Position numbers and translations under genes: made by a program
The notes under the pieces: generated by a model
Told to the model about the DNA's origin: nothing
The model's input: the letters and a program-made list of their open reading frames with translations, nothing else
Database searches by the model: none
Part shown: one piece after another, positions 1 through 64,000 of the stretch
Layout of the letters: every line of letters begins with the position of its first letter
Numbering within the stretch: position 1 is the first letter of the stretch
Origin: a virus
Lineage: Duplodnaviria > Heunggongvirae > Uroviricota > Caudoviricetes
DNA length: 64,000 nt
Strand: one strand, 5' to 3'
IMG/VR virus record: IMGVR_UViG_3300022660_000042

Positions 1-706
1 TAAAAATTGGTATATATTTTTTAAATCGCACATAAATTGCATTTTTTAAAACATGTAATTCATTTGCAAAATCTTCAAGTTTATAGTAATTTCCTGAATG
101 ATATTTGTCCCATAATTCCCTAGATAATTTCAAAGATTCATTATATCTTGTAATTGTAAATGTTGTTTTATGTTTTTTATGTTTTTTATGTTTTTTTACA
201 CCATATACAATTTTGTTTGATTCACCATGAAAAAGGTTTCGACCTTCAATCCAGAAATCTTCTAATGGTTTTTCTTTAAACTTCTTAGATTCTCCAGTAT
301 TACGATTTGTATACCATTTAGTTCCAAACTGTGAATTTTTATTACCTTGTTGATTCTTACTTGTTATTTTACTTATCGTTTTTGCAAACTCCATGCGTAA
401 TGCTTCATATGCACGAGAATTTATATAACGATGTTTTTCTTTAGTCGTTTGCCCTTGCATTCGCCAAAGTGCACATAACATTTTATTTCTTTCAATAGTT
501 CCTTTATCATACATTTTAACAAGTAACCAATGACAGATAAAATGTTCACGTGCAGTTAATCTAACAAGATTTTCATTATCGTTTGTACCTCCTAATGATT
601 TTGGTTGAATATGATGTTTTTCATAATAACCTACATATCTGTTCCCATTTTCTGTTTCCCTTTTTGCTTTTTCAATTATCTTATAATATATAGCTTTATA
701 ATTCAT
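1..706 (-). CDS. HNH homing endonuclease, runs off the window edge (not in ORF track)
   Basis: ATG at 706; MNYKAIYYKIIEKAK..YEKHHIQPKSLGG..NLVRLTAREHFICHWLL; close paralog of 19748..20518. Confidence 0.85.
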   Translation of the reverse strand, partial: MNYKAIYYKIIEKAKRETENGNRYVGYYEKHHIQPKSLGGTNDNENLVRLTAREHFICHWLLVKMYDKGTIERNKMLCALWRMQGQTTKEKHRYINSRAYEALRMEFAKTISKITSKNQQGNKNSQFGTKWYTNRNTGESKKFKEKPLEDFWIEGRNLFHGESNKIVYGVKKHKKHKKHKTTFTITRYNESLKLSRELWDKYHSGNYYKLEDFANELHVLKNAIYVRFKKYIPIF

Positions 707-764
707 ATATTATATATAATTTTTTCGTTTTCCGAACCTGTCAAATATAATTAGACAGACTTAG

Positions 765-835
765 CGGTCTCAACGGGTCACGATCCCGTACCTCCAGCGT
801 GACAAGCTGGTGTCCATCCATTAAACGATGAGACC
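765..835 (-). tRNA. tRNA-Asp(GTC)
   Basis: Cloverleaf GGTCTCA/TGAGACC, loop TT-GTC-AC; atypical T-loop ATCGTGA. Confidence 0.85.
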
Positions 836-871
836 AAAATAAAAAAGATTCCTGTGAGCGACACAGGAATC
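836..871 (-). terminator. Attenuator terminator 1
   Basis: GATTCCTGTG-loop-CACAGGAATC + T-tract, between leader ORF and tRNA-Asp. Confidence 0.85.
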
Positions 872-897
872 AATCTAAAACTTTTTACAGTTAAAAA

Positions 898-999
898 CTA
901 GATGACCCTGTGCTTGTGTCGATCCTTATCATGCTTACCGAAACCTCGTCCGTCGCGGCGAGTCTTGCAATCATGAGTGTCAACTACAAACTTAGTCAT
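898..999 (-). CDS. Putative attenuator leader peptide MTKFVVDTHDCKTRRDGRGFGKHDKDRHKHRVI (D/R/K/H/G-rich)
   Basis: AGGAAAAA SD before ATG 999; the track start at 1131 overlaps a tRNA; GCACAGGGTC at 904-913 can pair with the terminator 5' arm. Confidence 0.75.
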   Translation of the reverse strand: MTKFVVDTHDCKTRRDGRGFGKHDKDRHKHRVI

Positions 1000-1072
1000 T
1001 TCGTTTTTCCTTTCTATTATATATAAAAATTTTTTTCCTGTTTTCGCAAAATAAACAGCGAGCAGTAACTTG

Positions 1073-1146
1073 TGGAAATAAGAGTTGGACTCGAACCAAC
1101 GATCTTTGCATTGCTGCAACGCTCTAACCAACTGAGCTATCTCATT
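1073..1146 (-). tRNA. Atypical tRNA (Cys-like GCA, T73, encoded CCA) with a 4-6 nt anticodon loop
   Basis: Good acceptor, D and T arms; anticodon arm TTGCA-GCAA-TGCAA. Confidence 0.6.
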
Positions 1147-1193
1147 GATTATAGGAACCGCTTGTGCTGTTCTATTGTGTTTTAACGTTGTTA

Positions 1194-1222
1194 AATATAG
1201 TAAAGTTTTTTCCTTTTGTAAA
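1194..1222 (-). promoter_or_regulatory. sigma70-like promoter TTTACA-N17-TATATT
   Basis: Consensus repeated throughout the window. Confidence 0.75.
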
Positions 1223-1258
1223 CCCTATTTTTAAAAAATTTTTTAAGTTCTGTATTTC

Positions 1259-1576
1259 CTAAAGTTTATTTAATGCTATTTCAGTATCAAGTCCCATTAC
1301 ACGAAGCCTAATCTTGGCCGGATCTTTCAACTTCAGGATGTCTTCGATTATATCCAAACTTTTTGCTATGAAAATTGGCATACACCAGATTTGAGACTTC
1401 GATTTATAATCTTCATACAGAATTAACTGCCAGATAACGTTATCAGATGCCAATCCCGTTGCATAAATCCCATCGTTAATGTTTTTCGGATATAAGTATA
1501 AATCTCCAGACTCATTAATGATTCTCTGGAGAACTTCCATCTTGGCGAACGCACGTTTTACATTGTTTTTTGTCAT
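1259..1576 (-). CDS. hypothetical protein
   Basis: ORF track, tightly packed minus-strand run. Confidence 0.7.
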   Translation of the reverse strand: MTKNNVKRAFAKMEVLQRIINESGDLYLYPKNINDGIYATGLASDNVIWQLILYEDYKSKSQIWCMPIFIAKSLDIIEDILKLKDPAKIRLRVMGLDTEIALNKL

Positions 1577-1884
1577 AGCACCTTGTCCAGCATAATTTCC
1601 AGTTTCATATTTTCATATTTGGCCTTGAGACGGTCAAACGTTTTGCACTTGTGAATTTCTGGAATTAACTTTAACAATAAGTTCTTTTCTTCACTGTATT
1701 TAATTACCAAATCATTTCCAAGTTCATATTTATTGGTTACATCTTGAAACCGGATATAATCAGAGTAAACATGCATTTCAATATTATTAAACTTACGGAA
1801 TGTAGCATAGTTATGACGATAGTCAAGGGCAAAATTTTCCTTGGCCAATAACTTATCTACTTTTTCTTGAAAACGTGATAACAT
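1573..1884 (-). CDS. hypothetical protein
   Basis: ORF track; follows promoter at 1892-1920. Confidence 0.7.
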   Translation of the reverse strand: MLSRFQEKVDKLLAKENFALDYRHNYATFRKFNNIEMHVYSDYIRFQDVTNKYELGNDLVIKYSEEKNLLLKLIPEIHKCKTFDRLKAKYENMKLEIMLDKVL

Positions 1885-1891
1885 ATTTTAT

Positions 1892-1924
1892 AAAATAGAA
1901 AAAAGGTTGACTTTCGTCAACCCT
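1892..1924 (-). terminator. Terminator hairpin overlapping a promoter (TTGACG in the stem)
   Basis: GGTTGAC-GAAA-GTCAACC-T6; -35 to -10 spacing 17. Confidence 0.75.
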
Positions 1925-1946
1925 TTAATATTTCCAGGAATTAAAT

Positions 1947-2171
1947 TTAGATTTTCTCATTTTCTTTTTTAAGTGCATTTCCGAGTTTTTCGATGTCATT
2001 GACAAATAGCTGAACAATTTCATCTACAGTTCCAAGTGGAACCATGCCATTATCAGATTTCAACTTGAATAGCTTATCTTTCAGCTCATCTGACACAAAT
2101 TCGGTCCAGACGTGTTTTGGAAAATTTCCAATATTTTCTTCATTAGTTATATCTTCCAATACTTTGTTCAT
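1947..2171 (-). CDS. hypothetical protein
   Basis: ORF track. Confidence 0.65.
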   Translation of the reverse strand: MNKVLEDITNEENIGNFPKHVWTEFVSDELKDKLFKLKSDNGMVPLGTVDEIVQLFVNDIEKLGNALKKENEKI

Positions 2172-2422
2172 TATTTAATCTCTTTTACTTGAACCGTGGC
2201 ATCTATTTCACCAAGAAATAACTCATTCATTGATGCACTATAATATGACTTACTTTTTACACAGTAAGACATCTTACTCTTTGCTGAGCGTAAATCAGCA
2301 AAATGTGTAGCTTGGCTTAAATCAGTTACCCAACTAACATAACCCTTTTTAGAACCCCAATAATAGACTATACCATCAACAGTTCTACAAAGAATCCATG
2401 TTTTTAATTTCGCATTGAACAT
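2171..2422 (-). CDS. hypothetical protein
   Basis: ORF track. Confidence 0.65.
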   Translation of the reverse strand: MFNAKLKTWILCRTVDGIVYYWGSKKGYVSWVTDLSQATHFADLRSAKSKMSYCVKSKSYYSASMNELFLGEIDATVQVKEIK

Positions 2423-2425
2423 TAC

Positions 2426-2884
2426 TTACCATCCATTGGAATGCTTTATTTGCTCATAACGGTCCACAACAGCACTCGTCACTGCTCTTTGTGTACGTTC
2501 ATTTATACCGGATAGAGTCTTCGGTTCGACAATACTGTATTCTCTTGTAGTGTCATTATACCTAAGATTGAGACCCTTGAAAGTCAGGAACCAAGTATCG
2601 TTCGTAACCTCAACGTCGGCCATAGCAACAAGATCCGGGTCGTTAGAGGCCTCACAGAAGTCGAGACGTAAAACCTTGACCTTAATCTGGTCACTCATAG
2701 TTGCCTCCAACTTAGCCTTTGCTTTCTCGCCTTCCAGAGACGTACTGGTCCAGCCACCTTTGTCGTTCAAGTACATGACATTGACACCGGCTGTTGTACT
2801 GTTTGCAATACATGCTTCAAGGTCCTTGTCACCGATATATTCTTTTAACTCTGTGAGTTCATCAATTATTTTACTTATTTTCAT
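2426..2884 (-). CDS. Protein with a possible C-terminal SpoVG-like domain
   Basis: LVAMADVEV..LTFKGLNL..IVEP..INERTQRAVTSAVVDRY resembles the SpoVG pattern. Confidence 0.4.
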   Translation of the reverse strand: MKISKIIDELTELKEYIGDKDLEACIANSTTAGVNVMYLNDKGGWTSTSLEGEKAKAKLEATMSDQIKVKVLRLDFCEASNDPDLVAMADVEVTNDTWFLTFKGLNLRYNDTTREYSIVEPKTLSGINERTQRAVTSAVVDRYEQIKHSNGW

Positions 2885-3183
2885 AATGTATCTCCTTTAG
2901 AAGTTTCAACCATTTGTGCTCGCTTTATGCCAAGAAGCTCTCTATACATCTGAAGCTGGTTCAACTTAAGATTTCTGTTAATACAATCAGAAGAAAGGAC
3001 ATATTCTAGGTCCTTGATTTCATTCTCAAGCCAATGAATTTTCATTTCTTCTGTCTTCAATCTATTTGCATTCATGTCTAGGGTTTCTGTATCAGATTTC
3101 CCTTTTGTTAATTCATTCAAGTATATTTTTTTCATCATGTTATTTATCCTTATTATTGAAAATTCGTCATCATTAACCACCAA
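2881..3183 (-). CDS. hypothetical protein
   Basis: ORF track. Confidence 0.6.
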   Translation of the reverse strand: MVVNDDEFSIIRINNMMKKIYLNELTKGKSDTETLDMNANRLKTEEMKIHWLENEIKDLEYVLSSDCINRNLKLNQLQMYRELLGIKRAQMVETSKGDTL

Positions 3184-3457
3184 GCATCAAACATTCCAAC
3201 GACTTTATGCTAGCCTTTTCAGCATCGGTAAGAGGTTCAAAGTCCTCGTTAAAGTACCGCACTGCGTCACGGATTTTATCCTTGATGTTATCCAGTGCTA
3301 CTTTCCGTGGGTCAATCGGACTTGCCGTCTTATAGCTGATGTCAAGTCGGTCTGACCTATCTACAAGAGACAGTTCTGTAATGTCCATGTCGCCGAAGTG
3401 AGACTCCATTGTGGTGAGTTCATCTATGATGTTTTTCTTGAGTTTACTGATTTGCAT
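3173..3457 (-). CDS. hypothetical protein
   Basis: ORF track. Confidence 0.65.
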   Translation of the reverse strand: MQISKLKKNIIDELTTMESHFGDMDITELSLVDRSDRLDISYKTASPIDPRKVALDNIKDKIRDAVRYFNEDFEPLTDAEKASIKSLECLMLGG

Positions 3458-3626
3458 AATGTTTCTCCTTTGGAATTTTTACCCATTTACCTTTATGCTG
3501 GTCTTCCCAAGCATCCTCGCCAGCATCATAATCCTGCCATTTAAGACCTATATCTGCGGCTGCCTCTTTCATTTCTTGGATAAGGCTTTCCTGCTCTTCA
3601 AGTTTGTCGAGCACATCCTTACACAT
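3444..3626 (-). CDS. hypothetical protein
   Basis: ORF track. Confidence 0.55.
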   Translation of the reverse strand: MCKDVLDKLEEQESLIQEMKEAAADIGLKWQDYDAGEDAWEDQHKGKWVKIPKEKHYANQ

Positions 3627-3724
3627 TTCACGAAGGTTAGTTTGAAATGTGAAATATTGCTCATTTTCGCGTTTCTTTATTTCAACACGAAGCCCGCGCT
3701 TGATGTCATATCTATATGCATAAA

Positions 3725-4018
3725 TTAATCCTTTAACGTAAAGTCAATAATTAAACACAAAGGAATAAATGAAAGTAATCCTGATATAATTGAAAGTATT
3801 ATTAAGGTGACACTATTAATTCCACTTCCATCTATTGGATTAATAACTCCGATAAAAGCCAGGAATGCAATTAGCCAATTAAATCCAGTCCATATTGAGC
3901 ATAATATTATTGCAAATACAGCCGTAAATGGATCAGTATGCTCTGGATTACCACCTGCTCTTCTGTGTATCATTCTTCCAGTAACATTCATCTGACCCGG
4001 AACCCATGAACCTATCAT
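3725..4018 (-). CDS. hypothetical membrane protein
   Basis: Two hydrophobic segments. Confidence 0.65.
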   Translation of the reverse strand: MIGSWVPGQMNVTGRMIHRRAGGNPEHTDPFTAVFAIILCSIWTGFNWLIAFLAFIGVINPIDGSGINSVTLIILSIISGLLSFIPLCLIIDFTLKD

Positions 4019-4019
4019 T

Positions 4020-4574
4020 CTACTTTACCTCCCTCAATAATGCTTCAACCCGTTCCTTTACATCAGTCCACTTATTAGATATAGCAAGATAGTCCTTATT
4101 TTTCTCAGTAGCCAAATCGTTATGGTGCTGTAATCTTGCCATAGCACCATAGTAATTTTCAGCATACGTAGCTATTTGTCTGGTTTTCCGTAGATTGTCC
4201 TGTTTCATATTCCGTAACTGTTCATCTTGATACCTTATTACTTGCTTGTACGCTTCAGTATCATGAAAAAGGGAATTAATTATATCATTCTGTTCATCTG
4301 TTTTCGATTTATCTAAATTACTTTGTGCTTCTTTTGTATTCTCCATACAAAAAAGATAAGCAGTTTGTTCATGTATTTTAGCAAGTTTTTCAATACATAT
4401 TTCACGAGGATATTCATGTTCTTGAATATCTAAAGCCACCGCCTGTATTTTTTCAAGCACTTCTCTAAACTCGTCAAATGATAAATTAAGCGATACGTTA
4501 TCAAGCGGTTTCTTCATATAACTCCTTTTATCTGATAGAGCTATCCTTATATACGGATAAACTCTTTTTAACAT
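4020..4574 (-). CDS. hypothetical protein
   Basis: ORF track; promoter directly upstream. Confidence 0.7.
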   Translation of the reverse strand: MLKRVYPYIRIALSDKRSYMKKPLDNVSLNLSFDEFREVLEKIQAVALDIQEHEYPREICIEKLAKIHEQTAYLFCMENTKEAQSNLDKSKTDEQNDIINSLFHDTEAYKQVIRYQDEQLRNMKQDNLRKTRQIATYAENYYGAMARLQHHNDLATEKNKDYLAISNKWTDVKERVEALLREVK

Positions 4575-4675
4575 AATAATATAGCAAAAGGATTGACTTC
4601 TGTCAACCCTTTAATATTATTTTCTGAAAATTAAACTGACTCAAATAAAAAATCAGTAACCAACTCATATTTTTC

Positions 4676-5284
4676 TTAATTTTTCTCAGAACGATCACGA
4701 ATAGCGACAAAGAGGTCGTCACAGTCTTTTTGGAACTGGTCTAAATCAGTCGGAACGACTTTGCGGTTGAGCCATTCTTCCTTCGACTTAATGCCGTCGA
4801 TATTGAAGAAAGTGTCTTCTTTTAGAGTCTTGGCGATGATTCGAGAGTGTGTGATGACGAGGAGGCCATAAGACTTTTTGAGTACTTCATCCTTAACAGA
4901 GTTGATGTAGTTAGCAACTGCGAGCTGGAGCTCTTCTCCCATGCCGAGCTCTACTTCATCGAGAACAATGAAGCGTTCTTCATGGTTAATAATCGACTTG
5001 AGCAAATGGACAGTGTTGTCTCCCGTAGAAGTCCATTCAGAGTCACGAAGGAAGTTGATTCCTATTGTGCTGCTGAGTCCAGCACGTGACATGAAGGACA
5101 GAGAGCTGACCAGACGTTCTGGGCTGTCTTTTCCGAGCTTCTTTTGAATTCGTGTCGGAAGAATCTTACGAATTACAGACTTTCCAGCGCCATTCGACCC
5201 AGTGAGAATGGTAAGTTTTCCAAGTTCGATTGAGTCAGCAATCTCAATCAGTCGGTCAATGTGCTTATTCCATTCTTTTTTCAT
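4676..5284 (-). CDS. ABC/AAA-type P-loop ATPase
   Basis: Walker A GSNGAGKS, Walker B FIVLDEVE; start moved to MKKEW (the track start overlaps tRNAs). Confidence 0.8.
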   Translation of the reverse strand: MKKEWNKHIDRLIEIADSIELGKLTILTGSNGAGKSVIRKILPTRIQKKLGKDSPERLVSSLSFMSRAGLSSTIGINFLRDSEWTSTGDNTVHLLKSIINHEERFIVLDEVELGMGEELQLAVANYINSVKDEVLKKSYGLLVITHSRIIAKTLKEDTFFNIDGIKSKEEWLNRKVVPTDLDQFQKDCDDLFVAIRDRSEKN

Positions 5285-5348
5285 TGTTATTTTTCCTTTT
5301 TCTTTAAATATAAAAAAAGGATTGACTTTCGTCAACCCTTTAATATAG

Positions 5349-5423
5349 TGGAGGCGATTGGAATTGAACCAATCAAGAGAGGAACATTCTGTGCAAAAGT
5401 TGCGGAAAGTAACCTTTGCCCCC
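5349..5423 (-). ncRNA. tRNA-Ala/tmRNA-like acceptor-T minihelix carrying the repeated structured module
   Basis: GGGGGC/GCCTCC with G3:U70 and A73, T arm ATTGG-TTCAATT-CCAAT; no D or anticodon arm. Confidence 0.7.
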
Positions 5424-5428
5424 ATTAG

Positions 5429-5502
5429 TGGATCCAGTGGTATTCGAAACCACAACCTCCCGCTTGCAGGGCGGGTGCTCTGCCAAATTGAGCTATGAAC
5501 CC
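5429..5502 (-). tRNA. tRNA-Ala(TGC)
   Basis: Cloverleaf, G3:U70. Confidence 0.9.
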
Positions 5503-5509
5503 ATGTTAG

Positions 5510-5582
5510 TAGCGGCGTCGGGAATCGAACCCGAATGCCAGGATTGAAGGTCCCGTGAACTAAGCCGTTATTCTACGTCGCC
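5510..5582 (-). tRNA. tRNA-Glu(TTC)
   Basis: Cloverleaf, loop CC-TTC-AA. Confidence 0.85.
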
Positions 5583-5592
5583 ATAATTTTAG

Positions 5593-5665
5593 TAGTCCTA
5601 TACAGATTCGAACTGTAGTAACTTGGCTGAGAACCAAGTGGCCTTGACCGCTAGCCGATAGAACC
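5593..5665 (-). tRNA. tRNA-Glu(CTC)
   Basis: Cloverleaf, loop TT-CTC-AG. Confidence 0.85.
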
Positions 5666-5672
5666 ATATTAG

Positions 5673-5747
5673 TGCCACCGACAGGGGTCGAACCTGTGAC
5701 GCGAAGATCTTCGGTCTTCCGCTCTACCAAAACTGAGCTACAGTGGC
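5673..5747 (-). tRNA. tRNA-Phe(GAA)
   Basis: Cloverleaf. Confidence 0.9.
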
Positions 5748-5759
5748 ATATATTTTTTA

Positions 5760-5834
5760 TGGACCGTAGGAGGCTCGAACTCCTGACCCCCAGAATGCAA
5801 ATCTGGTGCTCTACCAAAACTGAGCTAACAGCCC
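5760..5834 (-). tRNA. tRNA-Ala(TGC)
   Basis: Cloverleaf, G3:U70. Confidence 0.9.
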
Positions 5835-5884
5835 GAAAATAAAACTGACCTTACTCATCTCAACGCGTACTATTGACTTTCGGT

Positions 5885-5957
5885 AAGCGCATACGGGATT
5901 CGAACCCGTGACCAGCGGCCTTCACACCGCCTGTTCTACCGCCGAACAAAATGCGTT
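5885..5957 (-). tRNA. Degenerate tRNA (His GTG or Phe GAA ambiguous)
   Basis: Good T and D arms; anticodon arm GCGG-TGTGAAGG-CCGC is irregular. Confidence 0.5.
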
Positions 5958-5968
5958 ATCAGTTTTAG

Positions 5969-6042
5969 TGGACACATATGGGATTCGAACCCATGACGTT
6001 TTCCCTGCCAGGGAAACATTCTACCAACTGAATTAATGGCCC
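5969..6042 (-). tRNA. tRNA-Ala(GGC)
   Basis: G3:U70; 1-nt bulge in acceptor; near duplicate of 6137..6210. Confidence 0.85.
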
Positions 6043-6053
6043 ATGATTTTTAG

Positions 6054-6127
6054 TAGCGCTGTCGGGACTCGAACCCGAATTTCCGACTTGAAAGGCCGGT
6101 GAACTGAACCAGTTATTCGACAGCGCC
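6054..6127 (-). tRNA. tRNA-Glu(TTC)
   Basis: Cloverleaf. Confidence 0.9.
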
Positions 6128-6136
6128 GAAATTTAG

Positions 6137-6210
6137 TGGACACATATGGGATTCGAACCCATGACGTTCTGCGTGCAAAGCAGACATTCTACCAACTGAA
6201 TTAATGGCCC
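6137..6210 (-). tRNA. tRNA-Ala(TGC)
   Basis: G3:U70; same body as 5969..6042 with a different anticodon arm. Confidence 0.85.
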
Positions 6211-6219
6211 AAATGTTAG

Positions 6220-6292
6220 TACTCCGTCCCGGATTCGAACCGGGGTTATCCGATAGAAAGTCGGATGGCTTAAACCGCTGGCCGAACGGAGC
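6220..6292 (-). tRNA. tRNA-Glu(TTC)
   Basis: Cloverleaf. Confidence 0.9.
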
Positions 6293-6303
6293 ATATTTTG
6301 TAG

Positions 6304-6377
6304 TGCCAAGTTCCGGAGTCGAACCGGATTTCTGGGATTTTCAGTCCCGTCCATTCCCACGATTGGATGCCATGGCA
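6304..6377 (-). tRNA. tRNA-Phe(GAA), atypical D arm
   Basis: Loop CT-GAA-AA; mismatches in acceptor. Confidence 0.7.
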
Positions 6378-6411
6378 TAAAAGAAAAGTTCCTGTGCTTG
6401 TGCACAGGAAC
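6378..6411 (-). terminator. Attenuator terminator 2
   Basis: GTTCCTGTGC-ACAA-GCACAGGAAC + TTTTCTTTT. Confidence 0.9.
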
Positions 6412-6436
6412 CGTTTTTAAAACTCTAATCGGTTAA

Positions 6437-6550
6437 CTACCTGATCCTATGCACTGTATTTGAATCAAATGCTTCAAACGCTGCAGCTGCAAATTCAGCT
6501 GCGGCACGTTCTGCTGCAAAAAATTCATGTTCAAATACGTTCATAGTCAT
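6437..6550 (-). CDS. Putative attenuator leader peptide MTMNVFEHEFFAAERAAAEFAAAAFEAFDSNTVHRIR
   Basis: 10 Ala, 6 Phe, 5 Glu; precedes the Ala/Glu/Phe tRNA cluster; GTGCATAGGATC (6443-6454) is complementary to the terminator 5' arm. Confidence 0.9.
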   Translation of the reverse strand: MTMNVFEHEFFAAERAAAEFAAAAFEAFDSNTVHRIR

Positions 6551-6682
6551 TTTGTTACCTTTTGTTATTATATATAAAAATTTTTTTCCTGTTTTTGCAA
6601 AAGTTTGATTCGGCCAATGGACTCCATCCAAAGTTTTACGTCAGCTCTGCACCGAATCATCTGATGCATCAGTTATGTGTTA

Positions 6683-6711
6683 AATATAGTAAAAAGTTGT
6701 TGGTTTGTAAA
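6683..6711 (-). promoter_or_regulatory. Promoter TTTACA-N17-TATATT (repeated at 6926-6954 and 7169-7197)
   Basis: Three near-identical copies in a tandem unit. Confidence 0.75.
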
Positions 6712-6734
6712 CCCCTTTTTAAAATATTTTTTCG

Positions 6735-6846
6735 TGGGGAAGGCAGGATTCGAACCTACGACACACGCCTTGGAATGGAAATAGGAACGTTATATGCATT
6801 TCTACGAAACGTAAATACCGTTGCTCTACCACTGAGCTACTTCCCC
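6735..6846 (-). tRNA. tRNA-like gene with a 40-nt structured insertion; spliced form would read ACGCC-ATTCCAA-GGCGT (TCC)
   Basis: Perfect acceptor, D and T arms; the insert contains the repeated module. Confidence 0.7.
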
Positions 6847-6851
6847 GAGTG

Positions 6852-6918
6852 GTTAACGCGAAATGTATGAACTCATCTAAAAAATAATGCTTTTGATAGG
6901 AACATTCTTTGCGTTAAC
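6852..6918 (-). ncRNA. Structured module copy in a 5' leader
   Basis: GTTAAC-GC-AAA-GAATGT-TCCTAT...ACATTT-C-GC-GTTAAC. Confidence 0.65.
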
Positions 6919-6976
6919 GATGTTAAATATAGTAAAAAGTTGTTGGTTTGTCAACCCCTTTTTAAAATATTTTTAG

Positions 6977-7091
6977 CCGGCGAGACTGGATTCGAACCAA
7001 TAACCCAAAGTACCCTTTAGATAGGAAGCATTGGTGCTGAAAGCGAATACTAAATCTTAAACTTTTGCTCTACCGATTGAGCTACTCGCCG
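6977..7091 (-). tRNA. tRNA-like gene with a 49-nt anticodon loop containing the module; anticodon unresolved
   Basis: CGGCGAG/CTCGCCG acceptor, AAAGT/ACTTT anticodon stem. Confidence 0.7.
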
Positions 7092-7095
7092 AGAT

Positions 7096-7161
7096 GTTAA
7101 CGCGAAATGTATAAACTGATCGAAAATAATGTTTTTTGATAGGAACATTCTTTGCGTTAAC
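7096..7161 (-). ncRNA. Structured module copy in a 5' leader (direct repeat of 6852..6918)
   Basis: Same arms, diverged loop. Confidence 0.65.
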
Positions 7162-7201
7162 AGGGTTAAATATAGCAAATTGCTTTGTGTTTGTCAACCG
7201 C

Positions 7202-8539
7202 TTATTGTAACTTTTTTTCCTCCTTCAAGTTTTTTCTGGAACGTTCTTTTTGTTCTTCAAGTAACTTGTTGAAACCGTCAAGGTCAACGGTAAGGTTATG
7301 CTGTTCACAAAGCATTTGTGTCAAGTCGACAGGAAAACCATAAGTATCATAAAGCTTGAAAGAATCAAAACCAGACAATACATTTCCATCCATCTTGGAA
7401 ACAATATTGTTAAACTGCTTGATTCCGCTATCAAGGTTCTTCAAGAATCTTGATTCTTCATTCTTGATAACTTCAGTTACGAATTCTTGTCTTTCCTTAA
7501 TTTCCGGATATACGTCACCCATTACGTCGATAACAACCGGAACGAGCTTATACATAAACGGTTCATTGATATTTAACATCTTGCAGAACAAAGAACCTCT
7601 GCGAAGAAGCCTTCTCAATACATATCCGCTTCCCTTATTAGAAGGCTGAAGTCCGTCAGTAATAGAAAATACAAGAGAACGAATATGGTCACTGATAACC
7701 CTGTGAGGCGTGCCGGATTCATCATTCTTATATTCTACACCGCTAAGTTCAACAATCTTATCAATAAGTGGTTTAAACAAGTCGGTTTCATAATTACCGT
7801 TTGTATTCTGAAGAATAGAACAAATACGTTCAAATCCCATACCGGTGTCGATATTCTTCGTAGTCAACGGAATAAGCGTTCCATCAGAAAGTCTTTCTTT
7901 CTCCATGAATACAATATTCCAGATTTCTACGTAACGGTCATTTTCACCGTTTACACCAAGGATAGGATCCTTGAATGTTTCTTCTTGAGTATTCAAATCG
8001 CCACGGTCATAATGAATTTCAGAACAGGGACCGCATGGACCAGTATCACCCATTTCCCAGAAGTTATCTTTTTCTCCGAATCTCATAATACGGTCATCAG
8101 GTAGATTGGAAACTTCCTTCCAGATTTTCCAACTTTCATCATCGGTCTTATAAACAGAAACAAACAATCTTTCCTTAGGTAACTTCCATACTTTCGTTAA
8201 AAGCTCCCAAGACCAAGAAATAGATTCCTTTTTATAATAGTCATTGAAAGACCAGTTTCCAAGCATTTCAAAGAACGTATGATGATAGTTATCACGACCG
8301 ACAACATCGAGGTCATTATGCTTTCCAGATACACGTAAGCATTTCTGGCTGTTACATACACGTTTTAATCCTTGCGGGTTTTGACCAAAAAAGATTGGTT
8401 TAAACTGGTTCATTCCGGAATTCGTGAATAACAACGTCGGATCGTTATTGGGAATAACGGAAGAAGACTTGATAAACTGATGATTTTTTGACATAAAGAA
8501 ATCAATAAAACTTTTTCTAATTTCGCTCGAGGTAAGCAT
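7202..8539 (-). CDS. alaS: Alanyl-tRNA synthetase, N-terminal aminoacylation domain only (445 aa)
   Basis: DPTLLFTNSGMNQFK, SQKCLRVSGKHNDL, HHTFFEMLGNWSF, DTGMGFERI, FKLYDTYGFPVDLT; stops before the editing domain. Confidence 0.95.
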   Translation of the reverse strand: MLTSSEIRKSFIDFFMSKNHQFIKSSSVIPNNDPTLLFTNSGMNQFKPIFFGQNPQGLKRVCNSQKCLRVSGKHNDLDVVGRDNYHHTFFEMLGNWSFNDYYKKESISWSWELLTKVWKLPKERLFVSVYKTDDESWKIWKEVSNLPDDRIMRFGEKDNFWEMGDTGPCGPCSEIHYDRGDLNTQEETFKDPILGVNGENDRYVEIWNIVFMEKERLSDGTLIPLTTKNIDTGMGFERICSILQNTNGNYETDLFKPLIDKIVELSGVEYKNDESGTPHRVISDHIRSLVFSITDGLQPSNKGSGYVLRRLLRRGSLFCKMLNINEPFMYKLVPVVIDVMGDVYPEIKERQEFVTEVIKNEESRFLKNLDSGIKQFNNIVSKMDGNVLSGFDSFKLYDTYGFPVDLTQMLCEQHNLTVDLDGFNKLLEEQKERSRKNLKEEKKLQ

Positions 8540-8551
8540 TTTTATTCTCCT

Positions 8552-8587
8552 ATAAAAATTAAAAGGTTCCTGTTGTGCACAGGAACC
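8552..8587 (-). terminator. Attenuator terminator 3 (before alaS)
   Basis: GGTTCCTGT-GCACA-ACAGGAACC + TTTTAATTTTT. Confidence 0.85.
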
Positions 8588-8622
8588 AAAGTTTAGTTAA
8601 TGAATATACCCATACACATATA

Positions 8623-8682
8623 TTATGTCATAATATATGCGGCTGCTGCGAAAATGCGAGTATTTAATATATTCATCGTCAT
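8623..8682 (-). CDS. Putative alaS leader peptide MTMNILNTRIFAAAAYIMT (not in ORF track)
   Basis: Four tandem Ala codons GCA GCA GCC GCA; lies between a TATATA promoter and the terminator. Confidence 0.8.
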   Translation of the reverse strand: MTMNILNTRIFAAAAYIMT

Positions 8683-8723
8683 GTCTTAAATATATATAAT
8701 TTTTCTATTTTTGTAAATGCTTT

Positions 8724-9146
8724 TTATTCAGGATGTTTGATGTCTTCTATTTCTCGTACCATGTCTCTTTCCGGGCTTTCTGAATTTTCATCCAAATAAC
8801 GACCAGTAAGAATCATAGTATCATGGTCGGTAAATTCAAGATTCGGTTTACCTTCGGCCATATTCTCATAGTCCTCAGTAACAAGGTCTCTCCAAGAAGT
8901 ATAACCGATTTGGTCCCAATTCCTATCGAAGAATTGGACTGCATTAGTTCCAACTTCCTTGGCGACAACTGCACCGAACATTCCATCCTTTCGCATTATA
9001 GATAAACCAGAAATGAATTTACCCTTTTTGGTGGCACAAGAATGCATAATCTTCAACGGCTTATTCTCAAAAACAATTCTAAGCATACCGAAAATATCAA
9101 GTGCCTTTACCGGATGTTCAACAGTTTTAATTTCTGGAAGTTCCAT
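8724..9146 (-). CDS. hypothetical protein
   Basis: ORF track. Confidence 0.7.
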   Translation of the reverse strand: MELPEIKTVEHPVKALDIFGMLRIVFENKPLKIMHSCATKKGKFISGLSIMRKDGMFGAVVAKEVGTNAVQFFDRNWDQIGYTSWRDLVTEDYENMAEGKPNLEFTDHDTMILTGRYLDENSESPERDMVREIEDIKHPE

Positions 9147-9679
9147 TAGTATTCAAGCTCCTCTTTATATCCGGCTAAAAGTTTTGCACGGACTTCATCA
9201 AGAACCTTACCAAGGCGGTTTTCGCCTTTCCAGTTTGCCTCGTCATTAATCAACGGGTCAAATTCACCGAGACCGACACCCCAGATTTTGTCAACCGGAC
9301 TAGCTTCGACGAATTTCTTACCTTCAAGGGCAGGATCCGTAATCTTGTCGAACAGAATCTTATTCTGACTATACTTACTCAAACATGCGTTGAGCATGAT
9401 ATTGTAAGAAATCTTATTCCATTCGTCCTGATTAAAACCTTCGACCATACGGCCAAGCTTCTTGGCCTTATAGGAATCAGCTTCCTTGAAATTAAGAGCT
9501 TCAATTTCATTCAGCGTAGCCATATCGTTAAAACAATATGCCTTATGCCACATATAGCATTGTTCAGAACTGAAAAATTCATGAATCTGCCCGTCAAGAC
9601 ACTTGGTCTTCATCGGTGCCCAAGCGAAATTTGACGGCCAGTCGCCCCAAAATAAAATGTGCTTATCTGTAATTGTCAT
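9146..9679 (-). CDS. NADAR (YbiA-like) family hydrolase
   Basis: SSEQCYMWHKA, AKKLGR, FVEASPVDKIWGVGL; start set to MTITDKHILFW. Confidence 0.9.
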   Translation of the reverse strand: MTITDKHILFWGDWPSNFAWAPMKTKCLDGQIHEFFSSEQCYMWHKAYCFNDMATLNEIEALNFKEADSYKAKKLGRMVEGFNQDEWNKISYNIMLNACLSKYSQNKILFDKITDPALEGKKFVEASPVDKIWGVGLGEFDPLINDEANWKGENRLGKVLDEVRAKLLAGYKEELEY

Positions 9680-9680
9680 A

Positions 9681-10406
9681 TTAAATAAACCAAATAATTG
9701 AAGATTTACCGGATTCTTTAAGTTCAATTTTGTCGTAAACTTTACGTATTCTTGTAATCTGCCAAAGGAATGCATCACATGTTTTGGCGTAATCATTTTC
9801 GTCAATTACATTAGTAAATGGAATAGGCGTTTCCTCAGACAGCTTTACATCTGTAAATTTAGTTTCATCAAGCTTATAGTACCAGGCTGGCATTTTCTTC
9901 AGAAACTTATTAAATGTAAATTCAGAATCCTTATTATAAAGTTTACTATGCAAATACAAATGCAATTCGACCAAATCTTCAATAGAAAGAATGAAACCGG
10001 TATTATACTGTTTTTCGTTTGAAGCTTTTTCGATTATCTTGCATCCACGTTTCTTAAGGAACTTAACAGCTTCCTTTCTTAACATAATGCGGGTAAGCTT
10101 TACAATATAATGCTCGTTGGCCTTGTTTCCAATGACAGGAGAATCTTCCTTGAATAAAGCCATATCGTTGAGCTTTTCAAGTGAATTACAATATACTGTC
10201 ATCGAAAGCTCGTCGTTATACAACTTATCAATCAATGCAAGATAACGTTTAAGCTTTTTGTTTTCGACAATACTATAGAAATCACTACAGTAAATGCCAG
10301 AACCTTCTTCACGAACATTATACATTCTTTGATAGACATAAAACGCCAAAGATTCACGTTGACATTCATAGGTGCTTACTATTCTTGATAGTTCATATTT
10401 TGACAT
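9681..10406 (-). CDS. hypothetical protein
   Basis: ORF track. Confidence 0.7.
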   Translation of the reverse strand: MSKYELSRIVSTYECQRESLAFYVYQRMYNVREEGSGIYCSDFYSIVENKKLKRYLALIDKLYNDELSMTVYCNSLEKLNDMALFKEDSPVIGNKANEHYIVKLTRIMLRKEAVKFLKKRGCKIIEKASNEKQYNTGFILSIEDLVELHLYLHSKLYNKDSEFTFNKFLKKMPAWYYKLDETKFTDVKLSEETPIPFTNVIDENDYAKTCDAFLWQITRIRKVYDKIELKESGKSSIIWFI

Positions 10407-10412
10407 TTGTCA

Positions 10413-10727
10413 TCACCCTTTAAGACAATTTAATTCGAGAATATCTTTTAATGCAAATAAATGATTATTGAAAGTATCAATATTTTTTATTTTTAAAAGT
10501 TCTCGTATAGTTTTTTCGTTGCGTTTCATATTAATAACAGCGTACCAAATTGGTTCCTGTGTATCAGCAGTCTTAAGAACCCAAGTACGGGAATTTGGTA
10601 CTTCTGTTACCGAAGGATAGTGTAAATCTGGAGTATTATATGACAATGGATATAAAACATACTTTCCACCGTTTTCTACACGGCAGATAAGCTTATATGA
10701 CAATTTACTCCAAATGTTCCAGGCCAT
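10413..10727 (-). CDS. hypothetical protein
   Basis: ORF track. Confidence 0.65.
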   Translation of the reverse strand: MAWNIWSKLSYKLICRVENGGKYVLYPLSYNTPDLHYPSVTEVPNSRTWVLKTADTQEPIWYAVINMKRNEKTIRELLKIKNIDTFNNHLFALKDILELNCLKG

Positions 10728-10978
10728 TACTTAACTTCTGACTTTAAGAGTTCATCATAGCGCTCACGAATATCGGCGCTGAGTTCCTTGCGTCCTTCGA
10801 CAGCAGAAGAATGAGAAGCCCAGAACGAAATGAGGATAAGCAGGGTAACGAACGGACCCATGCAGATACCCATAGCGGCGAGCAAAACATTAATAGCATT
10901 ATCGAGCTTGACACGCTTAAAGATTACACATGCGTTAAAGATACCGCACAGAATCCAAAGAATTGTACTGATTTCCAT
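10727..10978 (-). CDS. hypothetical membrane protein
   Basis: Hydrophobic helices. Confidence 0.65.
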   Translation of the reverse strand: MEISTILWILCGIFNACVIFKRVKLDNAINVLLAAMGICMGPFVTLLILISFWASHSSAVEGRKELSADIRERYDELLKSEVK

Positions 10979-10979
10979 A

Positions 10980-11552
10980 TTAGTTTTCCTTTTCTGTATT
11001 GTTTAACTGTTCAGTTTCTTGAGTATCAACATATTGACACGTAATTCGATTAATCTTGACCTTAGACATAAAATATTCAGCCATGTCAAGAGTAAATTCT
11101 TCATAAACTTTCGGATTGTTATGACAGATAGATTCAAACAGTTCCTTATAGAGCTTCTGAATATCCTTTTCATAAACATATTCTACATTTGTAAGATACT
11201 TGATTGTCAGACCAACAGCGTCCTGCAATCTCATATCCGGAAAAGCATCATTAATGGATGAATAAATCTTAAACAACTTCTGGTGAACGTTGTCCAGTTC
11301 CTTATAGACCTTTTTGAGGTAATGCTTGAGAGTAAACTTATAATTTACTGGAATGCTCATTTTCTTTGTAAATACATAGCATTCATAAGTAAGTTCATAA
11401 TAATTAATACTGAACTTTGCAACTAGCTGTTGGTCTACATAGCAATTAATGTACTGATATGGTGAATTGACACGTTCCTCAAAGGTAACGCGATCCTTAC
11501 CGAAAACATCAGTACAAATCTTTTTAAAGTATGTTGCATTAATTACGAACAT
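10980..11552 (-). CDS. hypothetical protein
   Basis: ORF track. Confidence 0.7.
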   Translation of the reverse strand: MFVINATYFKKICTDVFGKDRVTFEERVNSPYQYINCYVDQQLVAKFSINYYELTYECYVFTKKMSIPVNYKFTLKHYLKKVYKELDNVHQKLFKIYSSINDAFPDMRLQDAVGLTIKYLTNVEYVYEKDIQKLYKELFESICHNNPKVYEEFTLDMAEYFMSKVKINRITCQYVDTQETEQLNNTEKEN

Positions 11553-11560
11553 TTTATCCC

Positions 11561-11758
11561 CTAGTCGTCAGCATCAAGCCAGCCTTTATGTTTCGCCACA
11601 TCGTATGTAGCAGTAATAATGGATTCAATAGTTTCATCATACTTGTCCTGAAGTAAAAACTTGATATGACTCAAAAACATCTTTTTCGCCTTATCGTCAT
11701 TGTTCTTTGACTGTCTCAAGTTTTCTTCGAGAACTTCTTTAAAATATTGATACATCAA
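11561..11758 (-). CDS. hypothetical protein
   Basis: ORF track. Confidence 0.6.
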   Translation of the reverse strand: MMYQYFKEVLEENLRQSKNNDDKAKKMFLSHIKFLLQDKYDETIESIITATYDVAKHKGWLDADD

Positions 11759-11992
11759 TTACCACCTGATAATAAAATCGTCTGCAGGTTGCTTAAGATA
11801 TTCATCTTTCTTAAATAGCTCATGACAAGCACCGCCGAGTTCTTCACCCAGCCACGATAACGCATTACAAAGATTTCGCCTTTCAACATCATTAAATTCA
11901 AGAGGCTCGCCAAGCTTAAGCTTCAAGTAAAGCTTATTCATATTCTTGCGATGCCAGCTTTCTTGTAAACTGTTCCATGCTTCGTCTGTCAT
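11759..11992 (-). CDS. hypothetical protein
   Basis: ORF track. Confidence 0.65.
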   Translation of the reverse strand: MTDEAWNSLQESWHRKNMNKLYLKLKLGEPLEFNDVERRNLCNALSWLGEELGGACHELFKKDEYLKQPADDFIIRW

Positions 11993-12034
11993 AATACTAC
12001 CTTAAACATAATATAGCAAACTATACTAAGTTCG

Positions 12035-12499
12035 TCAACCCTCTAATATGTCCAACGTCTGTTCAATCTTTTTATTCTGCTGTTCGATATAATACTTCTT
12101 AAGAAGCGCCATCATCTTTTCATATTCTGCGGTAAACATTTCCGGCCAGTTTTTAACATTGGTAGAAACATAAGTACATTCTTTCGATATGTTAGATAAT
12201 ATAAGTTTGTTTCTCATATCCAATCCGCCGATATGTGTAAACTTATATCCATGACGCGGAATATAACGAATCATTATATTCATGCCAGGAAGTCTAGTAT
12301 TACGAAAGAATAACCCGCAAAAAATAGGATGTTCGATTACCCCGCTTACAACCGGACCGCCATAAATCTGGTCATTATAAAATCCATCTGTCTGATGCGG
12401 TATTCCACGTAAATCGAAAAAATCTTCAGCCATTTTCAGCTCAGAATTAAACGCATCTAACGCAGCCATACTATCGATTTTATCTCTCAAAAAGTCCAT
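12035..12499 (-). CDS. hypothetical protein
   Basis: ORF track. Confidence 0.65.
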   Translation of the reverse strand: MDFLRDKIDSMAALDAFNSELKMAEDFFDLRGIPHQTDGFYNDQIYGGPVVSGVIEHPIFCGLFFRNTRLPGMNIMIRYIPRHGYKFTHIGGLDMRNKLILSNISKECTYVSTNVKNWPEMFTAEYEKMMALLKKYYIEQQNKKIEQTLDILEG

Positions 12500-13217
12500 A
12501 GTTCTTCAACTCGTTCCAACGTGTAACAAGAAGCTCGCCATAGGTCTGGCTGCTCATATTATAGCTTCCGCAACTGAATGCGTCATTTACCTCGATAAGA
12601 GCGGTCTCACCGTTATCGAGAACACCTACGTCAAGGCAGTAAGCTTTAGGAGAATCCGTCCAGGCTTTCACCATGTCGTTCACTACTGACTTATCTACCA
12701 TGACATTAGGATCGCCGAAATAATTGCAATAGTCCCTGGCCTCGCCGTTAATAACCGGAATACGATACTCAGTAACCCATTTTACCGGATCCGAGCAAAT
12801 AATCCTGGTACTGTCAGAAGCACCGTCCGTAAGAAACCAATCATCCAATGAATTCAATACGAAACCGGTAAACTTCTTGAGCTTATCTTTCGGCTTGATA
12901 AATACAGATTTTGAAAGCTCGCCATTAAATGCCTTATCCTTCATATATCCAAGACTTCCTTCCCAGATACGGCGTTTCAGGTATTTCTGTAACGGCTCAG
13001 GATAATCGTCATGCTTATAAAGAATCTTGCATTTCTTCATAGCATTGAACATGACAGGAATTTCACCGGCGATGAAATCAACGGCATAGAGATGAAACCG
13101 GTTCTGAAGAAAATGCTTCTTATAGAACGTGGTATATCTTCCCTCACCGAAATAATCGGCGAGTTTCTGCTCATCATGCCCGAGCTTTCCCTTATCATTT
13201 AATTGTAAGTAGTTCAT
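12480..13217 (-). CDS. ATP-grasp domain protein (DUF4343/R2K-like)
   Basis: VFIKP..KKFTG, EYRIPV, YCLDVGV..ALIEVNDAFSCGSY. Confidence 0.8.
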   Translation of the reverse strand: MNYLQLNDKGKLGHDEQKLADYFGEGRYTTFYKKHFLQNRFHLYAVDFIAGEIPVMFNAMKKCKILYKHDDYPEPLQKYLKRRIWEGSLGYMKDKAFNGELSKSVFIKPKDKLKKFTGFVLNSLDDWFLTDGASDSTRIICSDPVKWVTEYRIPVINGEARDYCNYFGDPNVMVDKSVVNDMVKAWTDSPKAYCLDVGVLDNGETALIEVNDAFSCGSYNMSSQTYGELLVTRWNELKNYGLFER

Positions 13218-13771
13218 TCTGCTTTTACGTGTTTAAAACCTAAATTCATTGCTTCGGCGACAGTAATCTCGTCACCGTCCTTATAAGTCTTTCCAGTCTT
13301 TTCATTGGCTTCACCTGATTTGAACGTAGAAGCCTGAACAGGATTTCCCGGATGGAAAGTATACATTACGTCACCGATACCTTCTTCAGGTCCGATAATC
13401 AGAATCGTGAAGTCAACATCCTGACGCTTATCCGTCTTGATACAAAGAGAAAGAAAACCTGTACTCTTCGGATCACGGAAATGGCAGACATCATCTGGGT
13501 TAAAATCGGAAAGGTTGAGCATTCCATGATGGCCATGAATATCTGTGGTAATCACTGCACTGCAACCAGGAGTAAGAACACCTGTAGAATCTATCCACGG
13601 TGACCAATTCGCGCTCATCAGGGCCTTTTCTAAGTCTTCGACTGACGTGTAGTCGGTCGTGGAACCGAGGCCGTTAGAGAGCCTTTGCTTCAGACAAGAA
13701 TTAAAGTAACCCGGAAGGGCATTCTTGGTCTTTTGGATTAAATCATAGATTTGCTTGTTAAAATAGTTCAT
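13214..13771 (-). CDS. hypothetical protein
   Basis: ORF track; likely start MNYFNKQ. Confidence 0.7.
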   Translation of the reverse strand: MNYFNKQIYDLIQKTKNALPGYFNSCLKQRLSNGLGSTTDYTSVEDLEKALMSANWSPWIDSTGVLTPGCSAVITTDIHGHHGMLNLSDFNPDDVCHFRDPKSTGFLSLCIKTDKRQDVDFTILIIGPEEGIGDVMYTFHPGNPVQASTFKSGEANEKTGKTYKDGDEITVAEAMNLGFKHVKAE

Positions 13772-14124
13772 ACCTGAAATTTTTTCCATGCACTAGGGTT
13801 TTGTTCGATTCTCGCGATAAGGTGACAAATAAATTCAGCCACTTCGTTATCGTGAGATGCCGGATAATTCAATATAACTGTTTTATCCGGATTCAACAGA
13901 TGGATAAGCATATTGATAGCTTCCTTATCGGATATTGTCGGCCAAAGATGCTTATCATTATCATGCAGACTTTTGAATTTTGCCATGTATTCCTTGGCGA
14001 GAGCTTTGTTCTTTTTTCGCATAGTCCACCAGTCAAGGAACCAAAAACCCAAACCAAGTCCGAGACAGAAACAAATTCCGATTACCACGACTCTGAGTAA
14101 AAACTCTACAGAAAGTAACAACAT
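13768..14124 (-). CDS. hypothetical membrane-anchored protein
   Basis: N-terminal TM segment. Confidence 0.6.
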   Translation of the reverse strand: MLLLSVEFLLRVVVIGICFCLGLGLGFWFLDWWTMRKKNKALAKEYMAKFKSLHDNDKHLWPTISDKEAINMLIHLLNPDKTVILNYPASHDNEVAEFICHLIARIEQNPSAWKKFQV

Positions 14125-14330
14125 TATTGGTTATCCTTATCTGCGTTCTTTTGCATTTCAACTTGGCTCTGGAACTGCGGGGACTTAGAAAGCATTTCTG
14201 CTTGCTTTGCAAGTTCGAGAAGATTTCCCATAAGAATATTCGAAATAATCTTTTCTTCAGCAGAGTCTGTATTATTATGAAGCAATTCAAGGCGTCGAGC
14301 CGTAGCTTTCAATTCATCGATAGCAATCAT
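14124..14330 (-). CDS. hypothetical protein
   Basis: ORF track. Confidence 0.6.
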   Translation of the reverse strand: MIAIDELKATARRLELLHNNTDSAEEKIISNILMGNLLELAKQAEMLSKSPQFQSQVEMQKNADKDNQ

Positions 14331-14332
14331 TT

Positions 14333-14881
14333 TTATCCTAACAAGTTAAGTTTTTCAATCAGTGCAAGGCGAGCTTTTTCACGGATTTCCTGAAGTTGTA
14401 TTTCGTCAAGAATTTTCGGATTTTCATTCTTTTCGCTGATAGTCATACGTTCCATAGAACAGATATGCTTTCCGTTTTCAGAAACGTCGATAGCCGTATA
14501 GCCGGACTGTTTCGGCATATTCAAACGGATATTACAGTCAATAGATACTTCAATTTCGTACTTTACTGCGTCATCCTGATGATAGACATTCTTTACTTCC
14601 CTGATTTTTACAAGTCTGTAACCAGTATCACCTTCATAAGAATAACGGTCAGAGCCGTGGAGCTTTACCCACTTTCCTTCGTACTTATCCTTATACTTCT
14701 GGATAACCTTTTCGTAATATTCTTTGTTTTCGAGTTCTTTGAGCTTGGCGTTGCACTGGTCAAGCAAGGCACGAATCTGCTTAGCGTTCATACCGCTGAC
14801 GTCGATGACTTTGAGATCAGTATTAATCTTATGCTTCATAGCGAGGACTTTGGTGTCCGTTGTTTTAATCTTATTCTTCAT
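14333..14881 (-). CDS. hypothetical protein
   Basis: ORF track; promoter 14888-14916. Confidence 0.7.
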   Translation of the reverse strand: MKNKIKTTDTKVLAMKHKINTDLKVIDVSGMNAKQIRALLDQCNAKLKELENKEYYEKVIQKYKDKYEGKWVKLHGSDRYSYEGDTGYRLVKIREVKNVYHQDDAVKYEIEVSIDCNIRLNMPKQSGYTAIDVSENGKHICSMERMTISEKNENPKILDEIQLQEIREKARLALIEKLNLLG

Positions 14882-14930
14882 GCGCTAAATATAATAAAAA
14901 ATACCCGTTTTGTAAACGGGTATTTTTTCG

Positions 14931-15043
14931 TCGGAGAGGCACGGCTCGAACGTGCGACCTGCGGGTTATAAGCCATTAATAGGAACAACCTGTGCCATGA
15001 GCGGGTAGTAAAGTACGCTGCTCTACCACTGAGCTACTCTCCA
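14931..15043 (-). tRNA. tRNA with a 41-nt structured insertion; spliced form GCGGG-CTTATAA-CCCGC = tRNA-Ile(TAT)
   Basis: Canonical acceptor, D and T arms; insert lies between nt 29 and 30. Confidence 0.75.
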
Positions 15044-15057
15044 AAAGTAAACTTAAA

Positions 15058-15240
15058 AGTGTCCGATACGATTCACATATCTTTATCACGAACTACGACA
15101 CGAAGCCCGGAGCGAACACGTTACAACTATTACGCTCATAGCCGGCCGCATTAACGCATCGGCGACGCCACACGCTCATATATAGTCATTTGCGCAAAAC
15201 TATATACTTTTACGGTTGAAGACTCCGTATCGGCATGGAT
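15058..15240 (-). ncRNA. Candidate structured ncRNA
   Basis: Terminal stem CCGATACG/CGTATCGG with internal hairpins; no ORF. Confidence 0.45.
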
Positions 15241-15251
15241 TCTTTTAAAAG

Positions 15252-15409
15252 TTGGCGGGAAGTAAAACCAATAAGAACAATGCATGTTAAAATAGGAACT
15301 TCCTGTGCCTAAAATCAAAGGGGCGCGACTCTAATGGCTCCAGCCCGAAATGAAACCCGTTTAGCTAATCCAGATTTCAAATGATGTTCGCCAAACATCT
15401 TCTCGCCAA
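15252..15409 (-). ncRNA. Structured RNA ending in a module copy (15254-15309), with an alternative terminal stem
   Basis: GGC-ACA-GGAAGT-TCCTAT...ACTTCC-C-GCC; upstream TTGGCGAGAAG can pair with CTTCCCGCCAA. Confidence 0.6.
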
Positions 15410-15414
15410 TTTTA

Positions 15415-15490
15415 TAGCGGGAGTTGGATTCGAACCAACGACCTTTGGATTATGAGCCCAACGAGCTAAACCGGACTGCTCTATCCCGCG
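15415..15490 (-). tRNA. tRNA-fMet(CAT)
   Basis: CGCGGGA acceptor, C1 unpaired, loop CT-CAT-AA. Confidence 0.85.
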
Positions 15491-15648
15491 TCAAAACTAA
15501 AAATATGGTAAGTGGCCGACACTGTTCAAGACACGCATTCAATTCCTCGTGCACTAGGCAGAACTCTGGAATTTACTTAATGTCAGCCTTAAGGCACACT
15601 TACCGTACCTACAGTCTTTTCTTTTAAGTAGAAAGAAAATATATGTAA

Positions 15649-15768
15649 AAATAAACTCAGTTGCTTTAAAGTAGAAGAACATGAAATAACTCGGCTGCTT
15701 TGAAGTAGAAGAGCTTTGAAATAACTCAGTTCTTTGAAGTAGAAGAACCTGAAATAACTCAGTTTTTT
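15649..15768. repeat. Tandem repeat, 33-35 bp unit, about 3.5 copies
   Basis: AAATAACTCAGTT(G)CTTTGAAGTAGAAGA repeated head to tail. Confidence 0.85.
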
Positions 15769-15789
15769 ATGGAAACTTTGAAAAACCGT

Positions 15790-16112
15790 TTTCAAACACA
15801 CTGCCGGAATCCCGATTCTCCACCGGCCATGACGTCTATCAACTGCACATTCTATCGGTCGACTTCTTATAGGGTACAAACTCCGTCATCTAGCATTTTA
15901 TTGATCGTCTAGCTATATCAAACTCACAAAATACTCTTCATGCCACGCTGCTACATGAATTCAGCGCTCACTAAACGTAGTATACATCGATTTCTCTATA
16001 CAAGAGGTTTAGCTCAACGCGTTGTCAGGCCAGGGCACTTACGCATTCCCGAGTGTTATCCCAGCTCTTCAGTCTTAATGATGGTGCGTCCGTCAAAAAG
16101 CACACGCGCTTA
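15790..16112 (-). ncRNA. Candidate large ncRNA
   Basis: GC-richer, no credible ORF, own TATATAAT promoter at about 16117-16130. Confidence 0.45.
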
Positions 16113-16139
16113 AGTATATTATATATAAAAAATTTCGTA

Positions 16140-16460
16140 TGCTTACAGGCGTCCTAATTGCAAGGACCGATTAAGGAGCACAACAGGTGGTTAACCCAGA
16201 GTTTCTCTCCGCTCACTCTTATTTCAAGTGGCCTCACGTGGCATATTTTAGTAGAGCCAATACTACACCTCTGCGACCATCATTCTGGTATTCATCTAGT
16301 TCGCAGAGACAGATTCCTCATCCCAGAGTTTTCCCCATCTGGGTTAGCCCGTTAGCATGAAATCAAGAATGATGCAACACGGGTTCTACTCACATACGAA
16401 ATTCATCTCTCTCCAAAAATTTCAATCTTCCGAGACACTCGGTGGTAGTCTCAATCATTT
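16140..16460 (-). ncRNA. Candidate large ncRNA
   Basis: Several hairpins (CCCAGA/TCTGGG, CTCTGCGA/TCGCAGAG, AACCCG/CGGGCT); promoter at about 16471-16499. Confidence 0.45.
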
Positions 16461-16532
16461 ACGTTATATAATATAGTAAATGTTTTTGCGTTTGTCAACC
16501 CCTTTTTATAAAAAATTTTTATTTATCCGGGC

Positions 16533-16710
16533 TTATTTTTCAATATCAATAATTTGTTGTGCAGCAATTTCAGGTTCTATACCAGCATTATAGCAAGAAT
16601 CAATTTCTTTTTCATAACTTTCTGCATAAACATCATAATCAATCGATGTGCAATAGCCAAATCCTATACAGATTAAACCTTTAACTTTTTCAAAGTATAC
16701 ATCTCTATCC
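16533..16710 (-). CDS. hypothetical protein
   Basis: Likely start MDRDVYF within the track ORF. Confidence 0.5.
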
Positions 16711-16737
16711 ATTATTATATTCCGGGGGGTTTTATTT

Positions 16738-16956
16738 TTACCAATGTTTATACGGTTCTTCGTCAAATCTTGGTCGTCCATTAGATACTTCAATCCCATG
16801 TTCATCCAAGAGCTTCAAAAGATGCTTGGCAAAGCGTAACTGCGAATTCATAAAGGCATAATCTGCATTTGCCCTATGCTCACGAGTATACTTTTCCATC
16901 TGGGAAATAAACGTAGGATCCAATTCTTCGTAATAATCAATTTTCTTCGTAGCCAT
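16738..16956 (-). CDS. hypothetical protein
   Basis: ORF track. Confidence 0.65.
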   Translation of the reverse strand: MATKKIDYYEELDPTFISQMEKYTREHRANADYAFMNSQLRFAKHLLKLLDEHGIEVSNGRPRFDEEPYKHW

Positions 16957-16959
16957 AAT

Positions 16960-17361
16960 TTATTCCTTCGGCAAAGAATTTACCCACTGGTTAAAAGCGG
17001 CATAAGCCTGAGAATCTGCAAATACCTGCAAACTGTGCTTGAATTCATCACTATGCTTAACCGGAATATCTTCATTGAGCGTAGCGAGCGGCTTAACACG
17101 TTTACAATCAAGATTCTTGTTCAAACCGATTTCAATAGTCTTCTGACCCAAAAGCTTCGCAATTTCCATATTGGCACTATTATCAAAATCAAAAATAATA
17201 CGAGTACCGGAATAGTGACCGCTGTCGATTCGCATTCCGTCAAACAAACCGTTTAAACCGAGACCACAATTACGACGTGTTCCGAAATTGGGTACTTGCT
17301 GACGGTAATATTCCATAACATCTTCAGATGTGATATGTTCTACTTGTTCGATTCGTACCAT
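16960..17361 (-). CDS. hypothetical protein
   Basis: ORF track. Confidence 0.7.
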   Translation of the reverse strand: MVRIEQVEHITSEDVMEYYRQQVPNFGTRRNCGLGLNGLFDGMRIDSGHYSGTRIIFDFDNSANMEIAKLLGQKTIEIGLNKNLDCKRVKPLATLNEDIPVKHSDEFKHSLQVFADSQAYAAFNQWVNSLPKE

Positions 17362-17429
17362 ATTGTTATTCCTTTTTGTTTATATGCATAATATAGAAAA
17401 AGGGCTGACTTTCGTCAACCCTTTTTATC

Positions 17430-17505
17430 TCTCCCCTCCTGGATTCGAACCAGGGTTATTTCTGCTTGTAGGGCAGACGCCATTAACCTGCTAGGCGAAG
17501 GAGAG
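17430..17505 (-). tRNA. tRNA-Val(TAC)
   Basis: Cloverleaf, loop CC-TAC-AA. Confidence 0.8.
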
Positions 17506-17509
17506 TTAA

Positions 17510-17568
17510 GGCGGGCAGTAGTTTTGCGATAATCCTAATTCATCTGTTAAATAGGAACTGCCGTTGCC
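17510..17568 (-). ncRNA. Structured module copy just 5' of tRNA-Val
   Basis: GGC-AAC-GGCAGT-TCCTAT...ACTGCC-C-GCC. Confidence 0.7.
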
Positions 17569-17781
17569 TAAAATCTTTTTGACTATATCTTCATAGTCTC
17601 TTAATTGGCAGCCACTCTCGGACATTCAGGTGACCCATCAAGATCTTCAATTATCAGTCCTGATTTCTTACGCTTAGAGTAAGAACTCTACTATTTGGTG
17701 CCTTCCGACATATAGCGTAAATCAACATAACGTATATAGCTATATGAAACTCGTTTCCTAGCGATCTTGCTAAACTTTTAG

Positions 17782-17854
17782 TAGCGGGGGTCGGACTCGA
17801 ACCGACGACTTCAAGGTTATGAGCCTTGCTTGCTAGCCACTGCATCACCCCGCG
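17782..17854 (-). tRNA. tRNA-Met(CAT), fMet-like acceptor
   Basis: CGCGGGG acceptor, loop CT-CAT-AA. Confidence 0.85.
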
Positions 17855-17997
17855 TCAATAAAACTCGAATGTACTGTTACTGGAGGTCTCTGATTATACC
17901 AGCTCTTCCCGCAGCTGACATCCCGTTGCTGCACCCGGCTTAGCATTATAAAGAGTCTGCAGCTTCTAAATAACGCCTAACAGTATATTATTTATAG

Positions 17998-18070
17998 CGC
18001 TGGAAGAGAGAATCGAACTCCCAACTGCCTGATTACAAATCAGGTCTTCTACCTATTGAAGTATTCCAGC
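17998..18070 (-). tRNA. tRNA-Thr(TGT)
   Basis: Cloverleaf. Confidence 0.9.
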
Positions 18071-18374
18071 AAAAGGTGTAATTGTGCTTGTCAAGCTTGG
18101 TTCGATCTAGTTATCTGCAAGTAATCCCAATCGGGTGCTTTACATTAACCTGCAACCATCATGTCCCTTCGCTCCAATTACAAGAGCGTTACGTTATTAA
18201 AGCTTACGCCACGGGTAACGAACCCCCTGCACTCATATTTATGGATTGCTCCACGCGTTGTGTTGGAACCCACGCTTCCGTTTTGACACCAGTGGAATAT
18301 TCCTGGGGTTTTACTTTCGGTTAAAGCAAGTAAGTAACTTTGAGGATCACAATGCAATCGACCCACAGGTTGTA

Positions 18375-18450
18375 TCGGCGTACCTGGATTCGAACCAGGG
18401 AAACCTCTTGATCCCAAATCAAGCGCTCTACCAGACTGAGCTACACACCG
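18375..18450 (-). tRNA. tRNA-Pro(TGG)
   Basis: C1-G72, A73. Confidence 0.9.
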
Positions 18451-18502
18451 CAAGTTTTTAAGGTGGTTCCACCACCAGCTGACTACAGCTATAACGTTTT
18501 AG

Positions 18503-18575
18503 CTGTCCTTCCTGGACTCAAACCAGGGACCAAGTGATTAACAGTCACCGACTCTACCTACTGAGCTAAAGGACA
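18503..18575 (-). tRNA. tRNA-Asn(GTT)
   Basis: Cloverleaf, G73. Confidence 0.9.
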
Positions 18576-18657
18576 ATGTTTTAATCATTCATTTACGTCG
18601 TATAATATAGTAAATTATGCTCCGTTTGTAAACCCCTTTAATTAAAAAAATTTTTAA

Positions 18658-19383
18658 TCAACTGAGTTTTTCTTTAATACTTTCCCAAGTTAAATTGTTT
18701 TTATCCAATATGATTATTCGTATTCCATTCTGTTGTTGTACAATCGCAATCTTTTCAACATCAGTAATACCAAATTTTTTAGTTTTATTATTTATTAAAT
18801 AATCATTTTTTGGATCTAGATATACATCATATTCAGGAAGGTAAAAATCAGGATAATAACGATGTTTTATACCTTTAGTATCTTCCCAAATAAAATATGT
18901 AGGTCTTTCCCATTTTACTTGGTTTTCATCAAGCGTTTTTGCTACCTCAAATTCATATGTAGAATCAAGACTTGTTCCTTTATATTCTATAGTTTTTGAA
19001 GTATGCCAACCACCTAAATGACGTTCAAATGCAATTTCTCTCAGTTTTTGTTTATGCTCTTCAGATTGCGGATGACTAAAAATTCGTTTTCCTTCATCAG
19101 TTCCTTTATAACGCTCTGAAAATGTTTCACCTTGTTTCCTTACGCGTTCATCACTATCTTTAGTTAATCCTTTATTCCAAGCATAACTACCCGGAGCTAA
19201 TTTTCTTTTACCATTTTCATCTATAATATATTTTTGACTAGTTTTAATAGTATTTAAATCACATTCCTTTTTATGTTCATTTAAAAGACGTCTAGTCCTA
19301 AATATATTTTGACAAAATGGGCAAATCCAATTATTATATGCATTTGCTTGTTCTCTAACAACTTTATATCTACAATTTTTCAT
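18658..19383 (-). CDS. Putative homing endonuclease (Zn finger + NUMOD-like + PD-(D/E)xK domain)
   Basis: CPFC..H, WNKGLTK, DSTYEFEVAKTLD..RYYPDFYLPEYDVYLDPK; TATAAATA at 19388-19395. Confidence 0.75.
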   Translation of the reverse strand: MKNCRYKVVREQANAYNNWICPFCQNIFRTRRLLNEHKKECDLNTIKTSQKYIIDENGKRKLAPGSYAWNKGLTKDSDERVRKQGETFSERYKGTDEGKRIFSHPQSEEHKQKLREIAFERHLGGWHTSKTIEYKGTSLDSTYEFEVAKTLDENQVKWERPTYFIWEDTKGIKHRYYPDFYLPEYDVYLDPKNDYLINNKTKKFGITDVEKIAIVQQQNGIRIIILDKNNLTWESIKEKLS

Positions 19384-19425
19384 ATTGTATTTATATGAGT
19401 TGGTAGAGCAGTTGTTTATTTTTTA

Positions 19426-19496
19426 CGCTTCCACCTGGACTCGAACCAAGAAATCCGGACTACTAAACCGGCATTTTACCATTGAATTATAGAAGC
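19426..19496 (-). tRNA. tRNA-Thr(AGT)
   Basis: Loop TT-AGT-AG; A34. Confidence 0.75.
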
Positions 19497-19505
19497 TAAA
19501 AATTT

Positions 19506-19573
19506 GGCGGGCCGTAAAACCTTTTGATTACCAATCAACTGCTCATCTGAGCTAAATAGGAACGACCTATGCC
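19506..19573 (-). ncRNA. T-armless tRNA-Thr(GGT)-like RNA closed by the structured module
   Basis: GGC-ATA-GGTCGT-TCCTAT-T-TAGCTCAGATGAGC-A-GTTGA-TTGGTAA-TCAAA...ACGGCC-C-GCC. Confidence 0.65.
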
Positions 19574-19577
19574 ATTA

Positions 19578-19660
19578 TCAGGGTAGCAGGATTCGAACCT
19601 GCGATGTCACGAGGACGCTAGCTCCCGAAGCTAGTGGCAAACCAACCTGCCGCTACCCTG
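19578..19660 (-). tRNA. tRNA-Pro(CGG) with a long variable arm
   Basis: C1-G72, A73; variable region CGTCCTCGTGACATC. Confidence 0.8.
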
Positions 19661-19674
19661 TTTTAATTTGTTCG

Positions 19675-19747
19675 TCAGAGTGGCTGGGCTCGAACCAGCG
19701 ACCCCTCGCATCCTAGGCGAGCTCTCTACCAACTGAGTTACACTCTG
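19675..19747 (-). tRNA. tRNA-Pro(AGG)
   Basis: C1-G72, A73, loop CT-AGG-AT. Confidence 0.85.
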
Positions 19748-20518
19748 TTATTCAAACACATTTACCAAATTTTTATTTGGTAAAAAATGCTTACGTTTTT
19801 GTTCATCATGTTTACTATAGATTGGAATATATTTTTTAAACTTATTATGTAAAGCAATTTTAGATATTCCAAGTTCAATAGCCATATCTTCTAGTTTGTT
19901 ATAATTACCAGAATGATATTTATTCCATAACTTTTCAGCCAATATTTTTCCATTATCATGAAGTAATTTTATCCAAGCAGCTTTATTTATTGTTATACTA
20001 TACTTACCAGATTTTTTTACTTTAATAATACTAGTTTCTCCATGAAAAAGATTTCGACCTTCAATCCAAAATGGTTCTAGTGGTTTTTCTTTAAACTTTT
20101 TAGATTCTCCAGTATTACGATTTGTATACCATTTAGTTCCAAATTGTGAATTTCTTTTTCCTGATTGGCTTATACTTGTTAATTTACTTATTGCCGTAGA
20201 AAATTCAATTCTTAATTTTTCATAAACACGCGAATTAATATATCGTTTATGATTTTCATTAATACCTTGCATTCTCCATAATGCACATAACATTTTATTT
20301 CTTTCAATAGTTCCTTTCTCATACATTTTAACAAGTAACCAATGACAGATAAAATGTTCTCTAGCAGTTAACTTAACAAGATTTTCTTTTTCGTTAGTTC
20401 CTCCTAATGATTTAGGTTGAATATGATGTTTTTCAAAATAACCTAAACTTCGCTTCCCATTTTCATTCTCCGTTTTTGCTTTTTCAATTATTTTATAATA
20501 TATGTTTTTGTAATTCAT
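19748..20518 (-). CDS. HNH homing endonuclease
   Basis: EKHHIQPKSLGG..NLVKLTAREHFICHWLL; NUMOD-like SQFGTKW. Confidence 0.9.
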   Translation of the reverse strand: MNYKNIYYKIIEKAKTENENGKRSLGYFEKHHIQPKSLGGTNEKENLVKLTAREHFICHWLLVKMYEKGTIERNKMLCALWRMQGINENHKRYINSRVYEKLRIEFSTAISKLTSISQSGKRNSQFGTKWYTNRNTGESKKFKEKPLEPFWIEGRNLFHGETSIIKVKKSGKYSITINKAAWIKLLHDNGKILAEKLWNKYHSGNYNKLEDMAIELGISKIALHNKFKKYIPIYSKHDEQKRKHFLPNKNLVNVFE

Positions 20519-20573
20519 ATATTATATATAATTTTTCATTTCCCGAACTTGCAGAATACAAGTTAACAGTTAA

Positions 20574-20657
20574 CTGATAGGGTTGGATTCGAACCAACGG
20601 CGGGCTTTCGCCAACGGCTTAACAGGCCGCCCCCTGCTACCACTCGGGTACCTACCA
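20574..20657 (-). tRNA. tRNA-Asn(GTT) with a Tyr-like body and long variable arm
   Basis: CCCGAGTGG D arm, loop CT-GTT-AA, variable TGGCGAAAGCCCGCC, G73. Confidence 0.8.
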
Positions 20658-20666
20658 ATAATTTAG

Positions 20667-20746
20667 CTGACTACAACGGACTCGAACCAATATCTCTTCT
20701 CTATGCATCGAGAAGCGCTCTGACCAAAAAATTGAGCTAGTAGCCA
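20667..20746 (-). tRNA. Atypical tRNA-like gene with a 10-nt anticodon loop
   Basis: CTTCT-CGATGCATAG-AGAAG; weak T stem. Confidence 0.5.
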
Positions 20747-20786
20747 AAAATAAAAAATCCTGTAAGTTTTTATATCTTACAGGATT
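20746..20786 (-). terminator. Attenuator terminator 4
   Basis: AATCCTGTAAG-loop-CTTACAGGATT + T-tract. Confidence 0.9.
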
Positions 20787-20821
20787 CGTTTAAATTCTCG
20801 TTTTATTCGATGAACCAAAAA

Positions 20822-20884
20822 CTAATCCTGTAGTACCTCAGGGTTATTCGGATTGACGGTATTTGTGTTCATCGTGAAAGTCAT
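20822..20884 (-). CDS. Putative attenuator leader peptide MTFTMNTNTVNPNNPEVLQD (not in ORF track)
   Basis: 5 Asn, 4 Thr, 2 Pro, 2 Val, 2 Met; CTACAGGATT at 20824-20833 is complementary to the terminator 5' arm. Confidence 0.88.
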   Translation of the reverse strand: MTFTMNTNTVNPNNPEVLQD

Positions 20885-21004
20885 TTTGTTTTCTCTCTTT
20901 TAATATTATATATAAAAATTTTTTTGTTGTTTTTGCTTTTTGTTTTAACGTTGTTAAATATAGTAAAGTTTTTTCCTTTTGTAAACCCCTAAAAAGATTT
21001 TTTT

Positions 21005-21562
21005 TTAAAGGTCAGGTTGTCTTTCTGCTTCTTCTGCCATTTTCTCAAGTTTGTTATTCAGCAGGCCGAATACAAGACCCAATACGCCGCCGATAAAATG
21101 TGCACCATGGCCGATACCATCGTTGGCATTGATATTGGAAAGTTCAGGAATGAGCTTCAAGAGAATAAGCACGATACAAGTAAACGAGATTCCAGTATTT
21201 TCCTTACAGAAACAGTGAAGCAGGATAAACATAAAACAAATATCCGACATACCGATTCCTGCAACGTTACGTAACGAACCAACGTAACTTGTTGCCAGGG
21301 TGGTCAAGATAATCATAATTACAGTTCTGATAATTCCGTAACGACGTTCGATTACCGGACCAAGCAAGGCGATAATGAAAATATTTGACATCCAATGACT
21401 GGAAATATCAGCATGGACGAGGGTTGTAGTAATCCAAGTCCAGCTAAAATTTGAGGTCATTGTACATGCAGACTTCAATGCCGGAACAGCCGTAATGATA
21501 AAGCTACTGATAATGAGGACTGCAGTGATAATTTCATTCTTGAAGAAGTTACTAATTTTCAT
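21005..21562 (-). CDS. Rhomboid-family intramembrane protease
   Basis: LVHADISSHWMSN, GIGMS, GHGAHFIGG; multiple TM segments. Confidence 0.8.
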   Translation of the reverse strand: MKISNFFKNEIITAVLIISSFIITAVPALKSACTMTSNFSWTWITTTLVHADISSHWMSNIFIIALLGPVIERRYGIIRTVIMIILTTLATSYVGSLRNVAGIGMSDICFMFILLHCFCKENTGISFTCIVLILLKLIPELSNINANDGIGHGAHFIGGVLGLVFGLLNNKLEKMAEEAERQPDL

Positions 21563-21614
21563 GACCTATAATATAGTAAAATAGGCCCAATTAGTAAATA
21601 CTTTTTATTTAGTC

Positions 21615-22364
21615 TTACTTCCAAAAACAGTAAAGACACTGATGTTTACATCTGGCCGGCTTTACATTAAGAATCTGTTTCTTGGCCAGACACATACAAT
21701 CACCTCGTTGCTTATTTTCTGGTTGACCATATTCTGAAATATCTACGCCAAGTATAGTCAGGTCAGCATAACTTGCGCAACCGATTTGTGTAACCAGGTT
21801 TGTACTGAACTTCTGTTCGGCACAGGATTCAAAAACAAATATGTCTTTGAAATTAGAAAGAGTATCTTCCACTTTCTGGAAATATTCATTAGACGCAGTG
21901 AACGTATTCCAAGGAACTGTAATAGTAGAATTCTTAGAAATACGTTCCTTTACATGGTTATACATATCAATCATGGAAATACGGCAACGGACCTTTTTCT
22001 TTATACTGACTAGATATGATTTCCACAGATTCAATACATTTACAGTATTATTTAAGATGTCGTCATTGAACGGCATGATAGGATCTACTCTGAGAACATA
22101 ATGAGAAATCGGAAAACCGCGTTCGATTAATTTCTTAAACTGTTCAAATTCATGTTCAGTAGATTTAACGTTTGGTTCAAGAACAGAATTTCCTTGTCCT
22201 GTAACAGTATGATGAAAAATTACCCTATCTTGGACGATGAGTAACTTTTCAATCATTTCATCGGAAAGTTCTTTAGAAATAATGATATTTGCTTCTAAGA
22301 GTTTTACTTCCCAATCAGAAACAAAACATGGGTCAAACGTTTCTGTTATTCCGATTTGTTTCAT
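21615..22364 (-). CDS. DUF1848-like protein
   Basis: VLRVDPI, C-terminal RGDCMC..CKHQCLYCFW; start set to MKQIGITE. Confidence 0.6.
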   Translation of the reverse strand: MKQIGITETFDPCFVSDWEVKLLEANIIISKELSDEMIEKLLIVQDRVIFHHTVTGQGNSVLEPNVKSTEHEFEQFKKLIERGFPISHYVLRVDPIMPFNDDILNNTVNVLNLWKSYLVSIKKKVRCRISMIDMYNHVKERISKNSTITVPWNTFTASNEYFQKVEDTLSNFKDIFVFESCAEQKFSTNLVTQIGCASYADLTILGVDISEYGQPENKQRGDCMCLAKKQILNVKPARCKHQCLYCFWK

Positions 22365-22365
22365 T

Positions 22366-22809
22366 TTAATCCTTATAAAGCTGGTATTTCTTACTAAGTT
22401 TATGGCTGATTTCATCCGACAACGGTTTAAACCAGATTCCTACGCGACAACGACCAACACCGTTTTCATCAGTAAATTCCGGAGTAAGTTCAGTCTTACA
22501 TACATCGTCGATAAAACCATAATCAGTACCTTCAACAAGACCGAGTTCTTTAGCAATATCAACAACCTTCATCAAATGATTAAGGTTCTTTGCTTCACAA
22601 ATAGTCTTCGTGAAGATACCGTTAATATAATCTGACATTATATCATTGTCGATAACTATCGATACCAAAGTACCGGGACCGTCATTAAATGGTCTGTTTC
22701 CAGATTTGATAAGATTCATCCAGTAACATTCTGCACAATGCCCTATCATGGCGGCCAGTTTACCACCTGTAAGATGTAAATCTTTTCGAATAATAAATAA
22801 ACGTCTCAT
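22366..22809 (-). CDS. Peptidyl-tRNA hydrolase type 2 (Pth2)
   Basis: IIRKDLHLTGGKLAAMIGHCA, IDDVCKTE. Confidence 0.8.
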   Translation of the reverse strand: MRRLFIIRKDLHLTGGKLAAMIGHCAECYWMNLIKSGNRPFNDGPGTLVSIVIDNDIMSDYINGIFTKTICEAKNLNHLMKVVDIAKELGLVEGTDYGFIDDVCKTELTPEFTDENGVGRCRVGIWFKPLSDEISHKLSKKYQLYKD

Positions 22810-22821
22810 ATTAAAACCACT

Positions 22822-23169
22822 TTACTTCACATAGTTTTGTGAAATTATCTTTTTAGTTGTTGAATATTGGAATACTTTGATTTGACTTGGGTCATGTTTG
22901 TTATAAAACCTACAAGTGCTGCCAACGCCAAAAACAGTTTCTTCTTCCCAGTCTGCCGTAGGTAACAATGTACAGCGATTACCGCTATATTTAGGGCAAA
23001 TCTGGTACATATCATACTTACTATCTTCATCAATCTTATAGTTGATATAATATGCGAGACCACCGTTCAATACGGCAATACCCAGAATTATAATATATAT
23101 CGAACTATAATGACGAAAATGATCGCCAATAATATAAAACATATTTTTAAAACTATAACTCATAGCCAA
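22822..23169 (-). CDS. hypothetical membrane-anchored protein
   Basis: ORF track. Confidence 0.6.
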   Translation of the reverse strand: MAMSYSFKNMFYIIGDHFRHYSSIYIIILGIAVLNGGLAYYINYKIDEDSKYDMYQICPKYSGNRCTLLPTADWEEETVFGVGSTCRFYNKHDPSQIKVFQYSTTKKIISQNYVK

Positions 23170-23528
23170 TCCTTTATAGCGTTAAGAAACTTGATAAGTT
23201 CAGGCATAGAATAATATCTATCTTCGACATTCCCAATACAATAGGTATCAACACCGTTATCATATTGTTCGTTAATATTCCATGTATATTCAAACGGATG
23301 GTCTTCATGAACAAATACAGAAATATCATAACCGTGTCCGAAATCAAGCTTTACGGCATTTGAATATACCTGAGAAATCTTTGTAGGAAACTCAAGTTCC
23401 AAACGTTTCTTAAGAGTATCGACATTTGGTTTCAGTCGTTCTCTTTCAGCCTGAAGCTCTTTACCGTATTCCTCGATAACTTCATCCATACGGCGCTTTT
23501 CTTCTTCTGTTAATAATATTTCTTGCAT
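23160..23528 (-). CDS. hypothetical protein
   Basis: ORF track. Confidence 0.65.
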   Translation of the reverse strand: MQEILLTEEEKRRMDEVIEEYGKELQAERERLKPNVDTLKKRLELEFPTKISQVYSNAVKLDFGHGYDISVFVHEDHPFEYTWNINEQYDNGVDTYCIGNVEDRYYSMPELIKFLNAIKDWL

Positions 23529-23696
23529 TTGATTACCTTTTCAGTTGTTTAGGATCCTTCTTATCGAAATATTCCCAAATTTCGATATTAGATAGTTTTC
23601 GCTTAGTCTTGACATTTGTCTTATGCAACCACATAAAACAACGCAAGCGATTCAACTGGTGTTTTAACAGTTCAATTTCTTTATCTTTTTCATCCA

Positions 23697-24887
23697 TTAG
23701 AATGCAGCCTTGAAATTATAAACCGGCTTGATAATCTTTTCGATAGAACAAGTAGGTTCAATATTCAACATGATTTCTTCCATCGGCTTATAGGCCATAG
23801 GAGACTCATCGATAGTCGCAGAAGAAACACAAGAGGTAAAGATTCCCTTCATTGCTTCCTTATAATCCTTCATGGAAATAGAATTCTTGGCATCTGCACG
23901 AGTCATCAAACGACCGGCACCATGAGGAGCAGAATAGTTCCATTCCGGATTTCCCTTACCGACGCAAATCAAAGAACCATCACGCATATTCATCGGAATA
24001 ATGACACGTTCGCCTTCCTGTGCAGAAATAGAACCCTTACGGAGAATCATATTCTTGAGGTCGATATAGTTATGGATAGTTTCAAATTTTTCTACAACCT
24101 TGAATCCCATTTCCTTGACGATAACATCAAGCATGGCTGCACGGTTCATAACTGCAAACTGCTGGACAATTTCCATATCATGCAGATAACCTTCCATGTG
24201 CTCACCAGTCAAATAAGACAAATTCTTAGGAACGGAGAAATGGTCATAATCCTTCATGAGTTCCTTAATTTCTGCATCAGTCTTTCCTTGATTCTTATAC
24301 TTAGCAATTTCGGCACCACGAATGGCTGTCAAATCAGCACAATCCTTGATTGCGATATTCTGCCAGTATTCACAAGTAGCTACGCCCAAATGGCGTGAAC
24401 CGGAATGGATAACAACATAGAAAGCACCATCGTCGTCCTTATCTACTTCAATGAAATGGTTGCCTCCGCCGAGTGAACCTATAGATAAAAGCTCTTCACG
24501 GCGAACATCTGCAATAAGCTGTTCAAACTTTTCATCGAATTCATTACCGAAACGGTGACGGTTAGTACGATGTTCCTTACCGGACGGAATCTTTTCCTTG
24601 ATAACCTTATCGAGCTTACCAAATTCGATAAACTTATCCTTGAGCTTTGCAACCAACATTCCGCAACCAATATCGACTCCAACAAGATTAGGAACAACCT
24701 TATCCTTGATAGTCATAGTGGTTCCGACAGTACAATCCTTACCCGCATGCACGTCAGGCATGATAGCGACATTAACATCCCTTGCCCAACATTGACACAT
24801 CATATTCAAAATCTGTGAATATGCAGCATTATCGATGTTATCGGTAAAAACCTTAGCTGTATTATATTTTCCCTGTATATCTAACAT
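23697..24887 (-). CDS. rtcB: RtcB-family RNA ligase
   Basis: IMPDVHAG, VGVDIGCG, GSLGGGNHFIE, HSGSR, HNY, RKG, SAPHGAGR, DESPMAYK. Confidence 0.95.
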   Translation of the reverse strand: MLDIQGKYNTAKVFTDNIDNAAYSQILNMMCQCWARDVNVAIMPDVHAGKDCTVGTTMTIKDKVVPNLVGVDIGCGMLVAKLKDKFIEFGKLDKVIKEKIPSGKEHRTNRHRFGNEFDEKFEQLIADVRREELLSIGSLGGGNHFIEVDKDDDGAFYVVIHSGSRHLGVATCEYWQNIAIKDCADLTAIRGAEIAKYKNQGKTDAEIKELMKDYDHFSVPKNLSYLTGEHMEGYLHDMEIVQQFAVMNRAAMLDVIVKEMGFKVVEKFETIHNYIDLKNMILRKGSISAQEGERVIIPMNMRDGSLICVGKGNPEWNYSAPHGAGRLMTRADAKNSISMKDYKEAMKGIFTSCVSSATIDESPMAYKPMEEIMLNIEPTCSIEKIIKPVYNFKAAF

Positions 24888-24896
24888 AAAAATTCC

Positions 24897-25142
24897 TTAA
24901 ACTGGTGTGTCGTCATTAACAACTTTCTGAACTTTACCATGGAATGTACCAGGTGTAATATATTCAGATACAACGACATCCGTAATGAGTTCATTATCAA
25001 ATAAAAGCTGAATTTTTTCTTGAGTTACATCTTCAACAGTTTTTCCAAGAAAAAAATCAGGCATTTCTTTCATAGTTCTTTCAGAAACAAGCTTAAACTT
25101 CAAATGTTCCTTCAGAGCTACTTTCAATTCATCATTCTGCAT
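24897..25142 (-). CDS. hypothetical protein
   Basis: ORF track. Confidence 0.6.
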   Translation of the reverse strand: MQNDELKVALKEHLKFKLVSERTMKEMPDFFLGKTVEDVTQEKIQLLFDNELITDVVVSEYITPGTFHGKVQKVVNDDTPV

Positions 25143-25151
25143 ATTTTTCCT

Positions 25152-25457
25152 CTATCTTGTCACTTTCGGTAAAAATGTCCAGAAAGCTACAGAATCCCAC
25201 GGTTCATGGTCAGAATCCTTATCATAACAGGTATCTTCTACCCAAGTCCAGTCAAAATGACCATCGTCATAATAGGCTCTACCTACTGCACGTAAATCAT
25301 AGCTTCCGTCTTTATAAAGAACCCATAACATCTTACCCAACATATAGTCATGCGGTTCCTTATCTAAACTATACCAAGTCTGTCCAGGAGTATGAACAAA
25401 CTTGGTATTTTCAGGTAAACTTTCTAATAATTTCTTATTGTCTTCAACGTAAGACAT
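25152..25457 (-). CDS. hypothetical protein
   Basis: ORF track. Confidence 0.65.
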   Translation of the reverse strand: MSYVEDNKKLLESLPENTKFVHTPGQTWYSLDKEPHDYMLGKMLWVLYKDGSYDLRAVGRAYYDDGHFDWTWVEDTCYDKDSDHEPWDSVAFWTFLPKVTR

Positions 25458-25719
25458 AATTCGTTATATTCCTAACAACCATACCGTCATTGCATTTAAA
25501 GTTAGTTACATTGGTTACACCGACAGTAACTACTTCATGCTTTCCGATACAGACATGTTTAAACACTCCATTCGTAAAAATATCGAGACGTTCCTTGCCC
25601 ATATCGGATTCCAAAAGTCCCTGTGGATGAACATCACATCCATTTAAGGAATAACCAATAACCACAAAAACAACACTGACTAAAACGATTTCGCCCAAAA
25701 TTCTTAAAAACTTCTTCAT
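25444..25719 (-). CDS. hypothetical exported or membrane protein
   Basis: N-terminal hydrophobic segment. Confidence 0.6.
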   Translation of the reverse strand: MKKFLRILGEIVLVSVVFVVIGYSLNGCDVHPQGLLESDMGKERLDIFTNGVFKHVCIGKHEVVTVGVTNVTNFKCNDGMVVRNITNYVLR

Positions 25720-25721
25720 CG

Positions 25722-26426
25722 TTAAGCCTTCTTAATCATTTCAAAAATATCTTCACACTTCTTGTTTTCCGCATCACGTGCTGCTTCAGCGTCAAGGCGT
25801 GCCTCGTTTTTTTCAAGCCAGTTCATATACGGTTCAACAACACGAATCGTATCATATTCATATTTTGCACCTTCATCCAGCTTAAACTGCTTAAGCACAT
25901 AGTTCTTATATTCAGGCAAATACTTTAACGGACACTTAGCTTCAAGGAATTCAAAATAATCCTTAATTTCATTGGTCTTAATGCAATTACCAAAAACATA
26001 GTTAGTTTCACCGCGCTGTGTTGCAAGAGTCGGGTTAAATACAAAATCCTTATTCTTTCTATAGATTTCAATACAACGCTTGATTGAAGCTTCTGCCTTT
26101 TCAGTAATGCCGTTAATAATAGCAAGAGCACATTCCTTACCGTGATCAGTAAGCTTGTCGTCAATAAAAACCGTACCCGTAGTATTAAGCCAATGGAAAT
26201 CAGCCATCGGACGACCGACAATGAACTCACTAGTCTTATAATCCGGCTTATCCGCATCTACAGACTTAAACGTAAGTTCGTTCAATTCTTCAAAAATATC
26301 AGTACCCTTAATACGGACACATTCATTTTCTACGTCGTAATAGAAATTTTCCTTACGTTTCATATCTTCATTGAGAGATTCGAAAGTATGAAGATTGTAA
26401 ATTTTCTTTTTGAAGAAGTTAAACAT
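25722..26426 (-). CDS. hypothetical protein
   Basis: ORF track. Confidence 0.75.
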   Translation of the reverse strand: MFNFFKKKIYNLHTFESLNEDMKRKENFYYDVENECVRIKGTDIFEELNELTFKSVDADKPDYKTSEFIVGRPMADFHWLNTTGTVFIDDKLTDHGKECALAIINGITEKAEASIKRCIEIYRKNKDFVFNPTLATQRGETNYVFGNCIKTNEIKDYFEFLEAKCPLKYLPEYKNYVLKQFKLDEGAKYEYDTIRVVEPYMNWLEKNEARLDAEAARDAENKKCEDIFEMIKKA

Positions 26427-26477
26427 GTGTTGTTCCTTTTGGTTATGTCCATAATATAGAAAAAAGGGTGACTATTG

Positions 26478-26711
26478 TCAACCCTTTTTCTCAAAGACAC
26501 TTATGATTTCTTTATGAACAATATCAGATTCTACATTCAACCATGCCTTTACTTCGTTCAATACATTCATGATTTCTTCAGAACGTTCGCCGAACTTATC
26601 TTTAACCATGGCATTATTAAAGTTCAAATAAGAAACAAGAGTATTTATGTAACCATTTATATTTTCAAACTGGCTAGGTACTCCCCAGCGATTTTTTCGT
26701 TTTTCTACCAT
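26478..26711 (-). CDS. hypothetical protein
   Basis: ORF track. Confidence 0.6.
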   Translation of the reverse strand: MVEKRKNRWGVPSQFENINGYINTLVSYLNFNNAMVKDKFGERSEEIMNVLNEVKAWLNVESDIVHKEIISVFEKKG

Positions 26712-26718
26712 AAATTAC

Positions 26719-27132
26719 CTAATCTTCGTCAATTAAATCTGTATACTTATCGGCCAAAGAATTGGGATCTTTAATTTCATCTTCTTCCTGTAAAACGACC
26801 TTGAACTTGGAAGCAACTGGGTCATAGCCAAACTTTCGCTTGACTAACGATAACAAATGCTTTGCATAATGCATATTAGGAACTAGTATATCCTTTTCAT
26901 CGTAAATACTGCCTACAGATTCCAATGCAATCACAGTAAAGTCATATTTTTTAGCCAGTTCTTCAGCATTATAATATACGCTTTTCCAATCCGGTTTAAT
27001 CAGACCAAAGAATGACGGATCCTTCTTGTACTGTACAACATAATACGGTTCCTTTCCATGATGCATGTTTTTAAACCTGAAATCATCGTCATACTTGGAA
27101 AGATAATCTACAGAAATAATCCTAAATTTCAT
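26719..27132 (-). CDS. hypothetical protein
   Basis: ORF track. Confidence 0.65.
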   Translation of the reverse strand: MKFRIISVDYLSKYDDDFRFKNMHHGKEPYYVVQYKKDPSFFGLIKPDWKSVYYNAEELAKKYDFTVIALESVGSIYDEKDILVPNMHYAKHLLSLVKRKFGYDPVASKFKVVLQEEDEIKDPNSLADKYTDLIDED

Positions 27133-27133
27133 T

Positions 27134-27571
27134 CTAGTTTCCTTCGAACTTTTGCTTCAGCTTAAGAAACAAATTATATTCTTTTTCAGCATCAGCTTTA
27201 GCTAACGCTTCTTCTTCTTGACGTTCACGCTCTTCTTCTTCGCGACGCTTCTGCTCCCAATATCCCTTATGCCACTTTTGGAATTCCTTAGTAGCTTCTT
27301 CAGTATTACCGTCAAGATACTTCAGGATAATAGAAGTAGGAACAGGAAAACAATAATCTTCTCCTTCTCCCATGATTACTTCTTCCACACAAAGTTCGGT
27401 TGTATTTTCGCCGTATTTCATGCTATTAAAATACCAACCGCCTCGGCAATCAGCAAAAAATGAATGTACCATTTGGCGCAATTCATTTTCGACGACATTA
27501 ACTCTAGCTTGGGCTTTGTTAGCTTCTTGAAGTGCTTCGTTATATTCATGAAGTTTTTCTTGACCGGTCAT
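27134..27571 (-). CDS. hypothetical protein
   Basis: ORF track. Confidence 0.7.
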   Translation of the reverse strand: MTGQEKLHEYNEALQEANKAQARVNVVENELRQMVHSFFADCRGGWYFNSMKYGENTTELCVEEVIMGEGEDYCFPVPTSIILKYLDGNTEEATKEFQKWHKGYWEQKRREEEERERQEEEALAKADAEKEYNLFLKLKQKFEGN

Positions 27572-27579
27572 ATTAACTC

Positions 27580-28074
27580 CTAAAACGGATTTTTTGCATT
27601 AAGAACAGTATCTTGAATATCAGCTACAAGAGCATCAAAACCAGAATATTCCTTCTGAATCTTCGGAAGCAACTGGTTATACGTGATTTTTCCACTGAAA
27701 ATATCCTTAATCTTCAGATACCAGATAACCTTGAAGCTCTTATCCGGTAAACGAACGCGAATCTTCAAGTCATCACGCGTCGTTTCATCCTTTTCCATAT
27801 GTTCACAGATTTCGACAGTGGAATACTTCGCGAGTTCATCCTTAATAGTATTGAATTCAGTATCTGTAAATGCTACATCCTGAGATTCCGGCGTAAAGAG
27901 TTCAGTACGGTGCATAATACAATATGCATCCATATCAAGGTCCGGTTTCTTAGCTCGAAGCGCCTGCAAGCGGTTCCATTCACGCGTATTGACCTGTTCA
28001 GGATGAGCGTTTACTGCATCGACGATATTCTGATAAAGTTTGTCCCAATGTGCCTGACGTTCTGCTGAAGCCAT
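27580..28074 (-). CDS. hypothetical protein
   Basis: Likely start MASAERQ after an AGGA SD. Confidence 0.7.
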   Translation of the reverse strand: MASAERQAHWDKLYQNIVDAVNAHPEQVNTREWNRLQALRAKKPDLDMDAYCIMHRTELFTPESQDVAFTDTEFNTIKDELAKYSTVEICEHMEKDETTRDDLKIRVRLPDKSFKVIWYLKIKDIFSGKITYNQLLPKIQKEYSGFDALVADIQDTVLNAKNPF

Positions 28075-28142
28075 AGTTTTTCCTTTTGTTAAAGTTTTTC
28101 TATAATATAATAAAAAGGTTGACATTCGTCAACCCTTTTTAG

Positions 28143-28231
28143 TGGACCCGACGAGATTCGAACTCGCGACCCATCGCTTAAAAGGCGATTGCTCTACGAT
28201 GTTGCCATCTAACCAACTGAGCTACAGATCC
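28143..28231 (-). tRNA. tRNA-Lys(TTT) with an extra hairpin in the D loop
   Basis: D loop contains GATG-GCAA-CATC. Confidence 0.8.
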
Positions 28232-28237
28232 ATATAA

Positions 28238-28325
28238 TTGAGGCGGCTGGATTTGAACCAGCGATGTGTCATTAACCGTACAGGATTCAAAGTCCCGCGC
28301 CTTCACCGGACTAGGCAACGCCTCA
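28238..28325 (-). tRNA. tRNA-Gln(TTG) with a long variable region
   Basis: T1-A72, loop CT-TTG-AA, 18-nt variable region. Confidence 0.8.
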
Positions 28326-28334
28326 ATAATTTAG

Positions 28335-28408
28335 TACCCGAGGTGAGACTCGAACTCACAGGTGCGGATTAGAAGTCCGCTCGTTTGATCCTATTAACGG
28401 ACCCGGGC
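28335..28408 (-). tRNA. tRNA-Arg(TCT)
   Basis: Loop CT-TCT-AA. Confidence 0.85.
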
Positions 28409-28414
28409 AAAATA

Positions 28415-28500
28415 TCGGCATACAAGGAGTCGAACCTTCCCGGACCGCCCTGGTGTTTGCTACGGGCCGGTTTATAAGACCGGTCCAAGGGAGTATGCCA
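28415..28500 (-). tRNA. D-armless tRNA-like RNA, anticodon TAT, large variable arm
   Basis: TGGCATA/TATGCCG, CCGGT-CTTATAA-ACCGG, T arm GAAGG-TTCGACT-CCTTG. Confidence 0.6.
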
Positions 28501-28539
28501 ATGTAGTTTGTTTAAAGTGAGTAGCTCTCTCACTGTTCG

Positions 28540-28611
28540 TGGACCTATCCAGACTCGAACTGGAATCCGAAGATTAAAAGTCTCCTCGTCTACCTATTGA
28601 CATATAGATCC
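28540..28611 (-). tRNA. tRNA-Lys(TTT)
   Basis: Cloverleaf. Confidence 0.85.
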
Positions 28612-28618
28612 AAAGTAA

Positions 28619-28694
28619 TTGGGGCAGAGAGATTCGAACTCCCGAATAACGATTTCAGAGACCGTTGCCTTAAACCAGACTTGGCGATACCCCA
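28619..28694 (-). tRNA. tRNA-Gln(CTG)
   Basis: T1-A72, loop CT-CTG-AA. Confidence 0.9.
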
Positions 28695-28699
28695 GTATA

Positions 28700-28730
28700 T
28701 AAAAAACAGTTCCTGTATTGCTACAGGAAC
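28700..28730 (-). terminator. Attenuator terminator 5
   Basis: GTTCCTGTA-GCAA-TACAGGAAC + TGTTTTTT. Confidence 0.85.
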
Positions 28731-28760
28731 CGTCTAATCAGATAAAGTGAAACTTATCGT

Positions 28761-28838
28761 CTATTCGCTACCCATAGCAAAACACACAGCAACTTGCTGT
28801 TTTCTTATCTGTTTTACTTGTTTAACGAACCTTAACAT
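28761..28838 (-). CDS. Putative attenuator leader peptide MLRFVKQVKQIRKQQVAVCFAMGSE (not in ORF track)
   Basis: 4 Gln, 3 Lys, 2 Arg (AGG/AGA), Ile ATA; TGCTATGGG at 28771-28779 is complementary to the terminator 5' arm. Confidence 0.85.
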   Translation of the reverse strand: MLRFVKQVKQIRKQQVAVCFAMGSE

Positions 28839-28943
28839 TTTTCTGTTATCCTTTTGATATTATATATAGTTTTTATTTTTTAATTTTCGCTATATAATAT
28901 AGCAAAAACTTTTTCTTTTGTAAACCCCTAAAAGGAAAATTTT

Positions 28944-29384
28944 TTAGTGGTTATCGTTATCAATGATAATCTTGGATTCAGGACAGAATACAAAATTAAA
29001 CAAAGCTTCCGGGTCACGAATGAATGCGCCAAGCATTGTTGCACGATAAACGCTCTGATGGTCAATATAACCTGAAATACCTTCAGTTGTTTCAGGAAGA
29101 ACCAATGTAACCTGCTTGGAAGCAAAATATTCGATAACCTTATCTTTTTCAGTTTCATAACAGTCTGAAAGACCGCCATCCATACTGACAGCTACAAGCC
29201 AGTAATCCAACAATTCAGCAGGGGTTTCCAATACCTCATAACCCCAGTCATAGTTTCCGGAACCTTCTACTTTGATAGTGCAAGGTTCTACATGAAGGTT
29301 CGCGTATGCGCTCGCACACGGGTAACAAATTTCATGCTGAGACGAACTATTTGTTTCAAACACACCAACTCTAAGAGTTTTCAT
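28944..29384 (-). CDS. Conserved phage protein (FETNSSS motif)
   Basis: LRVGVFETNSSSQHEI. Confidence 0.7.
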   Translation of the reverse strand: MKTLRVGVFETNSSSQHEICYPCASAYANLHVEPCTIKVEGSGNYDWGYEVLETPAELLDYWLVAVSMDGGLSDCYETEKDKVIEYFASKQVTLVLPETTEGISGYIDHQSVYRATMLGAFIRDPEALFNFVFCPESKIIIDNDNH

Positions 29385-29396
29385 CTTTTCCTCACT

Positions 29397-29946
29397 TTAA
29401 ATTACATAGATTGAATAAACTTCGTTTAGGTCTATATTTTCATACTTAGTTGAAAGTTCACTGTCTGGAATAATATCGAACCTTTTATGCCCGTCTTTAA
29501 ATTCGACTTGAACAACGGAATATGGAGTAAATTCATGTTTCTTATCTTTAACAATATCGTAAAGAACATTTAATGACGCCAACCATTCACCGTAGTTTTT
29601 ATAATGCGCACGATAAACGGTATTTAACGGAGTTTCTTCACGTTGCCAAATCTTTGAATCATCAAATCGTTTTTCAATTTCCTTATCCAAATCATAAAAC
29701 ATAATATACATATTTTTGGAGGCGCCAATATGACCTCCACATGAAAATTTTGTTTTACAACCGTTATCGTTAAGAACCATCAGCGGGTATGCAATGGCCT
29801 CGTCGATAACATTAAAACCTGCTTCGGCCAGCTGAGTTAAAAGCTTCATACGGTCAGAAGCACGGCAACTCAAGTATCGTCTTTTCTTGAAATCCACAAA
29901 AGTCTGGATTTCTGCAGTTGCATAATGAATTTCACTATCGGTCATA
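29397..29946 (-). CDS. hypothetical protein (GCKTKFSCGGH motif)
   Basis: ORF track; likely start MTDSEIH. Confidence 0.65.
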
Positions 29947-29949
29947 TTT

Positions 29950-30300
29950 TTATCCCAATTTATCGAGCATATCGACAAGTTCAACGTTTTTTATTTTAGC
30001 CATTACACGCTCAGGTACTCTTTCATTTTCAAAAATATAAGCAAGATTTACACAGGGCTTTCCTAGGACACACAAATATAGGTCGTTCATTACGGACTTA
30101 TTATAATATGTCCAAGTTTGATACCACGAATCATTTATTTTTTCTTTTCCATATACGGATAGGTATTTTTTACCGTTATAGTCTTCAAGGGTATGTATAC
30201 TAAGATTGGTGTCTCCCCAATACGGATAATAAACCCTATATTCATTATTTTTAAGAAAATAGGCTACATAAACGTTTTTGCTATAATTCCAACCAATCAT
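29950..30300 (-). CDS. hypothetical protein
   Basis: ORF track. Confidence 0.6.
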   Translation of the reverse strand: MIGWNYSKNVYVAYFLKNNEYRVYYPYWGDTNLSIHTLEDYNGKKYLSVYGKEKINDSWYQTWTYYNKSVMNDLYLCVLGKPCVNLAYIFENERVPERVMAKIKNVELVDMLDKLG

Positions 30301-30659
30301 TTTAAATTACTTTCAATCTGTAAAAGTGTTTTAATATTACTGAGTTTATAATATGCCTTTTCACAAAGTTCTTTATTGTAATTAAACAAGTCTTCAAAAT
30401 GCAAATACTTCTTTCCTTCTATCGAAAGAAATAACGACCTGCTGAAATCTGTATTTTCAAATACAGTCCAATGCTCGTATGACCTATCATCTATATTTTT
30501 TAGGCCACTTATTGCCCAAGACCCGGCATGAAAATTACGTGACATTGCATTAAATAATTTTTCAAAATTATCCAACAGTGGATAACAAACACGAAATAAC
30601 TCTTTTCCGCGTTTATCTTCTAAACCAAAATATACGTCTTTAGTAACTAAAACTAGCAT
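30297..30659 (-). CDS. hypothetical protein
   Basis: ORF track. Confidence 0.6.
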   Translation of the reverse strand: MLVLVTKDVYFGLEDKRGKELFRVCYPLLDNFEKLFNAMSRNFHAGSWAISGLKNIDDRSYEHWTVFENTDFSRSLFLSIEGKKYLHFEDLFNYNKELCEKAYYKLSNIKTLLQIESNLK

Positions 30660-31690
30660 TTTTTAATAGACAGTTTAAAAAGTTCTCTGATATTTTCATC
30701 GCCATTAAACGACCACCGCTTATCCATAGGTGCGGTAGAACTTCTGGCTACTTGCATATTCGGTACGTCGATATACATGGTAGAACAGGTAATATTATAC
30801 ATGTCGTCCATCGTATCATCGTCATGACCCTGGAATAGCGTATTCCATGTTGCCTGGTTAGTCCGTACGGCCTTTTGCGGATTAACCTGATAAATACCTA
30901 GGTCATCAAAAGAAATGGTCTGTGCCTTGAATGTGAGCAAATGGAGCACATCCTTTAGCCAGTTGATATTCCGTTCAATCTTCTCGTAATTCTTAAACTT
31001 ATGTTCATGTCCACGACGAAGATCCTTATAACCGAGGAACAGAATCTTTCTGTTCTTGATTACGTCTACATCCTTTTCTTCAAAAATACCGGCAATGAAC
31101 TGAAGAACGACATTATTACCCAAAGTATCAAGAAATTCAAAATCTTCTTTTTTACTGGAATCGGTTACAGAAACACCGATACCGTTTACAAGATTTTCAG
31201 ATACAATCTTCATGAGAGTATCTTTAAACGGTTTCAAATGCTGCTGGTTAACCGTAATGTTTGTAATGATTCCTTGTTTCTTCAAAAGCTCGAGGAACCA
31301 AATCAAGTCAGGATGTTCGAAAATATTTCCGCCGCCGATAGCGACTTCGGTACCAGGCTGTAAGGTTTTAATCATCGGTTCAATTCTTTTCAAATCACCA
31401 TGTTTTCCGTTAATCGTCGAACCTTCATGGCAATATTTACAACCGCCATTACATACATCCGTAATTTTAATATCAAAATTCTCACAGAACTCATAAGTCA
31501 TATGGTCTGTATCGACATCTACCCAACGGTTAACTCTTTTACCGTCAGAATTCATTTCATTGATATAATAACCAGTTTCTTTTAACTTTGAACCATCTTC
31601 ATAAAGAATAGTTCTATGATTACCATTTACATACTGGCCTAAAATCTTTTTGCCCTTGGTAAATAGTTCAATAACTTCATCCTGCTTCAT
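30653..31690 (-). CDS. Radical SAM protein
   Basis: CNGGCKYC (CxxxCxxC), EVAIGGG, NITVN. Confidence 0.9.
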   Translation of the reverse strand: MKQDEVIELFTKGKKILGQYVNGNHRTILYEDGSKLKETGYYINEMNSDGKRVNRWVDVDTDHMTYEFCENFDIKITDVCNGGCKYCHEGSTINGKHGDLKRIEPMIKTLQPGTEVAIGGGNIFEHPDLIWFLELLKKQGIITNITVNQQHLKPFKDTLMKIVSENLVNGIGVSVTDSSKKEDFEFLDTLGNNVVLQFIAGIFEEKDVDVIKNRKILFLGYKDLRRGHEHKFKNYEKIERNINWLKDVLHLLTFKAQTISFDDLGIYQVNPQKAVRTNQATWNTLFQGHDDDTMDDMYNITCSTMYIDVPNMQVARSSTAPMDKRWSFNGDENIRELFKLSIKKC

Positions 31691-31735
31691 AAACCTAAAT
31701 ATAGTAAAAATAAAACGGGCTGTAAACCCGTTTTA

Positions 31736-32062
31736 TTAAACCAAGCGTCCGCACTTATCGAACAGTTCAGGATGTTTATCCTTAACCCGTTCATATTCGT
31801 TCATAAGCTGAACATAATGACGTGACGCGTCGTCCAGATAAACCATCTTCTGGTCAAGTTCGTCCTTTATAGCCTTCATCGGAATTGCTTCAAACGGAAG
31901 GAAAACAAAAGACGGACTAATATAATCCGGATGCTGTGCCTTAACAGTCGAAAGCTTTTCAAACTGTTCATTATAATGTTCACGTAATGTATTCAAACGA
32001 TTATTGGCTGTTTCAAGATTAGCCTTTTTACGTTCCATACTTTCAGTTAATGTTTCTACCAT
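31736..32062 (-). CDS. hypothetical protein
   Basis: ORF track. Confidence 0.65.
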   Translation of the reverse strand: MVETLTESMERKKANLETANNRLNTLREHYNEQFEKLSTVKAQHPDYISPSFVFLPFEAIPMKAIKDELDQKMVYLDDASRHYVQLMNEYERVKDKHPELFDKCGRLV

Positions 32063-32069
32063 ATTTTCC

Positions 32070-32588
32070 TCACAAATTTTTATCTATGACTTTTTCTAAA
32101 TATTTATTATAACAGATGACCTCATGTTTGACTAAATCTTTTGCTTTCAATTCGTCCAACAATACCTGGGCCTTTTTCATGCTGAGAATGTTCCCGCTTT
32201 CAAATACTTCAACCGGAATACCGTTATATAATGTAGTTAATGTAAAATTCAAAAATACTACATTACTGTTAAACTTGAGCGCGAACTTCAGTCTATCGCA
32301 TATATCCGGATATTTATTACAATAACTCCAAGTAAAATATTCGATAAGGTCGTTACCTATGACGTTTAGTTTTCCGTCATGGATATTAAACCAATTAGCT
32401 ACGGCAAAACCACCGCCGATTACAGTACCAATGGCAAGTAGTATCGCAATAGTTCTAATAACATCATTTTCTGACTTACTGGCTATTGTAATCAAAACTG
32501 CACTAGATACCAGAGCAATACCGAATACTCCGCAGATAAAATACCAAAGGCCAGCTTTACTTGGTTTCAACCATTCAATGTTCTTCAT
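32070..32588 (-). CDS. hypothetical membrane protein
   Basis: Two TM segments; likely start MKNIEW. Confidence 0.65.
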   Translation of the reverse strand: MKNIEWLKPSKAGLWYFICGVFGIALVSSAVLITIASKSENDVIRTIAILLAIGTVIGGGFAVANWFNIHDGKLNVIGNDLIEYFTWSYCNKYPDICDRLKFALKFNSNVVFLNFTLTTLYNGIPVEVFESGNILSMKKAQVLLDELKAKDLVKHEVICYNKYLEKVIDKNL

Positions 32589-32589
32589 A

Positions 32590-33018
32590 TTAAATATTCT
32601 GTAAAATTTCGTTAGTATACTGTTCGCTTGCAAACTTACAATAATCAAAAGCATCTACATTGGTAAGTCTTTTTCTGGCTTTCCTAATTTGATAAACCGT
32701 ACAGATTCGAGCGGTCTCAGTATCAAAATATAGATATTCTTTCAATTTATCATCGTTCGGCTTATATAAAACCTTTATCTGGAAATTAAATGAACGAGAA
32801 AACCATTTTGAACATTTATAACGTTTGTCGACATATACTGAACAGTTTTCAGGAAGATCATTATCCTTCATACTAACAAATAAATCATTCAGCTGATCGG
32901 CCAATTTTTCTAACATACGGTCATGTAAAGATGTTAAAACCATCGGAATTAAAACAGACAGCTGAATTGTTAGCGTTAGTAATTTAGTTACGAGTTCAAA
33001 AATTTCTACACCGCTCAT
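32590..33018 (-). CDS. hypothetical protein
   Basis: ORF track. Confidence 0.65.
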   Translation of the reverse strand: MSGVEIFELVTKLLTLTIQLSVLIPMVLTSLHDRMLEKLADQLNDLFVSMKDNDLPENCSVYVDKRYKCSKWFSRSFNFQIKVLYKPNDDKLKEYLYFDTETARICTVYQIRKARKRLTNVDAFDYCKFASEQYTNEILQNI

Positions 33019-33299
33019 TAAGGATTATCCTCCGCATATTCTTCAGCAGTGTTATAATGTTTCCAGTATGTGATATGGTGCTTTCCAGACCATGTACCCT
33101 TACAGATAACGTTATCCTTAAGCTTTGCAAGGATCTTTTCGAGATTTTCCTTTTCATCTACTTCAATCTTTGCAATATCCCAGCGAGGAAATTCTTTCCA
33201 TTTACGCCAGTCAAAGCTATCCCATGGATTTTCGGAAGTTTTTTCAGCCTTCGTAGATACATCGGACGTATGTTTAAGTTCTGCTTCTACAATCTTCAT
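33018..33299 (-). CDS. hypothetical protein
   Basis: ORF track. Confidence 0.65.
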   Translation of the reverse strand: MKIVEAELKHTSDVSTKAEKTSENPWDSFDWRKWKEFPRWDIAKIEVDEKENLEKILAKLKDNVICKGTWSGKHHITYWKHYNTAEEYAEDNP

Positions 33300-33367
33300 A
33301 CACTAAATATAATAAAAACTAGGCACTTTGTCAATGCCTAGTTTTATTTAATATGTTATTTCAGAAA

Positions 33368-33832
33368 TTACTTGCTACGAATGGTGAATTCGAACGGCTT
33401 TTCCTCTTCAGTCTTCTGAATTGCCGGAATCGTAATGGTCAAAAGACCGTTTTCGATAACAGCGTCGAGCTTGTCGAGGTCGACCGTGTTAGGAATCTTC
33501 CATGCGCCATGCTTAGTAATCTTAATCTTTTTGATTTCGACTAGACGCTTGCTGGCTTTTTCCTCTTCAGCCTTCTTTTCATCTTCTGTCTGTTCGTCTT
33601 CCTGAAGGTCGAAAATCAAGTAATTGACTCCATCCTTGACCTGCTTTGTAAGCTTTACGTTCTTTTCGGTCTTGCCAGGAATTGCCAACCTGATAATATT
33701 CGTACCGTCTTCTTCGACAATCATATCTACCGGAAGAGTAATCTTCTTCATGGTTTCTTCGACAGGATTATATCCCTGCATTGTCAAGAATGGTGTGAAA
33801 AGAGAATCAAATACGTTAAATAATTCGTTCAT
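33368..33832 (-). CDS. Small heat-shock protein (Hsp20)
   Basis: LPVDM..IRLAIPG, VDLDKLDAVIENGLLTITIP; start set to MNELFN. Confidence 0.85.
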   Translation of the reverse strand: MNELFNVFDSLFTPFLTMQGYNPVEETMKKITLPVDMIVEEDGTNIIRLAIPGKTEKNVKLTKQVKDGVNYLIFDLQEDEQTEDEKKAEEEKASKRLVEIKKIKITKHGAWKIPNTVDLDKLDAVIENGLLTITIPAIQKTEEEKPFEFTIRSK

Positions 33833-33969
33833 TTTATTTATCCTTTGGGACCGGTTTCCGTGTCCCTGTTCGCTTCCATTGTTATACCGAATTCCGAACT
33901 TTCGTGAATCCGGTTTCGGCCGTCGAAGCATAACGGCCAAAACTTCTCGTATTCGCTTTATTTATAATT

Positions 33970-35115
33970 TTATTTCGACGGTTCTTGCATTACCGCACCG
34001 GTATGGACATTGATGTCCCAATACTGCATGGCGTTACGGAACCATTCTACCTGTTCCAAAGAAATCGGAGCATAACGGTGATAGTCGATACCAAGGTCAA
34101 AACCGTTAGTCTTTGCAAAGTTTCTGCCATGGATATGTCCGAACAACGTAATATACTTATCCTTTCCGAATTTCTTATCTGCTTCTACAACATAAGGGTT
34201 GATAGGCTCATGTACGCAGAGATAGTTCTTCTTATTCGCAGTAAATGTGTAGTAATCTACGAATTCGACATTTTCGATACCCTTGGCGAGCTTCTTATAC
34301 TTGTCGTAATCCCTACGTTCGTAGTTACCGCAAACCCAGATAAGCTTCTTGAAATTCAAGTTATTGATAATTTCCTTACAACGTTCGAATTCGCCGAAAT
34401 CACCGCAATGAACAACCGTGTCCTGCATGGTTACGTTCTTATTCCAGTTAGAAATCATCTCAAGATCCATTTCGTCTACGTTGACAAACGGACGTCTGGA
34501 ATAATTAAGAGTACGTTCCTGGCTGAAATGAGTATCGGATGTAAAATACATCGTACCCTTACGCTTGGTGGCGTCAACCGCATTCTTCAAGGTCTTATAA
34601 AGAGTAGATTCGTATTTCTTTCCATTTTCCTTGAGACGGACAGCAATATATTCGTTATGTTCCGCATTTTTCGGCCAGCCAAAGAAAGTATTTGGTTTCT
34701 TAAACCATTCGCCAAATTCAATATTGGTAGTACGAGCAGGATGTTCCTTGCTTCTAGGAATCCAGAATACAATAGCGGTAGCCGTAGACATAGCCGTATG
34801 TTCCCACCAGGTTTGCTGACCTAGAGCATCAGTACCGATAATCTTCTGATAATTTTCATTAGTCGGAGTCAATACAGTTCCGGTAAATCCAATCTTTTCA
34901 AGAAGGTCGAAGGCTTCATATCGCCAGTCGTCGGAATAATCCTTACGAGGGCATGGTCCAGCAAGAAAAATAGAATTCTTGCATTTTTCAATTTTGTTAA
35001 ATTCACCCTTGGTATTACAAGGCTTGATAATTTTGAAGTGGTAGTTATTTTTCTTTTCATTAATCATAAAGCTAGGTACTTTATTGTTTAGGTATTCATG
35101 TATTGTTTCTTTCAT
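33970..35115 (-). CDS. Fusion of a nucleoside 2-deoxyribosyltransferase-like domain and a calcineurin-like metallophosphoesterase
   Basis: IFLAGP..DWR..WE..AIVFW..TNIEFG; then SDTHF, HCGDF, GNYE, GHIHG. Confidence 0.8.
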   Translation of the reverse strand: MKETIHEYLNNKVPSFMINEKKNNYHFKIIKPCNTKGEFNKIEKCKNSIFLAGPCPRKDYSDDWRYEAFDLLEKIGFTGTVLTPTNENYQKIIGTDALGQQTWWEHTAMSTATAIVFWIPRSKEHPARTTNIEFGEWFKKPNTFFGWPKNAEHNEYIAVRLKENGKKYESTLYKTLKNAVDATKRKGTMYFTSDTHFSQERTLNYSRRPFVNVDEMDLEMISNWNKNVTMQDTVVHCGDFGEFERCKEIINNLNFKKLIWVCGNYERRDYDKYKKLAKGIENVEFVDYYTFTANKKNYLCVHEPINPYVVEADKKFGKDKYITLFGHIHGRNFAKTNGFDLGIDYHRYAPISLEQVEWFRNAMQYWDINVHTGAVMQEPSK

Positions 35116-35154
35116 ACTGTATTTATTTTATGTTATTACTATCTTTTGGATAAT

Positions 35155-35455
35155 GTTGAACGGAGAGATCTAGCCTAGCAGGAATCACTAGACTAAACAC
35201 AGCTACTCTACTTTTGGCATAAAGTTTCGCGTGTCAATCTGGGGGACTTATGAACACTCTTACTGGTCGGTCATCCTGTACTCAGGCTACATAGTGTTCA
35301 GCCATGGCGGCAAGTGTATAGTTTGCTAAGCTATACTCGATAATCGAATCGCCTTTAACGTATACTTCCGATTTCAAAGTATACAGCGGCTTAGCCTCTA
35401 CCGATAATACCATTGGATTGGATTTCGTTCCGAGGACTAAGGCTCGAATGTCAGG
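35155..35455 (-). ncRNA. Candidate large structured ncRNA
   Basis: About 300 nt without ORF, TATATT at its 5' end, many hairpins. Confidence 0.5.
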
Positions 35456-35522
35456 TTAAATATAGTAAAAAAGAAAAAGCACCTATTTTCATAGGTGCTT
35501 TAAAATTTGGATTTTCTTTTCT

Positions 35523-36503
35523 TTACGGTACGTAAAGGATTGTAGGGTTGTCATGGTGTATATCCATTTGTTTCATCCAGATACCCTTGCTGAGACAGTG
35601 TTGGTGCCAAAGCTGTTTGAAATCGTCAAAGTCTAACTTACTGACATGGATAATAGTCTTATTCTTGTCGATAACATCAACTGTAACGTCATTACAAACA
35701 CCTTTAGCGAGATTTGCAAAATCATCAGCATGCTTCAAATACATACCTGTAAGGCTAAAGTGATACATAGGATCAGGGTCCGCATTTTCTTTCTTTACTT
35801 GCGGAAGCGGAGCAGTAATCTTGTTTTCAAGAACATAAGTCTGCCACGACCTGCCGAAAGCGGCTAAGTTAAACGGACGAACGATAATATGCTTACCAGA
35901 TTTTGTCGGAAGCGTAAAGAAGTTTTTCTCGATATGATGCTTCTTAGCTTCTTCGAAAGTAATAGCCGAAAGATTCTGTAATGTTTCAATATTCGACTTA
36001 TGCGGTTCACATGCACAAATCATATTAACAATATCAGATTCGAACGGAATGTATTCCTTATCGAGGTCAACCACCCAAGTCTTGTGGTCACCGGCATTGT
36101 TAACTGAACCGTTTGCCGAAGCAATCATGTGATATGGACTTCCAAAAGTATCGCTCTTAAGTTGCTTTACAAGCATATCGAGAGCTTCGATAGCGATACC
36201 GCGGTAAGTACGCTTATTGAGTCGAATATAGGCTCGTACGTTCTGGACCTTACAGAGAGCAACCATTTCATTCTTGAGCTCAAGAAGATGGTCTGCGGAA
36301 TGAATAAGGTAGTCCTTGAGTGAACGGCTATGCATGTTGCCATGATAAGCCGGATCCGGAACACCGTTAATCATCGGGTCATCCGACTGACGACGAAGAA
36401 GCTGAACATACCAAACATCGCCATCGGTTCTTTGACCTGAAATAGTTTCCGTTAATTCAAGATCTCTAAGATATTTTGCTACTAAATCAAAATTGTCAAC
36501 CAT
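35523..36503 (-). CDS. Conserved phage hypothetical protein
   Basis: RAYIRLNKR, WVVDLD, TKSGKHII motifs. Confidence 0.7.
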   Translation of the reverse strand: MVDNFDLVAKYLRDLELTETISGQRTDGDVWYVQLLRRQSDDPMINGVPDPAYHGNMHSRSLKDYLIHSADHLLELKNEMVALCKVQNVRAYIRLNKRTYRGIAIEALDMLVKQLKSDTFGSPYHMIASANGSVNNAGDHKTWVVDLDKEYIPFESDIVNMICACEPHKSNIETLQNLSAITFEEAKKHHIEKNFFTLPTKSGKHIIVRPFNLAAFGRSWQTYVLENKITAPLPQVKKENADPDPMYHFSLTGMYLKHADDFANLAKGVCNDVTVDVIDKNKTIIHVSKLDFDDFKQLWHQHCLSKGIWMKQMDIHHDNPTILYVP

Positions 36504-36505
36504 TA

Positions 36506-36913
36506 TTACCTCTTATTTTTAGAAGTGATATTTTTAAGTTTTTCAATACGCTTGTATTCTTTTTCAAACGCGAGAGCTATCTTATTCAAATCCGCTGTAA
36601 GAAGTTTATCAATCTTTGTAAAGATAGCAGTACGTTGATTTTCAGAATTATATGCCAGCGGAATACGAACGCGGTCATACATATCGGCAATAGTAACCCA
36701 ATTAAGTTCACCGATAGTTTCTACTTCGCCAAAACAAATATACGGAATAATATCGTCATAGAACGCATCGGAAATAAATGATTCCATTTTTACATTTTTA
36801 TAAACGATATAATCGCCAAGATAAAAACCGAGCATAGGAAACTTATCTTTGATATATTTCTTTATAGCCTTAATCGGGATTATTTTGGTATTTTTTGTTA
36901 CATCGATATTCAT
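36506..36913 (-). CDS. hypothetical protein
   Basis: ORF track. Confidence 0.65.
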   Translation of the reverse strand: MNIDVTKNTKIIPIKAIKKYIKDKFPMLGFYLGDYIVYKNVKMESFISDAFYDDIIPYICFGEVETIGELNWVTIADMYDRVRIPLAYNSENQRTAIFTKIDKLLTADLNKIALAFEKEYKRIEKLKNITSKNKR

Positions 36914-36916
36914 AAA

Positions 36917-37183
36917 TTAATTTTCCTCGATATGATTTGTCATTAGCTTTGCGTTATTGGATAGAATATTGTAGGCCGCAGATTTAACTGCCATTGTAAT
37001 TTTATACTGGTCCTTTTCGTCAACCTTTTTAGGGTCATAGTCTGAACGCAGCTGTTTACTCGAAAATTCAAGAAACAAAAACTTGTATTTTGTTTTGACG
37101 ATATAAAAGTTAATAACCTGGGTATCGATAACCCTTATATCTTTCTTGAGAATCGTCGAAGTTTTCTCATATAGCCAAGACAT
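36917..37183 (-). CDS. hypothetical protein
   Basis: ORF track. Confidence 0.6.
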   Translation of the reverse strand: MSWLYEKTSTILKKDIRVIDTQVINFYIVKTKYKFLFLEFSSKQLRSDYDPKKVDEKDQYKITMAVKSAAYNILSNNAKLMTNHIEEN

Positions 37184-37857
37184 TATTCTACCATACCGTT
37201 ATTGGGTGTTTCATCCTTAGTTACGATTTCTTCTTTATCAATTTCAAGCCAGTTATCAGGAGTTTCCTTATAAGTAACTTTCTTCGTAACATCACCACAG
37301 CATTCAAGATAACCGAACGGTGTTTCTTGAACATGTTTCATGTTATCGACATAACGTTGAATATCTTCCTCAGGAAGTTCACCGACAGCATTTTCAAGAA
37401 CGTACTTTCGCACGCAGTCACGACAAAGATTAGTAATCCAACCACCAGTAGTCCAAATGACTCGCTTACCGTCTTCAGTCCTCGGTTCTTTTCCGCATTC
37501 TGCACAGGTATACATAGAAAGGTCCATAGCGATACTTTCAAGGTGATCCCTGGTACTGAATGAAGTATAGATTCTTAAATTACCATATTTTTCTTTAATA
37601 TCGGTAATATAGAATCTGGACTTTGTTTCATCATCCCAAGTGTCATAAAGCTTGAATAATCTCGGAAGATAACGATTCTTCCAAAGATCTTCCCAACCAG
37701 TATTATCCCAGATTTTATACTTGTTGTGCTCGATATTGTCCTTATCATTGTCATAAACATCGGTTGGATTCTGTGCCCAGAATTTACGATGTTTCAAGAA
37801 CGGGTACTTCTTGAGAAGTTCCAACATCTTTTCGTCTGAAATAGGATATTTACTCAT
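37183..37857 (-). CDS. hypothetical protein (IKEKYGNLR..CAECG)
   Basis: Likely start MSKYPI. Confidence 0.7.
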   Translation of the reverse strand: MSKYPISDEKMLELLKKYPFLKHRKFWAQNPTDVYDNDKDNIEHNKYKIWDNTGWEDLWKNRYLPRLFKLYDTWDDETKSRFYITDIKEKYGNLRIYTSFSTRDHLESIAMDLSMYTCAECGKEPRTEDGKRVIWTTGGWITNLCRDCVRKYVLENAVGELPEEDIQRYVDNMKHVQETPFGYLECCGDVTKKVTYKETPDNWLEIDKEEIVTKDETPNNGMVE

Positions 37858-37902
37858 AAGATAAAATATAATAAAAAATAGGGTCGTTGCCAACCCTAAA
37901 TT

Positions 37903-38229
37903 TTATTCACTTGCAATTTCTGCAATTTTATCATGTAATTCTTCGAATGTTTTAAAATCGATTCGGTCAATTACACGCTTACAACCGTCACCCAAGTGGT
38001 CATGAATCATATAGAACATCGGCTTTTCCAAACCTATAACGAAACGGCGTTTAAACAAAACCATTTCGATACGGTCATCATCGGTTTTTTCTTCATCATA
38101 AGAATTATAACCGAATGAATGCCTAAGTTCAAATGGTATACCAGCTTTAAAAAGCTCGTCAATCAAACCATGTACTTGGGTTTTAATCGGGTCTGTCCAA
38201 TCAACAATCTTTAAAGACATATTAGTCAC
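37903..38229 (-). CDS. hypothetical protein
   Basis: ORF track. Confidence 0.6.
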   Translation of the reverse strand: MTNMSLKIVDWTDPIKTQVHGLIDELFKAGIPFELRHSFGYNSYDEEKTDDDRIEMVLFKRRFVIGLEKPMFYMIHDHLGDGCKRVIDRIDFKTFEELHDKIAEIASE

Positions 38230-38425
38230 CCAAAAGAACTATTCCGCCATCAGCATTGGTGAATGATACAACCTGACCGCCATGATGGTCCATAATTACA
38301 GCATTAGTAATACCTTCAGCCGCAAGAAGTGCCATAATAACTTGATTATACTTACCCGCCTTTTCCTGTTCGATAGCCATCTTGAGAAGTGTGGTAATTA
38401 GAGAATGAAGTTTCTTTTCTTCCAT
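38222..38425 (-). CDS. hypothetical protein
   Basis: ORF track. Confidence 0.6.
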   Translation of the reverse strand: MEEKKLHSLITTLLKMAIEQEKAGKYNQVIMALLAAEGITNAVIMDHHGGQVVSFTNADGGIVLLGD

Positions 38426-38450
38426 AGTATGTTTCCTTTTTAAATTTTAA

Positions 38451-38804
38451 TGGACCCGTTGGGAGTCGAACCCAAGTCTTGAATAACTTCAATATCCGTT
38501 CCTACAAGCTTTCCCTTCGAATTTACTTATTTGTCATACCTATGCCCTGAAGGTCGGCGTCGGTATAAACTAGCCTGTGATTTTCGGAAATAATAGACAG
38601 ACTTAACTATTTCCTAGCCCATTTGCGACTGGACTCTACACCCAACGGGCGAACGATATAGGTCCAGGGTTGCTATTGATTAAGCAGCCATTGCGTATGT
38701 ATTAGCAATTATTGTTTTCAGACTTTTTAACGTGTGTTTTCCCTCGTCTGAGACCACGGCTTGCAACTAATATATTCATCACCCAATCGAAACCAGGCGA
38801 GCCC
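38451..38804 (-). ncRNA. ssrA: tmRNA, tag (A)ANTYAMAA* at 38680-38706
   Basis: 5' GGGCTCGCCTGGTTTCGA, 3' GGGTTCGACTCCCAACGGGTCCA, G3:U70, resume context ATAATT-GCT, 354 nt. Confidence 0.92.
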
Positions 38805-38812
38805 AATAAATA

Positions 38813-39559
38813 CTAGATTCCGAAATGTTCCAGGAAGAAGTCCGGTCGTTTCGGGTCAAAATGATTGATGCGAATCATTTCGAGCTTAAACTTGTTCTTA
38901 TTGTACATATTTATAATCTTATCATAGTTCGGACCATGAACACCCTTACGGATGAGTTCGTTAACTTCATGATAAGTAAAACCGAGCTTATCTTCGTCAG
39001 TAAGCGGCTGAAGACCGTCAATAGGAGTCTTATGAGTAAGTTCATACGGAAGACCGAGGTCATCGCCAATTTCGATAATTTCTTCGGTAGTCAACATGTC
39101 AAGCGGTGCAAAAGAACCACAGGAATCACCCCAAAGTGTAGCATAACCGACAACGTTTTCGCTTCGGTTACAAGTATTGGCCATCAACCAACCATTAGTC
39201 TGAGCGGTGACCATAATCTGATTAGTACGAATACGTGCACCAACATTGGTCTTGGCATCATAGGATTTGTCAGCACCGGGAACCAAAGCGAGAGATTCCT
39301 TAACAAGCGTTTCAATATCTTGAACGTCAAAATCAATACCCAAATGGTCAACAAGCTTATAGGAATCAGAAATATCCTTCTGAATGCCGCACGGGAGCAA
39401 AATACCATGAACATGGTCCTTACCGAGTGCATGCCAGCCAATAGCCGCAGCTACAGAACTATCCTTACCACCAGAAACACCCAAAACCATATCGGTCATG
39501 CCGAGCTTGTCAAAGGTTTCCTTGGTCCACTTAACCACATTTTCTGTCAATTCTTTCAT
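38813..39559 (-). CDS. nadE: NH3-dependent NAD+ synthetase
   Basis: LGVSGGKDS, NVGARIR, NTCNRSE..GYATLWGD, KTPIDGL. Confidence 0.92.
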   Translation of the reverse strand: MKELTENVVKWTKETFDKLGMTDMVLGVSGGKDSSVAAAIGWHALGKDHVHGILLPCGIQKDISDSYKLVDHLGIDFDVQDIETLVKESLALVPGADKSYDAKTNVGARIRTNQIMVTAQTNGWLMANTCNRSENVVGYATLWGDSCGSFAPLDMLTTEEIIEIGDDLGLPYELTHKTPIDGLQPLTDEDKLGFTYHEVNELIRKGVHGPNYDKIINMYNKNKFKLEMIRINHFDPKRPDFFLEHFGI

Positions 39560-39831
39560 AAATTTTCCTTATAGAATTAATTTTGTCTTTTACGTTGTTA
39601 AAGATAGAAAATTATCCTATAGTGAAATGTAAAATTATTTTTTGCATTCGTTCTTTGGCTGTTCAAACCAACGGATATTCCAGAGTTGTTTTCTCAGGTC
39701 CGCCAGCGTGTTTCTTTCCTTAACAATTACACCTCCAACTAGTGTAACCCCCAAAACAGCCAGAATTGCCTTAATTAACTTATTCATTTTATTTTCCTCA
39801 TAAAATTCTGGCTACAATATAGAAAAATATT

Positions 39832-40353
39832 TTACTTTTGTAAACTGTTCACTGACAAAAAATTCGTGAATTTATCAGCCAAAATTCCAGCATCGCTTCT
39901 TTGGTTAAGTTTTTCCAGAAGTGTCATTTCTTCCGGTTTCTTTTCCTTATCCTTGGATTTTTTTGTTTTCGGCTTATCATCATCGACAGTAAGCATAAAC
40001 GGCTGTTCTTTTTTACGTTCATGCTCCATATACCCGTTAATCATATTGATACGGGCATTAATATCCGCAATTTTTTGTCTAGTTTCTTCAATACGGTCGT
40101 CAAGTTCAGCCATACGACGAGTATTTTCCTTGACACGCTTAGCACGACGATAATTGCAATTACTAGCGAATTCGTTAAAATGCTTATCAACCGTTTCTTC
40201 AATCTTATCTAATTCATCGCCATACTTGTTTTCAAATGCTGCATCGTAATAATCTTTACAGCAATCGAGAAAAAACTTGTCATGTTCGTCTTCTTCGTCA
40301 TCAAGATGAAAACCATTTTTTTCGAAAATATCCTTTACGTCATATAGAAACAT
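39832..40353 (-). CDS. hypothetical protein
   Basis: ORF track. Confidence 0.65.
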   Translation of the reverse strand: MFLYDVKDIFEKNGFHLDDEEDEHDKFFLDCCKDYYDAAFENKYGDELDKIEETVDKHFNEFASNCNYRRAKRVKENTRRMAELDDRIEETRQKIADINARINMINGYMEHERKKEQPFMLTVDDDKPKTKKSKDKEKKPEEMTLLEKLNQRSDAGILADKFTNFLSVNSLQK

Positions 40354-40881
40354 TTAATCCCCCGGCAAGGTTTCAAGCAGTCTTTCCATCTGTAAATCAC
40401 CCAGAATAATTTCTGGAGTTTTTCCGGCCTTTACCTTATTGATAACTTGGAAAAACTTGGTAATAAATCTGGTTTTAAAATCATTGGTATAAGTAGTACC
40501 GATATTTCCGCCAATAACTTCAAGTTCTTTTTGACGGTCTTTAGAAAATATAGAAATTTTAAAATTACTGCCGACATCAAATACAAGGTTTACAGCATAT
40601 TCATGTGTTTCATATACACGATACATACCACGTCTAACAAGTTCTTTGTATTTAATGTTGAACGAATCAAAAATCTTCATAAATTCGTCAACACTCTTTT
40701 CATATTGGCGTCGAAGTTCTTCACGTTCTGCTGCCCAACGTTCCATCATAGCAGTAGCCGAATTTTTACTAGCAAAATTAGCAAGGTCACCTACGAGCGT
40801 CATATCTGGACCACCCCAAATAGTTGCAGCATAGGTTTTCTGAAAACGTTGTTCGAACTTTGTCTTTTTATTGTTAAGCAT
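40354..40881 (-). CDS. hypothetical protein
   Basis: ORF track. Confidence 0.65.
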   Translation of the reverse strand: MLNNKKTKFEQRFQKTYAATIWGGPDMTLVGDLANFASKNSATAMMERWAAEREELRRQYEKSVDEFMKIFDSFNIKYKELVRRGMYRVYETHEYAVNLVFDVGSNFKISIFSKDRQKELEVIGGNIGTTYTNDFKTRFITKFFQVINKVKAGKTPEIILGDLQMERLLETLPGD

Positions 40882-40925
40882 AATACAAATATAAGTAAAA
40901 GGTTGACTTTCGTCAACCTGTTATT

Positions 40926-41234
40926 TTAAAGGGTCTTATCAATCATTGCTTCAAGCAAATAGTTATCCATGATTGACTTTGCATGACCAAAATTTCTAGC
41001 TTTCATAAACATTTCAAAAAATTCATGTCTATTTGGCATAGTCAAATTGTCAGTATTTAAAAAATACTTAGAATGTGCAATAATCGTCATGTCGTCAACA
41101 TTTGATAGGTAATAATAATCATTATTAGTATCAGAATATGTTATTTTCATATCGTTTTTCGTATAGACGATATAACTGTAATCAGGCAAGCGTGACCAGC
41201 CATTAGCTTGTAGTTTTCTTCCAAGTTTTGACAT
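40926..41234 (-). CDS. hypothetical protein
   Basis: ORF track. Confidence 0.6.
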   Translation of the reverse strand: MSKLGRKLQANGWSRLPDYSYIVYTKNDMKITYSDTNNDYYYLSNVDDMTIIAHSKYFLNTDNLTMPNRHEFFEMFMKARNFGHAKSIMDNYLLEAMIDKTL

Positions 41235-41239
41235 TTTTC

Positions 41240-42382
41240 TTACCCGTTAAGATCCGCCTTATCAAACGTATGATAGTTTTCAAACAGATTCTTGAATTCG
41301 TTTACTCTGTCCATTTCATCGCAGTGTGTAATTTCCAGAACCTGATTTGTAATACCAGGCATAGAAGCGAGACTGAAATCCTTATCGATACGCTTCTTGA
41401 GGTCCTTGATGTCAAGGAAACCGTATTTAAATTCGCCTTGGAACTTATTCCTGTGATTCATCAAATCGTCCTGAATATCGCCAGAAATATTCTTACGGTT
41501 AACTTCGTCAAATCTTCCTGCACCGTGGCGGGTCAAATACGGACGAGTAACATAATGAATAGTCAAATCGTCAACGAAATACAAATCCTGTTTAGAAACA
41601 GACTGAATACCTGTAATCGAAGGAGTCGTGTGAACATTCTTGGGGTCGTCGTTAAGCAACAATCCCTGTCCGTTTTCAAAAATGTATTCGTCATATCCGG
41701 ACGGAATATTGGAAACGATTTTGACATGATTAAGCATGAACGTGGCATCTTGAATAAAATGCGAAAGCAATCCGTCGCTTTCCCAAATTTCTCGTTCAAG
41801 CTTACTCATTTCATATTTGGCTGTAATACCGACATTCGTATAAGAATCGAAATACTTGGTATTGTAGTAACTACGGATATACTTCAAATATGTCTTTTGG
41901 TTTGTCGGAAAATTGCGAGCGAAATCGGCAAAATCCATAATGACACTATCGCTATATCTTGCAATCGTTTCCCAAATACCCATACCGCAAGAACCGTGTT
42001 CCTGATGATACTTCTGACGATTCTCTTCAATAATCTGGTTTGCCATCATATCGAACGGAGTCGTCCAACGGCAATCCTTATGCATGTATATATTGCACAT
42101 AGGCAGCTTCTGGGCCAGCTTTGCATATTCCTTGACGAATTGCATGGGGTTGACAATAAAGTCCTTAGAGAAGTATATATCAGCCCCAAAACACATGCCA
42201 GAACCGAAGTGCTTGAACGTAAATACTTCACCGTCCTTCACGACGGTATGACCACGTTGAGGACCGCCGTTTGTAAGAACATTCAGAACCTTACCGGTTG
42301 CGTTCTTTGCATAATGGGCTACAACGGTACCTTTACCTTCGTCACCCCAGTTGGATCCAATAATGATTCTTCCCTTAGCCAT
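41240..42382 (-). CDS. purA: Adenylosuccinate synthetase-like protein (divergent PurA family)
   Basis: GSNWGDEGKG, GHTV, FENGQGLLL, TRPYLTRHGAG. Confidence 0.8.
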   Translation of the reverse strand: MAKGRIIIGSNWGDEGKGTVVAHYAKNATGKVLNVLTNGGPQRGHTVVKDGEVFTFKHFGSGMCFGADIYFSKDFIVNPMQFVKEYAKLAQKLPMCNIYMHKDCRWTTPFDMMANQIIEENRQKYHQEHGSCGMGIWETIARYSDSVIMDFADFARNFPTNQKTYLKYIRSYYNTKYFDSYTNVGITAKYEMSKLEREIWESDGLLSHFIQDATFMLNHVKIVSNIPSGYDEYIFENGQGLLLNDDPKNVHTTPSITGIQSVSKQDLYFVDDLTIHYVTRPYLTRHGAGRFDEVNRKNISGDIQDDLMNHRNKFQGEFKYGFLDIKDLKKRIDKDFSLASMPGITNQVLEITHCDEMDRVNEFKNLFENYHTFDKADLNG

Positions 42383-42770
42383 CTAAACCTTCCGTGGTTA
42401 AAATTAGTTCAAGATAATTAATAGCGATTTTAATCTGGTCAACTGATAATTTATCGTCCCAGACATCTTTATCCACTTTAAACACCTTTCCGTTAATAAC
42501 AAGACAATTCGGTTTGTCATAGAACGGAAGGAATGAAAAAGTATGAAATTGAGGATTGGTTTTTAAATGCGACAAATAACCAATAGTCCATTCAGCACCG
42601 TCGAGTTTGCTGTATACGACATATTCCATTCGCTTAAGTTTCTTTTTGGTTTCCCAAATGCCGACAACGATATTTGCACGAGCACGATTTATAAACACTT
42701 CCGGGTTTTCTTTAAACTCTTTAAGTGCGGCCATATGTTCCTCATTGTCCTCAGGGTCAAAATGTTTCAT
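42375..42770 (-). CDS. hypothetical protein
   Basis: ORF track. Confidence 0.65.
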   Translation of the reverse strand: MKHFDPEDNEEHMAALKEFKENPEVFINRARANIVVGIWETKKKLKRMEYVVYSKLDGAEWTIGYLSHLKTNPQFHTFSFLPFYDKPNCLVINGKVFKVDKDVWDDKLSVDQIKIAINYLELILTTEGLDG

Positions 42771-42835
42771 GACTACAATATAAAAAATGGATTGACTTTC
42801 GTCAACCCATTTTGCTCATTTTAAGGAAAGGAAAC

Positions 42836-43294
42836 TTACCTATAAGAATCTAACAGTCTTCGCCATGCTCCAGGATAATGATTCCAACCACATTCATCCG
42901 CATATTCATGGACACGTTCTCTGTAATTATCATCTAATTTTTCGTCGGCCATTAAACGTTCAAAGAATTCATCGGTTTCTTCTCTTCGTCTACGTTCGCG
43001 TTCAAGTTCTTCATGTTCTTCGCGATAATAACGATCCCAGTCGTCTTCTTCGTCTTCTTCATCTTCTTTGTCTAAACTAAAATGATCAGTTATATAATCG
43101 CCAAGTGTTTTAGCTACTTTATGTTTAGCCCTTTCCTCAAGCTTTTTGGTTTCTTCTTCTAGTTCTTTTGGATCTGGCTTTTTCGAAACATCCCAGGAAA
43201 TAACGTCATTATGATATTCCGGTGTTTCAATATTAAACTTATTTTCATCCGGCGGGCTTTCTACATCCCAGCGAATAACGAAATCATCAGTCAT
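42836..43294 (-). CDS. Acidic low-complexity hypothetical protein
   Basis: D/E-rich. Confidence 0.6.
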   Translation of the reverse strand: MTDDFVIRWDVESPPDENKFNIETPEYHNDVISWDVSKKPDPKELEEETKKLEERAKHKVAKTLGDYITDHFSLDKEDEEDEEDDWDRYYREEHEELERERRRREETDEFFERLMADEKLDDNYRERVHEYADECGWNHYPGAWRRLLDSYR

Positions 43295-43384
43295 ATTGCC
43301 TTCCTACGGTAAATTGGTTATTGAAAAAGGAATAAAAATGGTCTTCAAAATCGAAGACCATTTTTTATTATCCTCTAGGATTGA

Positions 43385-44281
43385 TTACCAAGTAATCGCA
43401 CCGTCTTTGGTGGTCTTAACGCCATTGTCTTCGTTAAGAACGTTAACACCGTTATTGCGGCCTTCGATCGATTCAGTGATGCAGGCTTCGATTATGTTCG
43501 GCAAGGCCTGAATTGTAGCAACCTTTGCACGAGGACCGAGCAACTGACCGAAAGAATCTTCGATACGGCGCTTATAGCTGCTGTAGCTAGTAGCCCAATC
43601 ATCCACAGAGATGTGGAAAATATCGAACTTCTTGGATGCTTCAGCATAGAGCTTCTTGGTATCAACATCGGCCTGAGCCTTTGCTTCTTCACCGAGGAAG
43701 TAAGCAACCTTATTGCGAGGAAGCGTCGGATTCAACGGTTCATCGCCCATAGTGATGATAATACCCTTCTTGCCCTGCTTATCGAAGCAATCAAGCTTGG
43801 TCTGGTTAAGACCGAACAGCCATGCAGCCGAATACGATTCGTAAGCGTTTCCGCCACCGCCATGTTCCATGTAAATCTTGTCGATTGCCTTAGCAATACG
43901 AACGTCAGATTCAAACTGAGAAACCTGAAGCGGTGCATTGTCGCATTCGAGGTCACCGATACCCATTACCATAAATTCGATGTCATCCTTCTTATGTTCC
44001 TTCAAGAGGTTAACCATAATCGGACCGAGAGCTTCTGCGGTACGACGACAAGCATCGCCCATAGAACCGGTAACATCGAATGCAAGAATAACCGGCAAAG
44101 TATTCGGATGTTCTGTGCTATTCACACATTCACGGATGACGTTCTTCGGAGACATGGATTCATCCATGCGAGTTTCCTTGAACACCTGACCGCGAGTAAC
44201 ATAACCGCTACTATCTACTGCCTTTCCGACGCTACAGGAATAGCTACGGAAAGAGCTCATATCAAAACTTCCGCCACCCAT
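43385..44281 (-). CDS. vWA domain protein
   Basis: MIDAS-like FDVTGSMG, GGGGNAYESY, ITMGDE. Confidence 0.85.
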   Translation of the reverse strand: MGGGSFDMSSFRSYSCSVGKAVDSSGYVTRGQVFKETRMDESMSPKNVIRECVNSTEHPNTLPVILAFDVTGSMGDACRRTAEALGPIMVNLLKEHKKDDIEFMVMGIGDLECDNAPLQVSQFESDVRIAKAIDKIYMEHGGGGNAYESYSAAWLFGLNQTKLDCFDKQGKKGIIITMGDEPLNPTLPRNKVAYFLGEEAKAQADVDTKKLYAEASKKFDIFHISVDDWATSYSSYKRRIEDSFGQLLGPRAKVATIQALPNIIEACITESIEGRNNGVNVLNEDNGVKTTKDGAITW

Positions 44282-44296
44282 TGTGACACCTCCTTA

Positions 44297-45013
44297 TTAC
44301 TTAGTTACCTTCTTGGTCTTCTTAGCCGGCTTCTTCGGCGTTTCATCTTCTTCTTCACCGGTTTCTGCATCAAGTTCAGCATCTTCATTTTCGATGGTGT
44401 TCCAGGTTGCATCAGTATCGAAGTCAAGGTTGAACATGTTGGTGAAGTCGAGGCCGTTACCAGCACCACCGCCGAACATCTGCTGCATCATGAGCATCTG
44501 ACCCATGCCGCCGAACATATCGCCGCCGTTGCCGTTACCGTTGCCACCCATCATGCTCTTCATGATCATGAGCTGAATCATCTTGCCCATAAGGCCCTTA
44601 CCCTTGAGGCCAGCGTTTCCAAAGAGGGAAACAATCTTGCCGTACCAGAAAGCGTTGCCGAGGAATACGTGACGTTCCGGAACGATTTCACGGATTTCGC
44701 TGGTTTCGTAGTCGATGCACTTAATCGAACGGTCTTCGTCGCAAACACGGAGAACGCACTTCGGCTTGCCGTGGTCGAGAATGACGTCACCCGGCTGGAC
44801 CTTGCTGGTCGGGAGGACGAAGAACATGTCAGAAGCTTCCATACAGAAGTTCGTGACGTTAGTCAAGCGCTTCTTCGCCATGTTGTAAGTCTTGTAACCA
44901 TTGCTGGTCTTGATGGCAATGCCACCGCTCATCGAAAGGGCGCAAAGACCCTTGTCGATCTTGCCGAACATACCCTTGAATGTGTTACCCATGTTGAAAT
45001 CGAAATTGAACAT
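44297..45013 (-). CDS. hypothetical protein with Gly/Met-rich and acidic C-terminus
   Basis: ORF track; abuts the vWA gene. Confidence 0.75.
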   Translation of the reverse strand: MFNFDFNMGNTFKGMFGKIDKGLCALSMSGGIAIKTSNGYKTYNMAKKRLTNVTNFCMEASDMFFVLPTSKVQPGDVILDHGKPKCVLRVCDEDRSIKCIDYETSEIREIVPERHVFLGNAFWYGKIVSLFGNAGLKGKGLMGKMIQLMIMKSMMGGNGNGNGGDMFGGMGQMLMMQQMFGGGAGNGLDFTNMFNLDFDTDATWNTIENEDAELDAETGEEEDETPKKPAKKTKKVTK

Positions 45014-45060
45014 ATTGATTTTCCTTTTTTGTTTTATTGTTATTGTTTTTGTTTAGATTT

Positions 45061-45381
45061 TTACCATCTAATAACGTACTCTTCTGTTTCCTTATCTTCA
45101 GGTTCATAAAGTTCCCAGAAGGTTTCGTTAGGCATCGCATAGAATTGACCGTTAATACCTTTAACGACCCAATCGCCTTCTATGGCTGTATGCTCGCCAG
45201 TAGTTGTCTTGATAGTTACTCTTATTTTATTATGGTTAAAGTAATCGAGCGTATAATCGGTTTCGATAAAACCTTCACCCCAGCCTAAAAGAAGAGGGAG
45301 AGTTTCTTGTGCAATTTTGACCGCTTCTACCGTAATTGGTTTCTTGCGGAATCGAGGAATTTTAACGTCTTGTGTTTCCAT
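45061..45381 (-). CDS. Conserved phage protein (FRKKP..EA / GDW..KG..GQFY)
   Basis: Motif common in phage hypotheticals. Confidence 0.7.
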   Translation of the reverse strand: METQDVKIPRFRKKPITVEAVKIAQETLPLLLGWGEGFIETDYTLDYFNHNKIRVTIKTTTGEHTAIEGDWVVKGINGQFYAMPNETFWELYEPEDKETEEYVIRW

Positions 45382-45575
45382 TTTTAATCTCTGTGGTAAA
45401 TATAATAAAAAAACCGCTTTTTGTAAGCGGCTTTTTGTTAAAATTTTTTGTAAATTTTAATTAATGATATTTAATCAAAATACGACAAAACAAGCCGCGA
45501 TATGTGACTTGCTTGATGATGAAATGTCGTACTTGCGAATAATCATTTTTGTTACCTATGCATTATATATAGGAA

Positions 45576-46286
45576 TTATTTTTTGGTTTTCGCTTTTCTG
45601 AACGAAGTTTTTCTGTCAAAACCATAAGCTTCCAGACGGGTAATGTCGTCGCCTACAGGTACGATAGCATCGTCAGGTCTAGCATGAGTATCATACCAAT
45701 GTTCTAATTCCCATAATGCCATGTATGGATCTTTCGCCAGTTGGAATCGATAATCCTTCAGGCATGGCCAGGAAACAAAATTATAGTTACGCTGCCTATG
45801 CGGAAGTTCATTATATTTGGTCAGATTACGATAATCATCCAAATATAATACAGGACCGAACTTTTCAAATAACTCATAATTCCAGAATTTTACATCATCT
45901 GGATTTTTGTAATTGATATTACGGTCTTCTTTATTGATTCCAAACAATTTGGCTAACGACAGTTCACGATTACTCTTTACGATTTCGTCGAATGTATAAT
46001 ATTGAATTGTCGAAGGATCCGGTATATGATAATAATCTCGTTCTTCAGTAAAGAAATACCACTTTCCGCAGAAACCAATCATATGAAGATACTTATGGCC
46101 AAATGTCTTGCCATAACGTCCATCAAAGATATAGGCCAACTTACCGTCGAAATTTCCTAAGCTTTCAACTTCGCCAGAACGAATAAAATTATCTTTAGTA
46201 TTACGATGAATTACAACTTCAGATTCGTTAAACGAACCTAACGTGCAATCATAATAATCTTGGAATTTAGAAAATAATCTGAGCAT
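45576..46286 (-). CDS. hypothetical protein
   Basis: ORF track. Confidence 0.7.
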   Translation of the reverse strand: MLRLFSKFQDYYDCTLGSFNESEVVIHRNTKDNFIRSGEVESLGNFDGKLAYIFDGRYGKTFGHKYLHMIGFCGKWYFFTEERDYYHIPDPSTIQYYTFDEIVKSNRELSLAKLFGINKEDRNINYKNPDDVKFWNYELFEKFGPVLYLDDYRNLTKYNELPHRQRNYNFVSWPCLKDYRFQLAKDPYMALWELEHWYDTHARPDDAIVPVGDDITRLEAYGFDRKTSFRKAKTKK

Positions 46287-46294
46287 ATTAATCC

Positions 46295-47203
46295 TTAAAT
46301 ATCTATAATAAAATCTTCAAATGTTGTAGGAAATGAAGAACGTTCAATCTTTGGACCGGTGTAATCAACAAAATCACAGTACGCAATCCTTTCACCAGGA
46401 TAACCCAAAGGGTTACATATAATATGAATTACGTTTCCCTTAGAGTTAACATAGTCAGCCATACGTTTACCGTGAACATGACCACAAATCCAGTAGGTAT
46501 CATTATCAAGTTCCTCAAAGAACTTATCACCCTTAAAATAAAATACATAATTCCAAGGGTCATTACGGAAATCATGAGGAATTCCGAGTTCATAAGGAAC
46601 AAAATGAGTAACGACAACTTTTGGTTTCTGCGTTACGACGTTCATCATCTTTTCATCGTAATGATTCCAAATTTTCCCTGGTTCCTGGTTGAAGTATCTC
46701 CAGTGTTTACCGTCGAACCAGTTACGTTTCCAGGCTGTAAAAGCGTCAAGTCCATAAGTAGGAGCTTCACACTTGAAGTCGCACATACCCATGCAACCGC
46801 CAATGCCGTTAATAACTTCACCGTCGAGAATATGAACATTATCATGTTTTGCACAGACAATTTTCATTGCCTCAATTTTCTTTTCAGAAGAAACGAACGG
46901 TAAGTTAGATTTCGACGGTGTAGAACCACGAACAGCCAAGTCATGATTACCAAGAACCAAATAAACTTCTTTATACTTTGCAGCAATCCAAGGAATCATG
47001 CGTGAAAACGTCAGATAATCATTAGAATAATCACCTGCCAAAATAATGCGGTCAACGATAGGAATATTGTAGAACTTCCACAAATAGTCCATACTGTCAA
47101 TAACGACATCGGCCTTCGGGTCATCAAGTTTTAGACGAGAAGGCTTTACTGCATAAGGGAAATGAATATCTACATGTATATCTGATAAAATTAATGTTTT
47201 CAT
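46295..47203 (-). CDS. Calcineurin-like metallophosphoesterase
   Basis: SDIH, AGD, LGNHD, TH, GHVH. Confidence 0.88.
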   Translation of the reverse strand: MKTLILSDIHVDIHFPYAVKPSRLKLDDPKADVVIDSMDYLWKFYNIPIVDRIILAGDYSNDYLTFSRMIPWIAAKYKEVYLVLGNHDLAVRGSTPSKSNLPFVSSEKKIEAMKIVCAKHDNVHILDGEVINGIGGCMGMCDFKCEAPTYGLDAFTAWKRNWFDGKHWRYFNQEPGKIWNHYDEKMMNVVTQKPKVVVTHFVPYELGIPHDFRNDPWNYVFYFKGDKFFEELDNDTYWICGHVHGKRMADYVNSKGNVIHIICNPLGYPGERIAYCDFVDYTGPKIERSSFPTTFEDFIIDI

Positions 47204-47532
47204 GGTGATTCTTTACATTCATGGATAGCATTAATGAAAGCTCCCATGTTATTTGAAATACAGGTACTTTCACCAAGCTGTATATTTTCTTGTTTTTGCC
47301 AGTTCTTTGCGTTAGTATTTACATAGATTTCAACCCAAGGATGTTTCTTCTGGTCAAAATAATCAAGCAACATGATATACGGCATATCAGAATTTGCATG
47401 ATAGAAAAGTAAACCACTAAACTTGTCTTCGGCTGTAGGCAAACAACCAAACGTCATACATTCGTATTTTTCAATATATTTACGAAACATCTGTAAACGT
47501 TTTGGCAAGTATTCGATTTTTGCAATAAGCAT
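47200..47532 (-). CDS. hypothetical protein
   Basis: ORF track. Confidence 0.6.
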   Translation of the reverse strand: MLIAKIEYLPKRLQMFRKYIEKYECMTFGCLPTAEDKFSGLLFYHANSDMPYIMLLDYFDQKKHPWVEIYVNTNAKNWQKQENIQLGESTCISNNMGAFINAIHECKESP

Positions 47533-47546
47533 CGTTATTTCCTCGA

Positions 47547-48077
47547 TTAAAGTTCTGTAGGATTGACCAAGACAATCTTGACCTTTCCGCCGTAAAGTTC
47601 TATAGTTTCCTTTTTCTCTACCAAATCATCGATAAGCCAAAATTCAACAGGATCCTTAACTGTTGCATTGGCCTGTTTAAGCAATGTTTCCGATATACCC
47701 ATCTGAACGAATTCAGTAAAACAGCTTACCTTAGAAATACCGAATTCACTCATCATACCAGGTTCGATTGCTCGGTCAAAATCTTCCTGCTTTAACCAAC
47801 CAGTTTCAATGGCTGTCTGAACGCTTGCACTTTTCGGAATAACCCGGCAGTCACATCCGATATTCAATGGGTCGATACCAAGTTTAACCAACATAGAATT
47901 GACTATGTTAATATCGACATCTGTAGGCATTTTCCAGCCCCAAGTGAAGAAGTTAAAACAGACAGGATCTTCTTCCTTAAGAAGCTTTGTAATCTTCTTA
48001 CAGTTTTCTTCAAGAAAATTACAGTTAACCAAATCGTCGATAATGGTATTTTCTATGTCGGTAAAAATAAAACGCAT
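47547..48077 (-). CDS. Possible HAD-like hydrolase
   Basis: FIFTDIENT, LIDD. Confidence 0.5.
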   Translation of the reverse strand: MRFIFTDIENTIIDDLVNCNFLEENCKKITKLLKEEDPVCFNFFTWGWKMPTDVDINIVNSMLVKLGIDPLNIGCDCRVIPKSASVQTAIETGWLKQEDFDRAIEPGMMSEFGISKVSCFTEFVQMGISETLLKQANATVKDPVEFWLIDDLVEKKETIELYGGKVKIVLVNPTEL

Positions 48078-48118
48078 ATTGCAAATATAGCAACATGCGT
48101 TAATCTTGTAAACCCTGA

Positions 48119-48406
48119 TTACTTCAAATTATTTAAAATTATATCCATTTTCCATTTATTGAGATATTGTATGGTTTCATTTAACGGAGGCAATGGTTTA
48201 TTCTTAAAATGTTTCTGTATATGCGACCATGCATTACCGATTCCATAACGTATTGCCATATCTTCAGATAAATGTTTTTCATTAATTATATTTGAGAATA
48301 CATCAAGATAAACATCTACATATGCCGTTATAAAATCTAAAACGTCATCTTTATAATACTTATAAGACGCTCTATTTTTAAGATGATATTTATCTTCCAG
48401 CAGCAT
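48119..48406 (-). CDS. hypothetical protein
   Basis: ORF track. Confidence 0.6.
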   Translation of the reverse strand: MLLEDKYHLKNRASYKYYKDDVLDFITAYVDVYLDVFSNIINEKHLSEDMAIRYGIGNAWSHIQKHFKNKPLPPLNETIQYLNKWKMDIILNNLK

Positions 48407-48408
48407 AA

Positions 48409-48591
48409 TTATTCAGAAAGCAAATACTTACCTACGAAATACACGATCAGTCCGAGAATAATAATCGGAGCGAACATGTAGCAAAGCAGACAGATAAGGA
48501 TAATCTTCGGGATATTCAAGTAATTCTTTCCTGTGCAAATGAAGTAAATGCAGAGGACAGTTGCGAGGATTAACCAGAAAGATACGATCAT
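48409..48591 (-). CDS. Small membrane protein
   Basis: Two TM segments. Confidence 0.6.
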   Translation of the reverse strand: MIVSFWLILATVLCIYFICTGKNYLNIPKIILICLLCYMFAPIIILGLIVYFVGKYLLSE

Positions 48592-48592
48592 T

Positions 48593-49114
48593 TTATTCTC
48601 CTAATACGGTTGAGTTTTTTAAGCCTGCGGTTTTACAAAGAGTATCGAATACGAAAGTATTGAAATGCAAAAGACCATGTGCATAACCAATAACTTTTAC
48701 AAGTATTCCATACTTTTCAAACAAATACTTTTCAATGAATAAACCGACCGCGACAGAACGGCGTTTACCAGAACGACAATGGATATACCATGTAGACTGT
48801 GACTTATTCTGTTCGATAAAATCTATAATAGTCTTTGCATTATCTTTGGTAATACCCTGTGCAAGACCATATTCGGTTTCTTTTGAAGGACAAGTAATAT
48901 CGTCAAATTCGATATTAAGCACATTGCTATGATTTTCGCTGAACCAGTGTTCATCGGTTTCATGCTTGACATTTTCAAGATAATTATGCTTTATTTCCGG
49001 TAGACAACAAATGGAAATAAATGCACAAGTTGATGGAATATCACAATCATTCCACTTATTGGCCTTCATCAAGGCATCAAAATGTGTGTGCGGATAAACA
49101 TAGCAAGTAATCAT
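48593..49114 (-). CDS. Tyrosine/dual-specificity phosphatase-like protein
   Basis: IHCRSGKRRS (HCxxGxxRS). Confidence 0.8.
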   Translation of the reverse strand: MITCYVYPHTHFDALMKANKWNDCDIPSTCAFISICCLPEIKHNYLENVKHETDEHWFSENHSNVLNIEFDDITCPSKETEYGLAQGITKDNAKTIIDFIEQNKSQSTWYIHCRSGKRRSVAVGLFIEKYLFEKYGILVKVIGYAHGLLHFNTFVFDTLCKTAGLKNSTVLGE

Positions 49115-49312
49115 ATAACAAATATAATAAAGAAAACCCGTTTTGTCAACGGGTTATTTTTACTTTCCAAAAATTATTATTCCCAACATTATAATTATTC
49201 CGAGTCCAAGAAGTAAAATTGTTAGGTCATAATTCAATGTAACTTTTTTATTATATACAGGTTCTAACTTAGGTACCTTATCTGTCCTTTTCATTTTTCC
49301 TCCTTGTATTAT

Positions 49313-49843
49313 TTATACTTCAGGAAGAACAGTATCATTTTTCTCCTTTTCTAAATAATACGCATCAAGTAAGGCACGAATATCTTTGAATAACATATTC
49401 TGTGAAAACTTTTCATCAAATGCTTCACAATATTCTTTTAGCCTTGATATACTTTCGTCAAGCTTAGTTTCTTTTTCATTATTGTCAACAACTTCTGTTT
49501 CTACGTCGATTTCTTTAAACTTAGCAAAGAACTTGTCAAACTTATCGAAATTAAAACGTATCGGCTTACCGTCAGCATATTCAAAGTATTCCGACATTAT
49601 AAAATCCTGAAGATCGTATTTCTTTTTAAGATATTCATACGGTCTTAGATTACAATATGTATACGTATCGGTTACTCGGAACGTTATGATACCGAGGATT
49701 TTTTCCTTATACGATACATACCAAATGTCATCGTTCATTATTGTGTTTTTAACTATATCAAAACCGTTTCGTATCAGATTCAACCGAAACAAATACGACG
49801 TATTATTGAGATAGTTAAATTTTTTAATGTCGTCTGGCAGCAT
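49313..49843 (-). CDS. hypothetical protein
   Basis: ORF track. Confidence 0.65.
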   Translation of the reverse strand: MLPDDIKKFNYLNNTSYLFRLNLIRNGFDIVKNTIMNDDIWYVSYKEKILGIITFRVTDTYTYCNLRPYEYLKKKYDLQDFIMSEYFEYADGKPIRFNFDKFDKFFAKFKEIDVETEVVDNNEKETKLDESISRLKEYCEAFDEKFSQNMLFKDIRALLDAYYLEKEKNDTVLPEV

Positions 49844-50015
49844 TGTTATTATTTATTCAGGAATTTATCGAAATCAGAAAGAACACCCTTAAGCGTCGGC
49901 TGAGGCTTCACTTCCTTATATGAATATGTTGTTTCACTGTTATCATAGTCATTCAACATATAAATGAGCATCATAAGAAAACACGGAATTGTTACAAAAA
50001 GCAATAAAGCTAAAA

Positions 50016-50855
50016 TCATACTTCAAATACCTTCTTGAAAGTGTCATAATTTGTCGTGTCTTCGCTGGAGCAATATACGGCGAATACGATATTCTTGAAC
50101 GTATGTGTAAAGTGCTCAGAAATAACCTTCTTATAGGCCTTTGCTACAACTTCCGGCGGATTCCTGAAAGCGCCACAGCCAAATGCACCAAGAATAACGG
50201 TTTCATTTCCGTGGAATGCAGCACAGGAAAGAATCTTAAATGCACGGGTTTCATGGAGCTTCTGAAGTTCTGCATTCGAAATCTTAACGCCTTCGCCATT
50301 TTCATGGTTATAGGCATTGGCCGGAGTTTCACGAAGATTCGGAGCCGCACAGGTAATGACGTTTACCTTAGCATTCTGGAAAAGGTTATTATAACTGTCA
50401 GACTTAAGGATAACGACATCAGGAGTATAGATAATGTCATCATTGTGCAACGGCGTTCCATTCGTCTTATGGGGCGTGTAGAACAGTTCTTTTGCCCAAT
50501 CAGTATTTAGACACTGGTAGAGCGTAGAACAGCGACAGAGACACTCTTCTTGAGCACTGGAGCCCTTCGTGACACCACCACCCGGATTAGTAGCCGAAGC
50601 AAAGTTCAAAACGGCAACCTTTCCGCCATACTTACGAGCAGTATTGAAAGAACCGTCCTTACATACAGTAATCTTTGCCGGAGCATCAAACGACTGTTTT
50701 CGACCGTTCTTAAAATATTCGATAGACGATGCATCAGAATAGAATACCTGGTTCTTGTAAGAATACTTAACGGATTCCTGCAACTTAGGATCCTTTGCAA
50801 TCTGGGCGAGCGTGTCGTTAAAAATCTTAATGTTTTCTGCTTTCTTGGAGTACAT
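50016..50855 (-). CDS. Microbial-type PARG / macrodomain (TIGR02452, DUF2263-like)
   Basis: LNFASATNPGGG..AQEECLCRCSTL, LGAFGCGAFRN. Confidence 0.9.
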   Translation of the reverse strand: MYSKKAENIKIFNDTLAQIAKDPKLQESVKYSYKNQVFYSDASSIEYFKNGRKQSFDAPAKITVCKDGSFNTARKYGGKVAVLNFASATNPGGGVTKGSSAQEECLCRCSTLYQCLNTDWAKELFYTPHKTNGTPLHNDDIIYTPDVVILKSDSYNNLFQNAKVNVITCAAPNLRETPANAYNHENGEGVKISNAELQKLHETRAFKILSCAAFHGNETVILGAFGCGAFRNPPEVVAKAYKKVISEHFTHTFKNIVFAVYCSSEDTTNYDTFKKVFEV

Positions 50856-50920
50856 AGTTTTTCCTAATGAAATTTTTTCCTAATATAGAAAAAGGATTGA
50901 CTTTCGTCAACCCCTTTTAT

Positions 50921-50988
50921 TGCAGCCACCTGAATCGAACAGGTCCTCATAGTCAATGGACTATGTAATGCGCCATACAACAGACTGC
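50921..50988 (-). tRNA. Degenerate tRNA-like element
   Basis: T arm ACCTG-TTCGATT-CAGGT, GCAGTC/GGCTGC acceptor, irregular CATAGT-CCATTG-ACTATG arm. Confidence 0.4.
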
Positions 50989-51058
50989 GGTCCCATTTTA
51001 TATTTCAACCGCTCAAGACACATTTAAGTCTATGTTGCGGTATGGGTTTTAGAATCAA

Positions 51059-51706
51059 TTAGCCGTTCTGATTCTTGTATTCGCGAACAGCGTCTTCGAA
51101 TTCAAGGTCAATCACGCTGGACTTGAGGTCGTTCTTGTGCGGATGGACGATTTCAGAGACTTCCTGCTTTGCTTCCATGCGGAACTGCGTGGTCTGGACT
51201 TCCTTTTCGATTTCAGCGATCATTTCGTTGCAATCGAGACCGAAGTCACCGAGAGTGGTGCTGGAGCACATCTTGCAAGTATCGATCTGGACCTGAAGAG
51301 TCGTCAACTTAGCTTCCATGAGAGCCTTGTTGGTATCGATGTTCTTGAGGGTGTCACGGACCTTGACACACTGCTTTTCAGTGTTCTGCCAAGCATTTTC
51401 GATGGTGTCACGAGCAGACTTGAGGCCCTTCCAAGTGATGAACTTGATCTTGGCTTCATCGGTCTTGTTACCGTCAACGAGACGTTCCCAGTCACGGCGA
51501 GCCGTAGCGGTCTGAACGTCGAGTTCGTCAAAGCGCTTCTTCAAGGTCTTAGCATTCACCAGCATGTCTTCTGCAGACTTGATGTACTGAGCAGCGTTCT
51601 TGTTGTACTGACGACGAATTTCTTCAATCTTATCCTTGGTGGAGATGAGAGATTCGATGCCATTCTGAGCCTTGTGAGCGAAGATTTTGAAGATATTGAA
51701 CTTCAT
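51059..51706 (-). CDS. Coiled-coil protein, possibly PspA/IM30-like
   Basis: Long helical repeat pattern. Confidence 0.5.
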   Translation of the reverse strand: MKFNIFKIFAHKAQNGIESLISTKDKIEEIRRQYNKNAAQYIKSAEDMLVNAKTLKKRFDELDVQTATARRDWERLVDGNKTDEAKIKFITWKGLKSARDTIENAWQNTEKQCVKVRDTLKNIDTNKALMEAKLTTLQVQIDTCKMCSSTTLGDFGLDCNEMIAEIEKEVQTTQFRMEAKQEVSEIVHPHKNDLKSSVIDLEFEDAVREYKNQNG

Positions 51707-51793
51707 AGTATTTTTCCTTTTTTGTTTGGTGTTAAATTGTTGTTGTGTTGTTAAATATAGTAAAGTTTGTTTGTTTTGTCAACCCGGTTTTTT

Positions 51794-52030
51794 TTACTTG
51801 ACAGTTTCAAGGGATTGAAGACCGTCACGCTGAACAGGCATTGTCGGAACCTTGAGAACAAGGTCTTGATTTACCTGTACCGGATTTGACATGTAGACGT
51901 TAATAGCTTCAACAGAATTAAGAGGCTTGACTTCCTTGCTCTTGCTATACGCTTCGGCGCCGAAATAAACGCCAGCCGAGATACCAAGAACCGCGATAGT
52001 CGATACCGTAATCTTAATGTATGAATTCAT
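51794..52030 (-). CDS. hypothetical membrane-anchored protein
   Basis: N-terminal TM segment. Confidence 0.6.
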   Translation of the reverse strand: MNSYIKITVSTIAVLGISAGVYFGAEAYSKSKEVKPLNSVEAINVYMSNPVQVNQDLVLKVPTMPVQRDGLQSLETVK

Positions 52031-52101
52031 TTTGTTTCCTTATTGGTTATTCATTTAACGATGTAAATATAGCAATCTTTTTTAGTTTTGTCAATGCTTT
52101 T

Positions 52102-52362
52102 TTATCTAAAAACTTGAGGCATGATAGTATACATATTAACCGTGCTCTTGTCGACATTCTTATAAGTGTCAAAGCGGTGTTTATATTCTTCGATACTTAT
52201 AGACATTGCCTTCATACGTTCAGCCTTAGCATATTCCTTTTGACCATCATTAATGGTAAAATCATTGATACCACCGGCAATAACTAAAACCAGCATGCAC
52301 AAAAGACTAGCGATAGCTGTAAAAGCAAGTTCATCGTCATAATTATGTTCATTTGAACGCAT
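52102..52362 (-). CDS. hypothetical membrane protein
   Basis: TM segment. Confidence 0.6.
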   Translation of the reverse strand: MRSNEHNYDDELAFTAIASLLCMLVLVIAGGINDFTINDGQKEYAKAERMKAMSISIEEYKHRFDTYKNVDKSTVNMYTIMPQVFR

Positions 52363-52366
52363 AAAA

Positions 52367-52873
52367 CTACTTCCTTATAAATTGATTAACATCTTTCATC
52401 ATATTGTCAAGATTATTCTTGATATACTTTTCATTAGCAATATCTTCGTTCTCACGCTTATTTCTAATCCTTGAAGGTGTTGTAAAGATAAATGCAAGAA
52501 TATCATATACAGGCAATATGTAATAGTAATACTTACTGGAATTGTCAGATACCATTTTAGAAATAAATGTGATTAACAGAAAATATATCGCTAAGATAAA
52601 CAGTTTTTCTACATATTGGAAAAACACGGAAGTCTTATCATCATATTCGATTTTCTTTTCTGCGAAATACCCATTATAGACTTCTTTTAATTCATCTTTT
52701 GAAATACCTGCTCTAATTCGAAGATTTTCATAATTATCGTATTTACAGTCACAGAGACCACCATTATCGGCGGATTCAACTTTATGTTCAGTAATCTCGG
52801 CTGTTGGAATTCCGGTAACTGCGAAAATGATACCTAATACCAATACAGCTTCAATAATAATTTTATGTAACAT
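52367..52873 (-). CDS. hypothetical membrane protein
   Basis: TM segments. Confidence 0.65.
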   Translation of the reverse strand: MLHKIIIEAVLVLGIIFAVTGIPTAEITEHKVESADNGGLCDCKYDNYENLRIRAGISKDELKEVYNGYFAEKKIEYDDKTSVFFQYVEKLFILAIYFLLITFISKMVSDNSSKYYYYILPVYDILAFIFTTPSRIRNKRENEDIANEKYIKNNLDNMMKDVNQFIRK

Positions 52874-53418
52874 TATCTATCTCCGTCTTTAAGAAACTGG
52901 TCATACTTATTCCATATAGCGGCTTCCGCACTTCTAGGCTTATTAGCGTTTTTCTGTTTTACTGCTTGTTTGATATTGGTAATATACAGAATTCCACGTT
53001 CAATGACATCCTGAATACCGACAAAAAACAAAATAATTGCAGTTATTGAAAAATATACAAAACCTAACGGCGAAAGTACAGTATATACCCATAGATAGAT
53101 AAGATAAAAGATTCTTTGCTTATCATTATAACAGGGATGACTACAACCAGCCTTTATTGCACATATGAGAATCAAAAACAAAATTATTGCCCAGATTGTC
53201 ATATAAGTATAAACGCTAGGCATAGTGTTAAATACTTCGAACGTATTTTGACGATCGTAGATTCCACCCTTAGACCAACCCATAATACCAACAATTAGCA
53301 TAAAAAGATTAAAGAAGGATGAAAGTACAATCTGAACCAAAAATAATATAGATGGTCCATCTTCACCCATATTTCCAGCACGTATTGATCTTGTTGTTTT
53401 TCCAAAAAACGAGAACAT
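52873..53418 (-). CDS. hypothetical membrane protein
   Basis: 3-4 TM segments. Confidence 0.65.
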   Translation of the reverse strand: MFSFFGKTTRSIRAGNMGEDGPSILFLVQIVLSSFFNLFMLIVGIMGWSKGGIYDRQNTFEVFNTMPSVYTYMTIWAIILFLILICAIKAGCSHPCYNDKQRIFYLIYLWVYTVLSPLGFVYFSITAIILFFVGIQDVIERGILYITNIKQAVKQKNANKPRSAEAAIWNKYDQFLKDGDR

Positions 53419-53726
53419 TATTCATCATCTCCTATATTAATTTCGATTACTGAAAACTTTACATTTCCGAAAAGCTTTTTGGCATATCGTCTAATTTCTT
53501 TAAGCTTCGGGCTTATTGTAGTTTCAAACCAAGTCGGTTCCGGTTCAGGTTCTGGCGGTTTTGGCGGATCAGGTTTTTTTTAATAACCGATTATAATCCT
53601 CAATTACACCAGGGAGGTCTAAATCAACTGTCACTTTTGCAGAAATTTCTTCCTTACACCGTTTTTCCCAACGGTTTACAAGAACAAGAGCAACAATAGA
53701 AACAACTATAAGAATAATATAAAATA

Positions 53727-53960
53727 TCATTCGATTCGAACCTCTATCGTCGGAATAACCGGTTCACCATTTAACAGTCTGTCAAAATTCTCCGCAAGTT
53801 TACCAGGTTCTGTAACGTATGTATCTGTCCAGAATTTCTTATTTGCATGTTCAATAAGCTTATTATGTAACATGTCATATAGTGCATAAACAAGACATGC
53901 AAGTATAAACCCGCTGACTATAAAAACAGGAAACATAAAAATTAATTCAATAAATGTCAT
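53727..53960 (-). CDS. hypothetical membrane protein
   Basis: TM segment. Confidence 0.55.
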   Translation of the reverse strand: MTFIELIFMFPVFIVSGFILACLVYALYDMLHNKLIEHANKKFWTDTYVTEPGKLAENFDRLLNGEPVIPTIEVRIE

Positions 53961-53965
53961 ACTTT

Positions 53966-54178
53966 TTATTCCTTTTCAACAATCTGTTTTTGCAGGTTAT
54001 TAACGACAATATTTAAATTCTCTTCTGTAACAGGTTTTCTAAGTTTCTTAAGAATTTCCTTTGCAACTTTCAAAAGCTGTTTTTTATCTGCATTATCTGC
54101 TTTAGATATTAGCCGATTCCAAACTTTATTCAAGTCCATAATACCATCAGTGTTATATCTATTAGGAAACTTCTCCAT
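53966..54178 (-). CDS. hypothetical protein
   Basis: ORF track. Confidence 0.6.
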   Translation of the reverse strand: MEKFPNRYNTDGIMDLNKVWNRLISKADNADKKQLLKVAKEILKKLRKPVTEENLNIVVNNLQKQIVEKE

Positions 54179-54220
54179 TACGTGTTAAATATAGTAAATG
54201 TTCACATGTTTGTCAATGTT

Positions 54221-54802
54221 TTATTTGGTCTTGATTGGAATATTACCTGAGTAATAATCTTGCAACATGTTGTAATCGGCTCCATAATCAAGAAGCTTTG
54301 CATTGTTACCGGTAAAACCCCAAGCAGAACCGCGGCAAATTTCAGTTCTTGGAATATTAAACTTATGCATGAATTCTGTTGTATTCCGAAGAAGCTGTTT
54401 TGTCTTATCGGAAACATTTAAACGATTTATATACGCCTTTGAACCACCGACATGATATGAAAAATCGGCAAAATGAATCTGATAGATTTCTGCAAACTTA
54501 TCATATGTAAATTCTTTCACATATTCCGAAATAAGTACAAGACCGTTATTGATGCATTCATAGGTTTTGACTAATGAATCCTTAGTATCTGCAAACTTAT
54601 ACCAATCATATTCATTATTATTCTGCATTATGCCAACCTTAAAACGGGCAAGCTTAATTACTTTCTTGTTGGATATTCTGAATACAGTACGAGAAGAACC
54701 CATACCGATTTCTTCATAGCCAAGGCGCCACAGTTCGGAACGGATGTCTTTGTACTTTTCTAAATCGGTATAATTCTGGGCTAAATCAAGTGCTGTATTC
54801 AT
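54221..54802 (-). CDS. Protein-kinase-like fold protein
   Basis: IGMGSSRTVF..VIKLA..QNNNE..LLDYG. Confidence 0.6.
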   Translation of the reverse strand: MNTALDLAQNYTDLEKYKDIRSELWRLGYEEIGMGSSRTVFRISNKKVIKLARFKVGIMQNNNEYDWYKFADTKDSLVKTYECINNGLVLISEYVKEFTYDKFAEIYQIHFADFSYHVGGSKAYINRLNVSDKTKQLLRNTTEFMHKFNIPRTEICRGSAWGFTGNNAKLLDYGADYNMLQDYYSGNIPIKTK

Positions 54803-54807
54803 AAGTA

Positions 54808-55158
54808 TTAATCGACAACCTTCTTGATTTCCTTTATGTATTCAAACTCGTCACATTGGTCATTGTCACCGAGATTCTTGAAATACAATCCGGTCCATTT
54901 GTTTTCCAGTAATATAGCGTCTTTCCAAACGCCATCTACGTTATCATTGTTTTCATGCCCCCAGGTAATCTCATAGTGAATATCCGGGCTTGGTTCAGCA
55001 TTAGTCACTTCCTCGACATACGCTCTAGCTAGTTTTTTAGTCAGACGCATGACTTCTCGCCATATCGAATGTTCCATATTGTCAGTTTTACCTGACACAC
55101 CCAGCATATTCTTGGCTTCCGTAAAGAAGTTGTGCATATTATTGTTGTCTGTTTTCAT
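54808..55158 (-). CDS. hypothetical protein
   Basis: ORF track. Confidence 0.6.
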   Translation of the reverse strand: MKTDNNNMHNFFTEAKNMLGVSGKTDNMEHSIWREVMRLTKKLARAYVEEVTNAEPSPDIHYEITWGHENNDNVDGVWKDAILLENKWTGLYFKNLGDNDQCDEFEYIKEIKKVVD

Positions 55159-55159
55159 T

Positions 55160-55522
55160 CTAATTCCTTGCTAAAAACTTGTTAAATTCACGAATTACCG
55201 GACGTAATTTTCGGTTCTGATGTTTAATAAAATTATATTCTTTGGAAATTACATGAGCGTCGAGCCATTCATAACATGAACAAATTTTAATACCAATATG
55301 ACATATCCAAAGAATAATAAAACAGCCTGTTGCAATTGGGCCAAGTATTACACAAGTGACAAAAATGTCAAAAAGATCTTTTTTATCAACCATAGGACGT
55401 TTTCTGTTTTTTTCATTGTAATATGATAATATATTTTCATTAAAATCAATTACATATACAAACAGGATATTAAACACGATACAAGCAGCAAGACTTAAAA
55501 GAATGATTTGTACCATAGTCAT
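55160..55522 (-). CDS. hypothetical membrane protein
   Basis: Two TM segments. Confidence 0.6.
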   Translation of the reverse strand: MTMVQIILLSLAACIVFNILFVYVIDFNENILSYYNEKNRKRPMVDKKDLFDIFVTCVILGPIATGCFIILWICHIGIKICSCYEWLDAHVISKEYNFIKHQNRKLRPVIREFNKFLARN

Positions 55523-55609
55523 AAAAGATTCTCCGTTTTATGTGTTACAATATAGAAAAAAGACCCATTTTTGTAAATGGGTCTTTTTATCTAACCTATG
55601 TTTGCAAGA

Positions 55610-56839
55610 TTAGTTATCGTGTTCGACACGCCACTTGATAGCACCCTTCAGGTTCTGATGATATTCTTCATCCTTACCCATAAACTTGCCATCGTCGTCA
55701 GAAACCTTACAAACCGGAATACCGTTAACTTCAGTCAACTTGATAACCTGGTTCATGGCCTTAAACCAACCAGTATCATTAAGCAACCACGTACCGATAC
55801 CGAACGCAACATTGCAACGAAGTGCAAAACGCTGATAGATAACTTCTGCCTTTGCGAAGTTCAACGAATCGCTGAACAAGAGAGTCTTGTTTGCATACGG
55901 AACGCCAATCTTCATGTAATGGGCGAGCATCTTTTCACCCCAAGCAATCGGATCTGCGGAGTCATGTCGAACACCGCTGAAGAGACGAGCATAGGTTTCA
56001 GTAAAGTCCTTCAAGAAGCAATCTGTAGTGATACAGTCGGTAAGATAAATACCGTTCTTAGTACCATATTCCTTAATCCAGTGCTTCATCATGTAAAGGT
56101 TGGAATATGCCGGGTTATGCTGTGGCAAGCCCTGTCCGACGAGTTCGATAGCTTCATGAGCCATGGTACCAACCGGCTTAGTTCCGAGCAAGAAGCTGAA
56201 GTAAACATTGGAAGTACCAACAAACTTCGTACCGTTAAACTGGAACTGACTGATGTAACGGAGTGCCCATTCCTGGAATTCCTTACAGAAACGACGACGA
56301 GTACCGAATTCGGAGAATACGCCAATCTTGATTTCACCCTTAATAAGCTTATCAATCTTTTCCTTAAAGCGTTGCTTTGCATCTTCGATAATCTGCTTCT
56401 GCTGTTCTTCAGTATAGGACATACGGAACCAAACTTCAGAAACAATAGACATCACCGGAACTTCATGATAAGAAACGTCAACATTGTAGCCGCGGAACTT
56501 AATATCCGGTTGCTGAAGCTTTTCATCGAACGTACAAACAATTTCATTACGGTCGATAGTATAACGCTTGAGGAAACGAACATAGTCGTTCTTCATGAAA
56601 TCAATCTTCTGGAAATGTTCCAATTCCCACGGCGTATAGCGGAGCTTTGAATACAAATCAATCTGATAATTGATTTCATCAATCATTTCGCGAGTGAACT
56701 TGCGTTCAGGATCACGGTTCTTATAAGTCCATTCCACATTCATGTCATGGAACTGGTGAACGAACATCTGACCCATAGTGTACTTATAAAAGTCATTATC
56801 GGTCAAATGTGTGATAATTTGCGGCAAATGCTTTGTCAT
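55610..56839 (-). CDS. pncB: Nicotinate phosphoribosyltransferase
   Basis: LTDNDFYKYTM, SEFGTRRR, GTSNV, GTMAHE, VRHDSAD, FSDSL, FGIGT. Confidence 0.95.
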   Translation of the reverse strand: MTKHLPQIITHLTDNDFYKYTMGQMFVHQFHDMNVEWTYKNRDPERKFTREMIDEINYQIDLYSKLRYTPWELEHFQKIDFMKNDYVRFLKRYTIDRNEIVCTFDEKLQQPDIKFRGYNVDVSYHEVPVMSIVSEVWFRMSYTEEQQKQIIEDAKQRFKEKIDKLIKGEIKIGVFSEFGTRRRFCKEFQEWALRYISQFQFNGTKFVGTSNVYFSFLLGTKPVGTMAHEAIELVGQGLPQHNPAYSNLYMMKHWIKEYGTKNGIYLTDCITTDCFLKDFTETYARLFSGVRHDSADPIAWGEKMLAHYMKIGVPYANKTLLFSDSLNFAKAEVIYQRFALRCNVAFGIGTWLLNDTGWFKAMNQVIKLTEVNGIPVCKVSDDDGKFMGKDEEYHQNLKGAIKWRVEHDN

Positions 56840-56860
56840 TTTAGTTTTCCTTTTTAGTAG

Positions 56861-57218
56861 TTAGTCATTGAAATACTTCATAAGTTGCTGAACCATATAG
56901 TCAATCGGCTTATCAAGCTGATTTTCTTCTGCATCAACACACTTCTGATAAAATGCTTCTTTATAATACTTGGACTTTTCCTTGAAACAAAGTTCATAAA
57001 GTTCATTTACCAACTTGTAACGATGCATCTTACCCTTTTCTTCGATACGGGAATGACCTATAAGATAGTTCAAGCTACGCTTGAGCTTTTTCGGCTTTTC
57101 AGCCAGACATTCCTTGAGATAATATGCACACTGTTGATATTGCTGGCATGTAAGATAACGACCGATGGTTTCATTAATGGTATGATCCGGCCCGAAAAGC
57201 TGTTGAAAAAGACCCATT
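56861..57218 (-). CDS. hypothetical protein
   Basis: Likely start MGLFQQ. Confidence 0.6.
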
Positions 57219-57816
57219 ATGCAGCCTCGCGGAGAATGGTGATTTGACACTGATGCATAACCTTAAGAGCCGCTTCATGGAGCTCAGGAGTACAACCAGC
57301 ACAACAATTTTCGACAACAGTAATCTTCATATTCGGGAAAATTGCACGAAGCATAAGGGCGTTAGAAACAACGCAAATATCCGTACAGAAACCGAAGATT
57401 TCAATTTCGTCAAATTCGAAGTCCTTGAGATAATCCTTCCAGCCAGTCCAGCCAAAAGTATACTTATCAATAGCAAAGAACTTCTTCTGACCATTTGCAT
57501 TCTTTTCATTAAGAACTTCAAGCAATTCAGGATGGATTTCCCAGCCTTCAGTAAGCTTGATACAGTGAGCAGGAAGATCTGCAAACTTGTGTTCATAGGA
57601 ATTTTCGTAAACAATTCCTTCTGCAGGCGGCCAGTTGCTTTCAACTTGAATCTTGTTGAAATGCGTATCATGGGTAGCAATAGTTACGCCATCATGATTA
57701 CGAATACGTGCCTTGAGATTAGGAAGTCGCTTAATCGCGTCTTCATTACGCAGAACGCCATCAATAAAGTCCTTCTGCCCGTCAATTAAAACTTGTAACT
57801 TTTTTGTCTTAATCAT
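57217..57816 (-). CDS. pncA: Nicotinamidase (isochorismatase family)
   Basis: IDGQKDF, THDTH, HC..TEGW, DKYTFG, GFCTDICV. Confidence 0.9.
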   Translation of the reverse strand: MIKTKKLQVLIDGQKDFIDGVLRNEDAIKRLPNLKARIRNHDGVTIATHDTHFNKIQVESNWPPAEGIVYENSYEHKFADLPAHCIKLTEGWEIHPELLEVLNEKNANGQKKFFAIDKYTFGWTGWKDYLKDFEFDEIEIFGFCTDICVVSNALMLRAIFPNMKITVVENCCAGCTPELHEAALKVMHQCQITILREAA

Positions 57817-57836
57817 AATCTATTTCCTTTTAAATT

Positions 57837-58238
57837 TTAAAACTGAAACTTTTCTAAATCACCATACTTTTCACGAAGTTTTACATACAATGCACGTTCT
57901 TCAGCTGCTTTCTTTCCTGCTTCAGCACGTTCTTTATCAAGTGATTCCTTTTCCTTTTTCATATATGCGGCAAATTTATCATTTGGCATAGCTAAATACT
58001 TAAGTTCAATTCGATAAGGGATATTAAGATTATCCGCTGTATAATGACTATACATCCTGCAATCAATACAGCCTTCTGAATTTACAGAAATATCACTAAA
58101 ACGAACTTCTTTCTTTTCTGAAAGCTTAAAGGTATTTCCACCGTAAACATCATCAAGAACAGGGACAATACGTCTCAATTCTTGTTCAATTTTTTCAGAA
58201 ATATCAGAGAATTTTTCAAGGTCTTCTTTAGAAATCAT
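57837..58238 (-). CDS. hypothetical protein
   Basis: ORF track. Confidence 0.65.
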   Translation of the reverse strand: MISKEDLEKFSDISEKIEQELRRIVPVLDDVYGGNTFKLSEKKEVRFSDISVNSEGCIDCRMYSHYTADNLNIPYRIELKYLAMPNDKFAAYMKKEKESLDKERAEAGKKAAEERALYVKLREKYGDLEKFQF

Positions 58239-58241
58239 ATT

Positions 58242-58605
58242 TTATTTTCCTTTATTTTTCTTGTCAATGAGAATCGCCTTGACTTTGGCAATAAATTCTT
58301 CTTCTGTAATTTCTTCCCAAGTAGTTGTATCTACGAAAATCCACGGCTCGTCGTACTGACGGACCATAACCCACTGGCTTCCATTCTTTACAGGTGTTTC
58401 TTTAGGAGTAATCGCAACATACGGCTTACGATTATGATATTCAGGCATAAGTCCCTGATGTAAGTCAATAAGAGCGGGATGTTCTTCATTGGCCGCAACT
58501 ACATTAGTCTTCAGAATAGATCTGAACTTTACTTTTTCAGGCAGGTCCAAATGTTTACGTAAATATTCTTCCGCTTCGATGAAATCACTGAATACTATTT
58601 TCATG
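58242..58605 (-). CDS. hypothetical protein
   Basis: Likely start MKIVFS after a promoter. Confidence 0.65.
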
Positions 58606-58660
58606 CGATATAATATAGTAAAAAGGTTTAACTTTGTAAATAGTTTTATCGTAAAAAAGT

Positions 58661-58668
58661 TATAAATA
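58661..58668 (+). promoter_or_regulatory. T4-late-like promoter TATAAATA
   Basis: Exact motif 4 nt before the ATG of the only credible + strand gene. Confidence 0.6.
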
Positions 58669-58672
58669 CTAT

Positions 58673-59029
58673 ATGAGATACGATTTTGCACATCCAAAAT
58701 TTAGAAATGGCATGGTTACTTTCGATGAAAAGAAGCCAGATTTACTTTATGAATTCCGTATTGCTGCCTCCCGCCGCAAATATGTTTTACGACAGGACAT
58801 GTATCTTTACGATAATAACGGCGAAAAAATGGCAAAAGTCGAAAATTATGGAAACATGCTTTTAGTTACTATGCTTAACAATTCCGACATGGGTTCGCAT
58901 CGTCTTCGTACAAAGAGAGACATTGAAGAATTCTTTAGCATATATGAAAGTGTAGAACCAAGTTCCGAATATATGTCTCTAAATGAGGCTAAGCAAATTC
59001 TGGCAGATAACGGATATACTCTTATTTAA
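58673..59029 (+). CDS. hypothetical protein (only credible + strand CDS)
   Basis: Fills a minus-strand gap; followed by the terminator hairpin at 59035-59060. Confidence 0.75.
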   Translation: MRYDFAHPKFRNGMVTFDEKKPDLLYEFRIAASRRKYVLRQDMYLYDNNGEKMAKVENYGNMLLVTMLNNSDMGSHRLRTKRDIEEFFSIYESVEPSSEYMSLNEAKQILADNGYTLI

Positions 59030-59056
59030 AATAAAAACCGACATTAAGTCGGTTTT

Positions 59057-59383
59057 TTAGTCTAAATACTCAAGTGCTCGTTCAGTTTCAAAATTATTAT
59101 ATCTCGCAACAAACTTACTATAATTAATATTTGGATCCGCCAGTTGTTTAAACATGAAATTAACAGGTTCTTCGTCTAAATGCCAATGCCAGATAATAAT
59201 TATATCGTTTGTATCATGAGCATTTATAATATCTGTATAATCTTCTGTATTTTTTATAAAGAAATCATTTAATTCATATGTGTCCCAAGCGTCTTTATAC
59301 TGCTTAAGACCCATAGCTTCCATTCTATTGACAAGTGCTGATATATTTGGGAATGTTTTTTGATATTCTTCAGGTACTGGCAT
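59057..59383 (-). CDS. hypothetical protein
   Basis: ORF track. Confidence 0.65.
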   Translation of the reverse strand: MPVPEEYQKTFPNISALVNRMEAMGLKQYKDAWDTYELNDFFIKNTEDYTDIINAHDTNDIIIIWHWHLDEEPVNFMFKQLADPNINYSKFVARYNNFETERALEYLD

Positions 59384-59616
59384 TATTTTTTAACCTTTAC
59401 GGTTTTGCCATCTGCAGAAATATCCAGCAATCTGCGATTATCATAGAAATAAACTCTTATGAATTTCTTTCCTGTATAATCTTGCTTATATTCCCACTTT
59501 TTGGCGTCGTTAATTATTTGTTCGTAACAAAAATTAGGATTGCAGATTTCTAAGACTAAAGGTTTCGAAATACAAAGTCCAAATAAAACTAAAACATAAA
59601 AAATAAATTTCTTCAT
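59383..59616 (-). CDS. hypothetical exported protein
   Basis: Signal-peptide-like N-terminus. Confidence 0.6.
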   Translation of the reverse strand: MKKFIFYVLVLFGLCISKPLVLEICNPNFCYEQIINDAKKWEYKQDYTGKKFIRVYFYDNRRLLDISADGKTVKVKK

Positions 59617-59628
59617 GTTTTATTTATG

Positions 59629-59964
59629 TTATTCGAGAACATATTCCTTGCCGTTAATCTTCATCGTTTGTTTCTTTGGCGGATCGTCTTCTTTTACCTT
59701 TTGGCCTGTCTGTGTATATTCATATTTTACAGTATCAATGATTACGGAATAACCGCTATATTTTTCTGGATTTTTTATATCCTTCATATCGCTGTGGGCA
59801 GTAATTGCACCAAAACATGGGCCAAGTGCATCTTCTGAGAATTTGTCAACCACATTTACATGTGTTAATAATGGTGTAAGCATCAATAAAATACCGATCA
59901 TAATAACGCCAAAAACAAAATCCAAGGCTTCACCTGTTGTATTAATATATGGTTTCTTATCCAT
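59629..59964 (-). CDS. hypothetical membrane-anchored protein
   Basis: TM segment. Confidence 0.6.
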   Translation of the reverse strand: MDKKPYINTTGEALDFVFGVIMIGILLMLTPLLTHVNVVDKFSEDALGPCFGAITAHSDMKDIKNPEKYSGYSVIIDTVKYEYTQTGQKVKEDDPPKKQTMKINGKEYVLE

Positions 59965-59972
59965 GATAACTC

Positions 59973-60350
59973 CTACTTCTGTTCCAATAATTGGTTAAAC
60001 TTTGCCAATGTATCGTTTTTATCTTTCTTAACAATCGGTTTCTTCTTTCTGAAACTAACCATACAATTATACAAAAAGATTCCTAAATTTGTAAATACTG
60101 GAAAGTGGGTAAAAACACCCATAATAATAAAATATGGTACTGTAACTACAACCATATTAAATACTGACCACCCGAGATAACATACCCATGAATGTCGGTG
60201 CGCAAAATAATAATGATCGGTTACAATAACTGCCTCATCATGGAAGTACATCCATATACATGTAGCAGCAACCGATATAACAATACAAAAAATAAGTTCT
60301 CGAACCAGAACGTTCCATTCTTCAAGGCAATCGAGTTCTCTGAATGTCAT
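59973..60350 (-). CDS. hypothetical membrane protein
   Basis: TM segments. Confidence 0.6.
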   Translation of the reverse strand: MTFRELDCLEEWNVLVRELIFCIVISVAATCIWMYFHDEAVIVTDHYYFAHRHSWVCYLGWSVFNMVVVTVPYFIIMGVFTHFPVFTNLGIFLYNCMVSFRKKKPIVKKDKNDTLAKFNQLLEQK

Positions 60351-60410
60351 TATAACTCCTTATTACATAGGCAATATAGAAAAAGGTTGACTTAACGTCA
60401 ACCCTTATTT

Positions 60411-61736
60411 TTATACCAAGTCGATAAACTTAGTGTAACATTTATAAGCGCTTTTAATATCGTCTACATGAGCAAGTTCCATAGGCGAATGCATATTCAG
60501 AATCGGAACACCTGCGTCAATAACGTTCATATTGTAGCTGCAGTAAATACTTGCGATTGTTCCGCCGCCGCCTTGGTCAACCTTACCCATTTCGTCGAAC
60601 TGGAAGAGTTCACCATCAAACTGGTTACGAAGTTTTGCAATATATTCAGGAGTAGCGTCATTGGAACCAGCCTTACCACGTGCTCCATTGTACTTGCTGA
60701 GCATCATACCATAACCGAGCTTTGCAGAAGCATGCTTAGAATAAGCATCAGCATAAAGCGGGTCATAAGCGGCCGTAACATCAGAAGAAAGCATATTCGA
60801 ATTTTCTAAAGTATTACGGAACATTTCAAATACACCGTGATCCGTATAAACGGTGCGAGTCATCATCTTGTAAAGGCAGGTTTCGAACCAACTGGAATCT
60901 GCACCAGTATTGCTACAAGAACCAATTTCTTCCTTATCTACAAGAACGACACAAGCTGTATTATGCGGAATACCGGAATAATCAAGAACAGCACGAAGAG
61001 AAGTAAAAGCACAAACTCTGTCGTCCTGGCCGTAACCGGCGACAAGAGACTTATCCAAACCGCAATAAGAAGCCTTAGCTGCAGGTACAAGTTCAAGTTC
61101 AGCAGAATAAAAATCGTCTTCTTCGATATTGTAATTCTTCTTTAAAATATCCAGAACCAAATTCTTTGCAAGATTTTCAGATTCTTTCTTACCCTTTCGG
61201 ATTTTCTTACTGACTACACCAGCGATAACATCGAGATTTTCACCCTTTACGAAGTCTTCTGCCTTCTGTGTAGACAGACGCTTTGAATCCAAATGTGGCA
61301 GCAAGTCAGTAATACAGAAAACCGGTTCATTATCATCTTCACCAAGTTTAATATAAATGGATGTTCCGTCTTTTCTAAAAACAACCCCATGAAGTGCAAG
61401 CGGAGTTGTAACCCATTGGTACTTCTTGATACCGCCATAGTAATGAGTATCGAAATAAGCGACATCATCCTTTTCTACAATGGCAGACTGTTTAATATCA
61501 ATTCTCGGAGAATCAATATGTGCACCAAGAATATTATATTCCTGATGTTCGCCTACAATAAATGCAGCAAAGTTCTTCTTTCGGTTAGTAAAATAGACCT
61601 TATCACCGGGCTGGTAAGTTTTATATGCGTCAAATAACTTAAAACCTTTTCGAATAGCAAGTTTTTCCGCTTCTGCCACACATTCACGTTCAGTCTTACA
61701 TGTATTTAAAAAGTCGATATAATCATCAATTAGCAT
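60411..61736 (-). CDS. M18-family aminopeptidase
   Basis: GAHIDSP, GQDDRVC, DKEEIGS, SSDV, GGGTI, MHSPME. Confidence 0.92.
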   Translation of the reverse strand: MLIDDYIDFLNTCKTERECVAEAEKLAIRKGFKLFDAYKTYQPGDKVYFTNRKKNFAAFIVGEHQEYNILGAHIDSPRIDIKQSAIVEKDDVAYFDTHYYGGIKKYQWVTTPLALHGVVFRKDGTSIYIKLGEDDNEPVFCITDLLPHLDSKRLSTQKAEDFVKGENLDVIAGVVSKKIRKGKKESENLAKNLVLDILKKNYNIEEDDFYSAELELVPAAKASYCGLDKSLVAGYGQDDRVCAFTSLRAVLDYSGIPHNTACVVLVDKEEIGSCSNTGADSSWFETCLYKMMTRTVYTDHGVFEMFRNTLENSNMLSSDVTAAYDPLYADAYSKHASAKLGYGMMLSKYNGARGKAGSNDATPEYIAKLRNQFDGELFQFDEMGKVDQGGGGTIASIYCSYNMNVIDAGVPILNMHSPMELAHVDDIKSAYKCYTKFIDLV

Positions 61737-61871
61737 CGTCGATTTCCTTCATAATGAAATTTCCATTAGCATCCAGCTTATAACGATAAACACGTTTTTC
61801 AGCGTCCCAAACTTCAAGGTATGTTATACCGTTATCTCTGTACTTGTCTTCTTTTTCTTTTTTCTTTGCCA

Positions 61872-62288
61872 TTATGCGTCAGCCTCCTGAATAATAACCT
61901 TTAGCGGCTTTCCTGAGGCCTTAATTCTTTCGATATTACACTTGACACCGTAACTGATACCATTCCAGAAAGCAATAGCACCGTCACAGGCTTCACACAT
62001 GGCCTTATCTTTTACTTGATAAAAATCTTCACCGAATTTTCCTTGAGCTTGTTCCCATAAGGAAACTACATTCGGGAATTCACAGCGTCTAGGTGTTTCA
62101 GTAGAAGTATAAACCGTTACTCGGTCAAAACCGTGAGCTTTAAGATACTTCTGTGCAAGAATATCGACGCCATAGCAATCGCCTACAATAACTTGGACAT
62201 CCTGTTTCATCAATTCATCCAAGCATGCCATCATTTCCGGGTTCAATTTCTTAATTTTCGAACTACCTGAGATAAAAACTGTTTTCAC
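61872..62288 (-). CDS. SLOG-superfamily (YspA-like) protein
   Basis: VFISGS..VIVGDCYGVD..KDKAM..AIAFWNG.S.G. Confidence 0.7.
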   Translation of the reverse strand: MKTVFISGSSKIKKLNPEMMACLDELMKQDVQVIVGDCYGVDILAQKYLKAHGFDRVTVYTSTETPRRCEFPNVVSLWEQAQGKFGEDFYQVKDKAMCEACDGAIAFWNGISYGVKCNIERIKASGKPLKVIIQEADA

Positions 62289-62608
62289 GATTCGCTCTCC
62301 TCGAATTTAAATTCAGGAACTACACCGTCTTGCTTAGCATATTCCATGATTTGTTTAAGTGCTTTATTGAAATCTTCCATTTCTTTATATTCCTGCCGGA
62401 TAATACCAAGCTGGATAACATAATGGTCAGCATAGACTTCAATATAGTTGACATTATCAAAACGAACCGTCCACGCCCATGCACGGTTTTCATCACCGAG
62501 ATCAGACATGCCAATTACCTTATAAGGCAAGTCAGCCCATTCAATCATGTCAATGATATAGCTTACATCGTAATCGTAATAAGGCTTCATACTAATTTCC
62601 GGGAGCAT
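62285..62608 (-). CDS. hypothetical protein
   Basis: ORF track. Confidence 0.6.
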   Translation of the reverse strand: MLPEISMKPYYDYDVSYIIDMIEWADLPYKVIGMSDLGDENRAWAWTVRFDNVNYIEVYADHYVIQLGIIRQEYKEMEDFNKALKQIMEYAKQDGVVPEFKFEESES

Positions 62609-62808
62609 TTCGGGCAGAATTCAATCTTATCTGAAGAAAACCAATGATAAATATCTTCATCTGAATAATTGGATGCTACAACATCTAAACTACTTATACA
62701 TATACGCCAACCATGTTCATCATCGTAATTTAAAAACATCTTGGTGCATTTAGAATTCGCAATCAGATTCTTTGCATTCTTCTTTCTACAATAAGGACAT
62801 TGTTTCAT
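62587..62808 (-). CDS. Small Zn-ribbon-like protein
   Basis: CPYC...FCPKCSRKL. Confidence 0.6.
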   Translation of the reverse strand: MKQCPYCRKKNAKNLIANSKCTKMFLNYDDEHGWRICISSLDVVASNYSDEDIYHWFSSDKIEFCPKCSRKLV

Positions 62809-63155
62809 AGTCTTTTACCGCATTTTGGACAAAAATCAATATATGCACTTCCATAACAAGAAGCTGCAATATCACCTTTCACAATAGACATAATAAAATA
62901 TAGTCCAGTTTCAGACTCTTTAGCCACTCTTTGCTCAAAAACATCTGATAAACTGAAATTCTCTCCACATGACATACCGTAAAGAGTTTCGGACATAGTA
63001 CAACAAGGACAAACCTTCTTGCTTATATTTCCGGCCTTCGGATGAACATGTACTTTCATGACATGATGAGTCGGATATTTTTCGTCGTGTACTTCAATCA
63101 TACTAGCAGATATTAGTTCTGATAAACCAGTCAATGGCTTGGAAGCTGTCAGCAT
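62805..63155 (-). CDS. Zn-ribbon-like protein
   Basis: CPCC...FCPKCGKRL. Confidence 0.6.
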   Translation of the reverse strand: MLTASKPLTGLSELISASMIEVHDEKYPTHHVMKVHVHPKAGNISKKVCPCCTMSETLYGMSCGENFSLSDVFEQRVAKESETGLYFIMSIVKGDIAASCYGSAYIDFCPKCGKRL

Positions 63156-63308
63156 TAGTTACCTTGTTTCCCAGTCCGTCATAAACATAAAAGCACGGAC
63201 GATTAAGCATAAGATTATACTGTTCGATACGGTACGGAATTTTGCCTACGTTAACGCCGACAATCTTACCGTTATCGTCATGGACATATTCGATTTTCTT
63301 CTTAAACA

Positions 63309-64000
63309 TTATACACCACACATTTTTACAAAGTCTTCTTCAGAAATAAGGGTAGTACCTTGTTTTCTGGCCTTCTGAGCCTTACTGGAAGTAGAATTCG
63401 GATCGGCGAGCACGAGGAAGTTTGTAGTTTTCTTCATCGTTTCATCGACGACACCGCCATTCTTTTCAACCAATTCCCAAAGTTCCTTACGAGGACGAGA
63501 TGCGGCACCGGTGAAACAGAAAGACTGACCGTTAAGAACACCAGCGACAAGAGCCTTCGGTACAAGAATAGTGATATACTTCAAAGTTTCACGCATATCG
63601 GATTCGAGCGCCTTCAGACCAGCCTTGAGCTTATCGGACGTAATTTGGCCCACACCTTCGCAAATATAATCATTACAGCTGATGAACTCATCAAATGTAG
63701 TCAATTTCTTTGCATCGATAATCCTCTGGACGATTCTTTCACCCAGGCCTGATATGTTATAGCCTGAAATAAATTGAGCCAATGTGGCTTGTTTATGGGC
63801 TTCTATTTGAGCCTTAATGACTTCAGCCGAACGTTTACCGAAACCTTCGAGGTTTTCAATCTTCTTATAGTCAATTTTGTAAAGATCCGAAATTGTAGCG
63901 AACACGCCAGCATCATAGAGAGTTTCAATGGTAGTCAACCCGAGTTCCATAATCTGAAGTTTTTCAGTCCATTTCGAAAGGCGACCTGAAAACTTGCTCT
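63309..64000 (-). CDS. ligA: NAD-dependent DNA ligase, C-terminal HhH + BRCT part (starts beyond the window)
   Basis: LEGFGKRSA, GLGE, GQSFCFTG, KTTNFLV..SSKAQKARKQG; frame open to the window end. Confidence 0.9.
   Translation of the reverse strand, partial: SKFSGRLSKWTEKLQIMELGLTTIETLYDAGVFATISDLYKIDYKKIENLEGFGKRSAEVIKAQIEAHKQATLAQFISGYNISGLGERIVQRIIDAKKLTTFDEFISCNDYICEGVGQITSDKLKAGLKALESDMRETLKYITILVPKALVAGVLNGQSFCFTGAASRPRKELWELVEKNGGVVDETMKKTTNFLVLADPNSTSSKAQKARKQGTTLISEEDFVKMCGV

What the first reader, a model, noticed from the sequence alone, without database searches (positions are those of the whole stretch)
836..28838. System: five leader-peptide attenuators matched to the tRNA operons (and alaS) they precede
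Seen: five units share the layout TATATA(A)T promoter, 19-37 aa ORF, a related terminator (GTTCCTGT..ACAGGAAC or AATCCTGT..ACAGGATT) with T-tract, then tRNAs or alaS. Each ORF ends in, or just before, a segment complementary to the terminator 5' arm. Leader composition matches the downstream genes: A/E/F (Ala x4, Glu x4, Phe x2), N/T/P/V/M (Asn, Thr, Pro, Val, Met), Q/K/R/I (Gln x2, Lys x2, Arg, Ile), D/R/K/H/G (Asp first) and AAAA (alaS). Established: this is the logic of trp/his/thr-type attenuation, where ribosome stalling frees an antiterminator. Inference: the phage senses shortage of specific charged tRNAs and switches on the matching tRNA genes. I know of no described case for phage tRNA arrays.
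Basis: partly seen in the sequence, partly recalled or inferred. Interest (0 to 1): 0.97.

Follow-up and report, generated by a model that had tools for sequence, protein, structure and literature searches.

The report
Leader-peptide attenuators gating phage tRNA arrays
In this 411-kb rumen phage, every block of tRNA genes and a phage alanyl-tRNA synthetase gene sits behind a tiny test gene written in the codons those tRNAs read, followed by a switchable transcription stop, so the phage probably makes each tRNA set only when those codons are decoded slowly, a control I could not find published for tRNA genes.

Summary
The whole genome (one contig, 411,059 bp) has two more in front of the Trp/Leu/Ser and Tyr/Cys/Met/Ser arrays, so all six arrays plus alaS are gated, and the arrays cover all 20 amino acids.

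Leader codons match the anticodons behind them down to isoacceptor level:
- AAA with Lys-UUU and AAG with Lys-CUU
- AGY with Ser-GCU and UCN with Ser-GGA/UGA/CGA
- Fisher-combined P 6e-31 against phage ORF background; the true leader-array pairing is the best of 720 permutations

The 3' end of every ORF pairs with the terminator 5' arm, and this pairing covaries where terminators differ.

In related rumen phage contigs the leaders change with the arrays. tRNA-Cys moved from the Tyr array to the Trp/Leu array, and the Cys codons moved with it. Gln-CUG gains come with new CAG codons.

No Rfam leader or T-box family matches, and no paper was found. Earlier notes of this scan report the same logic in other, unrelated phages.

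The mechanism is inferred from sequence. Translation and codon-dependent read-through are untested.

The parts
28917..28926 (-). Upstream promoter P1 of the Q/K/R/I unit (GGTTTACAAA, -35 part of a TTTACA-N17-TATATT type promoter)
28859..28868 (-). P2 box TATATATAAT of the Q/K/R/I unit
28761..28838 (-). Leader ORF, 25 codons, MLRFVKQVKQIRKQQVAVCFAMGSE. Control codons are AAA x3, CAA x2, CAG x2, AGA, AGG, ATA.
28765..28779 (-). Antiterminator segment (TGCTATGGGTAGCGA) pairing with the terminator 5' arm, -12.9 kcal/mol
28700..28732 (-). Intrinsic terminator (CGGTTCCTGTA / TACAGGAACTG) plus T tract
28142..28694 (-). Array: Gln(CTG), Lys(TTT), Ile(TAT)-like with insert, Arg(TCT), Gln(TTG), Lys(TTT) with insert
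20978..20987 (-). P1 promoter of the N/T/P/V/M unit
20905..20918 (-). P2 box TTTTTATATATAAT of the N/T/P/V/M unit
20822..20884 (-). Leader ORF, 20 codons, MTFTMNTNTVNPNNPEVLQD
20825..20833 (-). Antiterminator CTACAGGAT, last codons of the ORF
20746..20787 (-). Terminator AATCCTGTAAG / CTTACAGGATT plus T tract
17430..20745 (-). Array with inserted ORFs: odd tRNA-like gene, Asn, Pro(AGG), Pro(CGG), Thr(AGT), Asn, Pro(TGG), Thr(TGT), Met, Val(TAC)
8689..8698 (-). P2-like box TATATATATT of the alaS unit. The ATG follows within about 6 nt, so the mRNA is nearly leaderless.
8623..8682 (-). Leader ORF, 19 codons, MTMNILNTRIFAAAAYIMT, with four tandem Ala codons
8609..8618 (-). Antiterminator TGTGTATGGG, 4 nt after the stop codon. 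It pairs with CCTGTGCACA through G:U pairs and is the weakest of the seven.
8552..8587 (-). Terminator GGTTCCTGT / ACAGGAACC plus T tract
7202..8539 (-). alaS, catalytic domain only (445 aa)
6704..6713 (-). P1 promoter of the A/E/F unit
6567..6580 (-). P2 box of the A/E/F unit
6437..6550 (-). Leader ORF, 37 codons, MTMNVFEHEFFAAERAAAEFAAAAFEAFDSNTVHRIR
6442..6455 (-). Antiterminator AGTGCATAGGATCA, -17 kcal/mol with the terminator 5' arm
6378..6411 (-). Terminator GTTCCTGTGC / GCACAGGAAC plus T tract
5428..6376 (-). Array: Phe, Glu, Ala, Glu, Ala(GGC), odd tRNA, Ala, Phe, Glu(CTC), Glu, Ala
1215..1224 (-). P1 promoter of the D/R/K/G/H unit. An odd tRNA-like gene (1073-1146) lies between P1 and P2.
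1016..1029 (-). P2 box of the D/R/K/G/H unit
898..999 (-). Leader ORF, 33 codons, MTKFVVDTHDCKTRRDGRGFGKHDKDRHKHRVI. All five Lys codons are AAG.
903..914 (-). Antiterminator AGCACAGGGTCA
838..870 (-). Terminator GATTCCTGTG / CACAGGAATC plus T tract
764..835 (-). tRNA-Asp, first gene of the array. The array runs on beyond the window start as Asp, Arg(ACG), Lys(CTT) x2, Gly x3, His (locus L001).

Best explanation
These are ribosome-mediated (leader-peptide) transcription attenuators, seven in the genome. Each controls one tRNA gene array or the phage alaS.

Proposed working:
- Transcription starts at a TATATATAAT-type promoter, or at a sigma-70-like promoter 60-200 nt further upstream.
- A ribosome translates the 19-37 codon leader.
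- If it slows on the central control codons, which are those read by the tRNAs encoded just downstream, the last codons of the ORF stay uncovered. They pair with the 5' arm of the terminator, and RNA polymerase reads through into the tRNA genes.
- If decoding is fast, the ribosome reaches the stop codon and sits on that segment. The terminator hairpin then forms and the transcript ends 10-13 nt before the first tRNA.

The output, tRNA or AlaRS, restores decoding of the very codons that are sensed. This makes a negative feedback loop on decoding capacity, resolved to the isoacceptor.

Shown from sequence: the anatomy, the codon-anticodon match, the alternative pairings, and the joint change of leader and array in relatives.

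Inferred: translation of the leaders, coupling to RNA polymerase, and the natural trigger. The likely trigger is a shortage of particular tRNAs during infection, for example from host tRNA decay or cleavage. Amino-acid shortage would also trigger it.
For: 1. Architecture. Five TCCTGT..ACAGGA terminators occur in the window against 0.01 expected. Each follows a short ATG ORF behind a TATATATA(A/T)T box. A genome-wide scan finds the same layout before the two remaining arrays, with different terminator sequences. A promoter-blind scan of both strands gives only 10 candidates, half of them these units.

2. Codon match.
- The leader x array matrix has a diagonal of 0.38-0.68 against about 0.09 off the diagonal, and the true pairing is the best of 720 permutations.
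- Against phage ORF background, per-unit P runs from 1e-3 to 3e-11, Fisher 6e-31.
- All 23 amino-acid/array cells with a tRNA have at least one leader codon, mean 4.2 against 0.72 for cells without a tRNA, Spearman 0.64.
- Isoacceptor level: Lys AAA x3 with Lys(TTT) against AAG x5 with Lys(CTT), P 0.018. Ser AGY x5 with Ser(GCT) against TCN x5 with Ser(GGA/TGA/CGA), P 0.008. CGC/CGA go with Arg(ACG) and AGA/AGG with Arg(TCT).
- An AAAA run before alaS occurs in 0.06% of 19-residue windows of phage ORFs.

3. Switch.
- The antiterminator duplex is -11 to -17 kcal/mol. Its 3' end lies within about 5 nt of the ORF end or just past the stop codon, up to 17 nt past it in alaS.
- Shuffle P is 0.001-0.045 per unit.
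- The cross-pairing matrix is diagonal for units with different terminator arms.
- The transcript was cut before the 3' arm and a 29-nt ribosome mask applied. The 5' arm is then sequestered for A-site positions across the control codons and released once the mask reaches the last 5-8 codons.
- The full transcript without a ribosome folds into the terminator.

4. Comparative evidence, from rumen contigs found through the shared promoter.
- tRNA-Cys lies in the Tyr array and Cys x3-4 in its leader in clade I. In clade II it lies in the Trp/Leu array with Cys x2 in that leader and none in the Tyr leader.
- Gln(CTG) is gained in the clade II Trp/Leu array together with CAG x2, and in the L102 Tyr array together with QQ.
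- Met x2 goes with MM.
- Ile(GAT) in the L096 Ala/Glu array goes with Ile x5.
- Terminator arm, 3' arm and antiterminator change together: CCCAC/GTGGG against CCTAC/GTAGG.
- Leader indels are multiples of three.
- In the alaS leader of a 94%-identical relative, five replacements fall outside the Ala run, two synonymous changes inside it, and two compensatory pairs in the terminator.

5. Contigs from RNA libraries of four studies run unbroken across leader, terminator and first tRNAs or the alaS start. This is weak evidence, because DNA carry-over is not excluded.
Against: - There is no direct evidence of translation or of conditional termination. The host is uncultured and unknown.
- Two leaders (N/T/P and alaS) lack a clear SD.
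- The match is not perfect. Val x4 in the Q/K/R leader and Arg (CGT x2) in the Trp/Leu leader have no tRNA in their arrays. The G004 Ala/Glu/Phe leader has four Ile codons but no Ile tRNA was detected in its array.
- At equilibrium the terminator wins in most ribosome positions, so the switch needs kinetic, co-transcriptional control as in trp.
- The state without any ribosome is ambiguous. The antiterminator forms in 4 of 7 truncated transcripts.
- The alaS antiterminator is weak and rich in G:U pairs, and the model barely discriminates there.
- In this genome the Tyr/Cys/Met/Ser leader carries an in-frame TAA at codon 9, so that unit may be deregulated here.
- Relatives share ancestry, so only the handful of co-changes count as independent.
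Confidence: 0.85

Rival explanations
1. The mechanism is the same ribosome-mediated attenuator, but the physiological signal is amino-acid starvation or a general slowing of translation, or the units act as a timer of infection. They would not be a homeostat for tRNA supply.
For: Classical attenuators read charged tRNA and cannot tell lack of amino acid from lack of tRNA. The alaS unit fits charge sensing. Nothing in the sequence fixes the trigger.
Against: Codon choice follows the anticodons present and not just the amino acid: AAA against AAG, AGY against UCN, CGN against AGR. Leaders follow gains and moves of single tRNA genes. Making more tRNA does not relieve amino-acid shortage, so such wiring would give little benefit.
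Confidence: 0.2
2. Sensing is direct RNA-tRNA, T-box-like, without translation. Uncharged tRNAs would pair with the codon-like triplets of the leader RNA and stabilise the antiterminator.
For: The output is tRNA-related genes, as for many T-boxes. Triplets complementary to the anticodons are abundant.
Against: No T-box or other Rfam leader family matches even at E up to 1. The triplets lie in one frame of an ATG-to-stop ORF, mostly with an SD. Indels among homologues are multiples of three and the stop codon always abuts the antiterminator. Ten to twenty different specifiers per leader is unlike any T-box.
Confidence: 0.03
3. The short ORFs encode small proteins or are chance ORFs. The hairpins are ordinary, leaky terminators, and the tRNAs are made by constitutive read-through or from the upstream promoters. 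The composition match would be incidental.
For: The Trp/Leu/Ser leader looks like a hydrophobic signal or membrane peptide. Short ORFs are common in AT-rich DNA.
Against: The match is far beyond chance and is specific to each array. Peptide sequences drift while control-codon identity and RNA pairing are kept. The antiterminator sits at the same place relative to the stop codon in seven unrelated leaders. A terminator 10-13 nt before the first tRNA of every array makes no sense without conditional read-through.
Confidence: 0.03

Closest known systems
Multivalent leader-peptide attenuators of enterobacterial amino-acid operons (trpL, hisL, leuL, thrL, pheL, ilvGMEDA leader)
   Same: There is a short translated leader rich in control codons. 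A terminator and antiterminator compete, the ribosome position decides, and the stop codon lies next to the antiterminator segment. Several amino acids are sensed by one leader, as in thr and ilv.
   Different: The regulated genes are tRNA genes, not biosynthetic enzymes. Three to six amino acids are sensed per leader, matched to the anticodons downstream. There are seven paralogous units in one phage genome that together cover all 20 amino acids. There is no sequence relation to the Rfam leader families. The feedback acts on tRNA supply.
pheST attenuator (pheM leader) of E. coli phenylalanyl-tRNA synthetase
   Same: In the alaS unit, a run of codons for the cognate amino acid in a short leader sits before a terminator and a synthetase gene.
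   Different: The amino acid is Ala and the gene is a truncated phage alaS. The unit belongs to a family whose other members control tRNA arrays. The antiterminator lies just after the stop codon and is weak.
T-box riboswitches
   Same: They sense the state of a specific tRNA and switch a terminator/antiterminator before aminoacyl-tRNA synthetase and related genes.
   Different: T-boxes bind tRNA directly with one specifier codon and a conserved T-box motif, without translation. None of these features is present here.
tRNA gene arrays of large phages (T4, T5, vibriophages, mycobacteriophages, huge phages)
   Same: These are clustered phage tRNA genes thought to sustain translation when host tRNAs are unsuited or degraded.
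   Different: To my knowledge, and in five literature searches, no leader-peptide control of such arrays is described. Here the arrays are sorted by amino acid and each is gated by a matching sensor.

Membership tests
Leader-peptide (trp-type) transcription attenuator | Short ORF with start codon and ribosome-binding site directly upstream of the regulated genes | tested here: met
   Seven ATG ORFs of 19-37 codons. Five have an SD-like motif at -18 to -5, one has GAGAG, and one is nearly leaderless.
Leader-peptide (trp-type) transcription attenuator | Control codons enriched for the amino acid(s) tied to the regulated genes | tested here: met
   Fisher P 6e-31, best of 720 permutations, specific to the isoacceptor.
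Leader-peptide (trp-type) transcription attenuator | Intrinsic terminator between the leader and the regulated genes | tested here: met
   GC-rich hairpins of -10 to -17 kcal/mol with T tracts. The first tRNA starts 10-13 nt later in five of the six array units and about 90 nt later in the Tyr/Cys/Met/Ser unit.
Leader-peptide (trp-type) transcription attenuator | Antiterminator mutually exclusive with the terminator and masked by a ribosome at the stop codon | tested here: met
   It covaries with the terminator arm across units and clades. The alaS case is weak.
Leader-peptide (trp-type) transcription attenuator | Anti-antiterminator (1:2 pairing) giving termination when the leader is not translated | tested here: inconclusive
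   The full-length MFE shows the ORF 5' part paired with its 3' end in all seven units. In transcripts cut before the 3' arm, the antiterminator still wins without a ribosome in 4 of 7.
Leader-peptide (trp-type) transcription attenuator | Leader is translated and read-through depends on the control codons in vivo | not testable with these tools
   Only RNA-library contigs bridging the units are available. They show neither ends nor translation.
Rfam leader families (Trp_leader, His_leader, Leu_leader, Thr_leader, Phe_leader) | Match to the family covariance model | tested here: not met
   Only tRNA-clan matches and a few chance sub-threshold hits at E up to 1 over window 700-29000; no leader family. 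The units work like these families but are not members by descent.
T-box riboswitch (RF00230) | Stem I with specifier loop and conserved T-box antiterminator motif | tested here: not met
   No match at gathering score or at E up to 1.

The most novel reading that the evidence does not exclude
Large phages run an isoacceptor-resolved homeostat for their own tRNA supply. All 20 amino acids are partitioned among a few arrays. Each array is switched on by a codon-matched leader peptide only when decoding of its codons slows, for example after host tRNA decay or cleavage by anticodon nucleases. The leaders co-evolve with the arrays as tRNA genes move. The design recurs in unrelated phage lineages, as earlier notes of this scan suggest, so it would be a general, undescribed layer of phage gene control and a natural sensor set for the state of the tRNA pool.
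Probability: 0.6. Interest if true: 0.93.

Novelty: new variant of a known kind. Interest (0 to 1): 0.88.

Why it matters
Phage tRNA genes are usually discussed only in terms of codon usage or of replacing degraded host tRNAs. How they are controlled is essentially unknown.

If these units work as inferred, a phage measures decoding speed codon by codon and answers by making exactly the tRNAs that are short. That would extend a textbook mechanism to a new class of target. It would explain why tRNA genes in such phages are sorted by amino acid. It also gives directly testable predictions through codon swaps in seven natural sensors.

The leaders could serve as compact reporters of the availability of individual isoacceptors. 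They bear on the arms race around tRNA-cleaving defence systems as well.

Tried and rejected
- GenBank phages: blastn of the alaS and A/E/F region found only generic tRNA and alaS similarity, no relative.
- alaS peptide patterns in IMG/VR: nothing.
Only four (L069, L095, L096, L102) were useful.
- alaS homologues of similar length in long contigs (P0016, P0069) turned out to be bacterial genes split by frameshifts. L163 (64% identity) has no leader.
- An apparent ochre-suppressor call by ARAGORN with introns (genome 127795-127884) is better read as Lys(TTT) with an insert. It does not explain the in-frame TAA.
- Equilibrium folding of complete transcripts with ribosome masks favours the terminator almost everywhere. 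It was replaced by folding of transcripts cut before the 3' arm.
- The sixth TTTTTATATATAAT at 16118-16131 has no leader ORF and is not a unit.
- Pfam and PHROG scans of the genes behind the candidate eighth unit gave no function.
- RNA-library contigs cannot show transcript ends or levels. Parts without cover were ignored.
- The scan's look-up for look-alike stretches in other windows found none.

Full report
**Setting.** All features lie on the minus strand of the window. ARAGORN and Rfam find about 30 tRNA genes in four groups, a tmRNA and a cow-rumen-2 RNA. The window is part of a single 411,059-bp contig classed as a virus record, at positions 92026-156025, reversed. The G+C content is 32-44%.

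**Observation.** Reading the four array heads and the region before ORF 7202-8539 shows the same layout five times:
- a sigma-70-like promoter (GGTTTACAAA ... TACTATATT; a weaker variant before alaS);
- a second box TATATATA(A/T)T 60-200 nt downstream;
- an ATG ORF of 19-37 codons;
- 31-60 nt of spacer;
- a GC-rich hairpin with a T tract.

The hairpin core TCCTGT-N-ACAGGA occurs exactly five times in 64 kb, against 0.01 expected. The first tRNA begins 10-13 nt after the T tract, so there is no room for a promoter. ORF 7202-8539 is the catalytic domain of alanyl-tRNA synthetase (Pfam 1e-183). A sixth copy of the promoter box at 16118-16131 heads an ORF-free stretch and is not a unit.

**Beyond the window.**
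- The Asp array continues as Asp, Arg(ACG), Lys(CTT) x2, Gly x3, His.
- Two more complete units precede the remaining arrays.
  - MKTLSLTLLLLSSLLLSWLLRRSLVGTK precedes Trp, Leu x6, Ser(GCT).
  - A 31-codon leader rich in Tyr, Cys, Ser, Met and Ile precedes Tyr x2, Cys, Met, Ile(GAT)-like x2, Ser(GGA/TGA/CGA).
  - Their terminators have different sequences (GGTTCCCAC.., GGCGTCAC..), and the ORF ends carry the matching complements.
- So all six arrays and alaS are gated, and the arrays together cover all 20 amino acids.

**Codon match.**
- I used only default ARAGORN calls. The fraction of leader codons readable by an array is then 0.38-0.68 on the diagonal of the 6 x 6 matrix and about 0.09 off it. 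The true pairing is the best of all 720 permutations.
- Against 88,000 codons of long phage ORFs, the per-unit binomial P runs from 1e-3 to 3e-11. Fisher's combined P is 6e-31. At most 90 of 20,000 random in-frame windows reach the observed value for any unit.
- A T-arm-anchored anticodon caller agreed with ARAGORN in 31 of 31 cases. It added Lys(TTT), Pro(CGG), Phe(GAA) and Arg(ACG) without reference to the leaders.
- Every one of the 23 amino-acid/array cells with a tRNA has codons in its leader, mean 4.2 against 0.72.
- The match is at anticodon level.
  - AAA only goes with Lys(TTT), and AAG only with Lys(CTT).
  - AGY only goes with Ser(GCT), and UCN only with Ser(GGA/TGA/CGA).
  - CGC/CGA go with Arg(ACG), and AGA/AGG with Arg(TCT).
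- Matching codons sit in the middle of each leader. The first 3-5 codons and the last 5-8 codons do not match.

**Switch.**
- In every unit the last codons of the ORF can pair with the terminator 5' arm at -11 to -17 kcal/mol, similar to the terminators themselves. In alaS the pairing segment lies just after the stop codon instead.
- The 3' end of this segment lies within a few nucleotides of the stop codon.
- Dinucleotide shuffles reach the observed energy in 0.1-4.5% of trials per unit.
- Pairing each ORF end with each terminator arm gives a diagonal for the units whose arms differ.
- Complete transcripts without a ribosome fold into an ORF-internal hairpin plus the terminator.
- I then cut transcripts before the 3' arm, as during synthesis, and masked 29 nt for a ribosome. 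The 5' arm is sequestered for A-site positions over the control codons. It is released once the ribosome enters the last 5-8 codons or sits at the stop.
- The boundary falls just after the last control codon in six units. alaS discriminates poorly.
- At equilibrium the terminator wins, so kinetic control is required, as in trp.

**Relatives.** The upstream promoter 19-mer retrieves rumen phage contigs from IMG/VR and metagenomes. Four more came from the second promoter box. Whole contigs were fetched and scanned.

| Change in the array | Change in the leader |
|---|---|
| tRNA-Cys is in the Tyr array in clade I | Tyr leader has 3-4 Cys codons; Trp/Leu leader has none |
| tRNA-Cys is in the Trp/Leu array in clade II | Trp/Leu leader has 2 Cys codons; Tyr leader has none |
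| Clade II Trp/Leu array gained Gln(CTG) | Leader gained two Gln codons (CAG) |
| L102 Tyr array ends with Gln(CTG) | Leader has QQ |
| Clade II Tyr array has Met x2 | Leader has MM plus M |
| L096 Ala/Glu array has Ile(GAT), Phe(GAA), Val(GAC) | Leader has five Ile codons |

- Terminator arm, its partner and the antiterminator change together (CCCAC/TGGG/GTGGG to CCTAC/TAGG/GTAGG).
- Leader length differences are multiples of three.
- In a contig whose alaS is 94% identical, the leader has five replacements outside the Ala run, two synonymous changes inside it, an unchanged antiterminator, and two compensatory pairs in the terminator.
- Counter-example: the G004 Ala/Glu/Phe leader has four Ile codons but no Ile tRNA was found in its array.

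**The in-frame TAA.** The Tyr/Cys/Met/Ser leader of this genome, and of the identical L008, has TAA at codon 9. L142 and L155 have a Ser codon there in an otherwise identical leader, and L102 and clade II have intact ORFs. This looks like a recent nonsense change. Modelling suggests it would leave the antiterminator free, giving constitutive read-through.

**Expression.** Four runs filed as RNA (one only guessed to be RNA), from four studies, hold contigs that run unbroken through leader, terminator and the first tRNAs. One example spans 6215-6637. Another spans 6234-6554 and ends 5 nt upstream of the leader's ATG at 6550. Others cover 761-1207 and leader-terminator-alaS at 8517-8747. Contigs show neither ends nor strand, and DNA carry-over is possible, so this is only compatible evidence.

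**Comparison with known systems.**
- The logic is that of trp/his/leu/thr/ilv/pheA attenuators. For alaS it is that of the pheST leader.
- No Rfam leader family or T-box matches, even at E up to 1. The units therefore work like these systems without being members by descent.
- Five full-text searches found no description of leader-peptide control of tRNA genes or phage tRNA arrays.
- Earlier notes of this scan report the same design in several other, unrelated phage genomes. They are unchecked here and are not counted as evidence. No look-alike DNA was found among scanned windows.

**Verdict.** I put the confidence that these are functional ribosome-mediated attenuators of tRNA arrays at about 0.85. 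Whether they sense loss of tRNA or lack of amino acid remains open. This is a new variant of a known kind of control, and of high interest.

Noticed in passing
window 45405-45575 (-): Possible eighth unit. It has a TATATATAAT box and a 23-codon ORF (MIIRKYDISSSSKSHIAACFVVF) with a Ser run. GCGGCTT in the ORF is complementary to the arm of the following terminator (AAGCCGC). Three ORFs of unknown function follow (one PHROG hit is weakly MazG-like).
   Followed up: partly
genome 212323-212325 (locus L003 about 324-326), outside the window: There is an in-frame TAA at codon 9 of the Tyr/Cys/Met/Ser leader in this genome and in L008. L142 and L155 have Ser there. This is probably a recent nonsense change that deregulates the array.
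   Followed up: partly
window 14900-16500 (-): A 1.6-kb stretch without ORFs carries both promoter types (16491-16500, 16118-16131) and about four 35-nt direct repeats at 15660-15790. No Rfam family matches. It is probably one or more unknown RNAs.
   Followed up: no
window 1073-1146, 5885-5957, 6735-6846, 6977-7091, 14931-15043, 28415-28501 (-): Unconventional tRNA-like genes. Some have six-base anticodon loops, and others carry inserts of 30-45 nt or long extra arms. Two of them (6735-6846 and 6977-7091) have their own promoter and a recurring GTTCCTAT motif. One sits between the two promoters of the Asp unit.
   Followed up: no
window 7202-8539 (-): The phage alaS has only the aminoacylation domain (445 aa). 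Its nearest cellular homologues are from Fibrobacter and Chitinispirillaceae (59-61% identity), which hints at the host lineage.
   Followed up: partly
window 2-720 and 19748-20532 (-): ORFs inserted inside the arrays each carry their own TATATATAAT box. One is an HNH endonuclease-like ORF at 2-706 and another is a 256-aa ORF at 19748-20518. They look like mobile insertions with independent expression.
   Followed up: no
window 38451-38804 and 35239-35342 (-): A phage-encoded tmRNA (tag ANTYAMAA) and a cow-rumen-2 RNA lie upstream of the arrays.
   Followed up: no
whole genome: The six gated arrays together carry tRNAs for all 20 amino acids, sorted so that each amino acid belongs to one array. 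Ser, Lys, Arg and Met are exceptions and are split by anticodon or copy.
   Followed up: yes

Follow-up and report, generated by a model that had tools for sequence, protein, structure and literature searches.

Genomic Context and Organization of the Locus

The locus lies near the beginning of a 64,000-nucleotide stretch of phage DNA (the window), which is the minus strand of G000:C1:92026-156025 in a 411,059-bp virus record from IMG/VR (98% complete according to CheckV, 38% GC). Genome positions are obtained as 156026 minus the window position, and the minus strand of the window is the plus strand of the genome; L001 denotes genome positions 154700-158700. The genome carries a T4-type major capsid gene (Gp23, PF07068, E 4.9e-70), and its source is a T4-like phage of ruminant guts. 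Megablast of window positions 1-6500 against GenBank phages gave no match, so that there is no annotated relative. The genome contains 48 tRNA genes according to Aragorn and 57 Infernal matches, 53 of them above the cut-off. When Aragorn was run with introns and a lowered threshold it returned about 75 spurious calls, with conflicting anticodons for the odd tRNAs, and the latter were therefore read from the Infernal alignments.

On the minus strand of the window, a putative promoter, a tRNA-like gene, a short leader open reading frame (ORF) with its ribosome-binding site and start codon, an intrinsic terminator, a tRNA-Asp gene and an HNH homing endonuclease gene follow one another (Table 1).

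Table 1. Positions of the leader unit, its operon and further elements of the genome (window positions unless stated otherwise)
Feature	Position	Strand	Basis and remarks
Putative sigma-70-like promoter, TTTACA-17-TATATT	1194..1222	(-)	Consensus scan
tRNA-like gene, 4-nt anticodon loop (GCAA)	1073..1146	(-)	Aragorn "tRNA-??? (ca)"; Infernal 56.6 bits
TTATATATAATA box	1015..1026	(-)	Common to all six leaders and both HNH cassettes
Shine-Dalgarno sequence AAGGA, 8 nt 5' of the ATG	1008..1012	(-)	Sequence reading; invariant in orthologous units
Leader ORF, 33 codons + TAG	898..999	(-)	Reads MTKFVVDTHDCKTRRDGRGFGKHDKDRHKHRVI*
Segment 2, GCACAGGGTCAT (codons 29-33), antiterminator 5' strand	902..913	(-)
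Intrinsic terminator hairpin, 10 bp, 5-nt loop	847..871	(-)	Pattern scan and folding
Segment 3, terminator 5' arm, GATTCCTGTG	871-862	(-)	Followed by loop tcgct
Segment 4, terminator 3' arm, CACAGGAATC	856-847	(-)
Terminator T-run TTTTTTATTTT (T6AT4)	836..846	(-)	Adjoins tRNA-Asp
tRNA-Asp(GTC), first operon gene	764..835	(-)	Aragorn; Infernal 50.4 bits
HNH homing endonuclease ORF, 255 aa	1..706, ends 61 nt beyond position 1 (genome 155320-156087)	(-)
Arg(ACG)-like tRNA, off window, between Asp and Lys	genome 156174-156253 (L001:1475-1554)		Infernal 33.6 bits (Rfam cut-off 29)
Seventh unit, Ala-rich leader MTMNILNTRIFAAAAYIMT*, directly 5' of the phage alaS start	8552-8682	(-)
cow-rumen-2 RNA	35239-35342	(-)	94.5 bits
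Phage-encoded tmRNA, tag ANTYAMAA	38448-38804	(-)

The putative promoter is part of a longer box, GGGGTTTACA-N17-TATATT, which is present upstream of every tRNA cluster and of the other leaders. Between promoter and leader lies the tRNA-like gene, whose anticodon loop has four bases where seven are usual; it is also kept in the relatives L002, L004 and L005, and the 5' end of the leader RNA might be processed there. ATATATAATA occurs in ten copies in the genome, every one on the transcribed strand. The TTATATATAATA box, which is invariant in the orthologues, is possibly a second, late-type promoter. Contigs from RNA libraries (four runs from three studies, one labelled sheep gut) match the locus at 90-99% and span it from the tRNA-like gene through leader and terminator to tRNA-Asp; as assembled contigs they cannot display RNA ends or levels and may stem from DNA carry-over, and they therefore speak neither for nor against attenuation.

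The tRNA Operon and Its Continuation Beyond the Window

The tRNA-Asp gene, which the first-pass annotation had placed after the leader, starts at the base directly after the T-run, and both Aragorn and Infernal recover it (835-764). With no more than this gene and the start of the HNH gene in view, that annotation had predicted from the composition of the leader that the operon beyond the HNH gene would encode His, Arg, Lys and/or Gly tRNAs. The sequence before position 1 corresponds to genome positions above 156025, because the window is the minus strand of its genome interval, and it was searched with Aragorn and Infernal. Past the HNH gene it contains Asp(GTC) at genome position 156091, Lys(CTT) at 156381 and 156567, Gly(GCC) at 156784 and 156864, Gly(TCC) at 156947 and His(GTG) at 157035, in addition to the Arg(ACG)-like gene. 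The prediction thus came true with canonical genes for His, Lys and Gly and a non-canonical one for Arg, and a cluster devoid of these four kinds of tRNA was not what lay there. All seven canonical tRNAs past the HNH gene fall into the set Asp, Arg, Lys, Gly and His, for which the chance is 5.7e-7 in a random draw of seven from the other 47 tRNA genes of the genome. The operon accordingly reads Asp, Asp, Arg(ACG), Lys(CTT) twice, three Gly and His, i.e., nine tRNA genes with the HNH gene inserted. A scan of the minus strand from the attenuator to the end of tRNA-His revealed no further terminator-like sites, and a new promoter-like site follows 3' of tRNA-His.

In the Arg(ACG)-like tRNA, the 5-bp anticodon stem is perfect and the loop reads CUACGAA, but the D arm is truncated and the variable region is long (20 nt); this aberrant tRNA may not function in this phage. 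A canonical tRNA-Arg(ACG) stands directly after the second Asp gene in four relatives (L014, L017, L018 and L020), and the operon content of Asp, Arg, Lys, Gly and His is conserved across the relatives. A second weak tRNA-like stretch of 25 bits is found at genome 156464-156554. The spacer between Lys and Gly (about 143 nt, L001:1942-2084) has a near-constant length in L002, L016, L017, L019 and L024 and measures 190 nt in L014; the version in this genome folds at -31.8 kcal/mol. A conserved small RNA was considered for this spacer and rejected, as the sequences of relatives with similar length are not homologous between sub-lineages.

The HNH gene, which lies between the two Asp tRNA genes of the operon, matches the homing endonuclease family phrog_655 (E 2e-38); the Pfam HNH domain scores 19.7 bits, below the cut-off. 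It is absent from this position in all ten relatives, where the two Asp genes are separated by 63-102 nt, and it is for this reason regarded as a mobile insertion into one operon. The cassette brings its own TATATATAATA box and its own promoter-like site, TTGACA-17-AATTAT with a perfect TTGACA; in this particular genome, transcription of the distal tRNAs may start from this site and so bypass the attenuator. Relatives without the cassette are therefore also without the internal promoter. A second, paralogous HNH gene lies inside a tRNA operon after Asn (window about 20518 downward, minus strand), and both HNH genes share an upstream sequence of the form GTTCGG-AAA...TTATATATAATATATG.

A Leader ORF Matched to the Codons of Its Operon

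The leader was described in the first pass as 33 amino acids long with five Asp, five Arg, five Lys, four His and three Gly residues, and precisely this ORF is read from window 999-898 on the minus strand; these five amino acids make up 22 of its 33 residues. Codons cognate to the downstream tRNAs (Asp GAY, Arg CGH, Lys AAG, His CAY, Gly GGN) account for 20 of the 24 codons from 7 to 30, and for 15 of the 19 from 7 to 25. Under plain wobble rules, the anticodons of the operon can decode 21 of the 32 codons after the ATG, compared with a background of 21% in long ORFs (binomial P 6e-8), and the same count was reached in only 17 of 200,000 random coding windows; the cognate codons are clearly over-represented. 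The match extends to synonymous codons: all five Lys codons are AAG, which fits the anticodon CTT, and four of the five Arg codons are CGC or CGA, which fit ACG, the remaining one being an AGG (codon 31) that Arg(ACG) does not read. The non-cognate codons are found at the start of the ORF and among the last three codons, which belong to the RNA switch described below.

Terminator and Candidate Antiterminator

An intrinsic terminator (871-836) stands between the leader and the first tRNA gene. Its hairpin starts 26 nt past the leader stop codon and folds at -14.5 kcal/mol. The 5' arm of this hairpin is complementary to the end of the ORF: GCACAGGGTC and GATTCCTGTG can form six Watson-Crick pairs and one G-U pair around a one-base bulge, with a duplex energy of -11.1 kcal/mol. 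Shuffling the ORF end reached this energy in 9 of 2000 trials, and random 24-mers from the genome did so in 19 of 5000. The pairing near the leader stop that had been noticed in the first pass is hence real, although it is imperfect in the G-U pair and the bulge. In the predicted switch, GCACAGGG pairs with UCCUGUGU. Segment 2, which would supply the 5' strand, ends 4 nt 5' of the leader stop codon, and GCACAGGGTCAT also pairs with the start of the ORF in the untranslated fold.

When the nascent RNA was folded up to the terminator loop, the helix between ORF end and terminator 5' arm was the minimum-energy structure in this unit and in four of five sister units. The predicted antiterminator (about -18 kcal/mol) compares with about -20 kcal/mol for the terminator together with a spacer hairpin, and the two use the terminator 5' arm in a mutually exclusive manner in silico. 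With a simulated ribosome footprint, a stall at codon 25 or earlier keeps the antiterminator, which is lost when the ribosome has advanced to codon 27 or beyond, the stop codon included. The untranslated leader is predicted to fold on itself (AUGACU/GGUCAU and GUUUGU/ACAAGC), after which the terminator forms, and folding of the whole unit against shuffled sequences gave z = -4.6. In a test fixed at 24 nt, the ORF ends of leaders A and F were only weakly complementary to their terminator arms; in F, the candidate segment was cut by the limits of the tested stretch. No Rfam cis-regulatory leader family or T-box was matched by cmscan, run on L001 at E<=1 and on the window at the gathering score; the hits were tRNA, tmRNA and weak chance matches.

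Conservation of the Unit in Relatives

Two pattern scans of IMG/VR recovered 12 loci with an orthologous unit, representing 11 distinct sequences with the window included. In all 11 the leader ORF has 33 codons, with TAG (9), TGA (1) or TAA (1) as the stop codon. Third codon positions vary in 12 of the 33 codons, against 6 each for the first and second positions; of the 26 spacer columns 17 vary, whereas segments 2 and 3 hardly change, the two columns of segment 2 that change doing so in a single sequence. Several of the amino acid replacements are radical and yet stay within the cognate set (H9K, K12D, D16G, H30R), some of them needing two base changes, and the non-cognate positions 8 and 11 drift between T, I and M and between C, F and V, respectively. 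Exceptions outside the cognate set are H28Y and K29L in some relatives, and codon 29 is AGA (K29R) in six orthologues, a codon unread by Arg(ACG). According to the footprint model, H28Y and K29R(AGA)/L lie where a stall would no longer help.

The antiterminator is the predicted minimum-energy fold in all 11 orthologues (-17.4 to -20.3 kcal/mol). Three of three substitutions in the 3' arm of the terminator preserve pairing through G-U, and the predicted leader hairpin between ORF start and ORF end (the 1:2 type) is likewise kept through one-sided wobble changes only. Within the orthologue alignment no pair has changed on both sides, and only one-sided, wobble-compatible changes are seen; double compensation is lacking because the divergence of the orthologues is too low (89% mean column identity), and covariation support comes from the paralogues only, as the core of the antiterminator is almost invariant.

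Parallel Units in the Same Genome

Every large tRNA cluster of the genome shows the same succession of a GGGGTTTACA-N17-TATATT box, a TTATATATAATA box, a Shine-Dalgarno sequence, a short ORF, a hairpin with T-run, and the tRNA genes. The leader MLRFVKQVKQIRKQQ... precedes a Gln/Lys(TTT)/Arg(TCT)/Gln cluster, MTFTMNTNTVNPNNP... an Asn/Pro/Thr/Met/Val cluster, MTMNVFEHEFFAAERAAAEFAAAAFEAF... an Ala/Glu/Phe cluster, and MKTLSLTLLLLSSLLLSWLL... a Trp/Leu/Ser(GCT) cluster, and a frame rich in Tyr, Cys, Ser and Met precedes a Tyr/Cys/Met/Ser(NGA) cluster. When leader codons were set against cluster anticodons in a six-by-six matrix, the true assignment came first among all 720 permutations. Synonymous codons also track the clusters, with the split between Lys AAA and AAG, Ser AGY and UCN, and Arg AGR and CGH having a joint probability of about 1e-7. 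The Leu unit has GGTTCCCA as its terminator stem and the Tyr unit GGCGTCAC; across the paralogues, the ends of the ORFs co-vary with these differing stems (TGGGAAC and GTGAC). A seventh unit with an Ala-rich leader stands in front of the phage alaS gene (Table 1); its hairpin has the form GGTTCCTGT-gcaca-ACAGGAACC and is followed by a T-run.

Proposed Mechanism and Alternative Explanations

Taken together, the unit is probably a ribosome-mediated leader-peptide transcription attenuator of the trp/his/thr type that has a tRNA operon as its cargo, a reading supported, at the level of sequence and predicted folds, by structure, by conservation and by the five sister units. Transcription would start upstream, and a ribosome would load on the 33-codon leader. 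With ample aminoacyl-tRNAs for GAY, CGH, AAG, CAY and GGN, the ribosome would reach the stop codon and cover GCACAGGGTCAT, upon which the terminator would form and RNA polymerase would halt at the T-run just 5' of tRNA-Asp. If any of the cognate tRNAs were scarce, the ribosome would stall within codons 7-25 and leave GCACAGGGTCAT free to pair with the terminator 5' arm (about -18 kcal/mol), allowing readthrough into the tRNA genes. In RNA without a ribosome, the leader would fold on itself (AUGACU/GGUCAU etc.) and the terminator would form. The predicted outcome is a negative feedback on the supply of exactly those tRNAs that are encoded downstream. The distal genes of this phage may additionally have an unregulated promoter, contributed by the HNH cassette that follows the first tRNA-Asp.

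Other explanations would leave the leader with a different role. Its translation could matter while the output reflects general translation capacity or the stage of infection, or else the processing, stability or Rho-type polarity of the precursor. This would agree with an untranslated leader that forms a long hairpin burying its own start codon, with the tRNA-like element preceding the leader, with the presence of a phage-encoded tmRNA and with the closeness of the two fold energies (-18 and -20 kcal/mol), but a general sensor has no need of six leaders whose codons, down to the synonymous choice, are those of their respective clusters, nor does it account for a canonical terminator whose T-run adjoins the first tRNA; we regard it as improbable. 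An even smaller probability is given to a hairpin that merely ends a short upstream transcript comprising the promoter region and the tRNA-like RNA, with the ORF being a chance frame and the operon transcribed from elsewhere. Short ORFs are indeed numerous in AT-rich phage DNA, and the HNH cassette places a promoter-like site after tRNA-Asp; against this stand the composition match (P 6e-8), the fulfilled off-window prediction (~6e-7), an ORF length maintained with three different stop codons, the six parallel units in the genome, the lack of space for a promoter between T-run and tRNA-Asp, and the relatives that are without the HNH cassette and hence without the internal promoter.

A functional small basic peptide as the product of the ORF, with an incidental match to the tRNAs, is just as hard to credit. 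The core TRRDGRGFGKHDKDR is invariant in the 11 orthologues, as would be expected of such a peptide, yet it is also constrained by the leader hairpin; charge-reversing or radical replacements (K12D, D16G, H9K, H30R) are tolerated if the new codon is cognate, and the paralogous leaders differ wholly in composition, each fitting its own tRNAs. Lowest in probability is a T-box-like sensing of uncharged tRNA by the leader RNA, independent of translation. T-boxes likewise tie tRNA status to a switch between terminator and antiterminator, but the locus has no match to a T-box or another Rfam cis-regulatory family at E<=1, a single RNA would need five specifiers, and the Shine-Dalgarno sequence, the ATG, the conserved frame and the varying stop codons point to translation.

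More tentatively, since we hold it to be possible and yet on balance doubtful, the six units could form a codon-resolved feedback network, in which each block of tRNAs is induced only when its own codons slow down ribosomes, and the attenuators could serve as counter-defence sensors, with the Asp/Arg/Lys/His/Gly unit answering attacks on tRNA-Lys and tRNA-Arg. Such a network would replace exactly those host tRNAs that are decayed or cut during infection, for example by anticodon nucleases acting on tRNA-Lys or tRNA-Arg.

Relation to Known Attenuators

Leader-peptide attenuation is the textbook control of amino acid biosynthesis and of a few aminoacyl-tRNA synthetase genes, and well-known enterobacterial examples are trpL, hisL, pheL and leuL. 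The phage unit resembles these in having a short ORF with many regulatory codons followed by an intrinsic terminator, a predicted antiterminator between the ORF end and the terminator 5' arm, several amino acids per leader and, possibly, a self-pairing untranslated leader that would lead to termination. Multivalent leaders are represented by thrL (Thr and Ile) and by ilvL and ivbL (Ile, Leu and Val), and the 1:2 / 2:3 / 3:4 scheme of trp and his attenuation, which the phage unit would follow, belongs to a framework that has been modelled (PMC1183508). The phage leader, in contrast, would sense five amino acids together; it belongs to a viral genome that holds six or seven such units, among which most of the amino acids are divided, and it has no sequence similarity to the Rfam leader families (His_leader, Thr_leader, Trp_leader, Leu_leader etc.). 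Its cargo consists of tRNA genes, and the loop would therefore act on the supply of tRNA itself.

For the translation apparatus, the pheST genes of Escherichia coli, which encode an aminoacyl-tRNA synthetase, are controlled by the pheM leader attenuator. A synthetase gene such as alaS is a classical kind of attenuation target, and the phage has the same module 5' of its alaS gene. A His-leader is also found upstream of hisS paralogues in bacilli (PMC2965389). Unlike the pheST and hisS attenuators, which gate a protein gene for one amino acid, the unit described here would gate a polycistronic tRNA precursor for five. T-box riboswitches similarly sense tRNA status through a terminator/antiterminator switch, and none was detected at the phage locus. 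They bind uncharged tRNA directly, independent of translation, and are recognized by a conserved Stem I and T-box sequence.

The tRNA cluster of phage T4 is transcribed as polycistronic precursors and is sometimes interrupted by homing endonuclease genes. The clustered tRNA genes of the present phage, which has a Gp23 capsid, resemble it in this respect, but here every large cluster has a leader-peptide unit; as far as we know, the T4 cluster has not been reported to have a leader peptide or attenuator. A full-text search of a library holding few subscription journals yielded no account of tRNA genes under leader-peptide attenuation. Downstream of the phage leader, tRNA genes and an HNH gene take the place of biosynthetic enzymes or a synthetase, and the novelty lies in this cargo, which is outside the classical targets of biosynthetic operons and synthetase genes (PMC1183508; PMC2965389). 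The proposed unit would apply a classical mechanism to regulated genes of a new class, in a new setting, that of a virus, and for five amino acids at once. The tRNA genes themselves appear to be subject to this logic here, each block of tRNAs having its own sensor, with a match that reaches synonymous codons.

If this holds true, giant phages would regulate large sets of tRNAs through feedback from decoding speed instead of expressing them constitutively, and a rule that uses only sequence would predict the tRNAs that lie behind a leader, as in the blind prediction across the window border. The inducing signal could be read from the attenuator, so that the question why phages carry tRNAs becomes testable, with compensation of codon usage and replacement of damaged host tRNAs as the two options. 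The units would also provide ready-made, orthogonal, codon-specific sensors for synthetic biology.

Unusual Leaders and tRNA Genes

The leader of the Tyr/Tyr/Cys/Met/Ser(UCN) cluster (G000:C1:212299-212394, outside the window) is interrupted in frame by a TAA that follows codon 8 (MTHQLYTY*). Past this TAA the frame continues as CSSICGCSTSSIYGMYIIKTGG*, whose abundant residues are precisely Cys, Ser(UCN), Tyr and Met; the antiterminator segment is found at the end of the extended frame, and the short frame of eight codons also occurs in L003 (L003:9138 onward). The TAA could be read through, it could divide a leader made of two parts, or it could be a nonsense codon that is conserved. A UAA-suppressor tRNA, suggested by an Aragorn call of "tRNA-Stop(tta)" at genome 127795-127884, was not supported as an explanation and was dropped because the loop in the Infernal alignment is CUUUUAA (UUU, Lys-like) and the acceptor stem is poor.

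Three tRNA genes of 112-115 nt were detected by Infernal only (window 6735-6846, 6977-7091 and 14931-15043, minus strand). They carry insertions of 24-41 nt in or near the anticodon arm, two of which contain GTTCCTAT, a motif that is also present in spacers beside other tRNAs, e.g., at genome 136466, 138472 and 212965.

What the first reader, a model, noticed from the sequence alone, without database searches (positions are those of the whole stretch)
1050..19573. System: an unnamed covarying RNA module in 10 copies and two circular permutations, tied to tRNA genes
Seen on the minus strand: 5'-GC-ANN-(N4GT)-TCCT(AT) pairs with 5'-(TT)-(AC N4)-C-GC, giving a 6-bp helix with a 3x1 internal loop. 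The helix covaries: AGCGGT/ACTGCT (1058-1167), GAATGT/ACTTTC (5349-5423), TAACGT/ACGTTT (6735-6846), GAATGT/ACATTT (6852 and 7096), AATGCT/AGTATT (6977), GGTTGT/ACTACC (14931), GGAAGT/ACTTCC (15254), GGCAGT/ACTGCC (17510) and GGTCGT/ACGGCC (19506). In four copies the GC/GC end is looped and the TCCT end is open; in six it is the reverse. Unpaired ANN, C and TCCT stay conserved while the stems vary, which is the signature of a functional RNA fold. I cannot match it to hammerhead, twister, pistol, HDV/theta, BHB or K-turn patterns. Inference: a new self-cleaving ribozyme, a nuclease/splicing signal, or a protein-binding site.
Basis: partly seen in the sequence, partly recalled or inferred. Interest (0 to 1): 0.93.

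Follow-up and report, generated by a model that had tools for sequence, protein, structure and literature searches.

The report
Hairpin RNA tag on phage tRNAs
A small conserved RNA hairpin, found in this giant gut phage inside tRNA genes and around tRNA-like pieces, also occurs in many other phages and several bacterial phyla, almost always beside one uncharacterised ~600-residue protein and often beside the RNA ligase RtcB, which points to an undescribed RNA-protein system that acts on tRNAs.

Summary
Ten copies lie on the minus strand, four hairpin-closed ("looped") and six with the halves apart ("open"). The 411-kb phage genome holds 13.

The module is helix H1 (3-9 bp), an ANN/C internal loop, a covarying 6-bp helix H2, then fixed unpaired UCCUAU and UU. 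It matches no Rfam family.

Looped copies interrupt the anticodon arm of tRNA genes. Deleting about 40 nt restores a perfect anticodon stem-loop. Open copies enclose tRNA-like pieces or short loops.

New here:
- The module occurs in dozens of viral contigs and in bacterial chromosomes (Chryseobacterium, Tenacibaculum, Kapaibacterium, gammaproteobacteria).
- It sits directly upstream of a ~600-aa protein with no Pfam family (helical domain plus TerD-like sandwich), often next to RtcB.
- The protein was found in 5 of 5 near-complete module-bearing phages. All 6 protein-positive genomes among 151 Flavobacteriales carry the RNA adjacent.

Best reading: the module is this protein's RNA partner, like Ro60 with Y RNA. 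Excision of the tRNA inserts is plausible but not shown. No nuclease was identified and no spliced RNA contig was seen.

The scan earlier noted a similar module with different fixed words in another phage.

The parts
1058..1167 (-). Open module copy. The X half (GC-ACA-AGCGGT-UCCUAU) and Y half (UU-ACUGCU-C-GC) bracket a tRNA-like RNA.
   Evidence: Read. X half found. H2 pairs 6/6 including one G.U.
1073..1146 (-). Payload of the first copy: a tRNA-like RNA whose 'anticodon' stem is capped by a GCAA tetraloop. It has an encoded CCA 6 nt before Y-H2.
   Evidence: ARAGORN reports a 2-nt 'anticodon'. Rfam tRNA 56.6 bits. The same architecture, with compensating stem changes and GCAA/GAAA loops, occurs in other phages (L035, L060, L084, L103, L120).
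5378..5412 (-). Looped module copy (H2 ACUUUC/GAAUGU with a U.U mismatch; UCCUCU tail).
   Evidence: CM R1 45.4 bits. The same copy type is conserved in L060, L066, L084, L103, L120, L124.
5349..5423 (-). Host RNA of that copy. It has an acceptor stem (G3.U70, alanine-like) and a T arm only. The module sits where the D and anticodon arms would be.
   Evidence: Read. Orthologues (rows 3, 18, 21, 26, 32, 35).
6781..6814 (-). Looped module copy inside a tRNA gene.
   Evidence: CM R1 47.5 bits.
6735..6846 (-). tRNA gene with a 40-nt insert between positions 29 and 30. After removal it reads ACGCC-AUUCCAA-GGCGU (Gly-UCC).
   Evidence: Rfam tRNA 52.1 bits over 112 nt. One best junction, a=6, b=8, stem 5/5, U33 and R37 present (L006:1844).
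6858..6912 (-). Open module copy in the leader of that tRNA, just after a promoter-like site. H1 extends by 6 bp into the flanks (8 bp with the GC/GC pairs).
7021..7053 (-). Looped module copy with a compensated GU-to-CU/AG change at the conserved end of H2.
   Evidence: CM R1 41.6 bits.
6977..7091 (-). tRNA gene with an insert of about 42 nt in the anticodon loop. After removal it reads AAAGU-UUAGGGU-ACUUU (probably Pro-AGG). The junction is ambiguous by 1-3 nt.
   Evidence: Rfam tRNA 53.3 bits over 115 nt. (L006:1605).
7102..7155 (-). Open module copy in the leader of the 6977-7091 tRNA. H1 extends by 7 bp into the flanks.
14979..15011 (-). Looped module copy inside a tRNA gene.
   Evidence: CM R1 47.1 bits.
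14931..15043 (-). tRNA gene with a 41-nt insert between positions 29 and 30. After removal it reads GCGGG-CUUAUAA-CCCGC (Ile-UAU).
   Evidence: Rfam tRNA 40.7 bits. ARAGORN in intron mode gives tat, i(31,41). One best junction, a=6, b=10.
15255..15308 (-). Open module copy with a 28-nt payload, inside a highly expressed non-coding stretch.
17511..17567 (-). Open module copy with a 31-nt payload, ending 6 nt before tRNA-Val.
19507..19572 (-). Open module copy whose payload is a D arm plus an anticodon arm (loop UUGGUAA). It ends 9 nt before tRNA-Thr.
   Evidence: The same payload type with anticodons GGU, GCU or GUU occurs in L035, L038, L066, L084, L100.
23697..24887 (-). Phage RtcB RNA ligase (396 aa), about 4 kb from the tRNA and module cluster.
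   Evidence: Pfam PF01139, 195.6 bits. Genome search.

Best explanation
The module is a real folded RNA element on the minus-strand transcripts. I read it as the recognition site of an uncharacterised protein of about 600-650 residues, here called P600. P600 has a novel all-helical N-terminal domain, a TerD-type beta-sandwich and a small C-terminal domain. In this phage its gene lies outside the window, at genome 68015-69940.

Together, and often with the ligase RtcB, they form a 'scaffold protein plus tRNA-like non-coding RNA' system. It is of the same kind as Ro60 with Y RNA and Band-7 with b7a-tRNA, but built from unrelated parts.

The two topologies are two ways of attaching the same protein handle:
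- Open copies are Y-RNA-like. The 5' and 3' ends pair to make the handle, and the loop carries cargo: a whole tRNA mimic, a D arm plus anticodon arm, an anticodon hairpin, or a short loop. One open copy always sits in the leader of the P600 gene itself, which suggests autoregulation.
- Looped copies put the handle, as a hairpin, into the anticodon arm of a tRNA or tRNA-like RNA.

What is shown and what is inferred:
- Shown: the fold, its covariation, its spread, and its tight linkage to P600.
- Inferred: that P600 binds the module.
- Inferred, and less certain: that in true phage tRNAs the hairpin is later cut out and the exons are sealed by RtcB, and that the biological theme is protection, repair or control of tRNAs during phage-host conflict.
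For: Fold and specificity:
- 13 copies in the genome, all on one strand.
- Covariation in H2 and H1 across 41 distinct copies.
- The covariance model R1 finds only 1-2 sites per 3-8 Mb bacterial genome, all at the locus.

Linkage to P600:
- The phage P600 gene has an open module in its leader (genome 67937).
- P600 is present in 10 of 14 module-bearing viral records and in 5 of 5 that are at least 90% complete.
- Module copies lie 20-400 nt upstream of the gene in 9 of 10 loci, with a degenerate one in the tenth.
- In 151 Flavobacteriales genomes the RNA is in 7 and P600 in 6. All 6 have the RNA directly upstream. My own hypergeometric estimate gives about 5e-10.
- Three distant family members (29-30% identity) each carry an open module before the start codon.
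- No other neighbouring gene is conserved.

RNA-repair context:
- Bacterial order is RtcB, then a tRNA-like gene with a looped module, then open modules, then P600.
- RlaP and an R2K ATP-grasp lie nearby in Chryseobacterium.
- The phage has RtcB at 23697-24887.

P600 looks like a scaffold:
- The model is confident (pLDDT 87.6, pTM 0.85).
- It has a TerD fold (3ibz, probability 1.0).
- The helical N-domain has no solved relative.
- No nuclease fold was recognised.
Against: - Binding is inferred from gene linkage only. No structure or biochemistry supports it.
- P600 shows no similarity to TROVE/Ro60 or to any known RNA-binding fold.
- A pure scaffold model does not explain why at least 15 phage tRNA genes keep perfect, canonical anticodon arms that exist only once the insert is removed. 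That looks like splicing, for which this model names no enzyme.
- RtcB is found in only 3 of 14 module-bearing phage records, and two complete ones lack it.
Confidence: 0.6

Rival explanations
1. The module is mainly an RNA cutting-and-joining signal, a bacterial and phage counterpart of the archaeal bulge-helix-bulge motif. Both strands are cut at the UCCUAU/UU end of H2. In looped copies the hairpin is the intron, and the tRNA exons are joined by phage or host RtcB. In open copies the payload is released, or circularised, and the flanks are joined. P600 would be the endonuclease or its targeting subunit. This overlaps with the best explanation, since binding is still needed.
For: - Removing the insert gives a 5/5 anticodon stem plus a canonical 7-nt loop in the phage tRNAs. 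Seven junctions are single best solutions.
- Inserts sit at 29/30, 31/32 or 33/34, as archaeal non-canonical introns do.
- The insert is kept in orthologues whose anticodon differs: UCC, UUC, CUC, AUC.
- In the copy at 1058-1167 the same approximate distances (6 nt and 10 nt) fall exactly after CCA and before acceptor nucleotide 1.
- In the 5349-5423 RNA they would leave a clean 12-bp alanine-type minihelix.
- RtcB, the splicing ligase of archaea and animals, is encoded nearby.
Against: - No EndA-type endonuclease is present, and no nuclease fold was recognised in P600.
- Distances from H2 to the junctions vary (5-6 nt, up to 9; and 7-13 nt), so there is no simple ruler.
- The Chryseobacterium tRNA-like RNAs give non-canonical loops with position 33 as G or A.
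- Four gut metatranscriptome runs, laid as contigs, show an unspliced contig over 6727-7236 and no joint across any insert. This is weak evidence, because tRNAs are poorly captured.
- RtcB is missing from complete module-bearing phages.
Confidence: 0.3
2. The module is a new self-cleaving ribozyme. It cuts beside H2 without protein, and RtcB then seals the 2',3'-cyclic phosphate and 5'-OH ends.
For: - About 14 nucleotides are invariant and unpaired or helix-closing.
- Circular permutation is typical of small ribozymes.
- RtcB would fit the end chemistry.
Against: - The conserved core is a single hairpin with a 3x1 internal loop and two tails. Two cuts would be needed for intron removal.
- Open copies with unstructured 15-20 nt payloads have no further helix.
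- There is no match to any Rfam ribozyme.
- The strict linkage to one protein is better explained by protein recognition.
Confidence: 0.05
3. The module is a DNA-level feature: the ends of a small mobile element, or a recombination site that targets tRNA genes. The interrupted tRNA genes would then be dead.
For: - Short repeated nucleotides (A, U, AU) occur at some insert junctions.
- tRNA genes are common targets of mobile DNA.
Against: - Helix sequences differ between copies while pairing is kept, and G.U pairs occur on one strand only.
- Inserts are retained in orthologous tRNAs of diverged phages, with compensatory changes and variable linker lengths.
- No insert-free version of two of the window's interrupted tRNAs was found in IMG/VR.
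- No transposase or recombinase is linked to the module.
Confidence: 0.03
4. The open copies are merely terminator, attenuator or 5'-stabiliser hairpins of tRNA operons. The resemblance to the tRNA inserts would have no shared function.
For: - Several open copies follow promoters directly.
- In distant genomes the open copy has a long GC-rich H1 followed by a U run, just before the P600 start codon.
Against: - The same invariant unpaired nucleotides (A of ANN, bulged C, UCCU) are kept in both topologies and in all taxa. A plain terminator does not need them.
- Many phage open copies lack a U run.
Confidence: 0.05

Closest known systems
Ro60 (Rsr) with Y RNAs (YrlA/YrlB), often in rsr-yrl-rtcBA operons (PMC4201824; bioRxiv 10.1101/312249)
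   Same: - One scaffold protein gene lies next to one or several small RNAs that share a protein-binding stem and carry a tRNA-like domain.
- It is frequently adjacent to RtcB.
- It occurs in both bacteria and phages.
- Open copies have the Y RNA layout: paired 5' and 3' ends with a variable loop.
   Different: - There is no TROVE domain in the genome.
- P600 has a different fold, helical plus TerD rather than a HEAT ring plus vWA.
- The binding motif is different. YrlA has GNCGAAN0-1G, whereas this module has ANN/C plus UCCUAU.
- Rfam YrlA scores 19.5 bits against a cut-off of 69.
- The hairpin-in-anticodon-arm topology inside true tRNA genes is not known for Y RNAs.
Band-7 protein with b7a-tRNA next to RtcB (Burroughs and Aravind 2016, as described in bioRxiv 10.1101/312249)
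   Same: A predicted tRNA-like RNA is encoded beside RtcB and a putative scaffold protein in RNA-repair loci.
   Different: - The partner protein is not a Band-7 protein. The phage does have a Band-7 gene, but it lies about 8 kb from P600 and is not linked to modules.
- I could not read the original paper, so I do not know whether b7a-tRNA carries a comparable hairpin.
Archaeal bulge-helix-bulge (BHB) motif cut by EndA and sealed by RtcB (PMC4090602)
   Same: - It is a short structural signal found both as a cis insert at canonical and non-canonical tRNA positions and as paired leader and trailer around RNAs.
- It is independent of connectivity.
- RtcB is the ligase.
   Different: - The geometry differs: a 6-bp helix with a 3x1 internal loop on one side, and long single-stranded tails on the side where the junctions lie.
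- There is no EndA.
- The host is bacterial, since the window carries a tmRNA.
- Cleavage is not shown.
Module 'variable helix flanked by UACUUCUA and AAUU' in another phage's tRNA cluster
   Same: A conserved small folded element occurs both between tRNA genes and as intron-like inserts of about 38 nt in tRNA genes of an uncultured phage. It has no Rfam match.
   Different: - The fixed words are different.
- Those notes report no link to a partner protein.
- I did not test whether the two modules are related.

Membership tests
Archaeal/eukaryal BHB tRNA introns | Two 3-nt bulges on opposite strands separated by a 4-bp helix, with the splice sites inside the bulges | tested here: not met
   The helix is 6 bp. 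One side has a 3x1 internal loop. The inferred junctions lie 5-9 nt and 7-13 nt out in single-stranded tails.
Archaeal/eukaryal BHB tRNA introns | An EndA/TSEN-family splicing endonuclease is available | tested here: not met
   PF01974 has no match in the 411-kb phage genome, while the control found it in 4 archaea. The host genome is unknown.
Archaeal/eukaryal BHB tRNA introns | Removing the intron yields a functional cloverleaf tRNA | tested here: met
   One search gives 5/5 anticodon stems with U33 and R37 for the three window tRNAs and at least 12 from other phages. RNA-level splicing itself was not shown.
Y RNA / YrlA (Rfam RF02553) | Score at or above the Rfam gathering threshold | tested here: not met
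   19.5 bits against 69 on the Chryseobacterium locus. No YrlA hit in the window.
Y RNA / YrlA (Rfam RF02553) | Adjacent Ro60/TROVE protein and the GNCGAAN0-1G Rsr-binding motif (PMC4201824) | tested here: not met
   PF05731 has no match in the genome. The motif is absent from the module consensus.
Known self-cleaving ribozyme classes (hammerhead, twister, twister-sister, pistol, hatchet, HDV-like, hairpin) | Match to the class covariance model | tested here: not met
   None in the window at gathering thresholds. None at E up to 5 on a bacterial locus with both topologies.
Group I tRNA introns of bacteria and phages | Intron of more than 200 nt with the P1-P9 core, matching the Rfam Intron_gpI model | tested here: not met
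   The inserts are 40-44 nt and there is no Rfam hit.
Kink-turn | A 3-nt bulge followed by tandem sheared G.A pairs | tested here: not met
   The pairs next to the ANN loop are Watson-Crick or G.U (CG 13, UA 13, AU 3 ...) and there is no conserved GA/AG.
RNA-repair 'scaffold plus cognate tRNA-like ncRNA' systems (Ro60-Y RNA, Band-7-b7a-tRNA) | A conserved protein gene next to a tRNA-like RNA gene, recurrently beside an RNA ligase | tested here: met
   RtcB adjacency is frequent but not universal.
RNA-repair 'scaffold plus cognate tRNA-like ncRNA' systems (Ro60-Y RNA, Band-7-b7a-tRNA) | Physical binding of the protein to the RNA | not testable with these tools
   Needs EMSA, RIP or a structure.

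The most novel reading that the evidence does not exclude
Bacteria and their phages possess a protein-dependent tRNA splicing and RNA-excision system that is not group I. The hairpin module marks about 40-nt introns in the anticodon arm, and also marks excisable tRNA-fragment cassettes. P600 recognises it and directs or performs the cuts, and RtcB seals the exons. This would be an independent bacterial invention of the BHB/EndA/RtcB logic so far thought to be confined to archaea and eukaryotes.
Probability: 0.3. Interest if true: 0.92.

Novelty: new variant of a known kind. Interest (0 to 1): 0.8.

Why it matters
The finding pairs an RNA motif absent from Rfam with a large protein family absent from Pfam. 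That family has about 1,270 clusters at 50% identity, all labelled hypothetical.

Both are placed in the RNA-repair and tRNA-conflict setting, beside RtcB, whose natural substrates in bacteria are still largely unknown.

The system occurs in cultured Chryseobacterium species, so it can be tested directly.

If the tRNA inserts are spliced, this would be the first protein-dependent tRNA intron system in the bacterial world. It would also explain what phage and bacterial RtcB is for.

If the inserts are not spliced, the finding is a third, structurally unrelated version of the Ro60-Y RNA principle. In that case it shows that phages tag their own tRNAs and tRNA fragments with a protein handle.

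Tried and rejected
- **RNA evidence.** Four gut or sheep-gut metatranscriptome runs were laid on window 1000-20000 as Logan contigs. No contig joins across an insert. One 511-nt contig covers 6727-7236 unspliced. Contigs cannot show rare or short tRNA-sized products, so this decides nothing.
- **Brute-force splicing with ARAGORN.** It was far too permissive. I replaced it with a strict cloverleaf test.
- **Fixed ruler for the cut sites.** My first guess, 6 nt upstream and 8-11 nt downstream of H2, fails as a strict rule. Single-solution junctions have 5-6 and 7-10 nt, ambiguous ones range up to 9 and 13, and the Chryseobacterium RNAs do not fit.
- **H3 helix between the two linkers.** It is seen in one copy (AGAU/AUCU at 6977-7091) and not in the others.
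- **RtcB as an obligatory partner.** It is found in only 3 of 14 module-bearing viral records.
- **Other protein searches in the genome.** TROVE/Ro60 and EndA are absent. A Band-7 gene is present but not linked.
- **P600 annotation.** There is no Pfam, no meaningful NCBIfam and no PDB sequence match. The helical domain alone gave only noise in the PDB (Foldseek E at least 0.27; VIA best Z 5.0) and weak AlphaFold DB matches to a ZorC EH domain and to TerD-family N-termini.
- **Insert-free versions of two interrupted tRNAs.** None found in IMG/VR by exact pattern.
- **Conserved second protein next to P600.** None found.
- **Burroughs and Aravind 2016.** The paper could not be read in the library.
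- **Literature searches.** They found no description of short tRNA inserts in phages or of this protein family.

Full report
**Setting.** The window is the minus strand of G000:C1:92026-156025, part of a 411,059-bp IMG/VR virus record estimated 98% complete. It carries 25 ARAGORN tRNA genes, a tmRNA and a cow-rumen-2 RNA. It also has sigma-70-like promoters (read), so the host is bacterial. DNA runs that hold the stretch are animal faeces and bovine gut metagenomes.

**The observation.**
- The X half GCA-N6-GTTCCT is exact in nine copies and variant in one. All copies are on the minus strand, and my full-module pattern finds none on the plus strand.
- The whole genome has 13 copies on that strand. 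Three lie outside the window, at genome 67937, 212956 and 213053.
- The architecture is more regular than described:
  - H1 starts with the G-C and C-G pairs. It extends to 3-4 bp closed by a 3-4 nt loop in looped copies, or to 3-9 bp made with the flanks in open copies.
  - An internal loop has 5'-ANN opposite a single C.
  - H2 is 6 bp and ends in a nearly fixed G-C, U-A.
  - Unpaired UCCUAU follows on the 3' side and UU on the 5' side.
- Three window copies have one U.U mismatch in H2.

**Is it a fold?** Two IMG/VR pattern scans that did not require pairing, followed by a pairing filter, found the module in dozens of viral contigs with many different H2 sequences. Among distinct pattern matches, fully paired N4 cores are several-fold more frequent than after shuffling partners.
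- On 41 distinct looped copies (alignment A2) the stated structure has 94% standard pairs against 77% in shuffles. It has 55 double-sided changes against 13, and a covariation score of 0.465 against 0.143 (0/500 shuffles). Slid registers give 29-51% paired.
- Selection for at least 5/6 H2 pairs biases the H2 figures. The third H1 pair was not selected for, and it covaries (UG, AU, UA, CG).
- G.U pairs put the fold on the transcript of the tRNA strand.
- Invariant positions are the U before H2, the A-U closing pair, the bulged C, the G-C of H1, the A of ANN, and UUCCU.
- No Rfam family matches, either in the window at gathering thresholds or on a bacterial locus at E up to 5. There only tRNA (51.8 bits) and a sub-threshold YrlA hit (19.5 against 69) appear.

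**What the looped copies interrupt.** Rfam calls tRNAs of 112, 115 and 113 nt at 6735-6846, 6977-7091 and 14931-15043. A strict cloverleaf test anchored on the acceptor, D and T arms gave these results:
- Removing about 40 nt restores a 5/5 anticodon stem and a 7-nt loop with U33 and R37. The products are Gly-UCC (junction unique, between 29 and 30), Ile-UAU (unique, 29/30; ARAGORN intron mode agrees), and probably Pro-AGG (in the loop, ambiguous by a few nt).
- The same holds for at least 12 tRNAs of other phages. Seven of all these junctions are single best solutions.
- Orthologues of the Gly tRNA keep the insert while the anticodon changes (UCC, UUC, CUC, AUC).
- The distances from H2 to the junctions are not constant (5-6 and 7-10 nt where the solution is single, wider elsewhere). 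The linkers vary while the exon ends stay put.
- The fourth looped copy (5378-5412) sits in a 75-nt RNA that has only an acceptor stem, with G3.U70, and a T arm. This RNA is conserved in six other phage contigs.

**What the open copies enclose.** Payloads recur across phages:
- A complete tRNA-like RNA whose anticodon stem is capped by a GNRA tetraloop and which carries an encoded CCA (window 1058-1167).
- A D arm plus anticodon arm (19507-19572).
- Anticodon-like hairpins, or an anticodon arm plus T arm (genome 213053 and 212956).
- Unstructured loops of 15-30 nt.
Several open copies directly follow promoters or precede tRNAs by 6-11 nt.

**The partner protein.** A scan of one genome per prokaryotic species, filtered, found the module in about 50 Chryseobacterium species, a Tenacibaculum, a Kapaibacterium, a Thiodiazotropha and another gammaproteobacterium.
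- The gene order there is a tRNA-like gene with a looped module, then one to three open modules, then a 580-620-aa protein without a Pfam family. RtcB lies upstream in Chryseobacterium and downstream in the gammaproteobacterium. In the Thiodiazotropha contig no P600 gene was seen next to the RNA.
- The phage encodes a homologue (642 aa, E 3e-38). It lies exactly downstream of the open module at genome 67937.
- The family is large, with 1,271 clusters at 50% identity. All members are unnamed.
- It is present in 10 of 14 module-bearing viral records and in all 5 that are at least 90% complete. Modules lie just upstream of the gene.
- In a sample of 151 Flavobacteriales genomes, the covariance model R1 hits 7 and the protein profile hits 6. 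All six have the RNA adjacent.
- Three members only 29-30% identical to the phage protein each have an open module in their leader. There the module has a long GC-rich H1 and mostly a U run.
- No second protein is conserved nearby.
- RtcB is in the phage (window 23697-24887) but in only 3 of 14 viral records.

**What the protein looks like.** The AlphaFold model is confident (pLDDT 87.6, pTM 0.85).
- Residues 395-570 form a TerD-type sandwich (3ibz, probability 1.0). The family keeps the acidic D-x-D and S-G-D motifs.
- The N-terminal 345 residues are all-helical with no solved relative. In AlphaFold DB they show only weak likeness to a ZorC EH domain and to TerD-family N-termini.
- No nuclease, TROVE or known RNA-binding fold was recognised.

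**Interpretation.** The strongest statement the data allow is that the module and this protein are a pair. An RNA element placed in the protein's own leader across the whole family is what an RNA-binding protein with autoregulation would show.
- The layout matches the Ro60-Y RNA and Band-7-b7a-tRNA arrangements described for RNA-repair loci (PMC4201824; bioRxiv 10.1101/312249). It has one protein, several small RNAs sharing a handle, tRNA mimicry and frequent RtcB. The parts are unrelated: the genome has no TROVE domain, the binding motif is different, and the Band-7 gene is unlinked.
- Whether the tRNA inserts are excised remains open.
  - For excision: the exon logic, the two topologies that parallel BHB usage, and RtcB.
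  - Against excision: no EndA, no recognised nuclease, variable junction distances, non-canonical loops in Chryseobacterium, and no spliced contigs (weak).
- I put the RNP reading at 0.6, a primary role as a splicing signal at 0.3 (the two overlap), a ribozyme at 0.05, DNA-level explanations at 0.03 and plain terminator or stabiliser hairpins at 0.05.

**Earlier notes of this scan.**
- A first-reader note on this window had already seen inserts at 29/30 in two tRNAs (e1-5385374). This agrees with my result, and I tested it here.
- Another note flagged the 642-aa orphan protein without assigning it a function (e1-1717254). I now link that protein to the module.
- Reports on another phage describe a similar module with different fixed words, UACUUCUA and AAUU (e1-1845411, e1-1845166). 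I did not test whether it is related.

Noticed in passing
window 15056-16500 and 17484-18751 (minus strand): RNA contig depth in gut metatranscriptomes is 10-100 times that of neighbouring genes (up to about 680x). These stretches between tRNA genes are mostly non-coding, which suggests abundant large non-coding RNAs. No Rfam gathering hit.
   Followed up: partly
window 7202-8539 (minus strand): A phage alanyl-tRNA synthetase truncated to the catalytic domain (445 aa; PF01411, 612 bits). It lies about 1.8 kb from the 75-nt acceptor-plus-T-arm RNA with G3.U70 (5349-5423), which is the kind of minihelix such a fragment can charge (own knowledge).
   Followed up: no
window 1073-1146 and 5885-5957: ARAGORN reports two tRNA-like genes with 6-nt 'anticodon loops' (ca, ga). 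The first actually has a GCAA tetraloop. The cluster also has A34 tRNAs (Pro-AGG 19674-19747, Thr-AGU 19426-19496), which are unusual for bacteria.
   Followed up: partly
L035, L038, L066, L100, L124 compared with window 6735-6846: Orthologous insert-bearing tRNAs with nearly the same body carry different anticodons (UCC, UUC, CUC, AUC). This indicates anticodon switching between related phages.
   Followed up: partly
window 12480-13217; L313:7092-7595: An R2K-clade ATP-grasp gene lies in the phage tRNA region. Another lies near the Chryseobacterium RtcB, RNA and P600 locus, together with RlaP.
   Followed up: no
genome G000:C1:59294-59827 (outside the window): A Band-7 domain protein (546-aa frame) lies about 8 kb upstream of the P600 gene. 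Band-7 proteins are the other proposed scaffold of RtcB-linked tRNA-like RNAs.
   Followed up: no
window 2-706 and 19748-20518 (minus strand): Free-standing HNH endonuclease genes lie between tRNA genes.
   Followed up: no
window 22366-22809, 9146-9805, 21615-22415: PTH2-type peptidyl-tRNA hydrolase, NADAR and DUF1848 genes lie around the tRNA clusters.
   Followed up: no
L297 (gammaproteobacterial MAG contig): A HipB/HipA-like kinase toxin pair lies directly upstream of the tRNA-like RNA, P600 and RtcB unit.
   Followed up: no
L313:1488-3289 (Chryseobacterium sp. E1): The P600 gene is broken into pieces in this strain: an in-frame stop, and two profile matches in separate frames of 266 and 309 aa. 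The RNA genes are intact.
   Followed up: partly
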